DNA of 64,000 nt, taken from contig CAMMDQ010000003.1 of NCBI GenBank assembly GCA_946495675.1, forward strand, positions 453 to 64,452, in the 5' to 3' direction. Under the pieces are notes generated by a model. That model saw nothing but the letters and a program-made list of their open reading frames with translations, ran no database searches and was not told the DNA's origin. The position numbers were made by a program, and so were the translations under genes. Origin of the DNA: an uncultured Bacillota bacterium. GTDB taxonomy: Bacteria > Bacillota > Clostridia > Christensenellales > UBA1242. Within the stretch, counting starts at the first letter, position 1. Each line of letters begins with the position of its first letter. This document shows positions 1-64,000 of the stretch, one piece after another.

Positions 1-2
1 TT

Positions 3-461
3 TTTAATTGTTGGTGCAGACTTGTAAACCTTTTAAATTCATCAACCGTTACAATCATAAATCCTGTTGTTGTGGTTTCAAATGCTGCTTTTGTGGCAAC
101 TGCTCAAACAATTGCTGCAGGCGGGAATTTGGTTGTTTCGCTTGCATCCAGCACTGGCACTACAATAACTACTGATGGTGCAGGGAATATCACTCTTCCA
201 ACAGGAAGGTATCTGATCACAAGCAGCATCAATGGCATTATTCCAACCAATGGTGTGGCAAGTTTTGCTCTCTATCAAAATGGAGTTCAGATTGCTTCTT
301 CAGTTTCACAAACAAGTGGAACAAGTGGTGCAAATTATACAACCACGATGAACGATGTTGTTGTAGTTTCAAATGGTAGTGATACTATTTCGTTAAGAAA
401 TACTAATACTGTTGCTCAAACAATCAACAATGCATCAATATTTATACAAAAATTGTCTTAA
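3..461 (+). CDS. hypothetical protein, probably 5'-truncated by the window edge; T/S/N/G-rich beta-type C-terminal domain (BclA/C1q-like by composition only)
   Basis: Track ORF 72..461. The same frame stays open back to nt 3, so the start is likely upstream of the window. No catalytic motif recognised. Confidence 0.4.
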   Translation, partial: FNCWCRLVNLLNSSTVTIINPVVVVSNAAFVATAQTIAAGGNLVVSLASSTGTTITTDGAGNITLPTGRYLITSSINGIIPTNGVASFALYQNGVQIASSVSQTSGTSGANYTTTMNDVVVVSNGSDTISLRNTNTVAQTINNASIFIQKLS

Positions 462-551
462 ACTCTTTCCGCTCTTTAAGAGCGGGAATACATAAAAAAT
501 CACATTTTCACGCATTTAAGACTATGATATATTAAACACATTAAGAGGAAT

Positions 552-1334
552 TTGTTGGTGGGAAGCATTGAAATCACAATTATAGGTACAATTTTTATTT
601 TTTTTATGACTTGTTTGGGTGCTAGCTTGGTTTTTTTATTTAAGAAAGAGGTCAGCCAAAAAATTTATTCTCTGTTTTTGGGCTTTGCATCAGGGCTTAT
701 GGTTGCAGCGTCAATATGGTCTCTTATCATTCCTGCAATAGAGCGTTCTGCAGATTTTGGCAATTTCAGTTTTGTTCCTGCAAGTGTTGGAATAATTTTG
801 GGTGTTGGTTTTCTTATTTTGTTGGATGTGTTTTTGCCAAAAATTTTAAATCGCAAAAACAACAAAGGAAAAACTTTGACCAAATCTTCAAAATTATTTT
901 TGGCAGTAACTTTGCACAACATTCCAGAAGGATTGGCTGTTGGGCTTGCTTATGGCAGTGCATTTTTGATTGGTGGAAACGCATTTTATAGCGCGTTGAT
1001 GCTTGCTGTAGGCATTGGAGTGCAAAATTTTCCTGAAGGAACAGCCCTTGCTCTTCCGTTAAAGGAGGAATTTAAAAGCAAGAAAAAGGCATTTTTTATG
1101 ACCTGCCTTAGCGGAGCGGTAGAGCCTTTAATGGTGGTTGTTGGCATTTTTCTGTCCACCACAATTGAAAGCTTGATGCCTTGGTTTTTGAGCTTTTCTG
1201 CTGGTGCAATGCTTTATGTGGTTTGTGAAGAACTTTTGCCAGATTCCCAAATTGCGTCAAAAAATCATATTGGCACCTGGGGTTTTATTATTGGTTTTGT
1301 GATTATGATGATTTTTGATGTTGCACTTGCTTAA
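552..1334 (+). CDS. zupT: ZIP-family divalent metal (zinc) transporter
   Basis: Multi-TM protein of 260 aa with HNIPEGLAVG and QNFPEG motifs typical of ZupT/ZIP transporters. The exact start (TTG/GTG cluster at 552-558) is uncertain. Confidence 0.75.
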   Translation: MLVGSIEITIIGTIFIFFMTCLGASLVFLFKKEVSQKIYSLFLGFASGLMVAASIWSLIIPAIERSADFGNFSFVPASVGIILGVGFLILLDVFLPKILNRKNNKGKTLTKSSKLFLAVTLHNIPEGLAVGLAYGSAFLIGGNAFYSALMLAVGIGVQNFPEGTALALPLKEEFKSKKKAFFMTCLSGAVEPLMVVVGIFLSTTIESLMPWFLSFSAGAMLYVVCEELLPDSQIASKNHIGTWGFIIGFVIMMIFDVALA

Positions 1335-1379
1335 AAAATTTTAAAATGCAAATGATAAAACAAAAATTTTGGAGGCAAA

Positions 1380-1580
1380 ATGGCATATTATAATTATCAT
1401 GGCATTGCTAAAAAACTTATATTTGACGGGCAGCTTGAAGGATATGAATTTTGTGAAGATTACCACGGAATAAAACCTGCTCTTGTGCTTTATTTTAAAA
1501 ATCACAGGCCGATTCCAATTCGCTCATATCGCTGGGAAGAATACATCCCTTTTATTATAAACTTGGAAGACAAACCTTAA
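1380..1580 (+). CDS. small conserved hypothetical protein (66 aa)
   Basis: ATG preceded by GGAGG. No motif recognised. Confidence 0.5.
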   Translation: MAYYNYHGIAKKLIFDGQLEGYEFCEDYHGIKPALVLYFKNHRPIPIRSYRWEEYIPFIINLEDKP

Positions 1581-1636
1581 TGTGTTTAAACTAAAAGTTT
1601 ATTGACAGCAAGGGAAAAATATGTTAATCTTTTGCT

Positions 1637-2887
1637 ATGCAAGAAAAACAAAAGATGACTCTTCGTAGCAACAAAATAATGGCACTATTTCGAATGTTTT
1701 CATGGGACCTTCTCTTTTTTTATTCTTTTAGTGTGCTTTTTTTGACGCAAGTTAAAGGCTTTTCAGAAGCTGAAATAATGTATACAAGCGCAGTGGTTTC
1801 CCTTGTCCCAATTTTGCTTCAATATCCTTTTAATATTATTGCGAAAAAAATCGGACCTTTAAAATCCGTTAGGCTTGGGAGCTTTTGCTTATTTGCTTTT
1901 ACCATCGGTATATTGTTATATGATAACATTGTTTTGTTGTATATAAATTATTGTCTGCAAGCGATCGGCTCAATTTTTCTTGCGCCAAACATATCTGTGC
2001 TCGCAATAAAAAATTTAAAGGTTGAAGGCAAGGATTCGGAATTTTCTAAAATTGAAGGACAGGGAGCTAGTTTATATTATATATTCAATGCCGTTGCATC
2101 GATTGGTCTTGGCTATCTTTTTGATGTAAATCCCTATCTTACAATGTCATTTTCAGTCATTGCTTCTGCAATTTGTTTGCTGCTAGCATTTATCTTAAGA
2201 GATGAGTCAGCGGAGGCATGTTTGGTGCTTGAAAATGTAAAACCGCAACAAGAAAAGATAAAAAAATCGAAAAAACGAAGGTCGATTTCTTTGCCTGTTC
2301 TATATGTTTTATGCATGGCTTTTTGTTTTTATGGACTTCTTATGGTTGAAAGCAAAGTTGACCAATTGCTGTTTCAAGAAGTTTTGTTTGATGCAGTTAT
2401 TATTGGTTGGGTTAATTTTGGTATTTCTATTACCAAAAGCATTGCGGGGGAAATCTTTAAGTTTTTCAAAGGGCATGCTAAAATATTTATAACTTTTATG
2501 CCAATATGCTATTTGTCTATTTTACTTGTGCTGGCTCTTATTTTTATCTTTGTTCAAGACCTATTGGTTTTACAGATTTTAGTTGTTGCGGTTTGCTGTC
2601 TACTCCCTTTTTTCAACATTCCATTTAAGGTGGGAACAAAAGATTTTATTAGGCAAAATGTGGAAGAAGCAGCACAAATGAATGCTTTTTCAGCTCTTTT
2701 TATCGTAAGAAACGGCAGCCAATTAATTTTTAGTTTCACAATCGGTTCACTTTTGACTGGCATGAGCATCTCTTCAAGTTTGCTTTACATCGTTTTTCTA
2801 AGCGGCGGACTTTTTGCCCTATCACAACTGATATATTTTATTGTGAAAAGAGTGAAAGAAAAGAAAATTTCTGTATTTTTACGTTGA
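1637..2887 (+). CDS. MFS-like polytopic membrane transporter
   Basis: 416 aa with about 12 hydrophobic segments and a central charged loop (KKSKKRR). Architecture only. Confidence 0.55.
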   Translation: MQEKQKMTLRSNKIMALFRMFSWDLLFFYSFSVLFLTQVKGFSEAEIMYTSAVVSLVPILLQYPFNIIAKKIGPLKSVRLGSFCLFAFTIGILLYDNIVLLYINYCLQAIGSIFLAPNISVLAIKNLKVEGKDSEFSKIEGQGASLYYIFNAVASIGLGYLFDVNPYLTMSFSVIASAICLLLAFILRDESAEACLVLENVKPQQEKIKKSKKRRSISLPVLYVLCMAFCFYGLLMVESKVDQLLFQEVLFDAVIIGWVNFGISITKSIAGEIFKFFKGHAKIFITFMPICYLSILLVLALIFIFVQDLLVLQILVVAVCCLLPFFNIPFKVGTKDFIRQNVEEAAQMNAFSALFIVRNGSQLIFSFTIGSLLTGMSISSSLLYIVFLSGGLFALSQLIYFIVKRVKEKKISVFLR

Positions 2888-2950
2888 TAATTTAAAAATC
2901 GTTTGGCATAATAAAAAAAATTGGAGTATAATTAAAACAAGGAGGTAAGT

Positions 2951-3256
2951 ATGGCAAACAAATCTTCAAAAAGCACAACAAAAAAATCTTCTACAGTTTG
3001 GAGCTTGAATAAAGTTTCTATGTGGATTTTGGTTGCGGCAGCATTGCTCTATGTGATTGCAATGATTTTAAGTCTTGTAAATGTGGATTTTGTAGTGGTA
3101 ACTGCTCTGCAAAACATTGCAATGGCTGTTATGGTTGTGATCGTTTCAATTCTTGCTTGGCGTTATGTTCGCAACAAAGAAATGGTCTGGAAAGTTCTTT
3201 ATGTGCTTTGCTTGCTGCTTGTTGTTGCAGGTATAATCGTTCCATTATGCGTATAA
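2951..3256 (+). CDS. small membrane protein (101 aa)
   Basis: AGGAGG RBS, basic N-terminus and three hydrophobic helices. Followed by a hairpin plus T-run. Confidence 0.55.
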   Translation: MANKSSKSTTKKSSTVWSLNKVSMWILVAAALLYVIAMILSLVNVDFVVVTALQNIAMAVMVVIVSILAWRYVRNKEMVWKVLYVLCLLLVVAGIIVPLCV

Positions 3257-3257
3257 A

Positions 3258-3280
3258 AATCCTTGAATAAGGATTTTTTT
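3258..3280 (+). terminator. intrinsic terminator
   Basis: aaatcctt-gaat-aaggattt stem-loop followed by a T7 run. Confidence 0.7.
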
Positions 3281-3326
3281 ATTTGTCTTTTTTAACTGAA
3301 ACGTTGACTTTGACATATATATTTGT

Positions 3327-4367
3327 ATGTTCAATCAAATTATTTTAAATAAATCAAATCTTTTACATAACTTATATTATCTTGAAAATTATCTTCAAGA
3401 TAGAAAAATATGTGTTATGGTCAAAGCAAACGCTTATGGTCATGGCATGGCAGAAATTGCAAAATGTTTGCAGCAGGAAAATGTCAGCTATGGCGTTTCA
3501 AATGAAGAAGAAGCTTTAAGTCTGCGAAAGATAACTGACAAGCAAATAATAGTTTTTGGGGCATGCATAAATTATCAAGAACTGATGAAAAATGATATAG
3601 ATTTTGCTGTTTTTTCCTTTCAAATGGTCAAAAATATATGCAAAATTGCAAAAAAATTTAATCTTCAGCCTAAAATGCATTTGTGTTTAAACACGGGGAT
3701 GAATCGTTATGGGGTCAATGACAGAAATGAATTTTTGAAAGTGATAAATTTTTTAGTAAAACAAAAACTAGAGCTTGCTGGGATTTATACCCATTTTTCT
3801 TCGCTGACAACGGATGAGAATTATACAGAAAGGCAAAAGAGACTGTTTTATGAATTTTGTTATTGTCTGCCAAAAGATTGGCGAACAATCACGCATGTTG
3901 GCGGAGGGAAGACCGTTTTTAAAGATATTGATGCAAAAATGTTTCGCACAGGAATTGAAATATATGGTTATGGTGATGAGAATTTGCGACCGGTAATGTC
4001 TGTCAAAAGTAAAATTGTTGACACTGTAAATGTGAAAGCAGGCGAGCATATAGGTTATTTATGTGGCTATACTGCACAAAAAGATATGTTGGTTGGAGCA
4101 GTGCCCCTTGGATATGCTGATGGCTTGCCGAGAAAACTTTCAAACAAACTTACCATTTTATACAAGGGTAAACTTCTTCAAAATGTTGGAAATATTTGCA
4201 TGGATTGCTTTATGGTGAATTTGGATAAAACAAAAGCAAAGACAGGAGATGAGATTTTAATCATGGATAATGCTTGTTCACTTGCAAAAATTTTAGGCAC
4301 AACTGAGTATGAGGTTTTGACGAATTTTGGACATTTTAGAGGCGAGCGAAGGATTGTAGAAAGCTAA
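3327..4367 (+). CDS. alr: alanine racemase
   Basis: PLP-lysine motif VMVKANAYGHG near the N-terminus. Length of 346 aa and a C-terminal beta-domain pattern (GYADG) also fit. Confidence 0.85.
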   Translation: MFNQIILNKSNLLHNLYYLENYLQDRKICVMVKANAYGHGMAEIAKCLQQENVSYGVSNEEEALSLRKITDKQIIVFGACINYQELMKNDIDFAVFSFQMVKNICKIAKKFNLQPKMHLCLNTGMNRYGVNDRNEFLKVINFLVKQKLELAGIYTHFSSLTTDENYTERQKRLFYEFCYCLPKDWRTITHVGGGKTVFKDIDAKMFRTGIEIYGYGDENLRPVMSVKSKIVDTVNVKAGEHIGYLCGYTAQKDMLVGAVPLGYADGLPRKLSNKLTILYKGKLLQNVGNICMDCFMVNLDKTKAKTGDEILIMDNACSLAKILGTTEYEVLTNFGHFRGERRIVES

Positions 4368-4429
4368 AAATTCTTTACAAGTTTCTATTTTTATGCTATA
4401 ATCAAAATATAAGCATAAAAGGGGAACTT

Positions 4430-4960
4430 ATGGAAAAAAGAAATAATTATTTTTATGCTTCGGCTATATTAACTATTATTCTTGCCAGCATAGAAATTTT
4501 GGCGGCAATAATTGCAATTAGCATTTTTTATTCGATGAAAGAATCAATTATTGCAGGATTAAACGATCCGACCAGAATTGATTTTATTCAAGGCGCTATT
4601 GTTACCGCAACGGTGATTTCTATGGTTATTGGTGTGTTGACTATTGTGGTGGGGTGCTTTTTCTTTAGTTTTTCAAAATATAACCAACAACAAATCAATG
4701 ACCGCACAGCCTTTATTGTGATTATGATAATTTTGCAAATTGTTTTTGGCGGTCTTATCGCTTGCGCAATTTCAGTTGCAGGCATTATCTCGGGCAGAGA
4801 AGGAGAAATGGCGAAGATAAATTATGATAAAGCCTATCAAGATTCTGTTGAAGACCGATTGAAAAAACTTAAAAATTTACATGATGAAAAGTTGATTGAT
4901 GAAGAAGAATATAAAAAGCTGCGCAATCAAATTTTGGACGAGATAGGGCAGCAAGATTAA
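4430..4960 (+). CDS. membrane protein with C-terminal SHOCT-like motif
   Basis: Three to four TM helices, then LKKLKNLHDEKLIDEEEYKKLRNQIL, which is a SHOCT-type short C-terminal helix pair. Confidence 0.55.
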   Translation: MEKRNNYFYASAILTIILASIEILAAIIAISIFYSMKESIIAGLNDPTRIDFIQGAIVTATVISMVIGVLTIVVGCFFFSFSKYNQQQINDRTAFIVIMIILQIVFGGLIACAISVAGIISGREGEMAKINYDKAYQDSVEDRLKKLKNLHDEKLIDEEEYKKLRNQILDEIGQQD

Positions 4961-5027
4961 TTTCACAAAATTGTTTACAAATTTGTTTTTTTGTGTTATA
5001 ATACTATAGATTTTTGAGGTGATTGTT

Positions 5028-5234
5028 ATGATGATTGATCCATCTATTGATGAACTTTTAAAGAAAACAGACGGAAACAGATATGTGCTTTGCACTCTTA
5101 TTGCAAAAAGAGCAAAAGAAATTGAATCAATCACAAGATTGGAGTTTGCAGATCAAGAGAAAAAGGCGATCTCTCTTGCATGCGATGAGATTGCAAAAGG
5201 CAAAGTTCGTCCAAGCAATATTTCGGCTTCTTAA
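5028..5234 (+). CDS. rpoZ: DNA-directed RNA polymerase subunit omega
   Basis: MMIDPSIDELLKKTDGNRYVLCTLIAKRAKEI matches the RpoZ N-terminal signature. GAGG RBS 8 nt upstream and an extended -10 promoter (TTTACA-17-TGtTATAAT at 4974..5002). Confidence 0.85.
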   Translation: MMIDPSIDELLKKTDGNRYVLCTLIAKRAKEIESITRLEFADQEKKAISLACDEIAKGKVRPSNISAS

Positions 5235-5308
5235 TTTATTGAAAAAAAATAAGTTTTATGCTATAATTCTATTGTAACTTTGTTTTCAAAATTGCAATAG
5301 GATTTTTT

Positions 5309-7480
5309 ATGTTCGCAAAAGTTATCATAGACCAGGAAGTTAAAGCTATCAACCAAATTTTTGAATATAGCGTGCCAGAAAAATTAACTCTTCAAGTTGG
5401 CATGCGTGTTTTTGTGCCGTTTGGAAAAAGAATTCTTCAGGGGTATGTGGTTGGATTAAGTGAAACTTGTTCTTATGATAAAACAAAACTTAAGTCGGTT
5501 ATATCTTCGCTTGAAGATTTCTGTGCAATCAAACCAGAGATGTTACAACTTATGAATTTCATGGCAAAGAAAAATCATCTAACAATGGCATCAACACTTA
5601 GGCTTTTTTTGCCAAGCGAGATGCGAGAGGGTAAGGTTCGTGAAATTTATGAAACATTTTATTCTCTTGCTGACAAAAGCTTTGAGCCCAAGAAAAATGC
5701 TCAAAAACAGGCTGCGTTACTGGAATTTTTAAAGGAAAGAGACAGATGCAGTTCTATCGAACTTGGCAACCGTTTTGGTTACGCTACAATAAAATCTTTG
5801 CTTGAAAAAGGTGCTATAACAAAACAAAAAGAAAAGATTGAACGAAAGCCTTTGGTTTTACCAAAGCAAGATAAAAAAGTTGAACTTAACATCATGCAGA
5901 AGAGGGCGATTGAAACAATAAATGGTCAAAATGTTTTTCTTCTTCATGGCGTAACGGGCAGTGGTAAAACTGAAGTTTATATGCATCTTATTGAAAGGGA
6001 ACTTTCTAGAGGGAAAAATGCTCTTTTATTGGTTCCCGAAATTTCTCTTACACCGCAGATTATGTCAAATTTTAAAGCTCGCTTTGGCGACTTTGTTGCA
6101 ATGCTGCATAGCGGACTATCGGCTGGCGAGCGTTTTGATGAGTGGAAACGAATTTTCTCAGGTCAAGCTCGTATTGTTGTGGGGGCTCGCTCTGCAGTGT
6201 TCGCACCTGTTGAAAACTTGGGGATAATCATCATTGATGAAGAGCATGAGCAAAGCTATATTTCTGAGTCGAATCCCAGATATTTCACTCACGATATTGC
6301 AGCCTTCAGAGCTTCTTACAATCATTGTCCACTTGTGCTGGGCAGTGCGACACCGTCAGTAGACAGTTATCAGAAGGTTGTTGATGGGCAGTATCAGCTT
6401 GTTGAATTGCCAACCAGAGCCAATGGCAAGGAACTTCCAGCCATTCAAATTGTTGATATGATTGGCGAGATTCGCAGGGGGAACAACGGCATCTTTTCAG
6501 CACAGCTTATTGCAGATTTAGGGCAGGTGGTTGCAAACAAAAAACAGGCCATGATGTTTATCAATCGCCGTGGATATAGCTCATTTATGCGATGCCGAGA
6601 TTGCGGTTATGTTGCAACATGTTCAGATTGTGATGTGAGTCTTGTTTATCATCGTGAAGATAACAGATTGAAATGCCATTATTGCGGCAAACAGTTTAAA
6701 GTGCTGACTCATTGCCCAAACTGCAAAAGTGACAACATAAAATACGGGGCTGTGGGCACCGAACAAGTTGTAGCAAAGTTAAAAGAGCTTTTTCCTCAAG
6801 TGAAAATTTTGCGTATGGATAACGACACAACTTCAACAAAAAATTCGCACCAAAAGATTTTAAGTGAATTTAAAAATTCTTTGCCTGCAATACTTGTCGG
6901 CACGCAAATGATTGCAAAAGGGCATGATTTTGAAAATGTGACTTTGGTTGGGATTGTTGACGCAGATCAAAGTTTGTTTCAAGCGGATTATCGAAGCACC
7001 GAGCGGACTTTTCAGCTTATCACGCAGGTTGCTGGCAGAGCTGGTCGAAGTAAAGATGAAGGGAAGGTCGTTTTGCAAACCTATGCACCTCGGCATTATG
7101 TTTATAAATTTGCTTCCAATTATGATTACAAAGGATTTTTTAAAAAAGAAGCAAATATAAGGCAAACAGCTTGCTTTCCGCCGTTTAGTCGTATTATTCG
7201 ATTGCTTATTTCTGATAATGATGAAAATTATGCACGCGAACTTTTAAAAATATGTTATACTGAAATTGAAAAGCTTAAAGATACATATCAAAATCAAATC
7301 TTGTATTTAGATGCGATGAAAGCACCTATTAAAAAAATTCAAAACAAGTTTAGGTATCAAATCTTGCTCCGAGTAAAGCTTGAGCAAGCTGATCAAATTG
7401 AAGAACTAGTTTTTGATATAGCAAACAAAATTGTCAAAAACAATGTGTTTTTGGAAATAAATCCTACAAATATGTCTTAA
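5309..7480 (+). CDS. priA: primosomal protein N' (replication restart helicase)
   Basis: Walker A GVTGSGKTEVY, DEEH box, Cys4-Cys4 zinc-finger region CRDCGYVATCSDCDVSLVYH...CHYCG...CPNC. 723 aa. Confidence 0.95.
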   Translation: MFAKVIIDQEVKAINQIFEYSVPEKLTLQVGMRVFVPFGKRILQGYVVGLSETCSYDKTKLKSVISSLEDFCAIKPEMLQLMNFMAKKNHLTMASTLRLFLPSEMREGKVREIYETFYSLADKSFEPKKNAQKQAALLEFLKERDRCSSIELGNRFGYATIKSLLEKGAITKQKEKIERKPLVLPKQDKKVELNIMQKRAIETINGQNVFLLHGVTGSGKTEVYMHLIERELSRGKNALLLVPEISLTPQIMSNFKARFGDFVAMLHSGLSAGERFDEWKRIFSGQARIVVGARSAVFAPVENLGIIIIDEEHEQSYISESNPRYFTHDIAAFRASYNHCPLVLGSATPSVDSYQKVVDGQYQLVELPTRANGKELPAIQIVDMIGEIRRGNNGIFSAQLIADLGQVVANKKQAMMFINRRGYSSFMRCRDCGYVATCSDCDVSLVYHREDNRLKCHYCGKQFKVLTHCPNCKSDNIKYGAVGTEQVVAKLKELFPQVKILRMDNDTTSTKNSHQKILSEFKNSLPAILVGTQMIAKGHDFENVTLVGIVDADQSLFQADYRSTERTFQLITQVAGRAGRSKDEGKVVLQTYAPRHYVYKFASNYDYKGFFKKEANIRQTACFPPFSRIIRLLISDNDENYARELLKICYTEIEKLKDTYQNQILYLDAMKAPIKKIQNKFRYQILLRVKLEQADQIEELVFDIANKIVKNNVFLEINPTNMS

Positions 7481-7492
7481 AAGGAGAGAATT

Positions 7493-7966
7493 ATGGCAAC
7501 GAGAAAAGTTGTATTGGTTGGAGATGAAATTTTAAGAAAAAAATCAAAACCTGTAAAAGATTTTGATGAAGACTTATGGCAACTTCTTGATGACATGAAG
7601 AGCACGATGTATGCAAATGATGGTATGGGGCTTGCAGCACCGCAAGTGGGAGTGCTAAGGCGAGCCATCGTCATCGATGTCAACAATATGTTTGTTGAAC
7701 TTATAAACCCAGAAATAACCCTACAAGAAGGCAAAGATGTTGAAAAAGAGGGGTGCCTTTCTGTTGGCTCCTTCAGGGGCCGAGTGGAAAGACCTTACAA
7801 AATCACAGTCAAAGCTCAAGACCGCTTTGGCTACCCATTCACTTTGACGGGCGAAAAGTGGCTGGCAAGATGTGTTTGTCATGAGATTGACCACTTAAAC
7901 GGGATTTTGTTTGTTGATAAATGTCTTGATAAACAACAATATTTAAAGCAAGGCGGGAAAATATGA
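7493..7966 (+). CDS. def: peptide deformylase
   Basis: Three signature motifs are present: GMGLAAPQVG, EGCLS and HEIDHLNG. Confidence 0.95.
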   Translation: MATRKVVLVGDEILRKKSKPVKDFDEDLWQLLDDMKSTMYANDGMGLAAPQVGVLRRAIVIDVNNMFVELINPEITLQEGKDVEKEGCLSVGSFRGRVERPYKITVKAQDRFGYPFTLTGEKWLARCVCHEIDHLNGILFVDKCLDKQQYLKQGGKI

Positions 7967-8883
7967 AAGTTTTGTTTTTAGGATCCTCTCATTTTTCGAA
8001 AATAGTTTTGCAGTCCATGCTTGAACAAAAAGTGAAAGTTGTTGCAGTGATAACTGCTCCTGATAAAGAAATGGGCAGGGGGCATAAATTGCAGGCAAAT
8101 GAAGTCAAAACTTTTGCTTTAAAAAATGGCATAGATGTTTTTTGCTCATCTAGTGTAAAAAATGATCTTGAAAAAATAAAAGAGATTTCATTTGACCTTT
8201 CAGTTGTTGCTTCATTTGGGCAGATTTTGCCAAAAGAATTTTTAGATTATAAACTCTGTCTTAATGTTCATCCATCAGCACTACCCAAATATCGTGGAGC
8301 ATCACCCATTCAAAATGCAATCTTAAATGGCGATCGTCAAACCGCAGTTACAATTATGAAGGTTGGATTAAAAGTGGATTCTGGAGACATCGCACTGCAG
8401 CAAAAGGTGGAAATTTTGCCAGATGAGATGTATAACTCTCTCGAAGAAAAACTTGCGATAAAGGGTGGTGTGATGATAGCTCAAGCAGTCAAGCTTTTAA
8501 AACAAAACAAGCTTTATTTTTCGCCGCAAATTGAACAAGAGGCAACATATGTAAAAAAGTTTAACAAAGATGATGGATTGTTAGATTTTTCAAAAACACA
8601 AGAAAATATTTTTAATCAAGTAAGAGCTTTAAGTGAAAATCTTGGCACATTTTTTTACTTAAAAGATCAAAAAATTAAGGTTTTTGCTGTCAAAAAGAGT
8701 GATGAGAAAATAGCAATAAATCAAATTGCAAATGATAAAAACCATTTTTTGATTGGATGCAAAGATGGGGCAATAGAAATATTAAATTGTCTGTCTCCCT
8801 CTGGCAAAAAACTGAATGGGAAAGATTTTTTGAATGGCTTTAAACCTCAAGGGGAGTTTGTGAATGAATTTTGCCGATCTTAG
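7963..8883 (+). CDS. fmt: methionyl-tRNA formyltransferase
   Basis: ATGA overlap with def. Formyltransferase core (HPSALPKYRGASPIQ) and a C-terminal domain. Conserved def-fmt synteny. Confidence 0.9.
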   Translation: MKVLFLGSSHFSKIVLQSMLEQKVKVVAVITAPDKEMGRGHKLQANEVKTFALKNGIDVFCSSSVKNDLEKIKEISFDLSVVASFGQILPKEFLDYKLCLNVHPSALPKYRGASPIQNAILNGDRQTAVTIMKVGLKVDSGDIALQQKVEILPDEMYNSLEEKLAIKGGVMIAQAVKLLKQNKLYFSPQIEQEATYVKKFNKDDGLLDFSKTQENIFNQVRALSENLGTFFYLKDQKIKVFAVKKSDEKIAINQIANDKNHFLIGCKDGAIEILNCLSPSGKKLNGKDFLNGFKPQGEFVNEFCRS

Positions 8884-9889
8884 CCAAAAAGAGCTCTGTC
8901 AACAGATGGAAATTTTAGGTTTGCCAAAATTTCGTGGCAAACAACTTTATGATGCAATCATAAATGCACAAGAGCTTGATGAAATTTCTGTTTTCTCAAA
9001 GGAGTTAAAGCAAAATTTTAAAAAAAATTATCCTAAATATAAAATTTTTAAAAAATTCGAAGCAAAAGATGGCACAAAAAAATATCTTATTCAATTTGAT
9101 GATGAAAGCATTGTAGAGTGCGTTTTAATGAAATACAAGTATGGCAACACAGTCTGTTTATCAACTCAAGTTGGATGCAGAATGGGGTGCGAATTTTGCG
9201 CTTCCACTTTGCAAGGATTAAAAAGAAATTTGTCGGCAGGAGAAATTTTGGGACAATTATATCTTGTCAACCGAGATAATGGTGGGAACAAAAAAGATAG
9301 AACGATCACCAATATAGTGCTTATGGGCAGTGGAGAACCTCTTGACAACTTTGAAAATGTTTGCAAATTTATTGAGCTTGTTTCAGCACCAGAAGGCATG
9401 AATATCAGCAGGCGTAACATTTCTCTTTCAACATGTGGGCTTGTTGATAAGATAAAAGAACTGGCAGATAAAGAATATGGTGTATCTTTAACAATTTCTC
9501 TTCACGCAACCACCGATGAAGAGCGCAAAAAGCTTATGCCAATTGCAAACAAATGGTCAATAGCTGAAATTTTGGAGGCATGCGACTATTATTTTCAAAA
9601 AACTGGTCGGAGATTTTATATTGAATACACGCTTGTAAAAGGGGTTAACGACAGCGAAGAAGATGCAACTAAGCTTTCCAAATTATTAAAAGGCAAAGTC
9701 TGTCATGTTAATTTGATTTTATTGAATCCTGTCAAAGAGAGAAACTTAAAAAGCACTGCACGCTTGGAGGCTGAAAAATTTTGCGAATTGTTAAAGAATG
9801 GTGGTATTTCTGCAACCATAAGGCGAAGTTTGGGGCAGGAGATAGGTGGAGCTTGTGGGCAATTAAGAAATAAGTTTATAAGTGGGTGA
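8864..9889 (+). CDS. rlmN: 23S rRNA/tRNA (adenine-C2)-methyltransferase, radical SAM
   Basis: Radical-SAM CRMGCEFCAS motif, a C-terminal GGACGQL motif, and an N-terminal PKFRGKQLYDAI motif. Confidence 0.9.
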   Translation: MNFADLSQKELCQQMEILGLPKFRGKQLYDAIINAQELDEISVFSKELKQNFKKNYPKYKIFKKFEAKDGTKKYLIQFDDESIVECVLMKYKYGNTVCLSTQVGCRMGCEFCASTLQGLKRNLSAGEILGQLYLVNRDNGGNKKDRTITNIVLMGSGEPLDNFENVCKFIELVSAPEGMNISRRNISLSTCGLVDKIKELADKEYGVSLTISLHATTDEERKKLMPIANKWSIAEILEACDYYFQKTGRRFYIEYTLVKGVNDSEEDATKLSKLLKGKVCHVNLILLNPVKERNLKSTARLEAEKFCELLKNGGISATIRRSLGQEIGGACGQLRNKFISG

Positions 9890-10737
9890 AGATGGAAGGA
9901 TTGGTTATTAAAAAAAATGCAAATCTTTTTTCAGTTGAAGATTTTGATACAAAACAAATTGTCAAAATTCATGCCAGTGGAAAAACACAAGAAAGTGGCA
10001 TATTTGTTGGCGATAAGATTTTTTATGCAGATGTGATTGAAAAAGTTTTTGAGCGAAAGAATATTTTGATTAGACCGCCGCTAGCAAATTTAGATAAGCT
10101 TTTTATTGTGCTTGCACCATCGCCAAAGCCGGATTTTGTTTTAATTGACAAATTAATTGTATATTGTCAAGTTAAGGGTGTTCAACCTTTTCTGGTGGTT
10201 AATAAAATTGACAAAGCACCTCAAATGTTTGTAAAAAATATTAAAAAGATTTATAATAAAGTTGCACAATGCTTGTTTGTAAGTGCAAAAAACAATCAAA
10301 TTGAGCAGTTAAGTGAGCATATTGAAGGGATTTGTGCCTTTGCTGGACAAAGTGCGGTGGGCAAATCCTCACTCATAAATTGTCTTTTCTCGCAACAGCT
10401 TGCACAAGTTGGCAATCTTTCAAAAAAGATTGGTCGAGGTCGGCAAACAACAAGATTGGTTCAGCTTTTTTCTTATAACAAAGGCTATATTGCTGATACT
10501 GCAGGTTTCTCAATGCTAGATTTGTCTTTTGTAACAGAATTAGAACCTCGCGAGCTTTCTTCTTACTATCCAGATTTTTTAAAGGCAAGAGCTGAGTGTA
10601 AATATCGTTCCTGCCTGCATGAGTCTGGGGGAGATTGCGGTGTGATAAAGGCTGTTCAAAAAGGTCAAATAAGTGTTGAAAGATATCAAAACTACTTAAA
10701 AATTTTAAAGGAACTTAAAGATCGTAAGAAATATTAA
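9886..10737 (+). CDS. rsgA: ribosome small-subunit-dependent GTPase A
   Basis: Circularly permuted GTPase (VVNKID, then GQSAVGKSSLIN) with a C-terminal zinc knuckle CKYRSCLHESGGDCGV. The start could instead be the ATG at 9892. Confidence 0.9.
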   Translation: MKMEGLVIKKNANLFSVEDFDTKQIVKIHASGKTQESGIFVGDKIFYADVIEKVFERKNILIRPPLANLDKLFIVLAPSPKPDFVLIDKLIVYCQVKGVQPFLVVNKIDKAPQMFVKNIKKIYNKVAQCLFVSAKNNQIEQLSEHIEGICAFAGQSAVGKSSLINCLFSQQLAQVGNLSKKIGRGRQTTRLVQLFSYNKGYIADTAGFSMLDLSFVTELEPRELSSYYPDFLKARAECKYRSCLHESGGDCGVIKAVQKGQISVERYQNYLKILKELKDRKKY

Positions 10738-10764
10738 ATTTTAAAAGCGAACAAAAGGAGTAAA

Positions 10765-11430
10765 ATGAAAAAGAAAACCCTTGTTTCTGTTTCAACAGAT
10801 CCAATAGAGGATTACCAAACTTTGCTTGAATATGCAAAGACTCTTCAAGGTAAAGCTGATTTTTTGCATTGCGATGTTATGGATGGAGTTTTTGTTGAGC
10901 GAAAAACGCTTTCCGCACAGATGGTTAACAATATCAATGCAAACAGTTTGATTATGCTTGACGTGCATCTTATGTGCGAAGATCCGACGAAAATGGTTAA
11001 AGAATTTGCAAAGGCGGGGGCGAATATTATAACTGTTCACTACGAGGCATTTAAGGATATTGAAAAACTTGATAAAGCCATTGATGAAATACATGCAAAC
11101 AATGCTCTGGCAGGCATTGCGATTAATCCGCAGACACCAATAAAAAACATAAAAATTTGTTTGTATAAAATTGATTTAGTTTTAGTCATGAGTGTTGTTC
11201 CGGGGCAAAGTGGTCAGAAATTCATCCCTCAAACAATAGATAAGATTGCAGAGCTTGCGAAATTGCGAAGCTTTAATTCTTATAATTATAAAATAGAAGT
11301 AGACGGCGGTATAAATTTTGAAACAGCGAAAAAAGCTGTTGATGCTGGTGCCGACATGTTAGTCAGCGGAAGCTTTGTTTACAATGCTAAAGACCGAAAT
11401 GAAGTCATTGAGATGATGCAAGGAATTTAA
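10765..11430 (+). CDS. rpe: ribulose-phosphate 3-epimerase
   Basis: LHCDVMDG, DVHLM, VMSVVPGQSGQKF and VDGGIN motifs. rsgA-rpe synteny as in Bacillus. Confidence 0.9.
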   Translation: MKKKTLVSVSTDPIEDYQTLLEYAKTLQGKADFLHCDVMDGVFVERKTLSAQMVNNINANSLIMLDVHLMCEDPTKMVKEFAKAGANIITVHYEAFKDIEKLDKAIDEIHANNALAGIAINPQTPIKNIKICLYKIDLVLVMSVVPGQSGQKFIPQTIDKIAELAKLRSFNSYNYKIEVDGGINFETAKKAVDAGADMLVSGSFVYNAKDRNEVIEMMQGI

Positions 11431-11485
11431 CAAACATATTGCAAGTTTAAAGTTGATGTAGTATAATGTTACAAAGGGGGATAAA

Positions 11486-11881
11486 ATGTGGTTTAGAAAA
11501 AATAAAAAAGAACAAAAAGAAAAAACAATTTCTGAAAGAAGATCTAAAGAAAAAACTTTGGCTAGTGCGCAAGAAGAAAAAATGGCTGTTAAAAATAAAA
11601 ATTTGCAAGGTAAAAAATCTTCTAAAATCAAAGAAGCGACTGTTGAAAAAGACAAAAAGATGGAAGCTGAAAAGACAAAAAAAGCAATCTATCGTGTGGT
11701 TTTTTCAAAAGAGAACAACGTTTGGCAAATCAAAAAAGATGGAGCTAAACGCGTTATTGACAGCAAAATTACAAAAGAGGAGGCTTTGGAAAGGGTCCGA
11801 CAGCTCAGCGAAAGTCAGGAAATTAAATTTGTTGTTCATAAAAAAGATGGGAAATTCCAGAAAAAATCAAATTTAAGATAA
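11486..11881 (+). CDS. lysine-rich protein with DUF2188-like C-terminal domain
   Basis: The C-terminus YRVVFSKENNVWQIKKDGAKRVIDSKITKEEALERVRQLS...VVHKKDGKFQ fits the DUF2188 pattern. The overlapping ORF 11466..11876 is an alternative frame of the same A/G-rich DNA. Confidence 0.55.
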   Translation: MWFRKNKKEQKEKTISERRSKEKTLASAQEEKMAVKNKNLQGKKSSKIKEATVEKDKKMEAEKTKKAIYRVVFSKENNVWQIKKDGAKRVIDSKITKEEALERVRQLSESQEIKFVVHKKDGKFQKKSNLR

Positions 11882-11885
11882 AAAA

Positions 11886-11908
11886 ACGCCAAAAAAAGGC
11901 GTTTTTTT
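11886..11908. terminator. bidirectional intrinsic terminator between convergent genes
   Basis: acgcc-aaaaaaa-ggcgt hairpin flanked by an A-run and a T-run. Confidence 0.7.
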
Positions 11909-11912
11909 AATT

Positions 11913-12560
11913 TTATTTTTGTTTGTAATATTTTTCAATCAAAGCACAAGCTTTTTGTTTTATTTGATTGTGAATTTCATCAATCGACTTTGTCGCATCA
12001 ATCACGGCAAAACGATTTTTTTCTTTTTCGGCCATAAAGCGATAGCCTTCATAAACTTTTTGATGAAACTCTAGCGGCTCGCTTTCCATGCGATCAAGAG
12101 AGCTCTCGCCCTTGCGTTTAAAAGCTATTTCCGGTTTGATTTCAAGATAGAAAGTTAGATCGGGTTTTAGCGAATTTAAAATCATTTTGTTTAATGCCAA
12201 AATTTCTTCTGCAGGCATAATTTGTCTTGCAAAACCTTGATAAGCGACTGTTGAATCGTAAAATCGATCGGCGACCACAATTTTTCCTTCTTCAAGTGCT
12301 GGTTTGATTACTTTTGTATAAATTTGGGCACGACTTGCCAAAAACAGCAAAAGTTCAGCTTTATCTGTGGGACTGTCTTGAGTAAAATTTAAAACAAGAT
12401 CCCTTATTTTCTCACCCAGAATCGTCCCGCCAGGTTCTCTGATGAAAACAAAATTATCTTTGTCTTGGCGAGTTTGAACAAATTGCTTAAAAAGTTGGAC
12501 TTGCGTGCTTTTCCCGCAAGCTTCACCACCTTCAAATGTTATAAAAAGACCTTTTTTCAT
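11913..12560 (-). CDS. tmk: thymidylate kinase
   Basis: MKKGLFITFEGGEACGKSTQ P-loop at the N-terminus plus the DRF motif. The track ORF extends to 12611, but the upstream 17 aa overlap the preceding gene and lack an RBS. Confidence 0.9.
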   Translation of the reverse strand: MKKGLFITFEGGEACGKSTQVQLFKQFVQTRQDKDNFVFIREPGGTILGEKIRDLVLNFTQDSPTDKAELLLFLASRAQIYTKVIKPALEEGKIVVADRFYDSTVAYQGFARQIMPAEEILALNKMILNSLKPDLTFYLEIKPEIAFKRKGESSLDRMESEPLEFHQKVYEGYRFMAEKEKNRFAVIDATKSIDEIHNQIKQKACALIEKYYKQK

Positions 12561-12574
12561 TCGTTTTTCCTTTT

Positions 12575-13693
12575 TTAATGACAATGTCCGTCGCAATCTC
12601 CGCAATCGCAACCAACAAATTCAATATATTTGTCAATATTTTTGGCTTTGTAAAAATTTTCACACATTTTATCTGTTGTAGTATAACCAGGTTCTGCACA
12701 AAGCAGTTCGGCGATTCTGTTGATCACAGTTGCACAAGTCAGCTCAACAGTGCTTGGTCTTTCAATAACCACTCGAGTGCTAGGCTCGCCCTCTATTGTC
12801 CAGTCATTGCAATCAAATTCATCTTTATCGTAAACTTTCCCTATGCATTGGCTCTCTATTACAATTCCTTCTTTTGTTGTAGTTGTTACAACAGCACTCA
12901 TTCCAGTGCAATCACCTTTTTTGATTGTCATGCCAAGAGTTGAACTTTCGATATTTCTTTTTGCAATTTGAGGAATGCATTTTTGTGTTTGTTCAATCAC
13001 ATGCAAACCAAGTTTTGAAGATAACCATCCATTAACATTCCACATATATGAAGGAGAGAATTTGCCTTCATTAATAAGTTTTTGGCGTTCCTCTGCAGAA
13101 ATATTGTCATTTGCAGCAACTTGTTTTTCAAATTCTTTTAAGCTAAGACCTGCGCCATGAACCCTTGCAAGTGAAATGCCATAATCTTCAACATTATAAC
13201 TTGACTGTCCCTTGATTTTTGTGATTTTGTGAGTTGCACCAGCGAGCACACTTATCAAGTTTCCCCAAAAAACATCTTGATAGCCACTTCCGCAAATGGT
13301 GCAGCCATGTTCTTTTGCAATTTTATCAAGTTTTTTAGCAAGTTTTGGATTTGAATTTTGTGCATAAAAAGCTTCTTCGCAAGTTGAGATGGCATTGACT
13401 CCATTTCGTGCACAAATTTCGTAAATAGGGTAGTTTTCAGCAAAAATGCTGGTCGTGGTTACAACAACCACGTCAACTTCGTGAGTTTGCAAAAATTTCC
13501 CCACTTCTTTTGCGTCTTCAATTTTCACATTTAGCTTTTTGTCTGAGCCAATAATCTGTGAAATGTCTTTACCAATTAAGTCGGGATTTATATCGAAAGC
13601 GCCAACAATTTTAAGCCCTTTTTCTAATGCGTAACGCATTGTATAAGCGCTCATTTTTCCGCAACCATATTGAACCATTGTAATTTTTCTCAT
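12575..13693 (-). CDS. NAD(P)-binding oxidoreductase of the DapB-N/amine-dehydrogenase (2,4-diaminopentanoate dehydrogenase-like) type, with a Cys/Asp/His-rich C-terminal tail
   Basis: N-terminal Rossmann pattern MVQYGCGKMSAYT..GAFD and a central GSGYQDVFWGNL segment resembling the family. Terminal VGCDCGDCDGHCH. Assignment is from memory of the family, not a search. Confidence 0.45.
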   Translation of the reverse strand: MRKITMVQYGCGKMSAYTMRYALEKGLKIVGAFDINPDLIGKDISQIIGSDKKLNVKIEDAKEVGKFLQTHEVDVVVVTTTSIFAENYPIYEICARNGVNAISTCEEAFYAQNSNPKLAKKLDKIAKEHGCTICGSGYQDVFWGNLISVLAGATHKITKIKGQSSYNVEDYGISLARVHGAGLSLKEFEKQVAANDNISAEERQKLINEGKFSPSYMWNVNGWLSSKLGLHVIEQTQKCIPQIAKRNIESSTLGMTIKKGDCTGMSAVVTTTTKEGIVIESQCIGKVYDKDEFDCNDWTIEGEPSTRVVIERPSTVELTCATVINRIAELLCAEPGYTTTDKMCENFYKAKNIDKYIEFVGCDCGDCDGHCH

Positions 13694-13773
13694 AGTTTAC
13701 CTCCAAGATTTATTATAAGTTAGAAATGTTTTTTTACAAAACAATTTAACATGTTTTGATAAAATGTTGTTAA

Positions 13774-15585
13774 TCAAGCATTTTTATGAAAGTGATTGTA
13801 AATTGTTTGAGCAAGCAGCTTATTGATTCCCTTTACGCTTTCAAGCTCTTCAACCGAGGCTTGTTTTATTTTTTCACTTGTTCCAAAAATGTTTAACAGA
13901 ATATCTCTTTTTTTAGGCCCAACTCCAGCAATTTCATCAAGTTCTGTGTATGTCTGTTGTTTTTGTCGAATTTGTCTATGGAAGGTGATCGCAAATCGAT
14001 GAGCTTCATCTCGAATTCTTTGCAACAGACGAAGTTCGACTGAACCTTTTTTCAAAATAATTGGAGAGCTTTGCTCAAGAACAAAGACTTCTTCCTGCTT
14101 TTTTGCAAGAGAAATCAAATCAATATCAAAGTCAAATTGATTCAAAATTTGATAAACTGAAGAAAGTTGCCCCTTTCCGCCATCAATCACAATAAGATCG
14201 GGTTTTTCTTTAAAACTTTCGCCCCGGCCTTCTTTGAGCCTTTCAAAACGGCGGGTTAACGCTTCTTGTAAACTTGCAAAGTCGTTTGCGCCTTTAACTT
14301 TTTTTATTTTAAATTTACGGTAATCTTTTTTGCTTATTTCTCCATTTTTGAAAACTACCATAGAACAAACTTGATTTGTTCCACTAATGTTTGAAATATC
14401 GTAACATTCCATTCGAAGTGGTAAATTTTTCAATTTAAGCTTTTCTTTCAATTCTTTAACCGCTCCCATGGTGTTGTTGTATTTGATTTTTTCTTTTTCA
14501 ATGTATTTTTCAAGATATTCTTCTGCATTTTCGTCGGCCATTTCAAGCAATCGTTTATTTATTCCATGAGGGTTTGAAATAAAGTTGATTTTTTTGCCCA
14601 AATAACTTTCCAGCAAACTTTGGTCAGGAATCTCATGAGAGGTGATGATTTCACTAGCGACAGCCATGTTTTGATAATACTGCATAATAAAGTTAAACAA
14701 GGTTTGATTTTCTTCAAGCTCAGCATCAAAACAAGGGTAGTTTATCACTCCAAGAATTTTGCCTCCACGCACAACCATCACGCAAATGACACCACTCAAA
14801 CCATTGCTGTGATAGGCAAATATGTCTTTATCAACATTTTTTGGAAGATTTGCCACAACACGACTTTTGAGTTTTTCGACCATCTTCAATCTGTCTCGCA
14901 AAATGATTGCTTGTTCAAAATTTTCATTATCTGAGGCATTTTTCATTTTTTGAGTCAAAATTTGTTCAATTTCTTCATCATTTCCGTTTAAAAAGTTGAT
15001 AACTTTGTCAATTTCTTTGCGATAGTCTTCAGTTGAGATCTTTTTTGTGCAAGGTGCTGAACAAAGCCCCATAGAGTAGTTTAAACATTCTCGTTTTGCT
15101 TTTGAAGTGTCGGTGATCTTGAGTGAACAAGTCCTTATTTTGAACGCAGAGTTTATTGTTTTTACGATTTCTCGGGCATCTAATCCTGCAAAGTAAGGTC
15201 CAAAGTATTTGGCTCCATCTTTTTTTACTTTTCTGACGATTTCAAGTCTCGGATAGGGCACTTTTAAATCGATTTTAATATATGGAAATTGTTTTCCATC
15301 TTTAAGGAGTATATTATAAAAAGGTTGATATTTTTTGATTAAATTACTTTCTAGTGCAAGAGCATCCATTTCAGATGCAGTTATGAAATATTCAAAGTCG
15401 TCAATATTATCAACCATAGCTTGAACTTTGCTTGGTTTTGGTGAAGAGCGAAAGTATTGACTAACTCTATTTTTCAAATTTTTTGCTTTGCCAACATAGA
15501 TCACGACGCCTTCAGCATCATGCATAACATAAACGCCTGGTTTTGTTGTCAGTGATTTAAGCTTTTCTTTAATCTTTTTATTCAT
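13774..15585 (-). CDS. uvrC: excinuclease ABC subunit C
   Basis: GIY-YIG N-terminus (GVYVMHDAEGVVIYVGKAKNLKNRVSQYF), UVR domain, endonuclease V-like domain and C-terminal HhH (GVGPKKRDILL). Confidence 0.95.
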   Translation of the reverse strand: MNKKIKEKLKSLTTKPGVYVMHDAEGVVIYVGKAKNLKNRVSQYFRSSPKPSKVQAMVDNIDDFEYFITASEMDALALESNLIKKYQPFYNILLKDGKQFPYIKIDLKVPYPRLEIVRKVKKDGAKYFGPYFAGLDAREIVKTINSAFKIRTCSLKITDTSKAKRECLNYSMGLCSAPCTKKISTEDYRKEIDKVINFLNGNDEEIEQILTQKMKNASDNENFEQAIILRDRLKMVEKLKSRVVANLPKNVDKDIFAYHSNGLSGVICVMVVRGGKILGVINYPCFDAELEENQTLFNFIMQYYQNMAVASEIITSHEIPDQSLLESYLGKKINFISNPHGINKRLLEMADENAEEYLEKYIEKEKIKYNNTMGAVKELKEKLKLKNLPLRMECYDISNISGTNQVCSMVVFKNGEISKKDYRKFKIKKVKGANDFASLQEALTRRFERLKEGRGESFKEKPDLIVIDGGKGQLSSVYQILNQFDFDIDLISLAKKQEEVFVLEQSSPIILKKGSVELRLLQRIRDEAHRFAITFHRQIRQKQQTYTELDEIAGVGPKKRDILLNIFGTSEKIKQASVEELESVKGINKLLAQTIYNHFHKNA

Positions 15586-15842
15586 AATTTTATTATAGTC
15601 AATTTTGCAATAAAATCAAATAAAAAAAGATAGTCTTTTAGTCAAGTGGTTTGGAAAGCTAGCAGAATAATTTGTCATAAAAAGTGCTTTTAGCAATATC
15701 GCAAAGGAATATCGTTTTGTTTCAACAATTTTAAACTCGCTTTTATTACCACGCCGATTTATTTTTGGCCATACAGTAGACAAAGCATAAAATTTTATGA
15801 TACAATAAATTCAGTTGAAAATCAAAAAATCAAAGGATTTTT

Positions 15843-16757
15843 ATGGCGCATGTTATTGAAATAAAAAATTTGAAGAAATATTTTGGCAACACAAAAGCTG
15901 TTGACGATATTTCATTTTCTGTTGAAGAAGGCGGATTGTTTGCTTTTTTAGGGTTGAATGGAGCAGGCAAAAGCACAACCATCAATATTCTTGTTGGCGT
16001 GTTAAAGCGAGATAGTGGCGACTGTTTTGTTAACGGCTTTTCACTAGACGAAATTGATAAAATACTGCCAAGCATTGGCATAGTGTTTCAAACATCTGTA
16101 CTTGATAAAAAGCTATCTGTGTATGACAATTTAAGATATAGAGCAATGCTTTATGGCATGGATAAAAAAGAATTTGAAGATAATTTGAAATATTTTATAG
16201 AAAAACTCGACATCGGGCAAGTCTTAAAAAAACCACTTGACAAGTTAAGTGGTGGGCAAAAGCGAAAAGTGGATATTGTGAGAGCGCTTTTGCATAAGCC
16301 AAGCATTTTAATCCTTGACGAGCCAACAACGGGTCTTGACCCTAAGACAAGAAAGCTTGTTTGGAATATGATTAACCAGTTAAGAAAAACAACAAATTTG
16401 ACAGTGCTATTAACCACTCATTATATGGAAGAGGCAAGTATTGCCGATAATGTTGTTATTATTGATGGTGGAAAAATTGTTGCCGAAGGTTCTCCTTTAA
16501 GCTTGAAAAACAGGTATGCCAATGATTATATCAAGGCATATTCATACGACAACAGTATTTTTGAGATTTTGGATAAGGCAAAAATGCCTTACAAAAAAGA
16601 TAAGAACTATTTAGAAATACTGTTTAAAAGCACAGATGAAGCGAAAAATTTTCTAGTGAAGCACAACAATCTTTTTAAAGATATTGAAATTGTAAAAGGG
16701 TCAATGGACGATGTCTTTTTATCTATCACAGGAAAAGAGTTAAAGGAGAATATATGA
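15843..16757 (+). CDS. ABC transporter ATP-binding protein (ABC-2 type)
   Basis: Walker A GLNGAGKST, signature LSGGQKRK and Walker B ILILDEPT. Confidence 0.9.
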   Translation: MAHVIEIKNLKKYFGNTKAVDDISFSVEEGGLFAFLGLNGAGKSTTINILVGVLKRDSGDCFVNGFSLDEIDKILPSIGIVFQTSVLDKKLSVYDNLRYRAMLYGMDKKEFEDNLKYFIEKLDIGQVLKKPLDKLSGGQKRKVDIVRALLHKPSILILDEPTTGLDPKTRKLVWNMINQLRKTTNLTVLLTTHYMEEASIADNVVIIDGGKIVAEGSPLSLKNRYANDYIKAYSYDNSIFEILDKAKMPYKKDKNYLEILFKSTDEAKNFLVKHNNLFKDIEIVKGSMDDVFLSITGKELKENI

Positions 16758-17665
16758 ATAAACAGTCAGAACTAAAAAAAATGAACTATTTGACTCTTCG
16801 AAATATAAAATTATATTTTAAAGACAAAATGACCTTTTTGGTTTCACTAATAACCCCACTTATTTTACTTGTTCTCTTTATAGCTTTTTTAAACTCAACT
16901 TATGAAGATAGTATTCTTTCAATAATTCAAGATTTTGATTTAGACCAAAGTTTAATTGATGCTTTCACTGGCGGGTGGCTGTTCTCATCCGTTCTTGCAA
17001 CTTCTTGTATAACTGTTGCATTTTGTTCAGGGATGATGGTTATTGATAAAATAAATAGAGTAGACATAGACTTTATGGTATCGCCAGTTAAAAAAAGCAC
17101 GCTCCAACTAAGTTATGTGTTGGCAAATTTATTTTCCACATTTATAATCACTTTTGTTTTACTTATAATCGGGCTAATTTATCTAGCTTGCGTTGGGTTT
17201 TACATCACTTTTGTTGATTTTTTATTGATTGTTTTTGGGATTATTATAACCTCGCTTTTTGGTACAATTTTAGCGAATATAATTTGGACCTTCACCCATT
17301 CCCAAGGAGTAGTAAGTGGAGTTTGCACTCTTGTTTCTGCCTTGTACGGATTTATTTGTGGTGCATATATGCCGATTAACACAATGGGGCAAGGTATGCA
17401 ATACTTTGTTTCTCTTTTGCCAGGCACTTACGCAACCGTTTTGTTCAGACAAGGGTTTCTAAACAGTGTTTTAAATAGAATGAGAGAAACTTTGCCACAA
17501 GAAATGATAAATGGTATTGCCAGCGGGTTTGATGTGAAAATGTCGTTTTTCGGCCATGATGTTTCAACACTTGCACTGATTTTGGTGATAAGCATTTCAA
17601 CAATTGTATTGCTTGGAGTTTTCTTGTTAATAAACGGATTAAAGAAAAGAACTAGAACTCACTAG
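16754..17665 (+). CDS. ABC-2 type transporter permease
   Basis: ATGA-coupled to the ATPase gene. Six hydrophobic segments. Confidence 0.75.
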   Translation: MNKQSELKKMNYLTLRNIKLYFKDKMTFLVSLITPLILLVLFIAFLNSTYEDSILSIIQDFDLDQSLIDAFTGGWLFSSVLATSCITVAFCSGMMVIDKINRVDIDFMVSPVKKSTLQLSYVLANLFSTFIITFVLLIIGLIYLACVGFYITFVDFLLIVFGIIITSLFGTILANIIWTFTHSQGVVSGVCTLVSALYGFICGAYMPINTMGQGMQYFVSLLPGTYATVLFRQGFLNSVLNRMRETLPQEMINGIASGFDVKMSFFGHDVSTLALILVISISTIVLLGVFLLINGLKKRTRTH

Positions 17666-17795
17666 TCTGAAAATCCACTTGTTTTAACTTTAGAAATCTA
17701 AAAATCTGCTTTGTTTTACTTGAGCATTTTTTAAATTTTTACCACCTTCAAAAACTTTCAACAATGTATATTGTTTTTTAAATTTAATAAAAAAA

Positions 17796-17821
17796 GAGTT
17801 TTACTTCAAAAAGTAGAACTC
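17796..17821. terminator. bidirectional intrinsic terminator (ABC permease / hisS convergent)
   Basis: 10-bp stem gagttttact/agtagaactc flanked by an A-run and a T-run. Confidence 0.65.
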
Positions 17822-17864
17822 CTTTTGTTTATTTTGCAAATTTTAAAATTTATAGCCTTTATTG

Positions 17865-19190
17865 TCAATTTTTTGATGTGTTTTTCAAAAGCAGAGCCAA
17901 GCAATCTTCTTTTGAGAGATTTTGTTGAGTTGAATTTGCCATATTTTTAAGAGCATAGATTTGATTTTTTATTTCATCTTCACCCACAATCAAAATGTAT
18001 GGAATGTTTTGCTTGTTTGCATCTTTCATCTTAGCCTTAAAAGAGCGGTTCTCATAGGCGACCTCGCACTGCAGTTGTTGCGAAAAATATTGCTGCAGTT
18101 GCAAGCACTCACTCAAGGTGTTTCCAAGAGGAATGATTTGAAGGTCGATGTTCGTCGAAGGGTTTGCCTTTAACATATTATTCGCCATAAGAAGGTCAAA
18201 CAGTCTGGTAAAACCTATGCTTAATCCCACCCCAGGGAAATTTTTTTCTGAAAAATATGAAGCCAAATTGTCATATCTTCCGCCGCCACAGACCGTGCCA
18301 AATTCTTTATGAGAAGGGATTATGGCTTCAAAAACTGTGCCGGTGTAGTAATCTTGCCCCCTTATTATAGACAGGTCAAGCAGGATTTTGTTTTGGTTTA
18401 TTCCCATATTTTTTGCGTAGGAGTAAACTTCTTTGAGCTCTGAGACTCCTTTCAAAAAGGTTTGGTTTGTAGATAAATTTTCAATTTTTGGCAAAATTTC
18501 GTCAAAATTGCCTCTTTTTTCAATAATTTCAATCAATTTTGCGATATCTTGTGTTTTTATATTCAACTTTTCTAGTTCTTGCTTAGCGTTTTCTTTTCCA
18601 ATTTTATTGATTTTGTCAAGAATGGTTAAAATTTGTTTTAATTCCTTTTGGTAACCAAGACCTTCAATGTAGCCAAACAAAATATTTCTGTTTGACACCT
18701 GATTGACAATGTCAAGGCCGAGTTTTTCAAAAACTTCATCTACCATTTTTAAACATTCGCCATCGGCAACAAGTGAAAGCTCTCCGTTGCCAATAATGTC
18801 AGCATCGCATTGCACAAATTCGCGAAATCTGCCTTTTTGCGCACGTTCTCCACGATAAACCTTGCCAATTTGAAAGCGTTTGAAAGGGTAGTGCAGCGTT
18901 TCGTTATGCATGGCCACAAATCTTGCCAAAGGAACAGTCAAGTCGTATCTCATGCAGATGTCAGTGTCGCCTTTAGTGAAGCGGTAGACCTCTTTGTCAA
19001 TCTCTCCGCCAGACTTTGCAAGAAGTATTTCGCTTAGTTCAAGCACAGGTGTGTCAAGCGGCAAAAAATTGTGTTTGAGATAAACACTTTTGATTTGGTC
19101 AAGCATATTGTCAAAAACAAGTTGGTCCTTAGGCTGAAGCTCCATAAAGCCTGACAATTTTCGTGGTTTTATGATTTTTTGTTCGTTCAT
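17865..19190 (-). CDS. hisS: histidine--tRNA ligase
   Basis: Class II aaRS motifs (FRYDLTVPLARF-like MRYDLTVPLARFV, YRGERAQKGRFREF, GGGRYDNL) and a C-terminal anticodon-binding domain. Start set at MNEQKIIKPRKL (GGGGA RBS). The track extension to 19322 runs into promoter and DnaA-box DNA. Confidence 0.9.
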   Translation of the reverse strand: MNEQKIIKPRKLSGFMELQPKDQLVFDNMLDQIKSVYLKHNFLPLDTPVLELSEILLAKSGGEIDKEVYRFTKGDTDICMRYDLTVPLARFVAMHNETLHYPFKRFQIGKVYRGERAQKGRFREFVQCDADIIGNGELSLVADGECLKMVDEVFEKLGLDIVNQVSNRNILFGYIEGLGYQKELKQILTILDKINKIGKENAKQELEKLNIKTQDIAKLIEIIEKRGNFDEILPKIENLSTNQTFLKGVSELKEVYSYAKNMGINQNKILLDLSIIRGQDYYTGTVFEAIIPSHKEFGTVCGGGRYDNLASYFSEKNFPGVGLSIGFTRLFDLLMANNMLKANPSTNIDLQIIPLGNTLSECLQLQQYFSQQLQCEVAYENRSFKAKMKDANKQNIPYILIVGEDEIKNQIYALKNMANSTQQNLSKEDCLALLLKNTSKN

Positions 19191-19311
19191 TTTTTCCCCT
19201 TTTTGTTCATTTATATTTGTGCAAAAGTTGTTTTGCAGAGCTGTTTTTATGATAAAAGATTTGTTATTTTCTGGACTTGCTCTCTCGCAGAGCCTAGATT
19301 TTACGCACAAG

Positions 19312-19332
19312 AAGTTATCCACATTTCCACAA
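19312..19332 (+). promoter_or_regulatory. 21-bp repeat copy 1 containing a perfect DnaA box TTATCCACA (19315..19323)
   Basis: AAGTTATCCACATTTCCACAA. It lies immediately downstream of an extended -10 (TGTATAAT on the minus strand, 19347..19340) reading toward hisS. Confidence 0.5.
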
Positions 19333-19406
19333 ATAAATAATTATACAAAACTGCTAATTTTTATGCATTTTGTAAAAATTTGCAGTTTTCCTATGCGGTT
19401 TTGGGC

Positions 19407-19427
19407 AAGTTATCCACATTTCCACAA
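19407..19427 (+). promoter_or_regulatory. 21-bp repeat copy 2 containing a perfect DnaA box TTATCCACA (19410..19418)
   Basis: Identical 21-mer located 95 bp from copy 1. Confidence 0.5.
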
Positions 19428-19619
19428 CCTTATCTTTGTTTTTTGCCTAATTTCAGCATTTTGAGCGGAAAAACAAGTGATTATAAATTGTTTGCAAGAG
19501 AAAAGTATTTTTACTTTTTTAGTATTTTGAAAAATATTCATCTGAAGGGCTTGTTATTAAAGCTGTTTTTATGCATAATTTTCAAATTTTAAATTAAGCC
19601 ATAGAGTTATTTATCTTTT

Positions 19620-21683
19620 TTATCCTTTGGTTATTGCAAAATTTTTTATGAATTTTGAAGGATTTTTGCTGCTCACAAAGAAGAGTTTGTGAAGGGCTCT
19701 TGTTGAAGAGATATAAAGAATGTTTTTATCAAGATTGTTTTGATAGTTTTCTTCGTCTGCATTTGGAATAATCACTGCGTCAAATTCAATTCCTTTTGCT
19801 GTTGCGCAGGTTGTAACAAGAACTTTGTTTTTATAGTCCTCAGGTTCCTTCATCAGAGTGTAGTCAATATTTCCATTGAGCTGTTTGCAAATTTGTTTTG
19901 CTTCTTTATTGCATTTGCAAATAATTGCAATGTGGTCAAATTCTGAGCAATTTTCTTTGATCAGTTTTGCAATTACCTTTCCTTGATTTTCAGTGACGAT
20001 CATTTTAGGATCTTCTCCACGACGATTTACATATTCAATATTTTTGATACCTATCATATTGTTTGCGAAGGAAGCAATCTCTTGTGTTGAGCGATAAGTT
20101 TTGTTTAAATTGTAAATCTTGCAACCAAGAAAATCTGCGGTCAGCCCAAGATATTCTTTTGAAAGAGTTTTTTCAATGCACTGGTTGACATCGCCAACAA
20201 TCATATAAGGGCAGGACCAAATCTTTTTGAACATATAAATATCAACTGGTGTAAAATCTTGCATTTCGTCTATGATAAGATATTTGGCTGAAAAATCGTG
20301 GTCGAGGCCATAAAGGTAATGTTTGATTGCAAGGTAAGTGCCTTTGTCCATATAATGAATTGTCGCACTTTTTCGAGCCGAAAGTTTTTCTCTAGCCATA
20401 AAAATCTGAAATATCTGTTCAACATCTTTTAATGGCATAAAAGAATATAAAATTTGCTTAAAACGATCTTTAAGACCTCGATGTTGCATTTTATTGTAAT
20501 GTCGTTTTTCAGTAAAAACCATTGCATATTGCCAGGCAATTTTGTTTATTCTTTCATAAAAATCATATCCTTTGAAAGTTTTGAAGAAAAGCCTTCGCGT
20601 TTCTTCTTCAGTGAAAACAATTTCTTCGTTTTTTCCATCATCGTTTTCTTTGATCACATACTTTAATGTTTTTGGAGTAAAAATGTCTGTCAGTGGACCT
20701 TTTAAAAATCTTAAAAGGCTATCCAAAAATTCATAAGAAGATTTGTATGAAATTTCATTGAGTTCTTTTTGATTTGCCTCAGTTGCAATATCATCCAGCA
20801 TTTCTTCCCTTGGTTGAACAGGCTTTCGCAGTTCTGTTTTCACAATTTGAGCGAATGTTGTTTCAACAAGATCGTCTTCCCCAAGCTGCGGCAGCACTTC
20901 GCTGATATAGCTTGAAAAAATATTGTTGGGGCTTAGAACCAGAATGTCGCTGCTCTTTAGAGATTTACGATGCTTATAAAGAAGATAAGCGGCTTTGTGA
21001 AGAGCGATTGAAGTTTTGCCCGAGCCTGCCACACCTTGAACCAAAATGTTATCATTTTTTTCAGTTCTGATGATTTCATTTTGCTCTTTTTGTATGGTCG
21101 AAACAATTTGACGCATCTTATCAGATGCATTTTTTGATAAAATTTGTTGCAAAATTTCATCATTGATCGTTAAATTTGTATCAAAATATGAAAGAAGTTG
21201 TTGATTTTCAATCTTATATTGTCGTTTTAGAGTAAGCTGCCCCTTAATAATTTTGTCTTTTGCCACATATTGAGCATTGCCTAGTTCGTATTCATAATAC
21301 ATCGAGGCAACTGGGCTTCGCCAATCGACAGCGTAAACTTTTTTATTGCTGATGATTGATCCTAGACCAATATAAATTTTTTGCAGCCCGGAAGTTGTTT
21401 TAAAATCTATTCGTGCAAAGTAAGGGGAGCTGTTTTGAAGTTTTAGTTTACCAAGTTCTTTTTCAAGGTTAAGTTGCTGCTGTTCAATCTGCGACAGGTG
21501 CGAGAAAGTCGACGACAAGTCTTGACCTTGTTTATATTCGTAAAAATTGTTCCCAAGTTCCAACCGTTTTTCTTCAAAAAGATTCCGAAGGTCAGCAAGT
21601 TCAACTTGTGCTTTTTCAATTTTTTTGTTTATAACTTTGATAGTGTTTGATAAGTATGTTTTTTCTATCTCTTCCATTTCCAT
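19620..21683 (-). CDS. helD: HelD-type UvrD/Rep-family helicase (RNA polymerase recycling factor-like)
   Basis: N-terminal coiled-coil arm, Walker A VQGVAGSGKTSIALHKAAYLLY, a DEMQD box (IIDEMQDF) and C-terminal motif GIEFDAV. Size and architecture match helicase IV/HelD. Confidence 0.7.
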   Translation of the reverse strand: MEMEEIEKTYLSNTIKVINKKIEKAQVELADLRNLFEEKRLELGNNFYEYKQGQDLSSTFSHLSQIEQQQLNLEKELGKLKLQNSSPYFARIDFKTTSGLQKIYIGLGSIISNKKVYAVDWRSPVASMYYEYELGNAQYVAKDKIIKGQLTLKRQYKIENQQLLSYFDTNLTINDEILQQILSKNASDKMRQIVSTIQKEQNEIIRTEKNDNILVQGVAGSGKTSIALHKAAYLLYKHRKSLKSSDILVLSPNNIFSSYISEVLPQLGEDDLVETTFAQIVKTELRKPVQPREEMLDDIATEANQKELNEISYKSSYEFLDSLLRFLKGPLTDIFTPKTLKYVIKENDDGKNEEIVFTEEETRRLFFKTFKGYDFYERINKIAWQYAMVFTEKRHYNKMQHRGLKDRFKQILYSFMPLKDVEQIFQIFMAREKLSARKSATIHYMDKGTYLAIKHYLYGLDHDFSAKYLIIDEMQDFTPVDIYMFKKIWSCPYMIVGDVNQCIEKTLSKEYLGLTADFLGCKIYNLNKTYRSTQEIASFANNMIGIKNIEYVNRRGEDPKMIVTENQGKVIAKLIKENCSEFDHIAIICKCNKEAKQICKQLNGNIDYTLMKEPEDYKNKVLVTTCATAKGIEFDAVIIPNADEENYQNNLDKNILYISSTRALHKLFFVSSKNPSKFIKNFAITKG

Positions 21684-21697
21684 TCCCTCCTTGGCGT

Positions 21698-24256
21698 CTA
21701 TTCTTGATTATCCTCGGCAATTTCTGAATTTTCCTCGTGATTTTCATTTTCATCATTTTGAAGGTTGTTTTCTTGCTCTTCTTTTTCTGTTTGTTCAGAT
21801 TCTTCGTCCTTAGCAGTGATGGCAACACCTACAATCTTATTGCCATCTTTGAGACGCATTATTTTCACACCTTGGCTTACTCTTGAAAGAGCTGAAATTT
21901 GGTCGATTGCTGTTCTGATGATGACTCCGTTATCTGCTATTAAAAGAAGGTCATCTTCTTCATAAGATTGTCTGAGAGCAACCAACTTGCCGGTTTTTGC
22001 ATTAAATACTCCTGCTTTTACTCCTTTTCCACCACGAGATTGAAGCCTGAATTCATCAACATTAGAGCGCTTGCCATAACCATTTTCAGAAATTGTGATG
22101 ATTTGAGAGCCTGGTTTTATGATTGCCATGTCAACGATATAATCACCCTTATCAAGTTTTAAGCTGCGCACACCTTGACTGTCTCTTCCAACGCAGCGCA
22201 CATCTTTTTCGCTAAATCTGATGGCTTTTCCGTCGTGAGAAGCAATCAAAATGTCGTCTTCACCTTTGGAGGTCTCCACGCCAATGAGTTCGTCATCTTC
22301 CATAAGTTTGATGGCGATTTTTCCAACTTTTCTGATGGAAGCATATTCTTCAAGTTTAGTCTTCTTGATCAGCCCGCTTTTTGTTGCCATAATCAGATAG
22401 CCATTTTCTTCTTCCTTTCTTGGAATGATTGTGGTAACTTTTTCGCCTTCGCCAAGCATAAGCAGATTGATCATCGCTCTGCCTTTTGCAGTGCGTTGAG
22501 CTTCAGGCACTTCATAAGCATATAGGCAGTAAACTTTTCCTTTATTGGTAAAGAACATTAATTCATCATGTGAAGAGGTTGCAAAAATGTCTTTTACAAA
22601 ATCTTCATCTTTGGTTTTATGAGCCGTGATTCCGACTCCGCCACGTCGTTGAGATTTGTATTCGCTGACACCCATTCGCTTGATATAGCCTTGATTTGTT
22701 ATCGAAATCACAACATCTTCTTGTGGAATAAGATCGGCGATATCGATACCGCCAGCATCAAGACTTATCTGCGTTCTGCGTTCATCTCCAAAATCTTGTT
22801 TGATTTGTTCAAAATTATCTCTGAGAATTTGAAGAATTCGATGTGGATTTGCTAAAATATCTTCAAGATCGGCAATGGTTCGCTCAAGACTTGCCAGCTC
22901 TTCATTTAGTTTTTCAACTTCCAAAGAGGTGAGTCGAGAAAGTTTCATTTCCAAAATTGCGTTTGCTTGAATCTCGTCAAGTTCAAAGTTTGCAATAAGT
23001 TTTTCGCAGGCATCTTGCTTGTCATCAGAGTTTTTGATAATTCTGATAACCTCGTCTATATTTGCAAGTGCAATCACAAGACCCTTGACGATATGCTCAC
23101 GCTCGCGTGCTTTGTTAAGGTCAAATTGAGTTTTGCGCGCTAAAACTTCTTTTTGATGCTCAAGATAATAATAGAGCATTTCCTTCAAGTTCAGAATGCG
23201 AGGCTGTCCATTGACAAGGGCAAGCATAATGATTCCCGAGCCTTTTTGCAGTTGAGTGTTTTTGTATAGCGAGTTTAAAACAACTTGAGCGTTGGCGTCT
23301 TTTTTGACATCAACAACAATTCTCATGCCGTGTCGGTCAGATTCTTCTTTGATGTCACTTATTCCTTCAAGGCGTTTGTTTTTGACTTGGTCAGCCATCT
23401 GAATGATAAATTGTGCTTTGTTGACTTGATATGGCAGCTCGGTGATAACAATTCGGCTTCTGCCATTTGAAAGTTCTTCAATTTCAGCTTTACCACGCAC
23501 GACAATTCCGCCGCGACCGGTTTTATATGCATGTTTTACCGCAGCTCTACCCATGATGATTCCGCCTGTTGGGAAGTCAGGAGCAGGAATGTATTTGATC
23601 AGTTCGTCGATATCAATCTCAGGGTTGTCAATCATGGCTTGCAAGCCGTTAAGCACTTCGGTAAGGTTGTGTGGAGGTATGTTTGTGGCCATACCAACAG
23701 CAATGCCGTCTGCGCCGTTGATAAGAAGGTTTGGAATTTTGGCTGGAAGAACGGACGGCTGCATAAGAGTGTTGTCAAAGTTTGGATAGAAATTGACAGT
23801 TTCCTTGTCAATATCTTCAAGCATAAGAGATGCAATCTTTGAAAGTCTGGCTTCAGTGTAACGCGATGCAGCAGGTGGGTCGCCGTCAACAGAACCAAAG
23901 TTGCCTTGTCCGTCAACAAGAGGGTATCTTATTGAAAAGTCTTGTGCAAGACGCACCATAGCATCGTAAACCGAATTATCGCCGTGAGGGTGATATTTAC
24001 CCATAACGTCACCCACAATACGTGCTGACTTTTTGGTTGGTTTGTCGTAAAAGTTGTTCATCTCGCCCATGCCATACAAAATGCGGCGGTGCACAGGTTT
24101 CAGGCCGTCTCGCACATCAGGAATGGCACGTGAAACATTGACAGCCATTGCATAGGAAATAAAACTATGCTTTAAGTTGTCAACGGTGTCAACTTTTTCT
24201 ATTTTTGAATTTGCCAAAATCTCTTCCAAAGATTTTTTGTTATCGTTTTTATCCAT
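21698..24256 (-). CDS. gyrA: DNA gyrase subunit A (with acidic C-terminal tail)
   Basis: Active-site region AAMRYTE-like ([10 protein letters not shown]), QRDR-like [14 protein letters not shown] and six-blade CTD repeats. GGAGG RBS 5 nt before the ATG at 24256. Confidence 0.97.
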
Positions 24257-24292
24257 AATTCCTCCAAGCATCTGCTGATGCTTTAAAATTTT

Positions 24293-26269
<1,977 letters not shown>

Positions 26270-26465
26270 CTATATATATTTATATATATTATATTATATA
26301 ATATATCTATAAAAAACACAAGCGATTTTAGGCAAAAAAGGGGTGTTTTTTAGGCCGCAAAGCTTGTCAAGACGGTTTTATCGACAAAAAAATTATGCCG
26401 AAAATTTCGGCAAAAGTTTGGCAAATTGAGCACTCTTATGCTATATTTAATTTGGGTAAGATAAA

Positions 26466-27056
26466 ATGAAAGATTTAAACGAGACTATGGCAGCAAAACA
26501 GCACATCGACTGCCAGCAAAATAAAACACAAACAAACAAGAAACAAGAACTTATTAGATTTTTTAAATTTTTGGCATTCTCCCTTTCAGCCGGAGTTATT
26601 CAACTGGGCAGTTTTGAAATATTATATCACCTTATTGGTTGGAATAATTGGTGGGCTACATACTTAATCTCAATCACTTTATCGGTTATTTGGAATTTTA
26701 CTTTCAATCGCAAGTTTACATTTAAGTCAGCAAGCAATGTTCCGCTTGCTATGGGGCTTGTTCTTATCTATTATGCGGTTTTTATTCCAATTTCAACATT
26801 TGGCGGGGATGCACTCGAGGCTGCTGGTTGGCATGAAACGCTGGTTACTGTGCTTATGATGATTCTCAATTTTGTTACTGAATTTTTTTATGATCGTTAT
26901 GTTGTTTTCAGAAACAGCTTGAACACAAACAATTTGGCTAAGGTCAAAATTAAAAATGCAATTATACAAATGGGACAAACAAAATTGGTAAAAAAATCTT
27001 TGCAAAATTTAAAACTACCTGAAAATATTGTTGTTGAAAAAATTTACAAAAAGTAA
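26466..27056 (+). CDS. GtrA-family membrane protein
   Basis: Four TM helices with the WNFTFNRKFTF motif characteristic of GtrA-like proteins. Confidence 0.65.
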   Translation: MKDLNETMAAKQHIDCQQNKTQTNKKQELIRFFKFLAFSLSAGVIQLGSFEILYHLIGWNNWWATYLISITLSVIWNFTFNRKFTFKSASNVPLAMGLVLIYYAVFIPISTFGGDALEAAGWHETLVTVLMMILNFVTEFFYDRYVVFRNSLNTNNLAKVKIKNAIIQMGQTKLVKKSLQNLKLPENIVVEKIYKK

Positions 27057-27126
27057 ATTTAATATTAATTTCCTTTTTTCTAACAAATCATTTTGTTTTT
27101 GTTTTGCTTTTGGTTAAAATAAAAAT

Positions 27127-27780
27127 ATGAATTTGGCAATTTACATTACACTTGCTGTTGCCTGCTTTGCGCTTGCTGTTCTTAATGGGTTTTATCAAGA
27201 CAGAGACAAAACTTCTGGCACGATTTTTTGCATTGTAACACCTCTGACATTTTTGGTGTTCTCAATAATAAGCGGCAATCTTTCTTCAACTTACAATGCT
27301 TTATATTTGACCATAACTCTTGCTGTTGCTTTTTATGTTGCAACCGAAGCTTGCACCAAATCAAACAATGCAGAAATGATATTGAAAGGTATTCTTAATA
27401 TTGCAAGTGTTGTACTGCTTGTTTTGGGAAGCATATCACTTTCGCCTTTTACAGTTTTTGGCCTTCTGGGAGGGTTTTTGTTTGGGGCAGGATTTGGATT
27501 TATTATGCTTGCAGCAAAAAAAGATTTCTCATTATCGAAAAAGATTATATGTTTTATAGAATTTTTATTTAGCGGTGCAATTTTAGGTTGTTCTTTTTCA
27601 AGTATGCTGACAAGCACGCACATCGTTTCTGCGGCGCTTTATCTTACAGGTGCAGTTTTGCTGTTTGCAAAATATCTTCTTCGCACATTTTTTGGCCAAC
27701 ATCAAACAATCAAGGTGATTTCAAGAATTGTGTTTGGTCTTTCTATGATTGCAATCATCAGTTCAATATTTTTTTACTAA
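27127..27780 (+). CDS. polytopic membrane protein, function unknown
   Basis: 217 aa and about 7 hydrophobic segments. No motif recognised. Confidence 0.5.
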   Translation: MNLAIYITLAVACFALAVLNGFYQDRDKTSGTIFCIVTPLTFLVFSIISGNLSSTYNALYLTITLAVAFYVATEACTKSNNAEMILKGILNIASVVLLVLGSISLSPFTVFGLLGGFLFGAGFGFIMLAAKKDFSLSKKIICFIEFLFSGAILGCSFSSMLTSTHIVSAALYLTGAVLLFAKYLLRTFFGQHQTIKVISRIVFGLSMIAIISSIFFY

Positions 27781-27786
27781 AAAGTG

Positions 27787-27815
27787 TTGACAAAAGGGTG
27801 ACAGATGCATATAAT
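27787..27815 (+). promoter_or_regulatory. consensus sigma-A promoter for tRNA-fMet
   Basis: TTGACA, 17 nt spacer, TATAAT, positioned about 26 nt upstream of the tRNA 5' end. Confidence 0.7.
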
Positions 27816-27841
27816 ATATCTTGTCAGTAAAACAGAGATGG

Positions 27842-27918
27842 CGCGGGATAGAGCAGCTCGGAAGCTCGTCGGGCTCATAACCCGAAGGTCGTTGGTTCAA
27901 ATCCAACTCCCGCAACCA
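27842..27918 (+). tRNA. initiator tRNA-fMet (anticodon CAT), CCA encoded
   Basis: The cloverleaf folds by hand as 7/4/5/5-bp stems. C1xA72 mismatch (CGCGGGA...TCCCGCA-A-CCA), three consecutive G-C pairs closing the anticodon stem (TCGGG/CCCGA), and a CTCATAA loop. Confidence 0.9.
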
Positions 27919-28059
27919 GTATAAACAAAGGGATGTAGCGATTTTACCGCCTTCAAAAATTGTGTTTTGACACCAATTTTGACACCAGAAAGGAGGTATA
28001 AAATTAGGTAATAGTATTGTTATTTTCCCTTAAAGACCAATAAAATGTTGGTCTTTTTT
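27874..28059 (+). repeat. attL: 186-bp direct repeat (45 nt of tRNA 3' half plus a 141-bp trailer with two TTGACACCA motifs and a terminator hairpin)
   Basis: Base-for-base identical to 41657..41842 when aligned by eye. Confidence 0.9.
28032..28059 (+). terminator. intrinsic terminator (within attL repeat)
   Basis: aaagaccaa-taaaatg-ttggtcttt stem followed by a T-run. It also abuts the stop codon of the minus-strand 232-aa gene. Confidence 0.65.
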
Positions 28060-28756
28060 ATTTAACCTTTTTCTTAAGTTTTTCATATTCTGTCTGAAGC
28101 TGCCAAACTATATTTAAAAGTTGAGCCTTTGTCTTCTCTTCAAAATATGAAAAATCGTAATGTTGTTTAGGATCATATGCCGGGGGAATATCTTCCTCAT
28201 TTATAGACTCTTTCTTCTCTTCAGAATCTTCTTCAAACAATTTCTTTTTCTGTTTTTGTTGAGCTTTATAATTTTTAACATATTCTCGAATTGACAAAAC
28301 AGACATATCAGGTCTGAGAACATTATTTTTTATATCAACTCTCAACTGATCAGTATTTACTGTTAAAAGCTCAAAAAGTTTTGACTTTGAAAAACCGAAA
28401 AATTCTTCAAGTATTACAGGCTTGTCAGTTTCTTGTTTAACAAATTTTTCATAACAACTACAAAGCCTACTAACTGCTGTTTCATCTAATCCCAACCCTT
28501 GCATAATATTTTCAAAAAACACATATTCATTTTTCTTAGTAACAAATCGACTATAATATGTAAGATGGTAATTTTTGAACAATTCTCGAACTTTATACAC
28601 ATAAAAACAAAGCTCAGCAAAAGCATTTTGACCTTTTGCAAAAATCTTATTTATTTTCTTCAGATATTCATTTAAAAGTTTAATTCCTTCAGAGCAATCA
28701 TGATCATAAGGTTTTAAATCAAAATCATACTCTTCAATCATTTTAAAATTTTCCAT
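28058..28756 (-). CDS. prophage cargo protein, function unknown (232 aa)
   Basis: GGAGG RBS. Acidic/lysine-rich C-terminal third. No motif recognised. Confidence 0.6.
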   Translation of the reverse strand: MENFKMIEEYDFDLKPYDHDCSEGIKLLNEYLKKINKIFAKGQNAFAELCFYVYKVRELFKNYHLTYYSRFVTKKNEYVFFENIMQGLGLDETAVSRLCSCYEKFVKQETDKPVILEEFFGFSKSKLFELLTVNTDQLRVDIKNNVLRPDMSVLSIREYVKNYKAQQKQKKKLFEEDSEEKKESINEEDIPPAYDPKQHYDFSYFEEKTKAQLLNIVWQLQTEYEKLKKKVK

Positions 28757-29138
28757 TTTTACCTCCGCTTAACTCTTTGATTTGCTGATTTAATTGGTCG
28801 CAAACATCAATCCATTTGACAAATTTTTGTGGATAGCAATGCTCCTCATTATTCATTATTTTAATTTTGGCTTTTAACTCAACTTTCACTTTTTCAAGTT
28901 CCTGAATTGCAAGTTGTATTTGATTTTGTTTTAACTTATTAGAACGTTGTATTAGTAGAGTTTTCAATTTTTCTTTTGCATTTAACAATGCTTTTAATTC
29001 TACAATCACTTTGTCTTTTTCTTCAAGTTGAGTTTCTACAACACTTTTATCAAATATATATTGCAAACAAAGTTTAATAACACGATCTTTTGTTAGCGTT
29101 TGTAAATACTCTCTTGTTGCTTTTTCTTTGTCAGTCAT
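28743..29138 (-). CDS. prophage coiled-coil protein, function unknown
   Basis: Heptad-rich sequence. The second ATG (29138) has a GGAGG 5 nt upstream. The track ORF starts at 29150. Confidence 0.55.
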   Translation of the reverse strand: MTDKEKATREYLQTLTKDRVIKLCLQYIFDKSVVETQLEEKDKVIVELKALLNAKEKLKTLLIQRSNKLKQNQIQLAIQELEKVKVELKAKIKIMNNEEHCYPQKFVKWIDVCDQLNQQIKELSGGKNGKF

Positions 29139-29153
29139 CTTTTCCTCCATAAT

Positions 29154-29387
29154 TTATTTTCTTTTTGAAAGAAGCCGTCTTTTCTTTCTTAAATATTCAG
29201 GTGTTGCTTTATACAACAAAGCATACTCATAACAACCGTGTTCTTGCATTACAGAACTTAACAATTTCTCATTGCCAGTCTTTGAGGCTATTTTTAATTT
29301 GACCTAGCTTTTATGATAAGCCTTTTCAAGTTGTTCTTTAGAAGAACTCAAAGCAAGCTTTTTATGTTTCTTTTTAAAAAATGCCAT
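29154..29387 (-). pseudogene. 77-codon reading frame interrupted by one in-frame TAG (29304..29306)
   Basis: ATG at 29387 with a GGAGGA RBS. Translation reads MAFFKKKHKKLALSSSKEQLEKAYHKS-TAG-VKLKIASKTGNEKLLSSVMQEHGCYEYALLYKATPEYLRKKRRLLSKRK-TAA. Both halves are in the same frame. Confidence 0.35.
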
Positions 29388-29422
29388 GTTTTTATTCCTC
29401 CATAAAAATTTTATAAAAAGTA

Positions 29423-29451
29423 TTGACTTTTTGTTTTAAATACACTATAAT
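29423..29451 (+). promoter_or_regulatory. near-consensus sigma-A promoter on the strand opposite to the phage genes
   Basis: TTGACT, 17 nt spacer, TATAAT. Confidence 0.5.
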
Positions 29452-29457
29452 GATAAT

Positions 29458-29543
29458 GTTCTTATTGAACACACATTAATGTGTCAGGCTTATAACTTTT
29501 GTCTATAAGCACGAGGGACGATTTGTGCGCCCTCATTTTTTTT
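29458..29543 (+). ncRNA. candidate ~85-nt small RNA (three hairpins, terminator-like end)
   Basis: Downstream of the promoter lie a palindrome ACACATTAATGTGT (29471..29484), a GCTTATA/TATAAGC hairpin (29488..29510) and a GAGGG/CCCTC stem plus T8 (29513..29543). It ends at the stop codon of the convergent 135-aa gene. Confidence 0.35.
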
Positions 29544-29949
29544 ATTTATGAAACTTATTAAACATTTTTTTGTTTCTATCTTTTTGTTTCGATTTAACAA
29601 AAATTGTGTTTCTAATTTCTTCAACTTTTCTACGAGGAATATCCATGTTTTTGTGATTCTCTCTAAATTTTTCGTTTACAACAATAGGCTTGCCTTCGTC
29701 ATCTTCAATTTCTAAAAAGTGTTTATAATAAGTCTTTTGATTAGTTTTAGGATTTTTATAACCCTTTAATTCAGTCCTATTTGAACCTTTCTTTGAAGAT
29801 AGGGGAACAACAGCAAGCTCATTTCTGACATTATTATCAACAACAACCACTGGCCGAGTTTTCTTGGAGCCAGTTTTTTGTTTGCCCAAATAATTGTCTT
29901 TAGTAGTCAGAGTTCTTCCCCAAGGAATATATTTATTTTTGTGTTTCAA
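29542..29949 (-). CDS. basic 135-aa protein with a PemK/MazF-like signature
   Basis: KTRPVVVVDNNVRNELAVVPLSSKKG resembles the RPxxVx...VVxPxTS strand pair of PemK/MazF SH3-like barrels. Weak assignment made by eye. Confidence 0.3.
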   Translation of the reverse strand: MKHKNKYIPWGRTLTTKDNYLGKQKTGSKKTRPVVVVDNNVRNELAVVPLSSKKGSNRTELKGYKNPKTNQKTYYKHFLEIEDDEGKPIVVNEKFRENHKNMDIPRRKVEEIRNTIFVKSKQKDRNKKMFNKFHK

Positions 29950-29960
29950 AATAACTCCCT

Positions 29961-30986
29961 TTAATCAAGCATAACAGCTTGAATATTATTTTTAAAAATA
30001 TTGTTCAAATCAATATTAATAGGAATTAAACCCTTATCAAGATCTTTTTTAAGAGCATTATCTACTTTGATTTGAAGAACATTATAATCAGAAATATATG
30101 GTTGACCTTTTGCATTATCTATGTAAATATTTTTATCAATAGCATCAATAGGGTCATATTTAAAATTCAACGGTTTTTCAAAATCTGCTCCAATAAGTTT
30201 TTTTACAACGTCAGGAACTTTCAAATTAGAAGAGTAATAGAACCGTTTTTTAAATTTTTCAGTGGAACCTAAAGCTTTCTCAACATATTTTTTTACATAA
30301 GAATTGCAACGTTCGCGACTGCAAATTCTAGAAACAGTTGTGAAACCATAAGCGAAAGAAGTTGCATTATAAATAGGCTCTCCGTCTGTCTCTTTAAGTT
30401 CATGCAAACGTTTTGTCTTTTCAAAATATTCTTTAGAACAATACCCCAGATCTTCTAAAATGCCATATTTATTTTTCTTCTTTGCCCAATGACAACAAAC
30501 CTTTCCAGAATTCACAAGTCCCATTTGTTTTGCAGAAAGACCAGTTATTAACATATGCAAATGAAAACAACCGTCTTGATGCCTTTCGGGAAAAGTCATA
30601 TAAGCAAAAGAGGGGAATTGCTTTTTTAAATTATTAACATATTTCACATAGCAATCAAACACTGCAGACTCGTCAGTTCTATCAATCTTCTGTCTATCAA
30701 AAGTTATTGTGCAAAACCAATCAAAGTCGTTCATATTTAAAAGCATATTCATTAAAATAACTGTTCGATTTAGACTGGCCTCTTTTGATGCTAACACCAT
30801 ATTCTTTTTATAATACCGAATTTCTCCAGTATCTATATTTCTTTGAACAATTTCTCCAGAACTTAAAGTGTAAGGTTCCCACTTTTTTATAATTTTTCTA
30901 TTCGGCTGAAAGTAAAAAGACATTATTGTCTCATTTTTATAAATTCTTTCTTTCGAATATAAATTATAACTTAAATTTCCTCCCAT
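29961..30986 (-). CDS. rolling-circle replication initiator (HUH endonuclease, phiX174 protein-A-like motifs)
   Basis: HUH motif in GCFHLHMLITG and a paired-tyrosine motif SYVKKYVEKAL (compare uYuxKYuxK of phiX A-type Reps). Confidence 0.7.
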   Translation of the reverse strand: MGGNLSYNLYSKERIYKNETIMSFYFQPNRKIIKKWEPYTLSSGEIVQRNIDTGEIRYYKKNMVLASKEASLNRTVILMNMLLNMNDFDWFCTITFDRQKIDRTDESAVFDCYVKYVNNLKKQFPSFAYMTFPERHQDGCFHLHMLITGLSAKQMGLVNSGKVCCHWAKKKNKYGILEDLGYCSKEYFEKTKRLHELKETDGEPIYNATSFAYGFTTVSRICSRERCNSYVKKYVEKALGSTEKFKKRFYYSSNLKVPDVVKKLIGADFEKPLNFKYDPIDAIDKNIYIDNAKGQPYISDYNVLQIKVDNALKKDLDKGLIPINIDLNNIFKNNIQAVMLD

Positions 30987-31028
30987 GAATTAAAACTCCT
31001 TTTAAGTTATAATTTTTCTAATTAAACT

Positions 31029-31640
31029 TTATTTCATGCCTTGTCTTTTATTACATTTTAAAACCAAAAAATAACAATGATATTTTCGTGCGTGATTTTG
31101 ATTTTTTTGATAGCCAATTCTATTTTTAGCAAGTAATATAAACAAATCACGAACTGCAAAATTTAATTCTCTGGCCACCGAATAAATATAAGGCAAGATT
31201 AAATGTTGTTTTCTTCCAATAATAAAATCTTGAAACTTAAATATAAGAAGTCCACCATGTTTTAATACTCTCTGCAGAGAGATTAAACTATCTTTATAAA
31301 ATGTTTTAAGTTCTTCCAAGGAACTAAAACTACCATATCTTTGAGCCATTTTACATTTAGAATTTCCACTAACTATAAAAGGTGGGTCAAAAATAACTGA
31401 TTTAATACTTGATGCATCAAAAGGCAAATCTCTAACATCTAACTTTAATACTGATTCTAACTGTGGGTTAATATCACTTTTTAATACTGGATCTGAAACA
31501 ACACCATTTCTATAAAAGCCACCTATATTATAACAAGGGTCAAAATGTATTGGTTGTCCCTTATTATAAAGTTTTAATATGTTATTTATAATTTCTTGTT
31601 GGTCATAACTTATACTTTTTATTAAATCATTTGAAACCAT
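31029..31640 (-). CDS. DNA methyltransferase (N6-adenine or N4-cytosine class), orphan
   Basis: Catalytic DPPF motif (VIFDPPFIV) and an upstream FDPCYNIGGF AdoMet-like motif. No cognate nuclease gene is adjacent. Confidence 0.65.
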   Translation of the reverse strand: MVSNDLIKSISYDQQEIINNILKLYNKGQPIHFDPCYNIGGFYRNGVVSDPVLKSDINPQLESVLKLDVRDLPFDASSIKSVIFDPPFIVSGNSKCKMAQRYGSFSSLEELKTFYKDSLISLQRVLKHGGLLIFKFQDFIIGRKQHLILPYIYSVARELNFAVRDLFILLAKNRIGYQKNQNHARKYHCYFLVLKCNKRQGMK

Positions 31641-31920
31641 TTCTTATTTCCTTAAATTTTTATTTTCCGTTGAGTGTTACTATTGTCTAGTAAGCACTCA
31701 ATCGCGAAAACCGGGCAAAGCCTCGGTTTTTCGCGAATTTACTTTGTCAAAAGCAAAGTTTTTGAAAGCAAGTTCTTCGAAGAAAAAGCAACCAAAACAG
31801 ATTTTTCTGTATCTGATGCATTTAAATTCATCTCTTTGTTTATCATTATTCCTCGTTATGTGATATTTATTTGGGGCAATCATTAAGGGTTGCGACCCTT
31901 AATAATCCCTCTTTTCAATA
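31641..31920 (-). other. hairpin-rich non-coding intergenic region: candidate ssDNA replication origin, packaging signal or operon terminator
   Basis: 11-bp stem with one bulge at 31672..31699, a ~15-bp interrupted stem at 31702..31736 flanked by T/A runs, and an 8-bp stem with tetraloop TTAAGGGT-TGCG-ACCCTTAA at 31883..31902. Confidence 0.5.
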
Positions 31921-32313
31921 TCACTCTTCCTCACTTTCTTCAAGATCTTGTGGAGGCGACATTGGCTTAATAATCTCAGGAAAGTGAACGGAAGGTTTAT
32001 CTGTTTTCTTCTTAACAACTTCTGCTTTTTCTTTCTCAACATTTTGTAAAGCTTTTATCTTTTGCCAAAGCGACCAGTGGAATATTTTCCAAATAAAACC
32101 ATGAGGCATTGTATCAATAGCCTCTTGCAAAGCTAAGTTTCTTTTTTCACGTCGATACAAAGGACCATCAAAAAGTTTTACATATTTCATAAGATTATCT
32201 TCAGTAAATTTTAGCATTTTAGACGACACTTTATGTGTGCCTAAATTTTCTTGAACTTTTAATGTTTCATCAGATATAAAATCAGTTAAATCTTTGTAAT
32301 CTTTAATTTCCAT
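31921..32313 (-). CDS. phage protein, function unknown (130 aa)
   Basis: Start ATG overlaps the TGA of the upstream ATPase gene by one base (translational coupling). Acidic C-terminus. Confidence 0.55.
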   Translation of the reverse strand: MEIKDYKDLTDFISDETLKVQENLGTHKVSSKMLKFTEDNLMKYVKLFDGPLYRREKRNLALQEAIDTMPHGFIWKIFHWSLWQKIKALQNVEKEKAEVVKKKTDKPSVHFPEIIKPMSPPQDLEESEEE

Positions 32314-33170
32314 CAAACAATAGCTCCTAAATTTTTCAAAATTTGTTTATCATATTCTGCATTTTTATAATAACCACGAGGTGCAATAAAATAATGCTTA
32401 TTGTTAAATTCGACATAGCTCTCAAGCGTAAATTGATAGCCTTCTTCAGTATAATAATCAAAACCTTGATTATATTTGCCATCGTAAAAAGCAGGACGAC
32501 AACCTTTACTATCATAATAATTAAAAATCGGTAAATCTGTTTCAAACTCAACAACAATGCCAAGATCCTTATTCTCTTTTCTTTCTCGAGCTAACATATA
32601 GTTTTCAGCTGTATCACAAGAATAAAATTTCCTAGCAGTCCATTTAAGTTTAACAACACGACCGTAAATGTCTTCTGTAACAGAAAGATTGTCAACAACA
32701 ATAAACTGTTCAGCAATACTACGTATATTAAGGTCTATATTTCCTAATCTTTGACAAGCCATATAAACGTTATAATCGTTATGCCTATGTAATTGAAACC
32801 AACGATAGACCTCTTCTCTTATATACTTTGACATTCGGCTATCATAATATTTTTGAGCTTCATCCAAAAATATAGTTGAGTAGGGTGGTATATTCGCAGT
32901 TTCAAAATAAGGATTTGGCAAAGCAATCTGAAAGCCATCAATATAATACGTTTGTAAACGACTATTGATTTGGACTTTATAATCAGCATAGCATAGATGC
33001 CTTTGAGGCGGCAATTCTAAGTTAGAAAAACCGCCTTTAGACAACTTGTTAATTTCATGTTTAAGATTTAAATAATCTTCAAATCCATGTTCAATCATTG
33101 TTTGAGCAACAAAATGAGTCAATTTACAAGTTTTACCGGCACCTGGTATGCCGCAAATTATAGTAATCAA
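32313..33170 (-). CDS. Zot/pI-like P-loop NTPase (filamentous-phage morphogenesis ATPase-like)
   Basis: MITIICGIPGAGKT Walker A at the extreme N-terminus and IFLDEAQKYY Walker B, as in Zot-domain proteins. TTG start overlaps the upstream stop. No C-terminal TM segment is seen. Confidence 0.6.
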   Translation of the reverse strand: MITIICGIPGAGKTCKLTHFVAQTMIEHGFEDYLNLKHEINKLSKGGFSNLELPPQRHLCYADYKVQINSRLQTYYIDGFQIALPNPYFETANIPPYSTIFLDEAQKYYDSRMSKYIREEVYRWFQLHRHNDYNVYMACQRLGNIDLNIRSIAEQFIVVDNLSVTEDIYGRVVKLKWTARKFYSCDTAENYMLARERKENKDLGIVVEFETDLPIFNYYDSKGCRPAFYDGKYNQGFDYYTEEGYQFTLESYVEFNNKHYFIAPRGYYKNAEYDKQILKNLGAIV

Positions 33171-34621
33171 ATTTCTGCACCAACTCCAACAAATCGAAGA
33201 ATAACATCCTCTGAAAGAGAATCTATGTTTTTAAAGCTTACATTATAATTTTTATTTTCAATTTCAATAATTCTTAATGATTCCAAATTTGCAAAAACTG
33301 CAAAATTAATTTCTGTATAGGTTGAAGGGATAATGATTTTTATTAAATTTTCATTTGTAAATGTTGTAGGATTAAAAATAGTTAAAGTATAATCTTCTCC
33401 TTCTATATATTCAGTTTTCACTTTCTCTATTATGTAAGAATATTGAGAACCGACCATTACATAACCCATACAGCGAACAGAAAACGTTGAATAGTCCATT
33501 AATTCCTTTTCAGAATTATTGAACGAAACATACCACCGATTAGACCCCCATTCTTCCTGCAAATCACTAGCATTATCATTTTGACCTTCAACCCTAGCAT
33601 AAATTGTTTCTTCTTTACTATATGAGCAAGGCAATTTAATCACAGAGTCAGTCCCTTGATAGCTACTAATGTCTTCATTTAAAAATACATAATCATTAAA
33701 ATTAGTAACTGGAAGTTGATTTAAAGACTTTTTAAAAATATTTTTTGTATATTTTGACCATATTTCATCAGACAAATATTCTTCATACAGCGAATCTGGT
33801 ACATACATCTCAAAAGCATCATATGTTGCTTCTCCATTAGAAAAATCTAATCCTTGTATTACTGCAGTCTCATTGTTTACTATTAATTTCGTAATTTGAT
33901 AAAAATTTGATAATTCAAAAGACGTAATATGGTTTGGCAAAATGACAGTGTCAACATTTGTGCCATCAAAAGCATACCGAGATATGTAATCAATATTATA
34001 ATCGTTACCCTCAAAAAATTTCATTTCTCCAACAAGAATTTTAAAAGGATATATTGCCTCGCCTTTTTCAATCGCTACGTCAGAAAACGAAACTATGTCA
34101 TAATATTCAGTTGTTTCATCATTAAAAGTCACTTTTAAATATGAAGAATAATCAAAAGAATCGTTAAAAACATTTTCCATATCACTTGACGAATTTATAA
34201 TAATCTCTTCATTACTTGGAATAAATTCAAATGAATAACCAGTTGGTATGTTTTCAACTACTGTAGAATCCCCAGTATAAGCAACTACTGAATTTTTGAA
34301 AAATTTAAAATCAGTTATCTCAACCTTCTCTTGTGCATTTTGACTTTCAAGTTCTTTAATTTTCAACTCCAGTTCTGCGATTTTATTTTCCAGGAATATG
34401 TTTTCGCTTTCTAACTCATTTAAAAGCTCTTTATATATAGCAAGTTCATTTTTTAAATCTTGTAGTTCTTTCTTATCATCCAATGAATAACTAATTTGCT
34501 CTCCATTAAACCAGTCTTTAATCATTGCTGGATGCTGTGCTGTAAACACAAAACCTGCAATACTTGTTGGAATTGTTACAGCACCAGTCAAACCTAAAAC
34601 TACTTTTCCAAATGTTTTCAT
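33167..34621 (-). CDS. membrane-anchored coiled-coil / LRR-like protein (candidate minor coat or adsorption protein)
   Basis: N-terminal TM (VVLGLTGAVTIPTSIAGFVF), a coiled coil (ELQDLKNEL...ELESQNAQEK), then repeats such as ISRYAFDGTNVDTVILPNHITSF. Confidence 0.5.
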   Translation of the reverse strand: MKTFGKVVLGLTGAVTIPTSIAGFVFTAQHPAMIKDWFNGEQISYSLDDKKELQDLKNELAIYKELLNELESENIFLENKIAELELKIKELESQNAQEKVEITDFKFFKNSVVAYTGDSTVVENIPTGYSFEFIPSNEEIIINSSSDMENVFNDSFDYSSYLKVTFNDETTEYYDIVSFSDVAIEKGEAIYPFKILVGEMKFFEGNDYNIDYISRYAFDGTNVDTVILPNHITSFELSNFYQITKLIVNNETAVIQGLDFSNGEATYDAFEMYVPDSLYEEYLSDEIWSKYTKNIFKKSLNQLPVTNFNDYVFLNEDISSYQGTDSVIKLPCSYSKEETIYARVEGQNDNASDLQEEWGSNRWYVSFNNSEKELMDYSTFSVRCMGYVMVGSQYSYIIEKVKTEYIEGEDYTLTIFNPTTFTNENLIKIIIPSTYTEINFAVFANLESLRIIEIENKNYNVSFKNIDSLSEDVILRFVGVGAEI

Positions 34622-34631
34622 AATATGCTCC

Positions 34632-35792
34632 TTAAATCATTATCGCACCGTTAGGGAAATCAATATCTTGTAAAGATAAATTTTCTGCCCTAGCAATCAT
34701 GCTTTGATGATAAACTCTTAAATTTGAACCATCTTCAAAAATCAATTCTTCTAAATTTACAAAACCTTTTAAACCACAATAACCTATAAACTCAACAGAA
34801 GCGGGGATAGTCAATGAACGAATATTTTGATAAGTTGGGTTACTATGTTTAGGATGTGATAATAAAATAGTCTCACAATCTTTATGTATTGAAAAAGAAT
34901 CAACTGTTATATCAACAATTCCAACTAATACCATATAAGGATTTTCTTTTGAACCCAAATAATAACCATTTTCATATTCCATTTGTTTTAAACCTTCATC
35001 CGAAATTGTACTAGGAAAAAGAAATTCGGGATCATAAAACCCAATGAAATTTGGAGACAAAATTATAGAATCAGGTTCACGACTGTTATAAAAGAAATCT
35101 CGTTCAGCAACTATACAAGAATCAGCTAACTCGATATCTTTAATAGAACTAATCACATCTGATGCAATCAAATAAGGCTTATCTTCCATACCTTTATAAA
35201 AAACATTATTGTATTCATACAAAGGTAAAGAATCGCACCCTAAAAAAGTGTTCATATCAAAATAAATTAAATTTTCAGTTTCTAGAGTGAAACTCTCTAA
35301 ATTTTCACAATTAGCAAAAGCTTCTTGTTTAATAATCTGAACTGAACTTGGGATTTCAATAGATTTTAATTGAGAACAAGAAAAAGCAAAATTTCCTATT
35401 TCTGTCAAATATTTAGGCAAAACAATAGATTCAATAGATGAGTCATAAAAAGCATGATTACCAATACTTTTAATTAGAATATCATTTCCTTCTACAATTT
35501 GACCATTCAATACAGAATACGAAGAGGGAATTGCTATATCCTTTTCAGTACCTAAATACTTTAAGATCGTACCGTCTTCAATTGAAAAATCATCTAAAGA
35601 TGTCAATTCTGAATCGGGCTCAGGATCATCTGGTGTTTCTCCTGGTTCTTCTGGAGTTTCACCGGGGTCTTCAGGTGTGGGCTGTTCAACTTGCGAAGAA
35701 GCCCAATTTGGTAATTGAAAACCTACAAAGAAACTTCCCGCAACTAAACACAAACAACAAAAAATAATAATAAAAAACTTAAAATTTTTCAT
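34632..35792 (-). CDS. membrane-anchored BspA-type leucine-rich-repeat protein (candidate adsorption protein)
   Basis: N-terminal TM, Pro/Glu/Asp linker (PEDPGETPEEPGETPDDPEPD), then IGNHAFYDSSIESIVLPKYLTEIGNFAFSCSQLKSIEIPSSVQIIKQEAFANCENLES, a typical BspA-like LRR. AAGGTGG RBS before the ATG at 35792. Confidence 0.65.
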   Translation of the reverse strand: MKNFKFFIIIFCCLCLVAGSFFVGFQLPNWASSQVEQPTPEDPGETPEEPGETPDDPEPDSELTSLDDFSIEDGTILKYLGTEKDIAIPSSYSVLNGQIVEGNDILIKSIGNHAFYDSSIESIVLPKYLTEIGNFAFSCSQLKSIEIPSSVQIIKQEAFANCENLESFTLETENLIYFDMNTFLGCDSLPLYEYNNVFYKGMEDKPYLIASDVISSIKDIELADSCIVAERDFFYNSREPDSIILSPNFIGFYDPEFLFPSTISDEGLKQMEYENGYYLGSKENPYMVLVGIVDITVDSFSIHKDCETILLSHPKHSNPTYQNIRSLTIPASVEFIGYCGLKGFVNLEELIFEDGSNLRVYHQSMIARAENLSLQDIDFPNGAIMI

Positions 35793-35802
35793 TAAACCAC
35801 CT

Positions 35803-36507
35803 TCAGACAGCAATATTTAAAAGAGGCAATTTATACACTGATGCTTCATTATTAAACCATTCAAAACAAGGAAGACCTTTATATGAATAATTATCAAAAG
35901 GTTTCTCAGAGATGTCAAAATATTGTAATGCAAATTTTTTCCCAGTCCCGCTATGACCGGCGATTTTTTCACGATCAAGAATATCTTTTCTAAAAGTCAT
36001 TGAAGAAATAATATTATCTATTTGCACATCAGAATCAATTTCAAAATATCTTGAAAGCTCTAAATTTGTTTTATGTTCATAATTAGAAGAAGCAGACATA
36101 TATTGATTTAATACAGTTTTTAACAAAGCAGATATAGTTGATAAAGTATCAGTTTCAATATATATTTGATTTTCACTATTATTTAACAACTTATAAGTAG
36201 TACCTTCTAACAAAAGACCTTCTTTATTAAACAATTTATTAACATTCGAATAATCACTTGTTAAAAGATATGGGACACGAGACGCATACAAATAATTTGA
36301 AGGATCGTTTCCCCATAATGGGTATTGACTATAAAATGAATCTTCAACTTGACCACGATCACCATAAGTGCAGAAAGCATATCTTAAAATATAATCATAA
36401 TCACTAGTTTCTTCAAAGCCATAAACTACAGCACAAGGTTCAATTTCAATCAATTCGCCTTCACTTGTATAAGAAGCTAAATAAGTTGAAAATTTCATAT
36501 AAACCAA
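35803..36507 (-). CDS. phage protein, function unknown (234 aa)
   Basis: ORF within a co-directional, tightly packed module. Start is uncertain (TTG 36507 or ATG 36498). Confidence 0.5.
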   Translation of the reverse strand: MVYMKFSTYLASYTSEGELIEIEPCAVVYGFEETSDYDYILRYAFCTYGDRGQVEDSFYSQYPLWGNDPSNYLYASRVPYLLTSDYSNVNKLFNKEGLLLEGTTYKLLNNSENQIYIETDTLSTISALLKTVLNQYMSASSNYEHKTNLELSRYFEIDSDVQIDNIISSMTFRKDILDREKIAGHSGTGKKFALQYFDISEKPFDNYSYKGLPCFEWFNNEASVYKLPLLNIAV

Positions 36508-36537
36508 CTTTGAAAAACCTAAATCATTACCAAAACG

Positions 36538-36930
36538 TTAAATAGTTAAAAATGAATCGGCACCAATATTTGTTGTAGTAAACGCATTTAATAGATGAAG
36601 CATAGAAGGCGAAATAGAAAAAACAAAACCAGCCGTTGAGCCACTTAATTCTCCATTTTCACGAATATATTCAAGATTATCGATAGTAGAATTATTTGCA
36701 GTTAAAACATAGGTCTCGCCTACTATATCATCATTATCAACAAAGCCGCCAGTCCCATCGCCTTTGTCTGGGAAAAATGTTTGTCCTGACCCATCAATTA
36801 TGATAGTCTCATCGTTATTATTGTTTGTCTGATTACTATTTTGTGTATTGATGTAATAACCTACAAAAAATGATAAAGCACATACTAAAACAGCAATCAA
36901 AACTAAATAAAATATATTTTTACTTTTCAT
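36538..36930 (-). CDS. phage membrane-anchored protein (130 aa)
   Basis: GGAGGA RBS, an N-terminal TM helix and an Asn-rich linker. Confidence 0.55.
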   Translation of the reverse strand: MKSKNIFYLVLIAVLVCALSFFVGYYINTQNSNQTNNNNDETIIIDGSGQTFFPDKGDGTGGFVDNDDIVGETYVLTANNSTIDNLEYIRENGELSGSTAGFVFSISPSMLHLLNAFTTTNIGADSFLTI

Positions 36931-36942
36931 AAATCCTCCAAT

Positions 36943-37095
36943 TTAAAACAACCCAACAATTCCAACCCAGTCAAGAAAACTCCCAAGCCAAGAAAGACCT
37001 TGACCTAGCAAACGAAAAATTAATCCCAAAAGAGCTAAAATAGAAGGGCCAAAAATTACAACAGCTATAATAATCAAAGCAAGTTTCCAAAACAT
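36943..37095 (-). CDS. 50-aa very hydrophobic protein (candidate filamentous-phage coat or assembly protein); not in the ORF track
   Basis: Hand translation gives MFWKLALIIIAVVIFGPSILALLGLIFRLLGQGLSWLGSFLDWVGIVGLF. AAGGA RBS. It fills the gap between flanking genes. Confidence 0.5.
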   Translation of the reverse strand: MFWKLALIIIAVVIFGPSILALLGLIFRLLGQGLSWLGSFLDWVGIVGLF

Positions 37096-37136
37096 AATAA
37101 CATTCCTTTTTCGACTTTTAATAAAAAATAAAGGGA

Positions 37137-37162
37137 AAAGGGGAAGGACCCCAAGCCCCTTT
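37137..37162 (-). terminator. intrinsic terminator-like hairpin after the 75-aa gene
   Basis: On the minus strand, AAGGGG...CCCCTT stem followed by a T-rich run (ttccctttatttttt). Confidence 0.45.
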
Positions 37163-37172
37163 ATTTATTGAA

Positions 37173-37400
37173 CTAATTAACAAAATGCAACATGGCCGTT
37201 GTCTGTTCAACAGTTTCGGCACCCTCTTGCAATTTATCTGGAGTGAACCATGTTTGCAATGTTTCAACAAAGGTTGTTCCTTCACAACCACCATAAATCA
37301 ACACTGCTAGACAGAAAAATGCTGCAAGAACAAGAATAGACAAAACAACATAACCGACAACTTTTAACCATGTAGGTGAGCTATAATTATATCTAGCCAT
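37173..37400 (-). CDS. 75-aa single-pass membrane protein (candidate major coat protein)
   Basis: GGGAG RBS. One central TM (VVGYVVLSILVLAAFFCLAVLIYGG). Followed by a terminator-like hairpin, as for highly expressed coat genes. Confidence 0.5.
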   Translation of the reverse strand: MARYNYSSPTWLKVVGYVVLSILVLAAFFCLAVLIYGGCEGTTFVETLQTWFTPDKLQEGAETVEQTTAMLHFVN

Positions 37401-37415
37401 TTTTTATCTCCCTAT

Positions 37416-37745
37416 TTATTTTTTTTCTACCAAAACACATGACTCAGGTTTAGGTGTAATATTTTGACCGTACTGAGCAAGAATATATTTAACTTTTGCC
37501 CAATCGCCAAATTTTGCTTTATCATATGTTTCCTTATCAACTTTATAATTCAAACGGGTTCCATTCAAAATACCATCGATTTTATTAAAATCTTCTTCAT
37601 CACAAGAAACAACGTCCAAATAATATTCTTCAGGTTTAGCATCCCATTTTCGAGTTCCATCAAAACTCTCTCCAGCCTCTCTAGCCTTAACAAATTTCTT
37701 TGCAATAATCATTCCAATTTCCCGCATAGGTTTATTTTCTAACAT
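37416..37745 (-). CDS. 109-aa soluble protein (position compatible with an ssDNA-binding protein)
   Basis: GAGGAA RBS. The call rests on gene order only. No motif recognised. Confidence 0.4.
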   Translation of the reverse strand: MLENKPMREIGMIIAKKFVKAREAGESFDGTRKWDAKPEEYYLDVVSCDEEDFNKIDGILNGTRLNYKVDKETYDKAKFGDWAKVKYILAQYGQNITPKPESCVLVEKK

Positions 37746-37919
37746 TTTTTATTTCCTCACTTTTATTTTTTAAATTTTATAATTTCATCATTAAATAATT
37801 GAACAAAAATCAACTTAAACTATTGATTATGTGCGAGGACGCATTGCCTCGACTTACAGTGTTATTAACTTATAGAAGAAAAGACACCAGACGATTTTTT
37901 TGCGGTGCCGCAATTTTTA

Positions 37920-38135
37920 TTAATATAAAGGTTTATTTTTATTATTTTGTGGCATTCCACTTAGACCTTTAACAAAAGCATCATATACTCGAGTATCTGT
38001 TTTACCACTTGCAATACTATTTCGAACTTTCTTCTCTTGGCCTAATCTAAAAGCAATTTGTTCTGCAGTTGTATATTTATTTCTCTTTTTCTTTCTATTT
38101 CTATTTTGGCCATAATAATTTCTAAAATTTGCCAT
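37920..38135 (-). CDS. 71-aa highly basic protein
   Basis: AAGGAAG RBS. Sequence MANFRNYYGQNRNRKKKRNKYTTAEQIAF... suggests nucleic-acid binding from charge alone. Confidence 0.5.
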   Translation of the reverse strand: MANFRNYYGQNRNRKKKRNKYTTAEQIAFRLGQEKKVRNSIASGKTDTRVYDAFVKGLSGMPQNNKNKPLY

Positions 38136-38347
38136 GCTTCTTCCTTTTAATTAAATTTTTGTAAACTAGTTCTCGACTTTTACTCTAGTAATAATGGACT
38201 GTGGCCTAGGGACTTCAACCCTAGAAAGAACAATGACAGCATATATCAGTTCAGGGTAGGAGGGATGTGAAAAACGTTTTTCAAAGGATCAAAGTTCAAA
38301 CTATGCTTAACCCCGCGTTTGTCTGAGAATTTCGCCACCACAGCCAT
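38136..38347 (-). other. second structured non-coding region of the element
   Basis: Long-range inverted repeat ATGGACTGTGG (about 38192) / CCACAGCCAT (38338..38347), an internal CTAGGG-N7-CCCTAG hairpin and a GAAAAACGTTTTTC palindrome. Confidence 0.4.
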
Positions 38348-38473
38348 TTAATAAGGCAATGAAGTATCTGCTTTTAAGAGCCTTTCTTTTAAACGTGCAT
38401 TCTCTTTAAGTAATTTGTCATTCTCTCTACGAAGAGAATCACATTCTAATATCAATTCTTTAACAGACCCCAT
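38348..38473 (-). CDS. 41-aa coiled-coil micro-ORF
   Basis: AGGAG RBS 7 nt upstream. MGSVKELILECDSLRRENDKLLKENARLKERLLKADTSLPY. Hand-translated and absent from the track. Confidence 0.35.
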   Translation of the reverse strand: MGSVKELILECDSLRRENDKLLKENARLKERLLKADTSLPY

Positions 38474-38474
38474 A

Positions 38475-38597
38475 TCATACTCCTATTACTTGGTATTCAA
38501 TGCCAGCAACTTTGAAAGCAGTTACTTTTCTAAGCATAGACGATAAGTCAGGGCATTCATAACAAGCATTTTTTGTTTTAACCAAATATTTTTTCAT
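38475..38597 (-). CDS. 40-aa micro-ORF
   Basis: GGAGG RBS 9 nt upstream. MKKYLVKTKNACYECPDLSSMLRKVTAFKVAGIEYQVIGV. Confidence 0.35.
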   Translation of the reverse strand: MKKYLVKTKNACYECPDLSSMLRKVTAFKVAGIEYQVIGV

Positions 38598-38700
38598 GTC
38601 TCTTTTCCTCCATTCTTTCTTTAAATTTAATCTCTTGCATAAATCGACTATAACTAACTTGTCGTCTTCCGATGTAAAATTTTGCCATGTGTAAAATCAT
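38578..38700 (-). CDS. 40-aa basic micro-ORF (Cro/excisionase-like position)
   Basis: GGAGG RBS 7 nt upstream. MILHMAKFYIGRRQVSYSRFMQEIKFKERMEEKRHEKIFG. It is the first gene divergent from the repressor array. Confidence 0.35.
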   Translation of the reverse strand: MILHMAKFYIGRRQVSYSRFMQEIKFKERMEEKRHEKIFG

Positions 38701-38713
38701 TTTCAACCTCCCT

Positions 38714-38770
38714 ATTATAGTTTGTTTTTCAAACTTTATACACGCATTATAGTTTATTTATTAAACTTTG
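38714..38770. promoter_or_regulatory. two operator-like palindromes in the divergent switch region
   Basis: ATTATAGTTTG-TTTTT-CAAACTTTA (38714..38738) and ATTATAGTTTA-TTTAT-TAAACTTTG (38746..38770), 32 bp centre to centre. Confidence 0.55.
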
Positions 38771-38836
38771 TCAACTATTTTGGTTTATTTTTTTAACTTT
38801 TTTAAAAAATATATATAATCTTATTGGGAGGTGCAT

Positions 38837-39187
38837 ATGAATCTAGGTTTAAGACTCAAAAACTTAAGAAAAAATGAACATATTACACAGGAAGAATTAA
38901 CAAAAAAAATTGGAATAAATTTATCAACATATAAACAATACGAAACTAATAGAACAGAACCTGACATTGAAACACTAAAAAAAATAGCCGATTACTTTGA
39001 TATAAGCCTTGATTATCTTTGTGATCGACCAAGACCAAACTTTATTGATAAAAGTGCTTGGTCAAAAAGCAAAAGAGAATTATTAAACATGATTACAGAA
39101 CTTGATGACTATGGAAGCGAAAAAACAAAGAGTTTTATTGTCGGCTATACACAAGCACAAAAAGAAAAACCAAAAATTATCAACTAA
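38837..39187 (+). CDS. Xre-family HTH repressor, paralog 1
   Basis: HTH_3 pattern LRLKNLRKNEHITQEELTKKIGINLSTYKQYETNRTEPDIETLKKIADYFDISLDYL. GGGAGG RBS before the ATG at 38837. Confidence 0.85.
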   Translation: MNLGLRLKNLRKNEHITQEELTKKIGINLSTYKQYETNRTEPDIETLKKIADYFDISLDYLCDRPRPNFIDKSAWSKSKRELLNMITELDDYGSEKTKSFIVGYTQAQKEKPKIIN

Positions 39188-39201
39188 AAGGAAGAAAAAA
39201 A

Positions 39202-39540
39202 ATGAGATTAAAAACAATTAGACAAACAACAGGGAAATCACAATTACAAATAGCAAAAGAATTAAATATTTCACAACAAAATATATGTAGATATGAAAAT
39301 AATCAAATTGAACCAGACATACAAACTTTAATTAAACTTGCAGATTATTTCCATGTAACAATCGACTACCTTGTCGAACATGAAGTTCCTTATCTGATTG
39401 ATAAGAGTGCTTGGCCAGAAAGCAAAAGAGAACTGTTAAACATGATTGCAGAACTTGACGACTTTGAAAGCGAAAAAATAAAAGGCATCATTGTCGGCTA
39501 TACACAAGCACAAAAAGAAAAACCAAAAATTATTAACTAA
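39202..39540 (+). CDS. Xre-family HTH repressor, paralog 2
   Basis: Same architecture. The C-terminal 45 aa are nearly identical to paralog 1 (DKSAW..SKRELLNMI.ELDD..SEK...IVGYTQAQKEKPKIIN). Confidence 0.85.
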   Translation: MRLKTIRQTTGKSQLQIAKELNISQQNICRYENNQIEPDIQTLIKLADYFHVTIDYLVEHEVPYLIDKSAWPESKRELLNMIAELDDFESEKIKGIIVGYTQAQKEKPKIIN

Positions 39541-39552
39541 AAGAAGGGAAAA

Positions 39553-40329
39553 ATGAAATTAAAAGAACTAAGAACAAAATTTAAAATTTCACAAACAGAA
39601 CTTGCAAAACAAGTTAACATTTCTCAAAAAAGCATATCAAATTACGAAAATGGTATTTCAGATCCAGACATAAGAACATTAAAACAATTAGCTGATTATT
39701 TTCATATAACAGTAGATGATTTAATAGACCACAAATTTTCTTACTTTATTAATAAAAATGTTTTAACAGAAAACAAAAGTATAAAAATAAAACTTAAAGA
39801 ATTAAGATTAAAAAACAATCTAACACAAGAAGATGTTGCAAAAAAAATCAATAAATCAGCAGTGGCCTATGGCTACTATGAATCAGGAAGAAATGAACCA
39901 GACATACAAACTTTAATAAAGCTTGCAAATTTTTATAATATAACAATAGATTACCTTGTTGGAAATGAAATTCCTTATTTTAGTAATAAAAATGATTACA
40001 CGAAAAATAGGAATATAAAACTTAAAGAACTAAGACTTAAACATGAAAAAACACAACAAGAAATAGCCAAAGATTTAAATTTAACTCAAAACACATATTC
40101 AAACTATGAAAAAGGAAAAACAACTCCGGACATACAAACTTTAATTAAAATTGCAGATTATTTTCACGTAACAGTGGACTATTTAATAGGACATGAGGTT
40201 CCTTATCTAATTGATAAAAGCTATTATATTGCTGAACAACAAATATTACTCGACGAAATCGCAACTTTAGACAAAGAAAAATGTAAACTAACAAAAGCAT
40301 ATATAGATGGACTTAATACAAAAAAATAA
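39553..40329 (+). CDS. triple-HTH Xre-family protein (three HTH_3 modules in one chain)
   Basis: Three repeats of LKELR...TQ.E.AK......S.YE.G...PDI.TL..LA..Y.ITVDYL at about residues 1-60, 80-140 and 155-215. Confidence 0.85.
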   Translation: MKLKELRTKFKISQTELAKQVNISQKSISNYENGISDPDIRTLKQLADYFHITVDDLIDHKFSYFINKNVLTENKSIKIKLKELRLKNNLTQEDVAKKINKSAVAYGYYESGRNEPDIQTLIKLANFYNITIDYLVGNEIPYFSNKNDYTKNRNIKLKELRLKHEKTQQEIAKDLNLTQNTYSNYEKGKTTPDIQTLIKIADYFHVTVDYLIGHEVPYLIDKSYYIAEQQILLDEIATLDKEKCKLTKAYIDGLNTKK

Positions 40330-40556
40330 AAAAAATACAAAGGAGAAAAAAAAACAAATGATAACTTTATATGAATATATAAAAACACAATGACGAAATC
40401 AAAAAGCATACAGAATGTATCGAAACAGCAATAGACACATATTTTAAAACCAAAAACCCTTATAGCTATAATAATGAAAAATATGAAAATGCTGAAAAAG
40501 GGGAAATAATTGACTTTAAAACAAAAAATAACAATATTATTCCTAAAAACGAAGAT

Positions 40557-41555
40557 ATGATTTATAACATTTATAAAGGAATAAAAATAACCAAACGAAA
40601 AGACAATCGTTGGCAAGCTAGATTTTCAATTAATGGCGAAAGAAAATATATTTATGGCAATACACAAAAAGAATGTTTTGAAAACTTAAAACAAACTTTT
40701 GAAATCAAACAAGTAAAAATTGAAAAAACTGTAAGCTTTTATGAATACTGGAACTGGTGGTATAAAAATCACAAAGAACCTTTTTACAAAGAAGGGACTT
40801 TAAAAAATTACAGAAGTGTATTCAACAATCAAATAAAACCAAATTTTCCAGATAAAAACATAAAACAAATTACAGCTCTTGAAATCAATAATTTTTTAAA
40901 CAAGATGCCAAACACGCGAATGAAAGAATATACTTATCAATTTTTAAAAGAATGTTTCAAACAAGCATATAAAGATAAAAAAGTAAAATTTGATATTTCT
41001 GATGATATAAAGAAGTATCATCATAAACGAAAAGAAGGCACAGCACTTTCAGTCGAACAAAGAAAAACAATTATTGAAAAAGCAGAAAATACTATCTATG
41101 ACATTTTTATCTTTTATCTATTTACTGGATGCAGACCAAAAGAAGCTCTGATCATAAAGGCAAATGATTTTGAAGATGAGCTGCTGCACATAAGAGGAAC
41201 AAAAACAGCAGGTTCTGACAGATGGATTCCAGTTTTTGAACCTATAAAAAAGATATATGAAAAATATAAAAATTTAAAAACTGAAACTCTTTTCGGAATA
41301 TCTGATACAACACTAAAAAGAAGACTTGCAGATTTCAAAAAAATATGTGGATTTGATTTCAAAACAAAAGATTTAAGAACAACCTTTGCAACAATGTGCG
41401 CTGAAAAAGGTATTGCACCAAGAATAATTGCAAAATGGTTGGGACACACAACAACTCAAACAACTAATAAATATTACATAAAAGTTCTAGACAACTTTGA
41501 AAAAGAGCAGATAAAACTACTTGACACCACTTTTGACACCACAAAAAAGGTATAA
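40557..41555 (+). CDS. int: tyrosine recombinase / phage integrase
   Basis: N-terminal arm/core-binding pattern (RKDNRWQARFSINGERKYIYG) and catalytic-domain motifs LFTGCRPKEAL, IRGTKTAGSDRWIPV, KDLRTTFAT and LGHTTTQTTNKYY. Confidence 0.9.
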   Translation: MIYNIYKGIKITKRKDNRWQARFSINGERKYIYGNTQKECFENLKQTFEIKQVKIEKTVSFYEYWNWWYKNHKEPFYKEGTLKNYRSVFNNQIKPNFPDKNIKQITALEINNFLNKMPNTRMKEYTYQFLKECFKQAYKDKKVKFDISDDIKKYHHKRKEGTALSVEQRKTIIEKAENTIYDIFIFYLFTGCRPKEALIIKANDFEDELLHIRGTKTAGSDRWIPVFEPIKKIYEKYKNLKTETLFGISDTTLKRRLADFKKICGFDFKTKDLRTTFATMCAEKGIAPRIIAKWLGHTTTQTTNKYYIKVLDNFEKEQIKLLDTTFDTTKKV

Positions 41556-41656
41556 ATTTAGGTAAATAAAAAAGTGCAACACAATATTTTGTGTTACACT
41601 TTAAACAAAATACCATATATATTGTAAAAACACAATAGAGCAAATGCTTTGCATTT

Positions 41657-41842
41657 CTCATAACCCGAAGGTCGTTGGTTCAAATCCAACTCCCGCAACC
41701 AGTATAAACAAAGGGATGTAGCGATTTTACCGCCTTCAAAAATTGTGTTTTGACACCAATTTTGACACCAGAAAGGAGGTATAAAATTAGGTAATAGTAT
41801 TGTTATTTTCCCTTAAAGACCAATAAAATGTTGGTCTTTTTT
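41657..41842 (+). repeat. attR: 186-bp direct repeat (partial tRNA-fMet 3' half plus trailer)
   Basis: Identical to 27874..28059. Weaker similarity continues for about 18 bp further on both sides. Confidence 0.9.
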
Positions 41843-41890
41843 TATTCAACCTTTTTAAAAAAATAACTAGAGCTGTTCACTCTAGTTATT

Positions 41891-43684
41891 TTAATTTAAG
41901 TTTTCTGCATAAAACATATTTTTAAATTTTGCGTTGTTTTCAAACAACTCTTCAAAGGTGCCTATGTCTTCGATTTTCCCATTTTCAAGGAAGAAAATTT
42001 GGTCAACATTTCTTATGGTTGAAAGACGGTGTGCAACGATCACGACTGTGCTTTTTCCTTTCAAGCCATCAATTGATTTTTTGACTTCTTCTTGCGCAAA
42101 GTTGTCAAGAGAGCTTGTGCTTTCATCAAAAATTATGATAGGGCTGTTTCTTAAAAAAGCTCTAGCGATTGCAAGACGCTGTTTTTGTCCACCTGAAAGT
42201 TTGATGCCACTTTCACCAACTTTTGTGTCAATTCCCTTTGGAAGCGAAAAGACAAAGTCTTTGAGTGAAGCGTGCTCGATTGCATCCCACAATTCTTGGT
42301 CGGTTGCATCTTGCTTTGCAAGCAACAAGTTGTCTTTTATTGTCATGTCGAAGATGTAAGGAAATTGGTTTACAAGGCTGATAGCTTTTCTTAGCGACTG
42401 CTTGTCAAAATCATTGATATTCACATTATCAATCAATATTTTCCCGCTGTCAACTTCATACATTTTGCTCATAAGATTTAAGATGGTTGATTTTCCGCTT
42501 CCACTTTTTCCAACAAAAGCAACAGTTGTGTTCGGCTTTATCTTAAATGACAATTTTTTAAATATTTGATTTTCACTTACAAGTTTTCGTTCTGGTTTTT
42601 CTTTCTTTTTTGATTTTTTGTTTAAAGGCACAGATTCATATTCTCTGAATGTAAACGAAACATTTCTAAATTCAATTTTGCCTGTTACATTTTCAACTTT
42701 CGTGTTGCCAAATTTTTCACAAACAAATTCACGGTTATCAAAAAGGCCAAACATTCTGTCGGTGCAAACCCTGATGTCTGCCCAAGCATTTACAATCATG
42801 CCGATTCCCCATACAAACTGATAAAGCGAGCCGTTGTTGGAATAAAGGATCATAAACGCGGCAAGAGTGAGCAGACCAAGGTCTATGAAATAAATCCCCA
42901 TAATCAGAATTGCAATTGTGCCAAGCTCAATCATCAGATTTCTTGAGCTCCAAAAACTTGTATCTATAATTTCTGCTTTATAGCTGATTTTTTTGTAATT
43001 TTCGTAAGCAGTTTTTGAAATTTGACTTAATTTTTGTTCAAGCCCAAGTGATTTGATATCCTTTTCGCTGCGGACGATTTCGGTGGTCAGCGAATTGATA
43101 GTGTCGCTCGCTTTTCGCACCTGCCATTTGTATTTTCTTCTGCTGACTTTGCGTCTGAGCTCAATCACAAGACAAACAGCAAGCAGGGCAACGATTGCAA
43201 GCCCAACATAGACGTTGAGGGTAGTGATGTAAATGACAATGATAAGCGCAGTAATAATGTCAAACAAAACAGCAATTATATCGGCAAGGTGCATAACAAC
43301 TCGTTCAGGGTCGGTAACTATTCGTTGAACAAAAGTGCCAGTGTCATGGTCGGCATAAGTTTTTGAGTTTAATTTAAAAGCTTGCTTTGCAAGGTCAAGA
43401 TTGAGTTCTGACATAATTTTGTTTGCATATTTTTGATATATCACACTTGCCAGATACCAAAATAGGCGTTTGCCAAAAGCCAAAGCCAAAATGATAAGCA
43501 TATTTGTGATTGCTTGGCTGAAATGGCCTAAGGTAACACCTTCAATCGTTGACGCAAGGATGATCGTCATGAATATGCTGCAAACTGACGCTAAAATATA
43601 AGAAAGAATATACAAAAATATACCAAATTTATAGCGTTTTAGATAGGTTGATAAACCTATTTTCTTTTCCTTATTTTTAAGCAT
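41891..43684 (-). CDS. ABC exporter, fused permease/ATPase (MsbA/MdlB type)
   Basis: Six N-terminal TM helices, Walker A GKSGSGKST, signature LSGGQKQR and Walker B IIIFDEST. GGAGG RBS before the ATG at 43684. Confidence 0.9.
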   Translation of the reverse strand: MLKNKEKKIGLSTYLKRYKFGIFLYILSYILASVCSIFMTIILASTIEGVTLGHFSQAITNMLIILALAFGKRLFWYLASVIYQKYANKIMSELNLDLAKQAFKLNSKTYADHDTGTFVQRIVTDPERVVMHLADIIAVLFDIITALIIVIYITTLNVYVGLAIVALLAVCLVIELRRKVSRRKYKWQVRKASDTINSLTTEIVRSEKDIKSLGLEQKLSQISKTAYENYKKISYKAEIIDTSFWSSRNLMIELGTIAILIMGIYFIDLGLLTLAAFMILYSNNGSLYQFVWGIGMIVNAWADIRVCTDRMFGLFDNREFVCEKFGNTKVENVTGKIEFRNVSFTFREYESVPLNKKSKKKEKPERKLVSENQIFKKLSFKIKPNTTVAFVGKSGSGKSTILNLMSKMYEVDSGKILIDNVNINDFDKQSLRKAISLVNQFPYIFDMTIKDNLLLAKQDATDQELWDAIEHASLKDFVFSLPKGIDTKVGESGIKLSGGQKQRLAIARAFLRNSPIIIFDESTSSLDNFAQEEVKKSIDGLKGKSTVVIVAHRLSTIRNVDQIFFLENGKIEDIGTFEELFENNAKFKNMFYAENLN

Positions 43685-43745
43685 AAAAAAAACCTCCATA
43701 AAAATTTGATTATGCCAGGCTAGGTTTATTTAAATGATAATCTAT

Positions 43746-43814
43746 CAAAAAATCAAGGTGGCCAAACACATATTAAGTTTTGAGAAATTGATAACTGTGT
43801 TCATCTTGCCACCT
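43746..43814 (-). promoter_or_regulatory. leader hairpin plus T-run (attenuator-like) upstream of the ABC exporter
   Basis: On the minus strand, AGGTGGC...AACACA...TGTGTT...GCCACCT extended stem followed by TGATTTTTT. It lies downstream of TTGACA (43875..43870). Confidence 0.4.
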
Positions 43815-43922
43815 CATTTTTTAAAATTTTGCGTTCTCTATTATTAAAATATAACAATATTTTACTTTTGTCAACACTTTTTTTAAAAAACAAGGCATAA
43901 AATCCTTGTTTCTTAAGTCGTT

Positions 43923-45608
43923 TTATGGTTTGTAACTGTCTTTCAGCGAAATTGTGCTGTTGAAAATATAATTTTCAGGGGTGCTATCCTTATCCATGCA
44001 ATAGTAACCCTTTCTGATAAATTGAAATTTATCTTCAACCTTAGCCGTTTTCAAAAAGTTTTCTGCAAGAGCCTTTTTTACGATCAAAGAGTTTGGCTCT
44101 AAAATATCTTCAACTTTTGCACCGTCTGCAAGTGCTTTTGCTGGGTGAGTTATTTCGCGTTTAATCAGATTTTTAAATTCTCTGATTGTAATTTCAAAAC
44201 AGTTGTTTTCACTTACAAAATGAATTGTTCCTTTGCATTTTATTCCACTTGTGTCATTTCCACTTTGGCTTTCTTGAATGTATTCACATTCAAGATGATC
44301 AATTTCGCCATTTTCTTTGAAGACGACTTTGTTGCATTTTATGATATATGCCCCTTTAAGTCTTACAATGCCGCCTTCAACCAAGCGGTTGTATTTTGGT
44401 GGTGGATTGAGTGAAAAATCTTCTTTTTCAATGTAAATAACTTTGCCGAATTTAGATTTGTGATAGCCAGCGCTCTCATCATTTGGGTTGTTTTGAATTT
44501 CAAATTCTTCGTCTTCGCCTTGATAGTTTGTTATCACAACTTTTAAAGGATCCAGCACCACCATTGCACGTGTTGCAATTTGGTTGAGATCGGTACGAAC
44601 ATAATATTCAAGTGCAGAGTAAGGTACGGTAACTTCAAGCACGTTGCCCCAACCTACAGATTTAACAAAATCTTTAAGCGCTTTTGCAGTATAGCCACGG
44701 CGCCTTACGCCTACAAGAGTAGGGAAGCGGGGATCATCCCATCCGCTAACAATGCCGTCATTTACAAATTGCTTTAAATAGCGCTTTCCAATCAGCACAT
44801 TCTCGATTGTAAGACGAGAAAACTCTCGTTGTTTTGGTGGATAAGGTTTTTTCCATCCATTTTCAATAAACCACTCATAAAGAGGGCGATGCTCATGAAA
44901 TTCCATTGAGCAAAGGCTGTAAGTTACACCTTCAAGTGCATCTTCAAGCGGATGAGCAAAGTCATACATAGGATAGATGCACCATTTATTGCCAAGGCGA
45001 TAATGTTTTGCTCGCAGTACTCGATACATAACAGGATCGCGCATATTCATATTTGGATGAGCCATATCAATTTTTGCTCGAAGGGTTGCCTTTCCGTCTT
45101 CAAATTTTCCATCTCGCATAGCTCTGAAAAGCTTTAAGTTTTCTTCAGGCGTTCGGTTGCGATATGGGCTTTCTTTGCCAGGCTCGGTCAGAGTTCCTCG
45201 TGTGGCTGAAACTTCATCAGCTGACAGCTCGCAAACATAGGCTTTGCCATCCATAATCATTTGTTCGGCAATTTTGTAAATGTCATCAAAATAAGCTTCG
45301 CTTGCGTATATCAGTTTGTCAGGTTTATACCCCAGCCATGCAAGGTCTTCAAGATAGCTTTCTGCAAATTCGCCTTCTTCTTTTAGCGGATTTGTGTCAT
45401 CCATTCGAAGATATGTTTTTCCGCCAAACTTTTTTGCAGTTTCAAAATCAATTGTCCATGCCTTAACATGAGCAATGTGCCAATATCCGCTTGGTTCTGG
45501 CGGGCAACGAGTGATGACCTCTTTTGTTCTGCCTGCTTTGATGTCGGCAATAATCTCTTCTTCAAGGGCATTTTCTGGTTGAATTTTGTCTATATCGATT
45601 TTGTTCAT
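43923..45608 (-). CDS. glnS: glutamine--tRNA ligase
   Basis: TRCPPEPSGYWHIAHVKA (GlnRS-type HIGH region) and a C-terminal beta-barrel anticodon-binding region. AAGGAG RBS before the ATG at 45608. The track ORF extension to 45698 is leader DNA. Confidence 0.85.
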   Translation of the reverse strand: MNKIDIDKIQPENALEEEIIADIKAGRTKEVITRCPPEPSGYWHIAHVKAWTIDFETAKKFGGKTYLRMDDTNPLKEEGEFAESYLEDLAWLGYKPDKLIYASEAYFDDIYKIAEQMIMDGKAYVCELSADEVSATRGTLTEPGKESPYRNRTPEENLKLFRAMRDGKFEDGKATLRAKIDMAHPNMNMRDPVMYRVLRAKHYRLGNKWCIYPMYDFAHPLEDALEGVTYSLCSMEFHEHRPLYEWFIENGWKKPYPPKQREFSRLTIENVLIGKRYLKQFVNDGIVSGWDDPRFPTLVGVRRRGYTAKALKDFVKSVGWGNVLEVTVPYSALEYYVRTDLNQIATRAMVVLDPLKVVITNYQGEDEEFEIQNNPNDESAGYHKSKFGKVIYIEKEDFSLNPPPKYNRLVEGGIVRLKGAYIIKCNKVVFKENGEIDHLECEYIQESQSGNDTSGIKCKGTIHFVSENNCFEITIREFKNLIKREITHPAKALADGAKVEDILEPNSLIVKKALAENFLKTAKVEDKFQFIRKGYYCMDKDSTPENYIFNSTISLKDSYKP

Positions 45609-45635
45609 TTTTTCTCCTTGTTTTTGGTGTGGTTT

Positions 45636-45716
45636 GCCGCTCCCGCCGCGGCAATTTTTGCCGCAAAGCTTTGCAAGCTTGCCAAATTTGCTTTGCAAAT
45701 TCGGGGCGGGAGCGGC
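45636..45716 (-). other. GC-rich nested-hairpin element in the glnS 5' leader
   Basis: 12-bp outer stem GCCGCTCCCGCC / GGCGGGAGCGGC enclosing a 7-bp hairpin (45648..45664), overlapping palindromes (GCAAAGCTTTGC, GCAAGCTTGC) and a 7-bp hairpin (45685..45701). Confidence 0.45.
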
Positions 45717-45765
45717 GCGAGTTTAACATAATATACCACAAAACTTATTTTATGGGAAATAATTT

Positions 45766-46353
45766 TCAATTATTTTGATTTTTTAAAAAAGAAAGTTTAG
45801 TTTTGATTCTACTTAAGGCATTGTCAACACTTTTTTTTGAAATATTGTTTTGCTGGGCAATTTCGCTGTAGTTGAATCCTTTAAGATAGGAAATTAAGAT
45901 TTTGAGTTCAAGTTGTGAGAGCGATTTCACAATTTGTTTTGTGATGGTTTCAAAATTTTCTTTGTTTTCTACTTTTTCGTCAGGCTTTGGCAGGGGAGAA
46001 GGCAAAACTATTTCAATTTCTTCCTCTTCATCATCAAAGCTATCATTTCTTTCAATTGGCAAAGCGGTGGAAAGCACCATGTTTTTTTCCGAGCTTGCTA
46101 TACGAACAGCCGTTTGAATTTGATTTTTAATGCAAGTGCCAGCATAGGTCATAAAAGATGCCGTTTTGCCCTTTTTGAAAGTTTTGATTGCTTTATACAG
46201 ACCTATCATACCTTCTTGCACCAGGTCTTCAATATCTCCACCTGTCAAAAAATAGCTTCTTGCAATTTTGTTTACAAGCGGCTTATAACTTGAAAGCAAC
46301 TTTTCAATTGCGTTTTCATCTCCATTCTGTGCTTTTTCAATAAGTTCTTCCAT
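45766..46353 (-). CDS. sigH: RNA polymerase sigma factor, SigH-like
   Basis: ARSYFLTGGDIEDLVQEGMIGLYKAIKTF and KKSVDNALSRIKTKL align with B. subtilis SigH regions 2 and 4. rlmB-sigH synteny as in Bacillus. An acidic insertion separates the two regions. Confidence 0.75.
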   Translation of the reverse strand: MEELIEKAQNGDENAIEKLLSSYKPLVNKIARSYFLTGGDIEDLVQEGMIGLYKAIKTFKKGKTASFMTYAGTCIKNQIQTAVRIASSEKNMVLSTALPIERNDSFDDEEEEIEIVLPSPLPKPDEKVENKENFETITKQIVKSLSQLELKILISYLKGFNYSEIAQQNNISKKSVDNALSRIKTKLSFLKNQNN

Positions 46354-47078
46354 TATCTTCCTTCCCGTTGTCTCAAAATTTCAAAAATCACAATACCACA
46401 GGCAACAGATGCATTCAAAGAATTTACCTTACCTTTAAGGGGCAGGGTAATGACTCCGTCGCAGTGCGATTTGACCACGTCTCTGACGCCATGCCCTTCT
46501 GAGCCAATCACAACAGCGATTGGTTTATTAAGATTTTGCTGGTAAATATTTTCTCCGCCAATTTCTGCGGCGTAAACCCACACATCATGCGATTTCAATT
46601 CTTCAATGGCATCTTTGATGTTGCCAACTTTTGCAATAGGCATATTTGCAATTGCACCAGTGCTTGTGCGAATGACAGTTTCATTGACTTGGCAACATCT
46701 GTTTTTGCCGATGACAATGCCATGCACGCCGGCACATTCACAACTTCGGATGATGGCTCCAAAATTATGCGGATCTTCAATGCCGTCAAGAAGGACAACA
46801 AAAGGTTGCTCATTTTTTTCTTTTGCCTTTTCAATTATCTCTTGCACGGTGCAGTAAGAAAAATCGACAACTTGAGCAATAAAACCTTGATGATGATTTG
46901 TAATTGACTTTTTGTCAAGCAAAGCTTTTGGCAAAAATTCAACTTTAATTTTGTTAAGCAACGCAAGATTGACAATTTCATCTTTGCGGTTTTGCAAATT
47001 TTTGTCAATCATAAGCTTGTTGATTGTCATTTTGCTGCCAAGAGCTTCTCTGACAGCATTTCGTCCTTCAATTTGCAT
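46353..47078 (-). CDS. rlmB: 23S rRNA (guanosine-2'-O)-methyltransferase, TrmH/SpoU family
   Basis: SpoU motifs (DGIEDPHNFGAIIRS, VIGSEGHGV, IPLKGKVNSLNASVA-like). Synteny mrnC-rlmB-sigH. Confidence 0.85.
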   Translation of the reverse strand: MQIEGRNAVREALGSKMTINKLMIDKNLQNRKDEIVNLALLNKIKVEFLPKALLDKKSITNHHQGFIAQVVDFSYCTVQEIIEKAKEKNEQPFVVLLDGIEDPHNFGAIIRSCECAGVHGIVIGKNRCCQVNETVIRTSTGAIANMPIAKVGNIKDAIEELKSHDVWVYAAEIGGENIYQQNLNKPIAVVIGSEGHGVRDVVKSHCDGVITLPLKGKVNSLNASVACGIVIFEILRQREGR

Positions 47079-47081
47079 TTT

Positions 47082-47474
47082 TCACTCCTTTTGCATGGAA
47101 ATTTCAAGAAATTGCTCAAGCCTTTGAGTCTCCTTTGATAGATATAAGTAGCCAATCAAAGCCTCAAAAGCAGTTGCTTGAGCATAGTCATGGCTGCTGG
47201 CATTTTTTGCTGAGTGTTTTGGATGAGCATTTCGTGCTCTTCGCACAATATCTTTTTCTTGCTCGTTTAAAAGAGGTTGCAATCTTTCAAGTGCTTGCCT
47301 TTGAGCTGAAGCTTTACAGAAAGAGGCTGCAACAGTATGATAGTTTGTCATTTTATTATCATTTGCTTGCAAAATCTTTTCTCGCACAAACATTGTGTGA
47401 ACGCTGTCACCCAAAAAAGCCAGCGGCAAAAGATTTGTTAAGCAAAGTTTTTGTAAAAGTTGTTGTTTTTCCAT
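47082..47474 (-). CDS. mrnC: mini-ribonuclease III
   Basis: LAFLGDSVHTMFVRE catalytic motif plus ATAFEALIGYLYL. 130 aa. Confidence 0.85.
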   Translation of the reverse strand: MEKQQLLQKLCLTNLLPLAFLGDSVHTMFVREKILQANDNKMTNYHTVAASFCKASAQRQALERLQPLLNEQEKDIVRRARNAHPKHSAKNASSHDYAQATAFEALIGYLYLSKETQRLEQFLEISMQKE

Positions 47475-47483
47475 AAAAAATCC

Positions 47484-48572
47484 TTAAACATTAAATCTAA
47501 ATAAAATCACATCACCATCATTGACAACATAATCTTTACCTTCCATTCGGACCTTTCCTTTTTCCTTAGCTTTGACAAACGAGCCTGCTTCAACAAGGTC
47601 GCTGTATGAAACAACTTCAGCTTTAATAAAACCTTTTTCAAAGTCTGAATGGATTTTTCCTGCTGCTTGAGGTGCCTTGGTGCCTTTTTTGATCGTCCAA
47701 GCCCGCACTTCTTTTTCGCCTGCTGTCAAATAGCTCATAAGCCCCAAAAGGTCATAACTTGCAACAACAAGTTTTTCAAGCCCGCTTTGATTGATGCCGA
47801 GTTCTTGTTTGTAAAATTCTCGTTCTTCTTTTGGCAAACTTACAATTTCTTCTTCTATTTTTGCGCACAAACTTATGCATTTTGCATGGTCTTTGTTTGC
47901 AAACTGCTGCACTTGTTTGACAAAGTCGTTTTCTTTGCCAATATCATTTTCGCCAATATTTGCCACATAAATCACAGGTTTTGCCGTCAAAAGTTGCAAA
48001 TTTTTTAAAATGGTAAGATCTTCTTCATCGACCTCAACCGATCTTGCTGGAAGGTTGTTTTCAAGAGCAGCTTTGATTTTTCTCATAAGTTCAACGCTTG
48101 CAACCAAAGTTTTGTCGCCAGTTTTTATAAGTTTTTGGTCTCTTTCAAGTTTTTTAGACACCTGCTCAAGGTCGGCAAGAGCAAGTTCCAAATTGATCAC
48201 TTCAATGTCTCGCAGTGGATCGACAGAGCCACTTACATGAATAATCTTTTCATTTTCAAAACATCTTACAACATGCACGACGGCATCAACTTCACGAATA
48301 TGACTTAAAAATTTGTTGCCCAATCCTTCGCCGTGGCTGGCCCCGGCAACAAGTCCTGCGATATCAACAAATTCTATTGATGCAGGAGTGATTTTTTGAG
48401 TGTTATACATTTTTCCAAGCACTTGCAAACGCTGGTCTGGCACATCTACAACACCAATGTTTGGTTCGATTGTGCAAAAAGGGTAGTTGGCACTTTCAGC
48501 GCCAGCTTCAGTGATTGCATTAAATAGGGTGCTTTTGCCAACATTAGGCAGTCCTACAACTCCAATTTTCAT
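47484..48572 (-). CDS. ychF: ribosome-binding ATPase YchF
   Basis: GVVGLPNVGKSTLFNA P-loop and a C-terminal TGS-like GFIKAEV domain. 362 aa. Confidence 0.95.
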   Translation of the reverse strand: MKIGVVGLPNVGKSTLFNAITEAGAESANYPFCTIEPNIGVVDVPDQRLQVLGKMYNTQKITPASIEFVDIAGLVAGASHGEGLGNKFLSHIREVDAVVHVVRCFENEKIIHVSGSVDPLRDIEVINLELALADLEQVSKKLERDQKLIKTGDKTLVASVELMRKIKAALENNLPARSVEVDEEDLTILKNLQLLTAKPVIYVANIGENDIGKENDFVKQVQQFANKDHAKCISLCAKIEEEIVSLPKEEREFYKQELGINQSGLEKLVVASYDLLGLMSYLTAGEKEVRAWTIKKGTKAPQAAGKIHSDFEKGFIKAEVVSYSDLVEAGSFVKAKEKGKVRMEGKDYVVNDGDVILFRFNV

Positions 48573-48668
48573 ATTTTTTCCTTTTTTTTTAGTTTAGTGA
48601 GCTAGAGTTTAGCAATAAGCTAAATTGATCTTAAAAGATAAAGTGCATTTTTGCAATGCACTTTCTTT

Positions 48669-51600
48669 TTAAGAAATTTTTTCATCATCTTGTTCTTGTT
48701 GAGCTGTGTTTTCAATTTCTGCAGGAGCAATCTCAGGTTCAACAATTTTGTTCGCTTTTGGTTTGTTTTTTCTTGAAAAGTAAAATCTTGCTGATTTTCT
48801 GATTTTTCTGCCATTTTTGCGTTTTTCCAGTTTTTCTTTTTTCTGAGTTTTGTCTTTGTTTAGATCAATTTTCTGTTGACTTTGTTTAAGTTTGTCTTCA
48901 AAGGCAAATTTTATCTGATTTTCAACTTTGCTCCACATATTTTTAAGATTGCTATTAAATTTTCTATCAGCCTCTGAACCTGGCACAATCTTACCTTTCA
49001 TTTTGCGGTATTGTTTTGAATATTTTGAAAGCAGTTTTGACACGTTGTTGAGATTTGAATTTTGCAGCACATCATAAATTTCTTCAAGATCGGCTTTTCT
49101 AACTCCAAATTTGTCCAAAGTTTTGTCGTCGCCTTCCATGATTTTTGAAAGGCTTTCTGAGAAATTGTTATAAGCAAGTGCCGGTCCGTTTCCAAAATCC
49201 ACTTTTATGTTTTCAATAATTTTGAAAAACTTATCTTGCACTTGCTGGATCTGCATTTTTGCTTTTTCTTGAGCACCATATTTGGCATCTTGTTTTGAAA
49301 GCTCTTGCTCTTCAAGGTTGGTTTCAGCATTTCTTGCACCTTTTTTCACCTCTGCTTCAACAACTTGTGCAGAAAGAGTTTGTGCTCTTACAACAAAATC
49401 TCTGTTTGCTAAAAGTTTTATCTTGTCTTTGTCAGATTTGATTGCCTGAGAAAGCAATTCTAGATCTGCAGATGTTGGGGTATAGTTTAATTTTGCGGCT
49501 ATGTTTGCGTTTATTGCACGCGTTCTTAATTGAATTTGTTGTGCCAACGATTTATTTTCAATTTGTGCAGAAAGAGCAATTTCTTGAAGAGATTGTTGCA
49601 AATATTTTGCATCGTTAAGTTTTGAGCTTGGTGCTTTTTCATCCATTTTTCTCACAACTTGAAGTCTTGCTCCTGCTGGCAGTTGACTGATCAAATCTAT
49701 GATTTGCTGGTTCAAGCCAAGATCTTCGTTAATAAATCGATTTTGAACGAGGTTTGAGTAGGCATTGAGAGATGTTTGATCGCCAAACTTTTTATACTCT
49801 TTGATTGCTTCCATAGCGAAATCTTTGTTTTCTTGATTGATCACAAGTTTGTCAAGATTCTGCTTTGTCAACTCAGCTTCAATTTTGTTTTGAAGAGTGC
49901 CGCCGAGTTTGCTTTCATAAAGTTTTCGAATTAATCCTGCGCGCTGCAAATTATAAGAACTTAAAGTGACATTTCCCGATTTTGCAAATTTTTCAGCATC
50001 TTGCACTGATGCAATTTCTTCATAAACAAGTTTAAGCAGTGCGCTTTGCTCTTTTTGTGAAAGATTTTCTAATCGAGTTGTAAAAGCACCACCATTTTTT
50101 TGATCATACTCGTTTATTAAAGCCTCCAACTTTTCATTTATAATGGTTACTTTGCCATTTTTATTGAAAGTTGCAATTTTTTCAAACTTTTTGCCTTCGG
50201 CTTGACCGACGATTGCAGAAGAAGAATTTTTAGAATGTTGTATTCCGATCAAATCACCAAGATTTTCATAACTGATCTTTTGCTCCAAAGTTTTGTTGAA
50301 CGTTACTTGTGCATCCAATAGTTTTTTGTAATCTTTAAGTCTTGGATTATCATTGTAAAAATCTTCTGTGTTAGGGTAGTCGATTGTAATTTTGTTGATA
50401 AGTTCGTCAGTTTGCATTGAAGAAAGTTCTTTTTTGAGTCTTTTTTCATTTGCAACAAGTTTGTCATGATCTTGTTCTTGAGTTTTGTCGTTATAAAATT
50501 TTATATACTGACCTATAAAAGCTTCTTTTATGTGTTTTTCAATCACATCTGCAAAGTTTGTTTTATGTGTTGAATTGTTGTAACCTGCAAGTTTTCCAAA
50601 AGTTTCAATGCTGCAATAGCCTTTTGAATATTTTGCGAAAGAATTTTCTGGCAAATAAATATTGTTTGAATCTTTAGGTGAAATATAAGCAGTCAAAATT
50701 TCCTGCATAATTTTTGAATCTTTGATTGCTTTATGCAGATTTAAATATTCTTTTGATAAATTGTTTGGGATAATACCCGATCGTAAATCATTTAAAGTTT
50801 TGTCTGCATTAGAAGATAAATTTGCCAAATTTTGAAATGTGTTTTGCAGGCTGTTTTGATCTTTTGAAAGATTTTCGCAATCTCCAAACAGCATTGCATC
50901 ATACAATTTATCAGTTAATGTTGAGAAATTATTTGCTAATTGTGAAGAGTTTAAAGAGGTTGCTTTTTGTTGAATTTGTGCAAAAGTTTCAATTTTGTCA
51001 AGCTTTTCAAGCTTTTCTTCCGCTTTAAAAATCTCTTTGTGTGTTGTGGCCATCTGTTTGTCTATTTTTGCAGATTGATATTTGAAATTTGCTTCAGCCA
51101 AAGCTTGAATATCTTTATGCATTGAGCCGGTCAGTCTGTCCATAAGCAACTGTGAGTCTGATTGATAAAGGCATTTTTGTGCAAACAAATCACCATACTT
51201 TGAGAGCAAATCTATTTGTCTGTCTTTGCTTGACTCATATGAAAATAAAGATTGCACTGCAGAGTTTTTATTGCTAAAAATAAAATTTTGAACCTTTTCA
51301 TGTGCTGATTGAAGCTGAGCAGTTGCAGCATAAGATTTTGTGCAACTTTGAGCAAATTGTTTTACTGCTTTTATATCTGCCTTGCCACTTTGGTCTCTGA
51401 ACAGATTTTGTTTGATCTGTTGAACTTTATTTTGTCGCAATAAAGGGAGATTTTTTTCAACAAAATTGTTTAATGAAATACCTTTTCCCAAATTTTGCGA
51501 TTTATTTTCTCTTGCTGCAGTTTGAGCAAATTCAGTTTTCAATTTGTTTTTCTGAGCATCGTTTACAAATCCAAAATGTTTGTCAATTAAAGAGTCCATT

Positions 51601-53669
51601 TTCGTGCTGATGTTTTCGCTAGTGTTTGTTTGAAAATCTTCAGCAAATTCCATCTTGATTCTTTCGTCAAGATTTGGGAACAATCTATTCACCACAGAAG
51701 TTTCAATTCTGTCCAAATTATTTCTTGCAGCAGAAAATTCCTTAGAAGACACATTTTGAGTCTTCAAACTTTCAACGAGCTCAGCTTGATTGATCCAGTT
51801 TTGCAGTTGAGTGGCAGCCAAATGTTGTTCATTGCCATGGTCTTGGTCAAAAAAGGCTGGTTGTGATAAAATTTGCTCGAGCTTTGCTCTATCTCCCTCT
51901 GGTTTTGAAGCGAGATATTCGTTAAAAAGCCTTTGCCTGTCTTTCCATGTTGATGCCATTTCAATTTCAGCAAATTTGTCAAAATCTTCGGCATTTGGTC
52001 TTTGTTGCAAAGTTTGTTGGTAGCGTTGTGCAAGATTGACACTTTCTGGAGCAATGCCATATTGTCCGTAGTAATCTAAAAACTTTGAAGTAAAATCGTT
52101 TGTAGAAGAGTTTTGGATCAAGCTCTGCACTTCTGTAAAATTTTCATTTGTCTTTTCCAGCGCTTTTGAATATTCTTTGTCAATTTCTCTAAATTGAGTG
52201 TATTTATTGCTTTTTAGTTTAAGCGCTATCTTTCTTGCAGATCTGCTGAATTCTACTGAATTAATGCTAATCAGCACTGCACTTGTAACCATTGCAATTA
52301 AACCAACAATCAAAAGAGGAGCAAAGCCAGTAATAGCGCTAGCAAACAGTGAGAATCCTGCTAAAAGAGGCATTGCCGTCTCACCCAAGAAAGAGGTGTC
52401 AAGTTTTTTCTTTCCACCTGGGATGGTTATTTTCACGGTTCCTTCCTGAGACTTTTCTGATGGCGTCTGAGCCTTTGCATTTTCGCTTTTTGTCTGACTT
52501 TTTTGCGATGCTGCAGCTGCTTGTGGCTTATCTTGGCTTTTTAAATCATTTTCTTGTTCGGAAGGTTGTTTTATCAAATTTTCTGAAAGCCGAGAAGCCG
52601 CTTTTGGTGTTTTGTCTTTTTCGAAAGCAGTTGAAGTTTGTGATTTTGATTCTTTTAAAGTTATGTTTTTTGGTCGTAAGTCAAAAGTATATTTCTCAGA
52701 GGCAGTTGAATCTTTTTTTTCTGCAAGCAAACCATAAACAGTTTCCACCATTCCTTCACTTTGAGCTTTTGTTGAAGGCGAAGATATGTCCCCAAAATAG
52801 TTTTCAAAAGATGTTATAAATTTGCGGAATTGATTTTCATCTTTTGGCAGTTCAAGTCGCACAGGCAAAGATTTTTTGCCAGTTTCGACAAGAATAAAAG
52901 GAGTGTTGTTGGACACAAACAGTGAAGTTTTCTGAATTTTTTTCAAACTTCCGTTATGATAAATATATGGGACATTTTTGTTTTTGACAAAACAATATTT
53001 AGTTCCGTTCAAATTGTAACTTATCAACTGAGGATCGCCATCTTCAGGCTTTACAACAGAAAAATCTTGATTAGATTCTGTTATTTTTTTTGATTGAGAA
53101 AGGGTGAAGTATTCTCCCCACAAAAATGATGGGATTTTTGTTGCAGAAACATTTTCAACCCTGTCAAAAGTGGTGTCAATAAGGTTTTCAAAAAATTCTG
53201 TTGACAGAGTAAAATTGTTTGTTGCTCTGTCTTGGCTTGTCCCAAGTTTATCAGCACTTAAAGTGCTTGTATAGGTTTTCTCATCATGTTCGATGGTGAT
53301 GCCAAGAGCTCCAACTTTTACAATGATAGGCTTTTTGTCTGCACTCTTTATAGAAAAAACAACCTCTTCGTTTGCTTTTTGAAAAATTGAAACGGCACCT
53401 TCATCTTCGCTGATGGTCAGATCTTTTTTTAAAGAATCTGGAAGTTCACTCTGATAAAAATCATCTCCAAAATTTAGAAACTCAAAAGCATTTTTGTCAA
53501 AATTGAAAATTAAATTGCCTGCGCTTTTGCTCAGCTTAGCAATGCTGCGATCGCCGGCTGAAATTTCAAATAAATTGTTTTTTTCTGATGTCATACCAAT
53601 AGATTGCTTATAGATGACATTTTGTTTTTTTATAGTGTTTATCACAGATGAGTGAGTTTGTTTTGCCAT
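48669..53669 (-). CDS. giant (1666 aa) membrane-anchored protein of unknown function
   Basis: GGAGG RBS 5 nt before the ATG at 53669. About 430-aa N-terminal region, S/Q/K/P-rich linker, two adjacent TM helices (nt ~52254..52376), then about 1150 aa of Q/N/K/E-rich helical sequence with a basic tail. Confidence 0.75.
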   Translation of the reverse strand: MAKQTHSSVINTIKKQNVIYKQSIGMTSEKNNLFEISAGDRSIAKLSKSAGNLIFNFDKNAFEFLNFGDDFYQSELPDSLKKDLTISEDEGAVSIFQKANEEVVFSIKSADKKPIIVKVGALGITIEHDEKTYTSTLSADKLGTSQDRATNNFTLSTEFFENLIDTTFDRVENVSATKIPSFLWGEYFTLSQSKKITESNQDFSVVKPEDGDPQLISYNLNGTKYCFVKNKNVPYIYHNGSLKKIQKTSLFVSNNTPFILVETGKKSLPVRLELPKDENQFRKFITSFENYFGDISSPSTKAQSEGMVETVYGLLAEKKDSTASEKYTFDLRPKNITLKESKSQTSTAFEKDKTPKAASRLSENLIKQPSEQENDLKSQDKPQAAAASQKSQTKSENAKAQTPSEKSQEGTVKITIPGGKKKLDTSFLGETAMPLLAGFSLFASAITGFAPLLIVGLIAMVTSAVLISINSVEFSRSARKIALKLKSNKYTQFREIDKEYSKALEKTNENFTEVQSLIQNSSTNDFTSKFLDYYGQYGIAPESVNLAQRYQQTLQQRPNAEDFDKFAEIEMASTWKDRQRLFNEYLASKPEGDRAKLEQILSQPAFFDQDHGNEQHLAATQLQNWINQAELVESLKTQNVSSKEFSAARNNLDRIETSVVNRLFPNLDERIKMEFAEDFQTNTSENISTKMDSLIDKHFGFVNDAQKNKLKTEFAQTAARENKSQNLGKGISLNNFVEKNLPLLRQNKVQQIKQNLFRDQSGKADIKAVKQFAQSCTKSYAATAQLQSAHEKVQNFIFSNKNSAVQSLFSYESSKDRQIDLLSKYGDLFAQKCLYQSDSQLLMDRLTGSMHKDIQALAEANFKYQSAKIDKQMATTHKEIFKAEEKLEKLDKIETFAQIQQKATSLNSSQLANNFSTLTDKLYDAMLFGDCENLSKDQNSLQNTFQNLANLSSNADKTLNDLRSGIIPNNLSKEYLNLHKAIKDSKIMQEILTAYISPKDSNNIYLPENSFAKYSKGYCSIETFGKLAGYNNSTHKTNFADVIEKHIKEAFIGQYIKFYNDKTQEQDHDKLVANEKRLKKELSSMQTDELINKITIDYPNTEDFYNDNPRLKDYKKLLDAQVTFNKTLEQKISYENLGDLIGIQHSKNSSSAIVGQAEGKKFEKIATFNKNGKVTIINEKLEALINEYDQKNGGAFTTRLENLSQKEQSALLKLVYEEIASVQDAEKFAKSGNVTLSSYNLQRAGLIRKLYESKLGGTLQNKIEAELTKQNLDKLVINQENKDFAMEAIKEYKKFGDQTSLNAYSNLVQNRFINEDLGLNQQIIDLISQLPAGARLQVVRKMDEKAPSSKLNDAKYLQQSLQEIALSAQIENKSLAQQIQLRTRAINANIAAKLNYTPTSADLELLSQAIKSDKDKIKLLANRDFVVRAQTLSAQVVEAEVKKGARNAETNLEEQELSKQDAKYGAQEKAKMQIQQVQDKFFKIIENIKVDFGNGPALAYNNFSESLSKIMEGDDKTLDKFGVRKADLEEIYDVLQNSNLNNVSKLLSKYSKQYRKMKGKIVPGSEADRKFNSNLKNMWSKVENQIKFAFEDKLKQSQQKIDLNKDKTQKKEKLEKRKNGRKIRKSARFYFSRKNKPKANKIVEPEIAPAEIENTAQQEQDDEKIS

Positions 53670-53930
53670 TTGTTCCTCCAACAATGTTATACAATTTTAG
53701 TATAATATAAAATTATATATAAGTCAAGGTATTAACGAGTTTTTCACTTTTTAAAATGTTTGATTTTTCAGTTGATTCGAAGAAAGTTGATGACGAAAAA
53801 AAGTGTTATTTGATGAAAAAAATGAAAAAATTAATCAAAAAATTAAAAAGCAAACTCTCTGCCGTGTTTTTTCTTGAAAAATTTATTTTTTTTTGATAAA
53901 ATAATGCTGTAAAATGTTAAAGGAGAAAAA

Positions 53931-56666
53931 ATGGGACTTTTTGGAAGCGACCGAGCACAAATAAAAAAATTAAAAAAAATAGCAGACAAGGTTGTTGCGT
54001 TAGAAGAAAAATATAAATCATTTTCTAATGAGCAACTGCGTGGCTGTACAGAAGAGTTTAAAAACAGATACAAAACAGGCACTTCACTTAATGATTTATT
54101 GCCTGAAGCATTTGCTGTAATGCGTGAAGCAAGTGCGAGAGTTTTGAATATGCGTCATTTCTATGTGCAAATCTTGGGAGGAATTGCTTTGCATCAAGGC
54201 CGAATTGCAGAAATGGCAACAGGTGAAGGAAAGACCTTGGTGGCGACTTTACCGGCTTATCTTAATGCGATTTCAGGCAAAGGAGTTCATATTGTAACAG
54301 TCAATGAGTATCTTGCAAAGCGTGATGCTCAATGGATGGGAAAGGTATATAAATTTTTAGGGTTAACCGTAGGGGTAACGCTTAACGATCAAAATCCTGA
54401 GCAGAAAAAAGCTGCTTATAATTGTGATATAACCTATTGCACAAACAATGAACTTGGGTTTGATTATTTGCGTGATAATATGGTTACAAACAAAACGCAG
54501 CGAGTGCAAAGAGGTTTAAATTTTGCTATTGTGGATGAAGTGGACTCAATTTTGATTGATGAAGCCAGAACCCCGCTTATCATCAGCGGAAAGGGCGGCA
54601 AATCTAGTGAAGGATATGTTAAGGCTCAAAGATTTGCAAAAATGCTAAAAAAAGATGAAGATGTTGAAATTGATATTAAAACTAAACAAATTAATTTGAC
54701 TGAAAGCGGAATAGAAAAAGCAGAAAATTATTATAAAATCGAAAGTTTGTCTGATATTGAAAACCTTGAAACAAATCATTATATAAACAATGCTCTTAAG
54801 GCAAATTTCATTATGCATCGTGATGAAAATTATATTGTCAAAGACGGCGAAGTTATCATTGTTGACGAATTCACTGGACGTTTGTCGCCAGGTCGAAGAT
54901 TTAGCAGCGGACTTCATCAAGCCATTGAAGCAAAAGAGGGGGTGCAAGTCAAGGATGAAAATCAAACACTTGCAACGATAACCTTCCAAAACTTTTTTAG
55001 GCTTTACACAAAACTGTCTGGCATGACAGGAACTGCCAAAACTGAAGAAGGAGAGTTTCGAACAATTTATAATCTTGACGTTGTCACAATTCCGCCAAAT
55101 CTTCCGAAGAAAAGAATTGACGAGCCAGATATTTTGTATGTTTCTGAAAATGGTAAAATAAAAGCAATAATCGAAGAGATCAAAGCTTGTTCGCAAGTTG
55201 GCAGACCTGTGCTTGTTGGCACAATCAATATTGACAAAAGTGAACTTATTTCAAAGGCGCTTAAAGCTAGTGGGATTAAGCATCAAGTTTTAAACGCAAA
55301 AAATCATGAAAAAGAAAGTGAGATTGTTGCACAGGCAGGAAGAAAAGGTGCGATAACCATTGCCACCAACATGGCAGGTCGTGGAACCGATATTTTGTTG
55401 GGCGGCAATCCAGAGTTTATGGCTACAAAAAAAATGCGTGATAAAGGTTATAGCGAAGAGGAGATCTCTTATGCGACAGCTTTTAACACTATTAATGACG
55501 ATAAACTCAATCAAGCAAGAGAAATTTACAAAAAGTTTTATAATGAATTTAAAGCTGAGACCGACAAAGAAAAGGAAGAAGTGAAAGCTCTTGGTGGGCT
55601 TCATATCGTTGGCACTGAAAGACACGAATCAAGAAGAATTGACAATCAGCTGCGTGGTCGTGCCGGCAGACAAGGAGACCCTGGTTCAAGTGTATTTTTC
55701 CTTTCTTTTGAAGATGATTTGATAAGACGCTTTGGTGGGGATAAACTTAAAAGAGTTGCTGCAGTGTTTAGATTTGACGATTCAACCCCTATTCAGCTAA
55801 AGATTTTTTCAAAACAAGTTGAAAATGCACAAAAACGAATTGAACTTCAAAACTTTAGCCAGCGAAAGTCGGTTTTAAAATTTGACGATGTAATGAATGT
55901 GCAAAGAGAGATTATTTACAAACAACGCAACATGGTTATTGACGGCGAGCCAGTTCATGAACAAATTTACAACATGATACCAGATGTTGTGGCAAGAGCA
56001 GTAAATAATTGTGTGGATGACAATAAGCCTTTCTATGAGTGGGATTTAACAAAAATTAACAATGAACTTGAAAAAGGGCTTCTTCCAAAAGAAAGCAACA
56101 CCATTGATGAAACTTTTGTTGAAGGTTGCGATCAACAAGAATTTACCGATAAAGTTATCAAACTTGTTGAAGCTCGATATGATGCACAGCAAGAGCATGT
56201 CAAAGAAATGGGGTTTGATTTTGCTTCAGTTGAGCGGTTTGTGCTGCTGCGAATGGTTGATTTTAATTGGATAGGGCATATTGAAGACATGCAAATCATG
56301 AAAGATGAAATTCTTGCCCGTCAGTTTGGTCAACAAGATCCGGTGTTGGCGTATAAAAAGGAAGGATTCGACCTGTTTGATAAAATGATAGATCGAATTC
56401 GAGAGAATACGGTTAAAGTTTTAGTTAATACTAAAATTGAAGCTAAGCAGCCAGAGCAACCTGCCACACCACAGTATCAAGTTTATGTTACAGGCAAAGA
56501 ATTGACTGCTGAAGAAAAAGCTGCAAAGGCGGCAAAAGAAAAGCAAAGCCGAACAGTTCAAAAAACGGTTGTAAACGATAAGCCAAAGTTGAATCGCAAT
56601 GATTTATGCTATTGTGGCAGCGGAAAAAAATATAAAAACTGTTGTTGGGATAAAGATCACAATTAA
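53931..56666 (+). CDS. secA: preprotein translocase ATPase SecA
   Basis: DEAD-like motor (MATGEGKTLVA, DEVDSILIDEARTPLIISG) and C-terminal zinc motif CYCGSGKKYKNCC. Confidence 0.97.
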   Translation: MGLFGSDRAQIKKLKKIADKVVALEEKYKSFSNEQLRGCTEEFKNRYKTGTSLNDLLPEAFAVMREASARVLNMRHFYVQILGGIALHQGRIAEMATGEGKTLVATLPAYLNAISGKGVHIVTVNEYLAKRDAQWMGKVYKFLGLTVGVTLNDQNPEQKKAAYNCDITYCTNNELGFDYLRDNMVTNKTQRVQRGLNFAIVDEVDSILIDEARTPLIISGKGGKSSEGYVKAQRFAKMLKKDEDVEIDIKTKQINLTESGIEKAENYYKIESLSDIENLETNHYINNALKANFIMHRDENYIVKDGEVIIVDEFTGRLSPGRRFSSGLHQAIEAKEGVQVKDENQTLATITFQNFFRLYTKLSGMTGTAKTEEGEFRTIYNLDVVTIPPNLPKKRIDEPDILYVSENGKIKAIIEEIKACSQVGRPVLVGTINIDKSELISKALKASGIKHQVLNAKNHEKESEIVAQAGRKGAITIATNMAGRGTDILLGGNPEFMATKKMRDKGYSEEEISYATAFNTINDDKLNQAREIYKKFYNEFKAETDKEKEEVKALGGLHIVGTERHESRRIDNQLRGRAGRQGDPGSSVFFLSFEDDLIRRFGGDKLKRVAAVFRFDDSTPIQLKIFSKQVENAQKRIELQNFSQRKSVLKFDDVMNVQREIIYKQRNMVIDGEPVHEQIYNMIPDVVARAVNNCVDDNKPFYEWDLTKINNELEKGLLPKESNTIDETFVEGCDQQEFTDKVIKLVEARYDAQQEHVKEMGFDFASVERFVLLRMVDFNWIGHIEDMQIMKDEILARQFGQQDPVLAYKKEGFDLFDKMIDRIRENTVKVLVNTKIEAKQPEQPATPQYQVYVTGKELTAEEKAAKAAKEKQSRTVQKTVVNDKPKLNRNDLCYCGSGKKYKNCCWDKDHN

Positions 56667-56678
56667 AAGGGGGCAATT

Positions 56679-57284
56679 ATGGCGGAAGAGCAAGATAGAG
56701 CTGCTGCGAGAGAAAGAGCAAATTCTATACGCTTAAAAAGATTTGCTTTTGACCAGAGCTCAGAAGAATCCTATCAGCCAATGTATGTTGGCGGCGGAGT
56801 TTATGAAAACGAGCAGCAAGAGGCAGATCTAGAATCAGAAGGGCAAGAGGATGTCCAAGATATTGAACAAGCCCTGGCTGAGCTCTCAAACTATAGCGGC
56901 GAGACAACTTTGCAAACAAGTGAAGAGCAGGATTTTGAAAAACTCAAAGAAATTGAGAAAAAAAGAAAAACCAAGCGCATTCAGGCCTGTGCAGAGCAGT
57001 TTCTTGGATTGGGGGCAAAACTTAGGCCGATTGGAGAGTGCCCAGTTTGCGGAGAAAAATCTATATATTTTTCAACAAAAGTGACAGACAATCTTCTTGG
57101 AGCTGGTCTTTTGGCTGCAACGGGCAATTATATGATCACTTATTATTGCATGAACCCAAAATGCTCGGCAAGCTGGAAGAGTGGAAAGTGCAGAAGAAAA
57201 TTCAATGCAACGGCTGCAGATGCTGTGAAGTTTGACAAAAAAATGTCTGCAGAATGGAAACGAGTTTTCAGAATTGAGCGATAA
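56679..57284 (+). CDS. acidic N-terminus / zinc-ribbon protein, function unknown
   Basis: CPVCGEKS...CMNPKCSASW Cys4 pattern. Placed 12 nt after secA. Confidence 0.55.
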   Translation: MAEEQDRAAARERANSIRLKRFAFDQSSEESYQPMYVGGGVYENEQQEADLESEGQEDVQDIEQALAELSNYSGETTLQTSEEQDFEKLKEIEKKRKTKRIQACAEQFLGLGAKLRPIGECPVCGEKSIYFSTKVTDNLLGAGLLAATGNYMITYYCMNPKCSASWKSGKCRRKFNATAADAVKFDKKMSAEWKRVFRIER

Positions 57285-57302
57285 TTATATCGAACAAAAA
57301 AA

Positions 57303-57320
57303 CTGAGCGAGTTGCTCAGT
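57303..57320. terminator. bidirectional intrinsic terminator
   Basis: ctgagc-gagtt-gctcag hairpin between an A7 run and a T8 run. Serves the convergent 201-aa gene and rplL. Confidence 0.7.
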
Positions 57321-57348
57321 TTTTTTTAACACAATATTCTTATTTGAT

Positions 57349-57723
57349 TTATTTAAGTGTAACAGTTGCGCCAGCTTCTTTAAGTTTAGCTTCAAGTTCT
57401 TTAGCTTCGTTTGTAGGAACGTTTTCCTTAACAACTTTTGGAGCGCTTTCAACAAGAGCTTTTGCTTCGCCAAGACCAAGTCCAGTGATTTCTCTTACGA
57501 CTTTGATTACAGCGATTTTGTTTGCTCCGATTTCAGTAAGTTCAACATTGAATTCGCTCTTTTCTTCAGCAGCTGGAGCAGCACCAGCAGCTGGAGCAGC
57601 AGCTACTGCAACTGGAGCAGCAGCGCTTACGCCAAATGTTTCTTCGAGTTCTTTTACAAGTTCACTTACTTCAAGAACTGTCATAGATTTGATTTCTTCA
57701 ACTAATTTTTTAATATCAGCCAT
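57349..57723 (-). CDS. rplL: 50S ribosomal protein L7/L12
   Basis: [32 protein letters not shown], an Ala/Pro hinge and the C-terminal domain. The track extension to 57771 overlaps the rplJ end. Confidence 0.97.
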
Positions 57724-57751
57724 TTTTATTTTCCTCCTTAAAATTATGCGA

Positions 57752-58267
57752 CTACTTTGATGCAATAGCATTCAAAGCGATTGTAAGCCCTTGAACAGGG
57801 GCATTGAGAACTCTTGCAAGAGCTGAAATAGGGCCATTGAGAGTTCCAAGCAGTTTTGCGACAAGAACTTCTTTTGAAGGAAGTTTTGCCAAAGCTTCAA
57901 TTTCCTTGCTTTCAACGAAGTTGCCGTTTAATAAACCAAATTTTACGGTTAATTTCTTTGTTTTTTCTGCAGTTTCGCAAACAATTTTTGCTCCGCTGAC
58001 TTCGTCATCATAACTGAAAGCAACCGCACTTGTGCCGTGTAAATATTTTTCGGCACCCTTGATTCCGAGTTCGTTGAGTGCAAGGAGCATAAGTCTGTTT
58101 TTATAGACTTTGTATTCTGCGCCGTTTTTCTTGAAATTTCTTCTCATTTCAGTGTCTTCGGCAACAGTAAGCTTATTGTAATCTACGAAAGTTACAGATT
58201 TTGCTTTTGAAAGCTTATCTTTGATTTCTTCGACAATCAGCTTTTTTGCTTCTAAATTAGCACTCAT
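57752..58267 (-). CDS. rplJ: 50S ribosomal protein L10
   Basis: Typical L10 sequence ([37 protein letters not shown]). Confidence 0.95.
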
Positions 58268-58440
58268 TGTTCTTTTCCTCCTTTTTTAGAATATTGTGTT
58301 ATAAAATAAAATCTCTACGCCTCAAGGAAAAAAGCGTAGAGATTATTGCTTAAAACTCACTTATAACTTTTTTCCTCGGCAAGCACGCTTATGCGTTTAT
58401 GTTTTCACACTTGCTGTCTTTGGATTTAGATTTTATTTCA
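58268..58440 (-). promoter_or_regulatory. rplJ leader (L10-leader-type attenuator) with its own consensus promoter just upstream (TTGACA 58475..58470, TATAAT 58452..58447)
   Basis: 173-nt leader containing the ATCTCTACGC...GCGTAGAGAT hairpin (58311..58343) followed by a T-rich tract on the minus strand. The position matches the L10 leader known in Firmicutes. Confidence 0.5.
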
Positions 58441-58738
58441 TTGTCTATTATAGCTATTATAATTGGTTTTGTCAACTGTTTTTTTTGAAATTAATAAAAT
58501 AGTTTAAATTTGATTTTAAATGATGCTAAAGTGGCGATAACTAGCATGGATAACAAAACTTCTGCAATCAAATTTTTGCAAAAAGTTGTTCTATAAATTT
58601 AATTTGTATAAATCTTACATTTTTGTTTCATTGTAAGTTTGGAGGGATGAAATGTTATTTTTAATTGTTGTAACACTATAAATTTATTTTGTCAATAGGT
58701 GCTTGAAAAGGGAAGAAAAAAGGACTAAATTTTAGTCC

Positions 58739-59665
58739 TTATTCATCATCTTTTTTGTCATCTTTTTTCTTGCCCATGTCTTCTTGGAAATCGTCAATCA
58801 CATCATCAGCCAGATCATCAAGCTGTTCTTCGTCAGTCATGATAGGTTCATTTTTGAGCATTTCAAGAAGTTCATCAAATTTCTTATCGAGATCATCTTC
58901 ATCAAGTGTTTCATCGTTTTCGATAAGTTCTTCCTCAGCAGGTTCTTCTGCTTGAGTTTCTTCAGTTTCTTCCTCAGTTTGTTCTTCGTCATCCTGTATC
59001 ATTTCTTGATCTTGAAAATCTGTTTCAGTTGATGGTTGCGGCTCTTCAAGTTCGCTTTCATCTTCAGTTTCTACGGATTCTTCAGTTTCTTCTGTGCTTT
59101 CAGTTTCTTCGTTTGACTCTACAGCAGGCTCTTCAAGAGTCAATTCATCTACTTCTTCGCTATTTTCAGTTTCTGCAGTTTGAGACATTTCTTCTAAATT
59201 TTCTTGCTGAGTGTTTTCTGGGATAACCAAAACTTCAGATTGTTTTACTTCTTGCAAAGGCTTTTCTTCGATTTCTTCAAGTTCTTGATTATCTTCATCT
59301 TCGTCTTCTTCGTCATCTTCTTGGGCTAAAGCATCAAGTTCTTCTTGTGTCATCAATTTTTTATTGCGTTTGTAAAGTGCAAATGCAACAACTGCAATCA
59401 TAACGCAAATCACAATTGAAATCAAAATGGCAATAATCAGAGCCAAAAACTCGCTAAATCCGTTGATGAACGAGAATATCAAGAAGAACCAGCTTATAAA
59501 GGCAATGAAAGGCATCAAAAGTAAAAGTAAAATTGCGCTGGTTGAAAATTTGATGGATTGAGTTTTTTTGATCGCGATGATTGCTGCAACTACAGCAAAT
59601 ACTGAGAAGATAACACCTAAAATAAATGCTGCAAGTTGAGATGTTGATAAGTTTTCAAAATTCAT
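58739..59665 (-). CDS. membrane protein with an extremely acidic (Glu/Asp-rich) ~200-aa tail
   Basis: Three to four TM helices in the first ~100 aa, then E/D/T/Q-rich low complexity. Confidence 0.6.
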   Translation of the reverse strand: MNFENLSTSQLAAFILGVIFSVFAVVAAIIAIKKTQSIKFSTSAILLLLLMPFIAFISWFFLIFSFINGFSEFLALIIAILISIVICVMIAVVAFALYKRNKKLMTQEELDALAQEDDEEDEDEDNQELEEIEEKPLQEVKQSEVLVIPENTQQENLEEMSQTAETENSEEVDELTLEEPAVESNEETESTEETEESVETEDESELEEPQPSTETDFQDQEMIQDDEEQTEEETEETQAEEPAEEELIENDETLDEDDLDKKFDELLEMLKNEPIMTDEEQLDDLADDVIDDFQEDMGKKKDDKKDDE

Positions 59666-59814
59666 ATTTTCCCTCCAATGTTAAGTCAATTTTATCACAC
59701 AAAACCATCTTTGTCAATATTGTTTTTAAAATTTTGCCATTAAAATTGTCAAATTATTAACAAATCAAACAAAAGATTTTGAAATTTTAACTGTTTGGGT
59801 TATACTATTTAAAA

Positions 59815-60747
59815 ATGGAAGAGCAAACAAAAGCTGAGAAGAAGCCCATCGACAAGAAAAAATTTTGGTTGATTGTTGGCGGTTCAATAATTGGCGTGGC
59901 AATAATTGTTGGAATATTGCTGGCTTTTTTGTTAAATTACAATTCAACTGCTCCAGACAAAGTGCAAATTACAAATCAAGAGCTTACATACTTTTCAATC
60001 AATGCAAACGACAATTATCATGGTTATCGATTTGTTTTTGAATCGGATAGCGACTCCATAACTGTCAATAGCGAGGAGAATGTCATATCGCAAAATGATA
60101 TAGAAGGGCTTGTTGCTGGTCGAAGATATCAAATTTCGGCATGTTATCTTGGTCAGTCAGAAGGGGCAAACAGTGATTACAGTCAGCCAGTCACTTGGAT
60201 TTGCACTTTCAAACTTGATTGCCCAGAGTTAGTTTATGACAATCATACCAATATTATTTCTTGGAATCCTATAGAAAATGCAGATTTTTATAATATTATC
60301 GTGATTTCAGGAAGTCAAACAAAAACCTTTGAACATGTCGCAACAAACAATTTTGACCTAAATCAAGTCGATGGGGGAATTGTCAAAGTTTATGTTAGCG
60401 CTTTATCTTCAAACCCTTATCTCTATCAAAGTGATTTTTCAACAGAATTTAGCACTGAATTTTATAAAACTTTTAAAAGTCTTGTGTCAGCAACACTTGA
60501 TAGAGAAACCTATATATTGACGATAGTGGGACAGCAAAGTTTGACTCATATTGATATTCAAATTAACTATACGTGGTATTCTTGCACCGTCACTCCAACA
60601 ATCACGGATGATCAATATGTTTTCCAAATTTCTTTAAGTGATTATGCATCAATCATTTCTCAAAGCACCCAAATTAATGTTAGACCAACAACCTTGGATG
60701 AATATAATGTATATATAGATACCCCTTTGAGCGTGGAAATTGTTTAA
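59815..60747 (+). CDS. single-pass membrane-anchored protein with Ig/FN3-like repeats
   Basis: N-terminal TM (FWLIVGGSIIGVAIIVGILLAFLL). The beta-rich extracellular part contains ISWNPIENADFYNIIV-type strands. Confidence 0.55.
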   Translation: MEEQTKAEKKPIDKKKFWLIVGGSIIGVAIIVGILLAFLLNYNSTAPDKVQITNQELTYFSINANDNYHGYRFVFESDSDSITVNSEENVISQNDIEGLVAGRRYQISACYLGQSEGANSDYSQPVTWICTFKLDCPELVYDNHTNIISWNPIENADFYNIIVISGSQTKTFEHVATNNFDLNQVDGGIVKVYVSALSSNPYLYQSDFSTEFSTEFYKTFKSLVSATLDRETYILTIVGQQSLTHIDIQINYTWYSCTVTPTITDDQYVFQISLSDYASIISQSTQINVRPTTLDEYNVYIDTPLSVEIV

Positions 60748-60813
60748 AAAAATTGTAAAATTGTTTTGTTTAACCGATAAAATGTGCTAGAATTATGATA
60801 GGAGTTGTTTAAC

Positions 60814-61110
60814 ATGAGATATGTTTACCCAGCAATATTTGTAAAAGATGAAGATTCAAGCTATAAAGTTTTGTTCCCAGATCTTGACTTACAAACTGAC
60901 GGGAAAATCATGGAAGAGGCATTTGTGTTTGCAAAAGGATTTTTAAAATCTTACTTTGTTTATGTTGAACTTTATGATATGGATTACAATCTGCCAACTG
61001 ATTATGAAACTTGTAAAAAGCAAAATAGTTTTGCCGACGAAATCATGCTTATTGATGCAGAAGTCGACAAAAATGACCTTAAAAATCCATCAAAATATTT
61101 TGAAAATTGA
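60814..61110 (+). CDS. HicB-like antitoxin-fold protein (no DNA-binding tail, no adjacent HicA)
   Basis: MRYVYPAIFVKDEDSSYKVLFPDLDLQTDGKIMEEAF matches the HicB N-terminal pattern (YPAIFE.DEDGGY.V.FPDLPGC.T.G.T.EEA). Confidence 0.55.
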   Translation: MRYVYPAIFVKDEDSSYKVLFPDLDLQTDGKIMEEAFVFAKGFLKSYFVYVELYDMDYNLPTDYETCKKQNSFADEIMLIDAEVDKNDLKNPSKYFEN

Positions 61111-61120
61111 CAACTTTTTG

Positions 61121-61149
61121 TTGACAAAACAATTTCGTTGTGTTAATAT
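61121..61149 (+). promoter_or_regulatory. promoter of the rpmG-secE-nusG operon
   Basis: TTGACA, 17 nt spacer, TAATAT. Confidence 0.5.
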
Positions 61150-61200
61150 CATACTAGCACTTCCTTGAACGGGGTGTTAGTTTTTTGTTAGGAGATGAAT

Positions 61201-61362
61201 ATGGCAGCACCAAAACGCAAAAATATCACACTTGCTTGCACAGAATGTCAAGAAAGAAACTATGCAACAAGCAAAAACACTACTGCAAACGCAGAGAGAA
61301 TTGAAATTAAAAAATTCTGCCCAAAATGTGGTAAAAGAACTGTGCATAAAGAAACAAAATAA
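61201..61362 (+). CDS. rpmG: 50S ribosomal protein L33; not in the ORF track
   Basis: Hand translation gives [53 protein letters not shown], with the CxxC...CxxC pattern. Conserved position before secE-nusG. Confidence 0.9.
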
Positions 61363-61374
61363 TTGGGGGATTCT

Positions 61375-61824
61375 ATGTCTAAAAAGAAAAAGTCGTCAAA
61401 AAACAAGTCTGGCAATGCAAAAAAGGTTTCTCAAAACTTGAATGATCAGCTTTCAACTCAAGTGCAAAATGAAATTGCAGAGTCGGAAGTTCAAGTCGAA
61501 AACAACGACTTGACTGCTGCAAAAGCTGCAGAAAATGTTGCAGAAACAAAAGTTGAACAGAAGAGAGAAACAAAAAAAGAGAAAGAATCCAAAGATAAGA
61601 ATGCGAAAAATGCAAAGGCTAAAAAAACACCAAAAGAAAAAGGAAAACTGAAAAGAAAAACCAAGGAGACTATTTCTGAACTTAAAAAGGTTACATGGCC
61701 AACATTTCCAGAAGTTGTCAAAAAAACTGGCGTGGTTTTGGTCGTTGTAATCATTTTTGCTATTGTAATTTTCGGCATTGATCTTTTGCTAGGTTTTTTG
61801 GTTGGACCAACAGGACTTATATAA
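61375..61824 (+). CDS. secE: preprotein translocase subunit SecE with a long Lys/Glu-rich N-terminal extension
   Basis: C-terminal ELKKVTWPT motif plus a single TM (VVLVVVIIFAIVIFGIDLLLGFLV). Synteny. Confidence 0.85.
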   Translation: MSKKKKSSKNKSGNAKKVSQNLNDQLSTQVQNEIAESEVQVENNDLTAAKAAENVAETKVEQKRETKKEKESKDKNAKNAKAKKTPKEKGKLKRKTKETISELKKVTWPTFPEVVKKTGVVLVVVIIFAIVIFGIDLLLGFLVGPTGLI

Positions 61825-61833
61825 GGAGCAATT

Positions 61834-62472
61834 ATGGAAGAAAAAGATTTAGAACAAACTCAGGTTGAGCAAGAGATGAAAGAGACTGATTCGGCTGCAG
61901 AAATTCAGAATGAGCAAGCTGCAGAAAAGCAAGAAAAAAGTTTGGCAGACACCATCCCTGCAAAGTGGTATGTTTTGCACACTTTTTCGGGCTATGAAAA
62001 TGTTGCAAAAAAGAATCTAGAAACTGTTGTAGAGAAATTCAATTTACAAGATCGTATTTTTGATATAGTTATTCCTATGGAGGATGTTGTTGAAGAAAAA
62101 AATGGCAAGAAAAAACTAGTTCAAAGAAAATCAATGCCTTGCTATATCTTTGTAAAAATGAAATATGGTGATGATCTTTGGCATAATGTTACTATTGCTC
62201 GTGGAATCACTGGCTTTGCAGGACCAAAGGGAAGACCTCTTGAACTTACTGATGAAGAAGTTATGAAAATGAAGCTTGAAAAAATTAAAGTCGAAGCCAA
62301 TGTTGAAGTTGGCGACACAATCGAAGTGATTGACGGACCACTTAGCGGCATGGTCGGAAAAGTTTCGGCAGTGAACACAGAAGCTGGCACGCTTACCGCT
62401 TTGCTTGAAATGTTTGGAAGAGAAACATCTGTTGAACTTGAATTTTCTCAAGTGCGTAAAGCTAATAAATAA
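61834..62472 (+). CDS. nusG: transcription termination/antitermination factor NusG
   Basis: NGN domain KWYVLHTFSGYENVAKKNLE and KOW motif GDTIEVIDGPLSGMVGKV. About 40 aa of acidic N-terminal extension. Confidence 0.95.
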   Translation: MEEKDLEQTQVEQEMKETDSAAEIQNEQAAEKQEKSLADTIPAKWYVLHTFSGYENVAKKNLETVVEKFNLQDRIFDIVIPMEDVVEEKNGKKKLVQRKSMPCYIFVKMKYGDDLWHNVTIARGITGFAGPKGRPLELTDEEVMKMKLEKIKVEANVEVGDTIEVIDGPLSGMVGKVSAVNTEAGTLTALLEMFGRETSVELEFSQVRKANK

Positions 62473-62482
62473 TTTCAAATTT

Positions 62483-62511
62483 AAGTTGTTGCAACATGCA
62501 GCAACTTTTTT
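62483..62511 (+). terminator. intrinsic terminator after nusG
   Basis: 10-bp stem aagttgttgc/gcagcaactt followed by a T-run. Confidence 0.65.
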
Positions 62512-62690
62512 ATAATGGAGATGCTTTTTAAACAAGGTTATCAAGCCATAATAAAAAATTTAATAAAGTTAAGGAAGCGTTCGTTAAATTATCTGGCAGC
62601 GGTGATTGTAAAATAACTTTTTGAAGAGGTCAAAAAGATCAATTAAGGTTATCTTTTATATATTTGGGGCAGACAAAGTTTTAAAATCAC

Positions 62691-62719
62691 TTGACAAAAG
62701 CAGAATAGATAATTATAAT
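62691..62719 (+). promoter_or_regulatory. consensus promoter for rplK-rplA
   Basis: TTGACA, 17 nt spacer, TATAAT, followed by an ~85-nt leader. Confidence 0.65.
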
Positions 62720-62806
62720 AGAAATGTTAAAACTCAGGTTTTAGCATTTTTTGTGGGAGATGGGAACTGCAACCCGTCAAATATACCACATATAAAGGAG
62801 GAAAAA

Positions 62807-63235
62807 ATGGCAGAAAAGAAAGTTGCAGCAATGGTAAAACTCCAGTTGCCTGCAGGTAAAGCCACTCCAGGACCACCAGTTGGGTCAACGCTTGGTCCAC
62901 ACGGAATCAATATTGCTGGCTTTACAAAAGAATTCAATGAGAAGACTGCTTCTCAAGCTGGACTTGTTATTCCAGTAGTGATCACTATCTATGCAGATAG
63001 ATCATTCAGTTTTGTGCTGAAAACTCCACCAGCAGCTGTTTTAATCAAAAAAGCTATTGGTCTTGACAAAGGTTCTGCAGCACCAAACAAAACAAAAGTC
63101 GGAACAATTACAAGAGCTCAAATCAAGCAAATTGCAGAGACAAAGATGCCTGACCTTAATTGCACAACAATCGAGTCAGCTATGAGCATGATTGAAGGCG
63201 CCGCAAAAAGTATGGGCGTCAGCGTTGTTGACTAA
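62807..63235 (+). CDS. rplK: 50S ribosomal protein L11
   Basis: [46 protein letters not shown]. The track ORF start at 62621 is spurious. Confidence 0.97.
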
Positions 63236-63244
63236 GGAGGCATT

Positions 63245-63925
63245 ATGAAAGCAGGAAAAAGATATACTCAAGCACTTGAAGTCGTAAGACAAAAATCATT
63301 CAATGTTGACAGTGCTTTTGAAACTCTTTTAAGTTTGCCAAAAGCAAAATTTGATGAAACTGTTGAACTTCATGTTAGACTTGGCGTTGATGGAAGAAAT
63401 GCTGACCAACAAGTTCGTGGTGTGTGCATTTTACCAAACGGAACAGGTAAAAGCTTGAAAGTTTTGGTTATCGCAAAGGGCGATAAGGCTGATGCAGCTG
63501 CAAAAGCTGGTGCAGATTATGTTGGCGCAGAAGAAATTGTTGCAAAGATTCAAGGTGGATGGCTTGATTTTGATGTCTGCATTACCACTCCAGATATGAT
63601 GGGTGTTGTGGGCAGAGTTGCTAGAGTTTTGGGACCAAAAGGTTTGATGCCAAACCCAAAAAGCGGAACTGTTACAATGGATGTTGTTAAGGCAATCAAC
63701 GATGCAAAAGCAGGTAAAGTTGAATATAGACTTGACAAGACAAACAATGTGCATGTTATCATTGGTAAAGTAAGTTTTGGCAAAGAAAAACTTGTTGAAA
63801 ACTTTAATACAGTTATTGAAGCTTTGACAAAAGCCAAACCAGCTGCTGCAAAAGGCGTTTATTTCAAAAATGTTTCAATTGCAACAACAATGGGACCTGG
63901 TGTTAAAGTTACCATCACAGCTTAA
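63245..63925 (+). CDS. rplA: 50S ribosomal protein L1
   Basis: Typical L1 sequence ([24 protein letters not shown]...[15 protein letters not shown]). Confidence 0.97.
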
Positions 63926-63930
63926 AATTA

Positions 63931-63956
63931 AAGCAAGGCTTAGCCCTTGCTTTTTT
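63931..63956 (+). terminator. intrinsic terminator after rplA
   Basis: agcaagg-cttagc-ccttgct stem followed by a T-run. Confidence 0.7.
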
Positions 63957-64000
63957 TGTGCACTAACTACACAAATTTAAGAGATTTTTATAAAGTCTGT

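Follow-up and report, generated by a model that had tools for sequence, protein, structure and literature searches.

A probable inovirus-type prophage in the initiator tRNA gene of an uncultured gut Clostridia bacterium

Introduction

Secreted inoviruses of gut Clostridia have already been demonstrated, and the host of Propionibacterium phage B5 is named among the Gram-positive inovirus hosts (PMC10061712). Inoviruses have also been listed with tyrosine recombinases, methylases and toxin-antitoxin genes (PMC6813254), a list comparable to the cargo that a preliminary description of the present DNA had called unusual. Integrase- and methylase-bearing inoviruses of monoderm gut bacteria have been described before.

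Here we describe a 13,783-bp island, flanked by an initiator tRNA-Met gene on one side and an ABC transporter gene on the other, in a 64,000-nucleotide stretch of DNA (the window) from an uncultured gut Clostridia bacterium. The island is in our judgement likely to be a temperate inovirus-type (Tubulavirales) prophage of this host. New in this element are a conserved hairpin beside a near-invariant block that resembles the origin of phiX174, and two nonsense lesions in the window copy, one of which divides a 375-aa structural gene.

Results and Discussion

Boundaries and insertion site

The element is delimited by the following features.

27842-27918, plus strand: initiator tRNA-Met(CAT), the site of integration, whole at the left junction (ARAGORN; Rfam RF00005, 62.6 bits)
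27874-28059, plus strand: attL, left copy of a perfect 186-nt direct repeat
41657-41842, plus strand: attR, right copy of the repeat, with a partial tRNA 3' half at 41657-41701

Integration in an initiator tRNA gene, as first proposed, is borne out: tRNA-Met(CAT), the only tRNA of the window, shows three bacterial initiator marks on direct reading (the C1xA72 mismatch, A11:T24 and the GGG/CCC anticodon stem), and direct repeats stand at both ends of the prophage. The repeat does include the tRNA half originally described, but it is longer, beginning in the anticodon loop and remaining perfect across 186 nt. The attL core (27874-27918, 45 nt) is the 3' half of the tRNA; the 141 nt beyond it duplicate the 3' end of the integrase gene and also hold a terminator hairpin (28032-28056). 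In the relatives L005 and L029, by contrast, the repeat is the 45-nt tRNA 3' half, with a few flanking nucleotides in L029. Remnants of earlier elements lie within the att region. The GC content is 0.294 within the prophage but 0.374 and 0.361 in the 10 kb on either side. All of the ORFs initially listed were found in the same order on the minus strand (one of them 393 aa, or 386 from its first ATG), and their packing is as tight as claimed, with four junctions overlapping by 4-20 nt and a coding density of 86%.

The Zot/pI ATPase and its partner

32313-33170, minus strand: Zot/pI-type assembly ATPase, 285 aa (PF05707, phrog_197)
31921-32316, minus strand: 131-aa soluble ATPase partner with conserved TMPHGFIWKIFH..LWQKIK and an acidic C-terminus, always after the Zot gene

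The ORF on which the preliminary description had staked its interpretation does encode a Zot/pI ATPase. It matches PF05707 with 33.3 bits (cut-off 20.3) and phrog_197 with an E-value of 9.1e-16; its family profile aligns with M13 pI across the ATPase domain (hhalign E = 3.7e-5) and matches PDB entry 2r2a (4.6e-8). Among GenBank phages, the best match is to the protein annotated as Zot in bajarodino virus 12, an Inoviridae genome (1e-35). There are at least 132 homologues; of the 120 listed, only one lacks PF05707, and the Walker A (GIPGAGKT) and Walker B (IFLDEAQ) motifs are invariant in 28 that were aligned. Weak matches to PHROG 'head morphogenesis/terminase' families (E 7e-6 to 1e-3) were also observed for the P-loop region only. 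No TM helix is predicted in the ATPase or in its partner. The partner adjoins Zot in every relative with a Zot identity of at least 50%, and it has no family match in Pfam, PHROGs or NCBIfam.

Rep and a candidate origin

29961-30986, minus strand: Rep, rolling-circle replication initiator of the HUH type with two catalytic Tyr, 341 aa (PF23343, REP_ORF2-G2P; phrog_3419)
31641-31920, minus strand: intergenic region with three strong hairpins, the third at 31879-31906 (ssDNA fold)
31661-31693, minus strand: near-invariant block TTACTAGACAATAGTAACACTCAACGGAAAATA (conservation among Rep-bearing relatives)
31702-31736, minus strand: GC-rich hairpin immediately 5' of the block, its structure kept and its sequence variable

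The HUH/Y-x3-Y Rep is confirmed by a match to PF23343 above threshold (35.5 bits; cut-off 27.8), with phrog_3419 at 5.9e-11, and by the motifs FCTITF, HLH and YVKKYVEK, which align with those of phiX174 A. In 11 Rep relatives, FxTxTF, HxH and YVxKYVxK are invariant. The 280-nt intergenic region is hairpin-rich, as had been stated, folding as ssDNA at -50.5 kcal/mol (z = -7.55 versus shuffles).

Within this region, the block at 31661-31693 is kept among Rep-bearing relatives with Rep identities as low as 55% (L002), and it is a candidate for the Rep recognition and nick site, that is, the viral-strand origin. The family consensus of the block is identical at 16 of 19 positions to the phiX174 origin core ACTTG^ATATTAATAACACT, confirmed in NC_001422; the window copy is identical at 15. 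A 16/19 match turns up somewhere in 3% of shuffled elements, and the likeness counts only because it falls in an independently conserved block. The block can also be read as a weak promoter. The adjacent hairpin has five different stem sequences in seven relatives, each with z between -4.2 and -7.9.

Accessory and other genes

37920-38135, minus strand: 71-aa basic protein, net charge +13, with a homologue only in L011
31029-31640, minus strand: orphan accessory DNA methyltransferase, 203 aa (phrog_24333, 3.4e-50; PADLOC orphan MTase, 3.9e-11)
29542-29949, minus strand: 135-aa very basic protein, net charge +20, with a sub-threshold PemK/MazF-like segment
29154-29387, minus strand: 77-aa ORF inactivated by an amber codon (GAG to TAG at 29304-29306)
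28743-29150, minus strand: 135-aa coiled-coil-like accessory protein, with a homologue only in L005
28058-28756, minus strand: 232-aa conserved protein, found wherever this Rep type occurs

Among the loci compared, L006 also carries the methyltransferase, at 92% identity. The 135-aa basic protein, which is kept in relatives, sometimes elsewhere in the gene order, scores 20.8 bits against PF02452 (cut-off 23.1) and 1e-3 against phrog_1936, and has no PADLOC match; it is at most a putative toxin. The 77-aa ORF is open in otherwise identical DNA of two other samples (L089, L090). The 232-aa protein is 35-93% identical in 14 related loci, and its family matches are all sub-threshold.

Candidate structural and single-strand-binding proteins

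37416-37745, minus strand: 109-aa all-beta protein, OB-fold-like (AF2 pLDDT 78.8; Foldseek)
37173-37400, minus strand: 75-aa single-pass membrane protein with a basic N-terminus, a TM helix and an acidic C-terminal part
37126-37166, minus strand: intrinsic terminator, hairpin and U run, immediately 3' of the 75-aa gene
36943-37095, minus strand: 50-aa very hydrophobic protein (TM prediction)
35803-36930, minus strand: ancestral 375-aa N-anchored structural gene, split by an in-frame TAA (36538-36540) into 130-aa and 234-aa ORFs
34632-35813, minus strand: 393-aa N-anchored protein with an N-terminal TM helix, a Pro/Glu linker and BspA-type LRR (PF13306, 83.9 bits)
33167-34621, minus strand: 484-aa N-anchored protein with an N-terminal TM helix, a coiled coil and BspA-type LRR (PF13306)

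The 109-aa product had been put forward as an ssb. Its model is indeed OB-fold-like, with SSB, RPA, PriB and LEF-3 as best Foldseek matches, but these are weak (E 0.02-0.3; TM 0.43-0.48), leaving it a weakly supported candidate for the ssDNA-binding protein. The best candidate for the major coat protein is the 75-aa protein, whose family comprises 24 clusters that share this layout and are 49-84 aa long, and one further match of 769 aa; it has no match among GenBank phages and none to known coat proteins. The terminator behind it (-19.9 kcal/mol, z = -4.0) is matched in L029 by one in the corresponding place (-16.4 kcal/mol, z = -1.35). The 50-aa protein is a candidate minor coat or assembly protein; at its position, L072 has a similar ORF of 52 aa and L029 a hydrophobic one of 26 aa. 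The small TMD proteins that form the structural criterion of PMC6813254 are represented here by those of 50 and 75 aa. Both LRR proteins are candidate adsorption proteins: unrelated genes replace that of 393 aa in the L095/L096 variants at the same site, and that of 484 aa, which scores 27.6 bits against PF13306, just under the cut-off of 27.7, is just 25-32% identical in phages with 76-87% identical Zot.

The 130-aa and 234-aa products, at first taken to be separate proteins, are halves of a single 375-aa gene. Its homologues, of 351-375 aa, span both halves, and P0142, 97% identical to the 234-aa half, has E where the window has the stop. A low-confidence structure model of the 375-aa protein gave no capsid or tail match. 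The identical split is present in a second sample (L080), and the lesion is therefore inherited and not an assembly error. The amber codon in the 77-aa ORF and the remnants in the att region, which indicate that decay does happen at this site, add to the case for a defective or cryptic prophage of the same inovirus ancestry, either a chromosomal passenger or dependent on a related helper. We regard this as a possibility to be taken seriously, though a tentative one, since the integrase, Zot, Rep and the 109-aa, 75-aa, 131-aa and 232-aa proteins match relatives over about their whole length, the flanking repeats are still perfect, and both halves of the split gene could be expressed because an ATG lies 40 nt beyond the TAA. 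Given two nonsense mutations, one in a structural gene, the window copy may be unable to make infectious particles by itself.

An improbable alternative is an ssDNA virus or transfer agent whose particle is membrane-derived, pleomorphic or vesicle-like, and not a filament; a Zot-type ATPase and a rolling-circle Rep would then serve a particle built of N-anchored membrane proteins. Every candidate structural protein that has a TM helix carries its anchor at the N-terminus, the ATPase is soluble, none of the structural proteins is detectably related to known inovirus coat proteins, and the coat candidate, basic at its N-terminus and acidic towards its C-terminus, has the reverse polarity of Ff pVIII and B5 Orf5. 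However, inovirus structural proteins are mostly too divergent for sequence matching, Zot/pI ATPases are to our knowledge confined to filamentous phages (see also PMC6813254), and B5, a classified filamentous phage, has the same gene order and likewise a pI-like ATPase without a TM helix.

Relatives and mobility

More than 130 relatives were found in gut metagenomes and Clostridia MAGs. The prophage is a member of a large family that occurs at tRNA genes of gut Clostridia. In two closely related host genomes, with GyrB identities of 99% and 96%, the same tRNA is occupied by different variants. Circular genomes of distant relatives that share these Zot and Rep types have been assembled from faecal nucleic acid that was filtered and RCA-amplified (PMC11281440), and the window Rep matches their Rep genes in tblastn down to 1e-20. 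Circular, permuted or attP-spanning contigs were not found among close relatives, nor were attP or attB in JGI metagenomes.

Tyrosine integrases and rolling-circle Reps also make up integrative mobilizable elements, BspA-LRR proteins (PF13306) are ordinary surface proteins of gut Firmicutes, and relative L076 has a plasmid-type Rep_1 instead. A plasmid-like or mobilizable integrative element with adhesin genes as cargo and no virion is nevertheless even harder to credit: relaxase and coupling protein were not found in Pfam and PHROGs profile searches, and Zot with its partner, the 109-aa and 75-aa proteins and the N-anchored variable module are kept together down to Zot identities of 50-60%, which is unexpected for cargo.

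Integrase and switch

40557-41555, plus strand: tyrosine integrase (PF00589, PF14659; phrog_1, 4e-52)
38831-40329, plus strand: three tandem Cro/C1-type HTH repressor genes, 118, 112 and 258 aa (PF01381, 5.6e-17, 1.4e-13 and 4.3e-56)
38714-38777, minus strand: two tandem 32-nt repeats (repeat D14) with a perfect TTGACA-17-TATAAT promoter (38774-38746)
38348-38706, minus strand: three micro-ORFs, 42, 40 and 41 aa, the first genes of the leftward operon

In the two loci that span it at the same tRNA, the integrase is 94-95% identical (L004, L005 and L029). The three repressor genes hold five HTH domains in total (repeat family D1); the corresponding gene number is one in L001, L029 and L068 and two in L095-L097. 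The promoter is the sole 12/12 match in the prophage, and the repeats containing it are the candidate operator/promoter of the switch. The micro-ORFs are 71-100% identical in L001, L004, L005 and L029.

Tailed temperate phages typically have an integrase directed at a tRNA and a Cro/C1 switch, as seen here, but a tailed (Caudoviricetes) remnant can be dismissed with near certainty: the capsid, portal, terminase, tail and lysis genes said to be absent have no match among the prophage ORFs in Pfam, PHROGs or NCBIfam, Zot families far outscore the P-loop-limited terminase matches, and the whole 13.8-kb unit recurs with the same content between att repeats in relatives. The Zot/pI ATPase, the two-Tyr HUH Rep and the lack of tailed-phage genes support the inovirus-like prophage proposed at the outset.

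Proposed life cycle

In the lysogen, the HTH repressors would keep the perfect promoter closed. Release from repression would let the leftward operon yield the micro-ORF products and the 109-aa and 75-aa proteins in quantity, the terminator at 37126-37166 attenuating transcription toward the genes for adsorption and assembly, as happens behind gene VIII in Ff phages. Rep would nick the coding (window minus) strand within 31661-31693 and initiate its rolling-circle synthesis; the single strand would be coated by the 109-aa protein, and the neighbouring hairpins might be used for complementary-strand priming, packaging or both. The soluble Zot ATPase and the 131-aa protein that always accompanies it would power extrusion through the single membrane, in the course of which the DNA would acquire a coat of the 75-aa protein and, as receptor binders, the large variable LRR proteins.

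Comparison with known phages

The order coat, large structural protein, pI-like ATPase and Rep is that of Propionibacterium phage B5. B5 is a Paulinoviridae record, and its pI-like Orf8 has no TM helix, like the window ATPase; a 2002 study by Chopin is said to provide EM evidence for B5 as a filamentous phage. The gene order of the prophage also agrees with the gV, gVIII, terminator, gIII and gI of M13.

Integration into the initiator tRNA gene

The sole tRNA gene in the window, a tRNA-Met(CAT) gene at 27842–27918 on the plus strand, was read directly for initiator marks, and the C1×A72 mismatch, the A11:T24 pair and three G-C pairs closing the anticodon stem are all present. They confirm the preliminary description, in which an initiator tRNA gene was named as the site of integration. 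A direct repeat of 186 nt with zero mismatches (27874–28059 and 41657–41842) begins in the anticodon loop of this tRNA. Taken from the 3' end of the tRNA to the end of the second 45-nt tRNA half, the element spans 13,783 bp. Its GC content of 29.4% compares with 37.4% and 36.1% in the flanks, which hold gyrA/gyrB and two membrane-protein genes on the left and genes for an ABC transporter and GlnRS on the right. A tyrosine recombinase gene (40557–41555) adjoins the att repeat that duplicates the 3' part of the tRNA, and the tRNA itself is left intact, as is characteristic of temperate elements that integrate into tRNA genes.

The same tRNA is occupied in two close host relatives. There the att repeat coincides exactly with the 45-nt tRNA half (locus L005) or extends beyond it by a few flanking nucleotides, to 53 nt in all (locus L029). 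The extra 141 nt of the window repeat include a copy of the 3' end of the integrase gene. This 45-nt copy, 89% identical to 41521–41565, sits at 27967–28011 and 41750–41794, downstream of the tRNA half in both att repeats, and appears to be left over from an integration that came before or from a tandem copy. The right junction of L005 (1168–1527 of that locus) contains three to four tandem 105-nt units, each ending in the last 11 nt of the tRNA and a terminator hairpin, and phage-like remnants lie outside the att site. The initiator tRNA is an integration site that has been used repeatedly and gathers debris. Elsewhere in the window, a ribosomal protein L10 leader (RF00557, 72.4 bits; 58297–58441, minus strand) is an ordinary host feature unrelated to the prophage.

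Gene content

The element is 86% coding with four overlapping gene junctions, and every ORF that had been listed for its minus strand was found, in the order given. The 285-aa product of 32313–33170 had been proposed to be a Zot/pI-like ATPase, an identification on which the inovirus reading was staked and which is borne out by profile comparison. It scores 33.3 bits against PF05707 (Zot; threshold 20.3 bits) and matches phrog_197, 'Zot-like', at 9.1e-16. A profile built from 28 homologues aligns with the ATPase domain of M13 pI (hhalign E 3.7e-5) and with the annotated Zot of bajarodino virus 12 (E 1e-35), and it matches PDB 2r2a, which we take to be the N-domain of Neisseria Zot. The proposed Rep, the 341-aa product of 29961–30986, likewise lies above the PF23343 (REP_ORF2-G2P) threshold, at 35.5 against 27.8 bits; its motifs FxTxTF, HxH and YVxKYVxK are invariant in 11 relatives and align with phiX174 protein A.

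Capsid, portal, terminase, tail and lysis genes had been said to be lacking, and none of the 20 ORFs matched such a family in Pfam, PHROGs or NCBIfam, the model of the 375-aa gene being too poor for their exclusion by fold. The element thus combines a pI/Zot-like ATPase with an absence of tailed-phage genes and a majority of short uncharacterised genes, features of an inovirus sensu lato (order Tubulavirales) set out by Roux et al. (2019), and it also encodes the rolling-circle Rep. We conclude from sequence comparison that it is a well-supported inovirus-type prophage.

The methyltransferase is an orphan enzyme. The cargo had been called unusual, a view that does not hold, as tyrosine recombinases, toxin-antitoxin systems and DNA methylases are all among the annotated functions of inoviruses (PMC6813254). 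The 135-aa protein was considered as a MazF toxin and rejected: it scores 20.8 bits against PF02452, below the cut-off of 23.1, with no adjoining antitoxin family and no PADLOC hit. Nor did a defence-system reading of the cargo survive, the matches being below threshold or absent.

Three tandem HTH_3 genes with five HTH domains (38831–40329, plus strand) face the leftward operon, from which they are separated by two 32-nt tandem repeats containing the element's only perfect TTGACA-17-TATAAT. The tandem repressors may represent stacked immunities against related phages. The number of repressor genes at this switch is one in the related loci L001, L029 and L068, two in L095–L097 and three, paralogous and of Cro/C1 type, in the window. 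The first of the three (HTH118) is 76% identical to the sole repressor of locus L006, and the second (HTH112) is 74–78% identical to the repressor of L004 and L005.

Candidate virion and assembly genes

The 109-aa protein gave an all-beta AF2 model (pLDDT 78.8), for which the Foldseek lists are led by OB-fold ssDNA-binding proteins (SsbA/B, RPA, PriB and LEF-3), the matches being weak (E 0.02–0.3, TM 0.43–0.48). On the strength of this predicted fold, we treat a gene V-type ssDNA-binding role as a lead and not as a finding.

The gene directly after it encodes the 75-aa protein, whose family comprises 24 clusters of 49–84 aa except for one 769-aa match. Its members always begin with a short basic stretch; a single TM helix, the conserved motif (S/T)F(V/I)E..(L)..WF and an acidic tail follow. 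The 75-aa and 50-aa ORFs each have one hydrophobic segment in Kyte–Doolittle plots, and both are short single-TM proteins of 30–90 aa encoded near the ATPase. Judged by these sequence features, the 75-aa protein is a clear candidate for a coat protein of unusual polarity. Its YGGC sequence raised the possibility of a lipoprotein, which we rejected: a Cys at the position of the window Cys39 is found in about half of the homologues, the others having F, V, I or Q. In the family alignment the near-invariant Cys is C30, inside the TM helix. Some homologues have a possible signal-peptidase site (ASA/VSA).

A hairpin of −19.9 kcal/mol followed by a U run lies directly after the 75-aa gene, and a weaker one (z = −1.35) occupies the same position in L029. 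Ff phages have a terminator after gene VIII, and the hairpin recalls this feature of the M13 map. Beyond it lie a strongly hydrophobic ORF of 50 aa, the N-anchored 375-aa gene and the genes of two N-anchored BspA-LRR proteins, and then the Zot gene and that of a soluble 131-aa partner, which stands beside Zot in every relative with an ATPase identity of at least 50%. No TM helix is predicted in either Zot or the partner. The missing anchor is no argument against the inovirus reading because the pI-like Orf8 of Propionibacterium phage B5 is also without a TM helix. The predicted fold of an intact 375-aa homologue was uninformative (pLDDT 52.9, Foldseek TM ≤0.11).

A candidate origin of replication

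The 280-nt intergenic region folds with z = −7.55. An alignment of seven relatives revealed within it a near-invariant 33-nt block, TTACT(T/A/C)GACAATA(G/A)TAAC(A/G)CT(C/T)A(A/T)CGGAAAATA. It is preceded by a strong hairpin, the stem sequence of which is wholly different among relatives while its position and stability are kept. The features are as follows:

31661–31693, minus strand: conserved 33-nt block, candidate Rep recognition and nick site
Predicted Rep target: TTACT(T/A)GACAATAGTAACACT, with cleavage expected after ACT(T/A)G

The viral-strand origin of phiX174, CAACTTG^ATATTAATAACAC, was verified in NC_001422, where the nick is annotated at 4306. Comparison of the conserved ACT(T/A/C)GACAATA(G/A)TAACACT with phiX ACTTGATATTAATAACACT gives 16/19 identities for the family consensus and 15/19 for the window copy. 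As stand-alone evidence this likeness was rejected, since among shuffled whole elements a 16/19 match to the phiX origin occurs in 3% and a 15/19 match in 35%. Because shuffled sequences match so often, the argument rests instead on the overlap of the likeness with an independently conserved block beside a phiX-A-type Rep. On this sequence evidence, the block is likely to be where Rep recognises and nicks the coding strand; it is from the block only that the nick site accompanying the rolling-circle Rep is deduced. A nick there would in turn make the coding strand the one that is packaged, the arrangement found in Ff and phiX. The block can also be read as a weak promoter, a role that does not exclude the other.

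State of the window copy

Homologues of the 234-aa ORF are 351–375 aa long and cover the 130-aa ORF too. A TAA at 36538–36540 (minus strand) splits the 375-aa N-anchored gene at a codon where P0142, a homologue 97% identical to the 234-aa ORF, has Glu (GAA), and the same split is found in a second sample. The 130-aa and 234-aa ORFs are therefore present as they had been listed, but they are the halves of one broken 375-aa gene and not separate genes. A second lesion, an amber codon (GAG→TAG at 29304–29306, minus strand), interrupts the 77-aa ORF (29154–29387); in other samples, whose DNA is otherwise identical, this ORF is open. Both nonsense lesions are G→T changes on the coding strand. Stop-codon recoding was dismissed, since close relatives have GAA or GAG at these codons and each in-frame stop is a single case. 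The integrase, the 109-aa and 75-aa proteins, Zot, the 131-aa partner, Rep and the 232-aa protein match full-length homologues over essentially their entire length. The prophage may have been disabled recently, or the two gene halves may still function. For annotation, the genes belong to a prophage and should not be taken for surface-protein genes of the host, and one broken gene accounts for both the 130-aa and the 234-aa ORF.

Distribution and variation of the family

Homologues of the ATPase fall into at least 132 clusters with 48–88% identity, nearly all of them from Logan/ENA gut assemblies. Among GTDB contigs, with one genome per species, 51 loci encode a relative of the ATPase; the carriers are mostly MAGs labelled as uncultured Clostridia, Christensenella/Christensenellaceae or Lachnospiraceae, and the Zot of Pumilibacter, the nearest cultured genus, is about 36% identical. 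The closest carriers identified are two uncultured MAGs, CALVMU01 and CALVMV01. The window corresponds to ENA contig ERZ2916642 NODE_76, and the element is also carried by ERZ2916145 and by Logan runs such as ERR4968687 and ERR6747856. A search of IMG/VR with the ATPase profile returned only a single relative, of 53% identity, along with four that are distant, and the best identity to a GenBank phage ATPase is 34%. The lineage is barely represented in reference sets.

The MAGs carrying L005 and L029, with GyrB 99% and 96% identical to that of the window, have this tRNA occupied by prophages that are related to the element but not the same. Identities are 94% for integrase, 85–89% for Rep and 76–85% for Zot; in the stretch from the 75-aa gene to Zot, the genes are either unrelated or only 25–35% identical. 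In further variants at this site the LRR genes are replaced by other ORFs, and other relatives have there Flg_new proteins or C-terminally anchored proteins of 443–483 aa. The conserved core consists of the 109-aa and 75-aa genes, Zot, the 131-aa partner, Rep and the 232-aa gene. The variable block, which by analogy stands at the position of gIII/gVI in Ff, behaves like a receptor-binding module.

Replication genes vary as well. In locus L076, the Zot of which is 62% identical, a plasmid-type Rep_1 (PF01446; 6072–7082) is found instead of the ORF2-G2P Rep, which shows that replication modules are exchanged within the family. A distant Zot relative, L054 (WFXI01000199.1; 5,745 nt, from a Hydrogenothermaceae MAG), has a 151-nt terminal overlap, and this contig is probably a complete circular small element. 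Two unannotated human-faecal 'Bacteriophage sp.' records, MT836206.1 (11,915 nt) and MT836325.1 (11,083 nt), are similar in size to the element and match LRR393, a 393-aa N-anchored BspA-LRR protein, and not the Zot query; they may be small phages that share the adhesin-like module.

Search for an extrachromosomal form

Contigs of close relatives of up to 16 kb showed no terminal overlaps. The recurrent contigs of 11–13.8 kb probably end at the att repeats, which break the assembly. None of the contigs with this exact integrase or with the 232-aa protein joins both ends of the element, and exact attP and empty-site attB patterns gave no match in JGI metagenomes, a collection from which the organism may be absent. 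The lemur-faeces Dulem viruses are distant relatives that share the Zot and Rep types. They were assembled as circles with terminal redundancy from faecal nucleic acid that had been filtered and RCA-amplified (PMC11281440), and by analogy this lends indirect support to a circular form. Bajarodino genomes, also from faeces, were likewise deposited in circular form.

A possible reversal of membrane topology

The TM-bearing virion candidates (the 75-aa, 375-aa and LRR proteins) all have a predicted uncleaved N-terminal helix anchor. One reading, which we consider rather unlikely, is that this clade of inoviruses from gut Clostridia builds its particle with a membrane topology that is the reverse of that in Ff and B5. 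In such a particle the coat protein would touch the ssDNA with its basic N-terminus and present its acidic C-terminal part on the outside. The soluble Zot ATPase with its dedicated 131-aa partner would drive assembly, in place of a membrane-spanning pI, and the filament tip would bear swappable BspA-LRR or Flg_new adhesin modules that fix host range on Gram-positive surfaces.

Significance

Filamentous phages of monoderm gut anaerobes are known mainly by sequence, with few cultured studies. The present family is widespread, with more than 130 ATPase clusters from human and animal gut, mostly in MAGs of uncultured Clostridia, and it is near-absent from the IMG/VR and GenBank phage sets. Useful specifics of this member are a candidate origin, a coat candidate whose polarity is reversed, an adhesin-like module that can be swapped, stacked repressors and two lesions. 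The family also provides a natural series in which variants at a single chromosomal site differ by exchange of adhesin-like tip modules, and this series could explain the evolution of host range and the remodelling of surfaces in gut commensals.

Comparison with known systems

The best match to the ATPase among GenBank phages is in bajarodino virus 12 (PQ006185.1; Inoviridae as deposited; 34% identity, tblastn 2e-29). Like the element, this virus has a partner ORF that follows and overlaps Zot, encodes an integrase as well as a repressor, and has a Zot without a TM helix. It is a smaller, 9,828-nt circle, recovered as free circular DNA from rodent faeces, whereas the element is integrated. Its Rep, structural genes and partner ORF show no detectable relation, and besides the ATPase only the HTH and integrase proteins do (21–36% identity).

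Propionibacterium phage B5 (NC_003460; Paulinoviridae, Bifilivirus) is an isolated filamentous phage of a Gram-positive host. It shares with the element the order of small hydrophobic ORFs, coat, large structural protein, pI-like P-loop ATPase and Rep. However, the B5 genome of 5.8 kb has neither an integrase nor a switch annotated; the B5 coat has a classical basic C-terminus, and the anchor of the B5 485-aa protein is C-terminal whereas those of the element are N-terminal. The match of the ATPase to B5 Orf8 is not significant (hhalign E 0.059, probability 0.9%), and the sequence relation to B5 in ATPase and coat that would place the element in Paulinoviridae was not found.

M13 (NC_003287) has a pI ATPase domain homologous to that of the element. 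Ff phages also share the succession of gV-like, coat, terminator, adsorption and pI features, the hairpin-rich intergenic region and an HUH Rep. They differ in that M13 pI is, according to its record, an inner membrane protein partnered by the pIV outer-membrane channel, the element having neither, and in that Ff phages do not integrate. The Rep of the element is of the phiX A/ORF2-G2P type (PF23343). It has the same three motifs as phiX174 gpA, including YVxKYVxK; beyond these motifs the profile match is not significant (hhalign E 0.019, probability 2.4%). The virion type of phiX174 is unrelated, and its origin lies inside gene A, whereas the candidate origin of the element is intergenic.

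Gut Enterocloster species secrete inoviruses (Burckhardt et al., PMC10061712). The Enterocloster/Hungatella and the Dulem inoviruses (PMC11281440) are both from gut Clostridia, and both were found through their pI/Zot gene. The Dulem genomes, circles of 4.1–8.5 kb, have this type of Rep at about 28% identity and Zot at 25%. The hosts of both groups belong to other families (Lachnospiraceae, and others predicted by iPHoP), and their sequence relation to the element is distant. Roux et al., who detected inoviruses by a pI-like ATPase together with short single-TMD proteins, placed four candidate families on monoderm or wall-less hosts (PMC6813254). In view of Roux et al. (PMC6813254) and Burckhardt et al. 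(PMC10061712), we conclude that an element of this kind is already known and that its cargo is ordinary.
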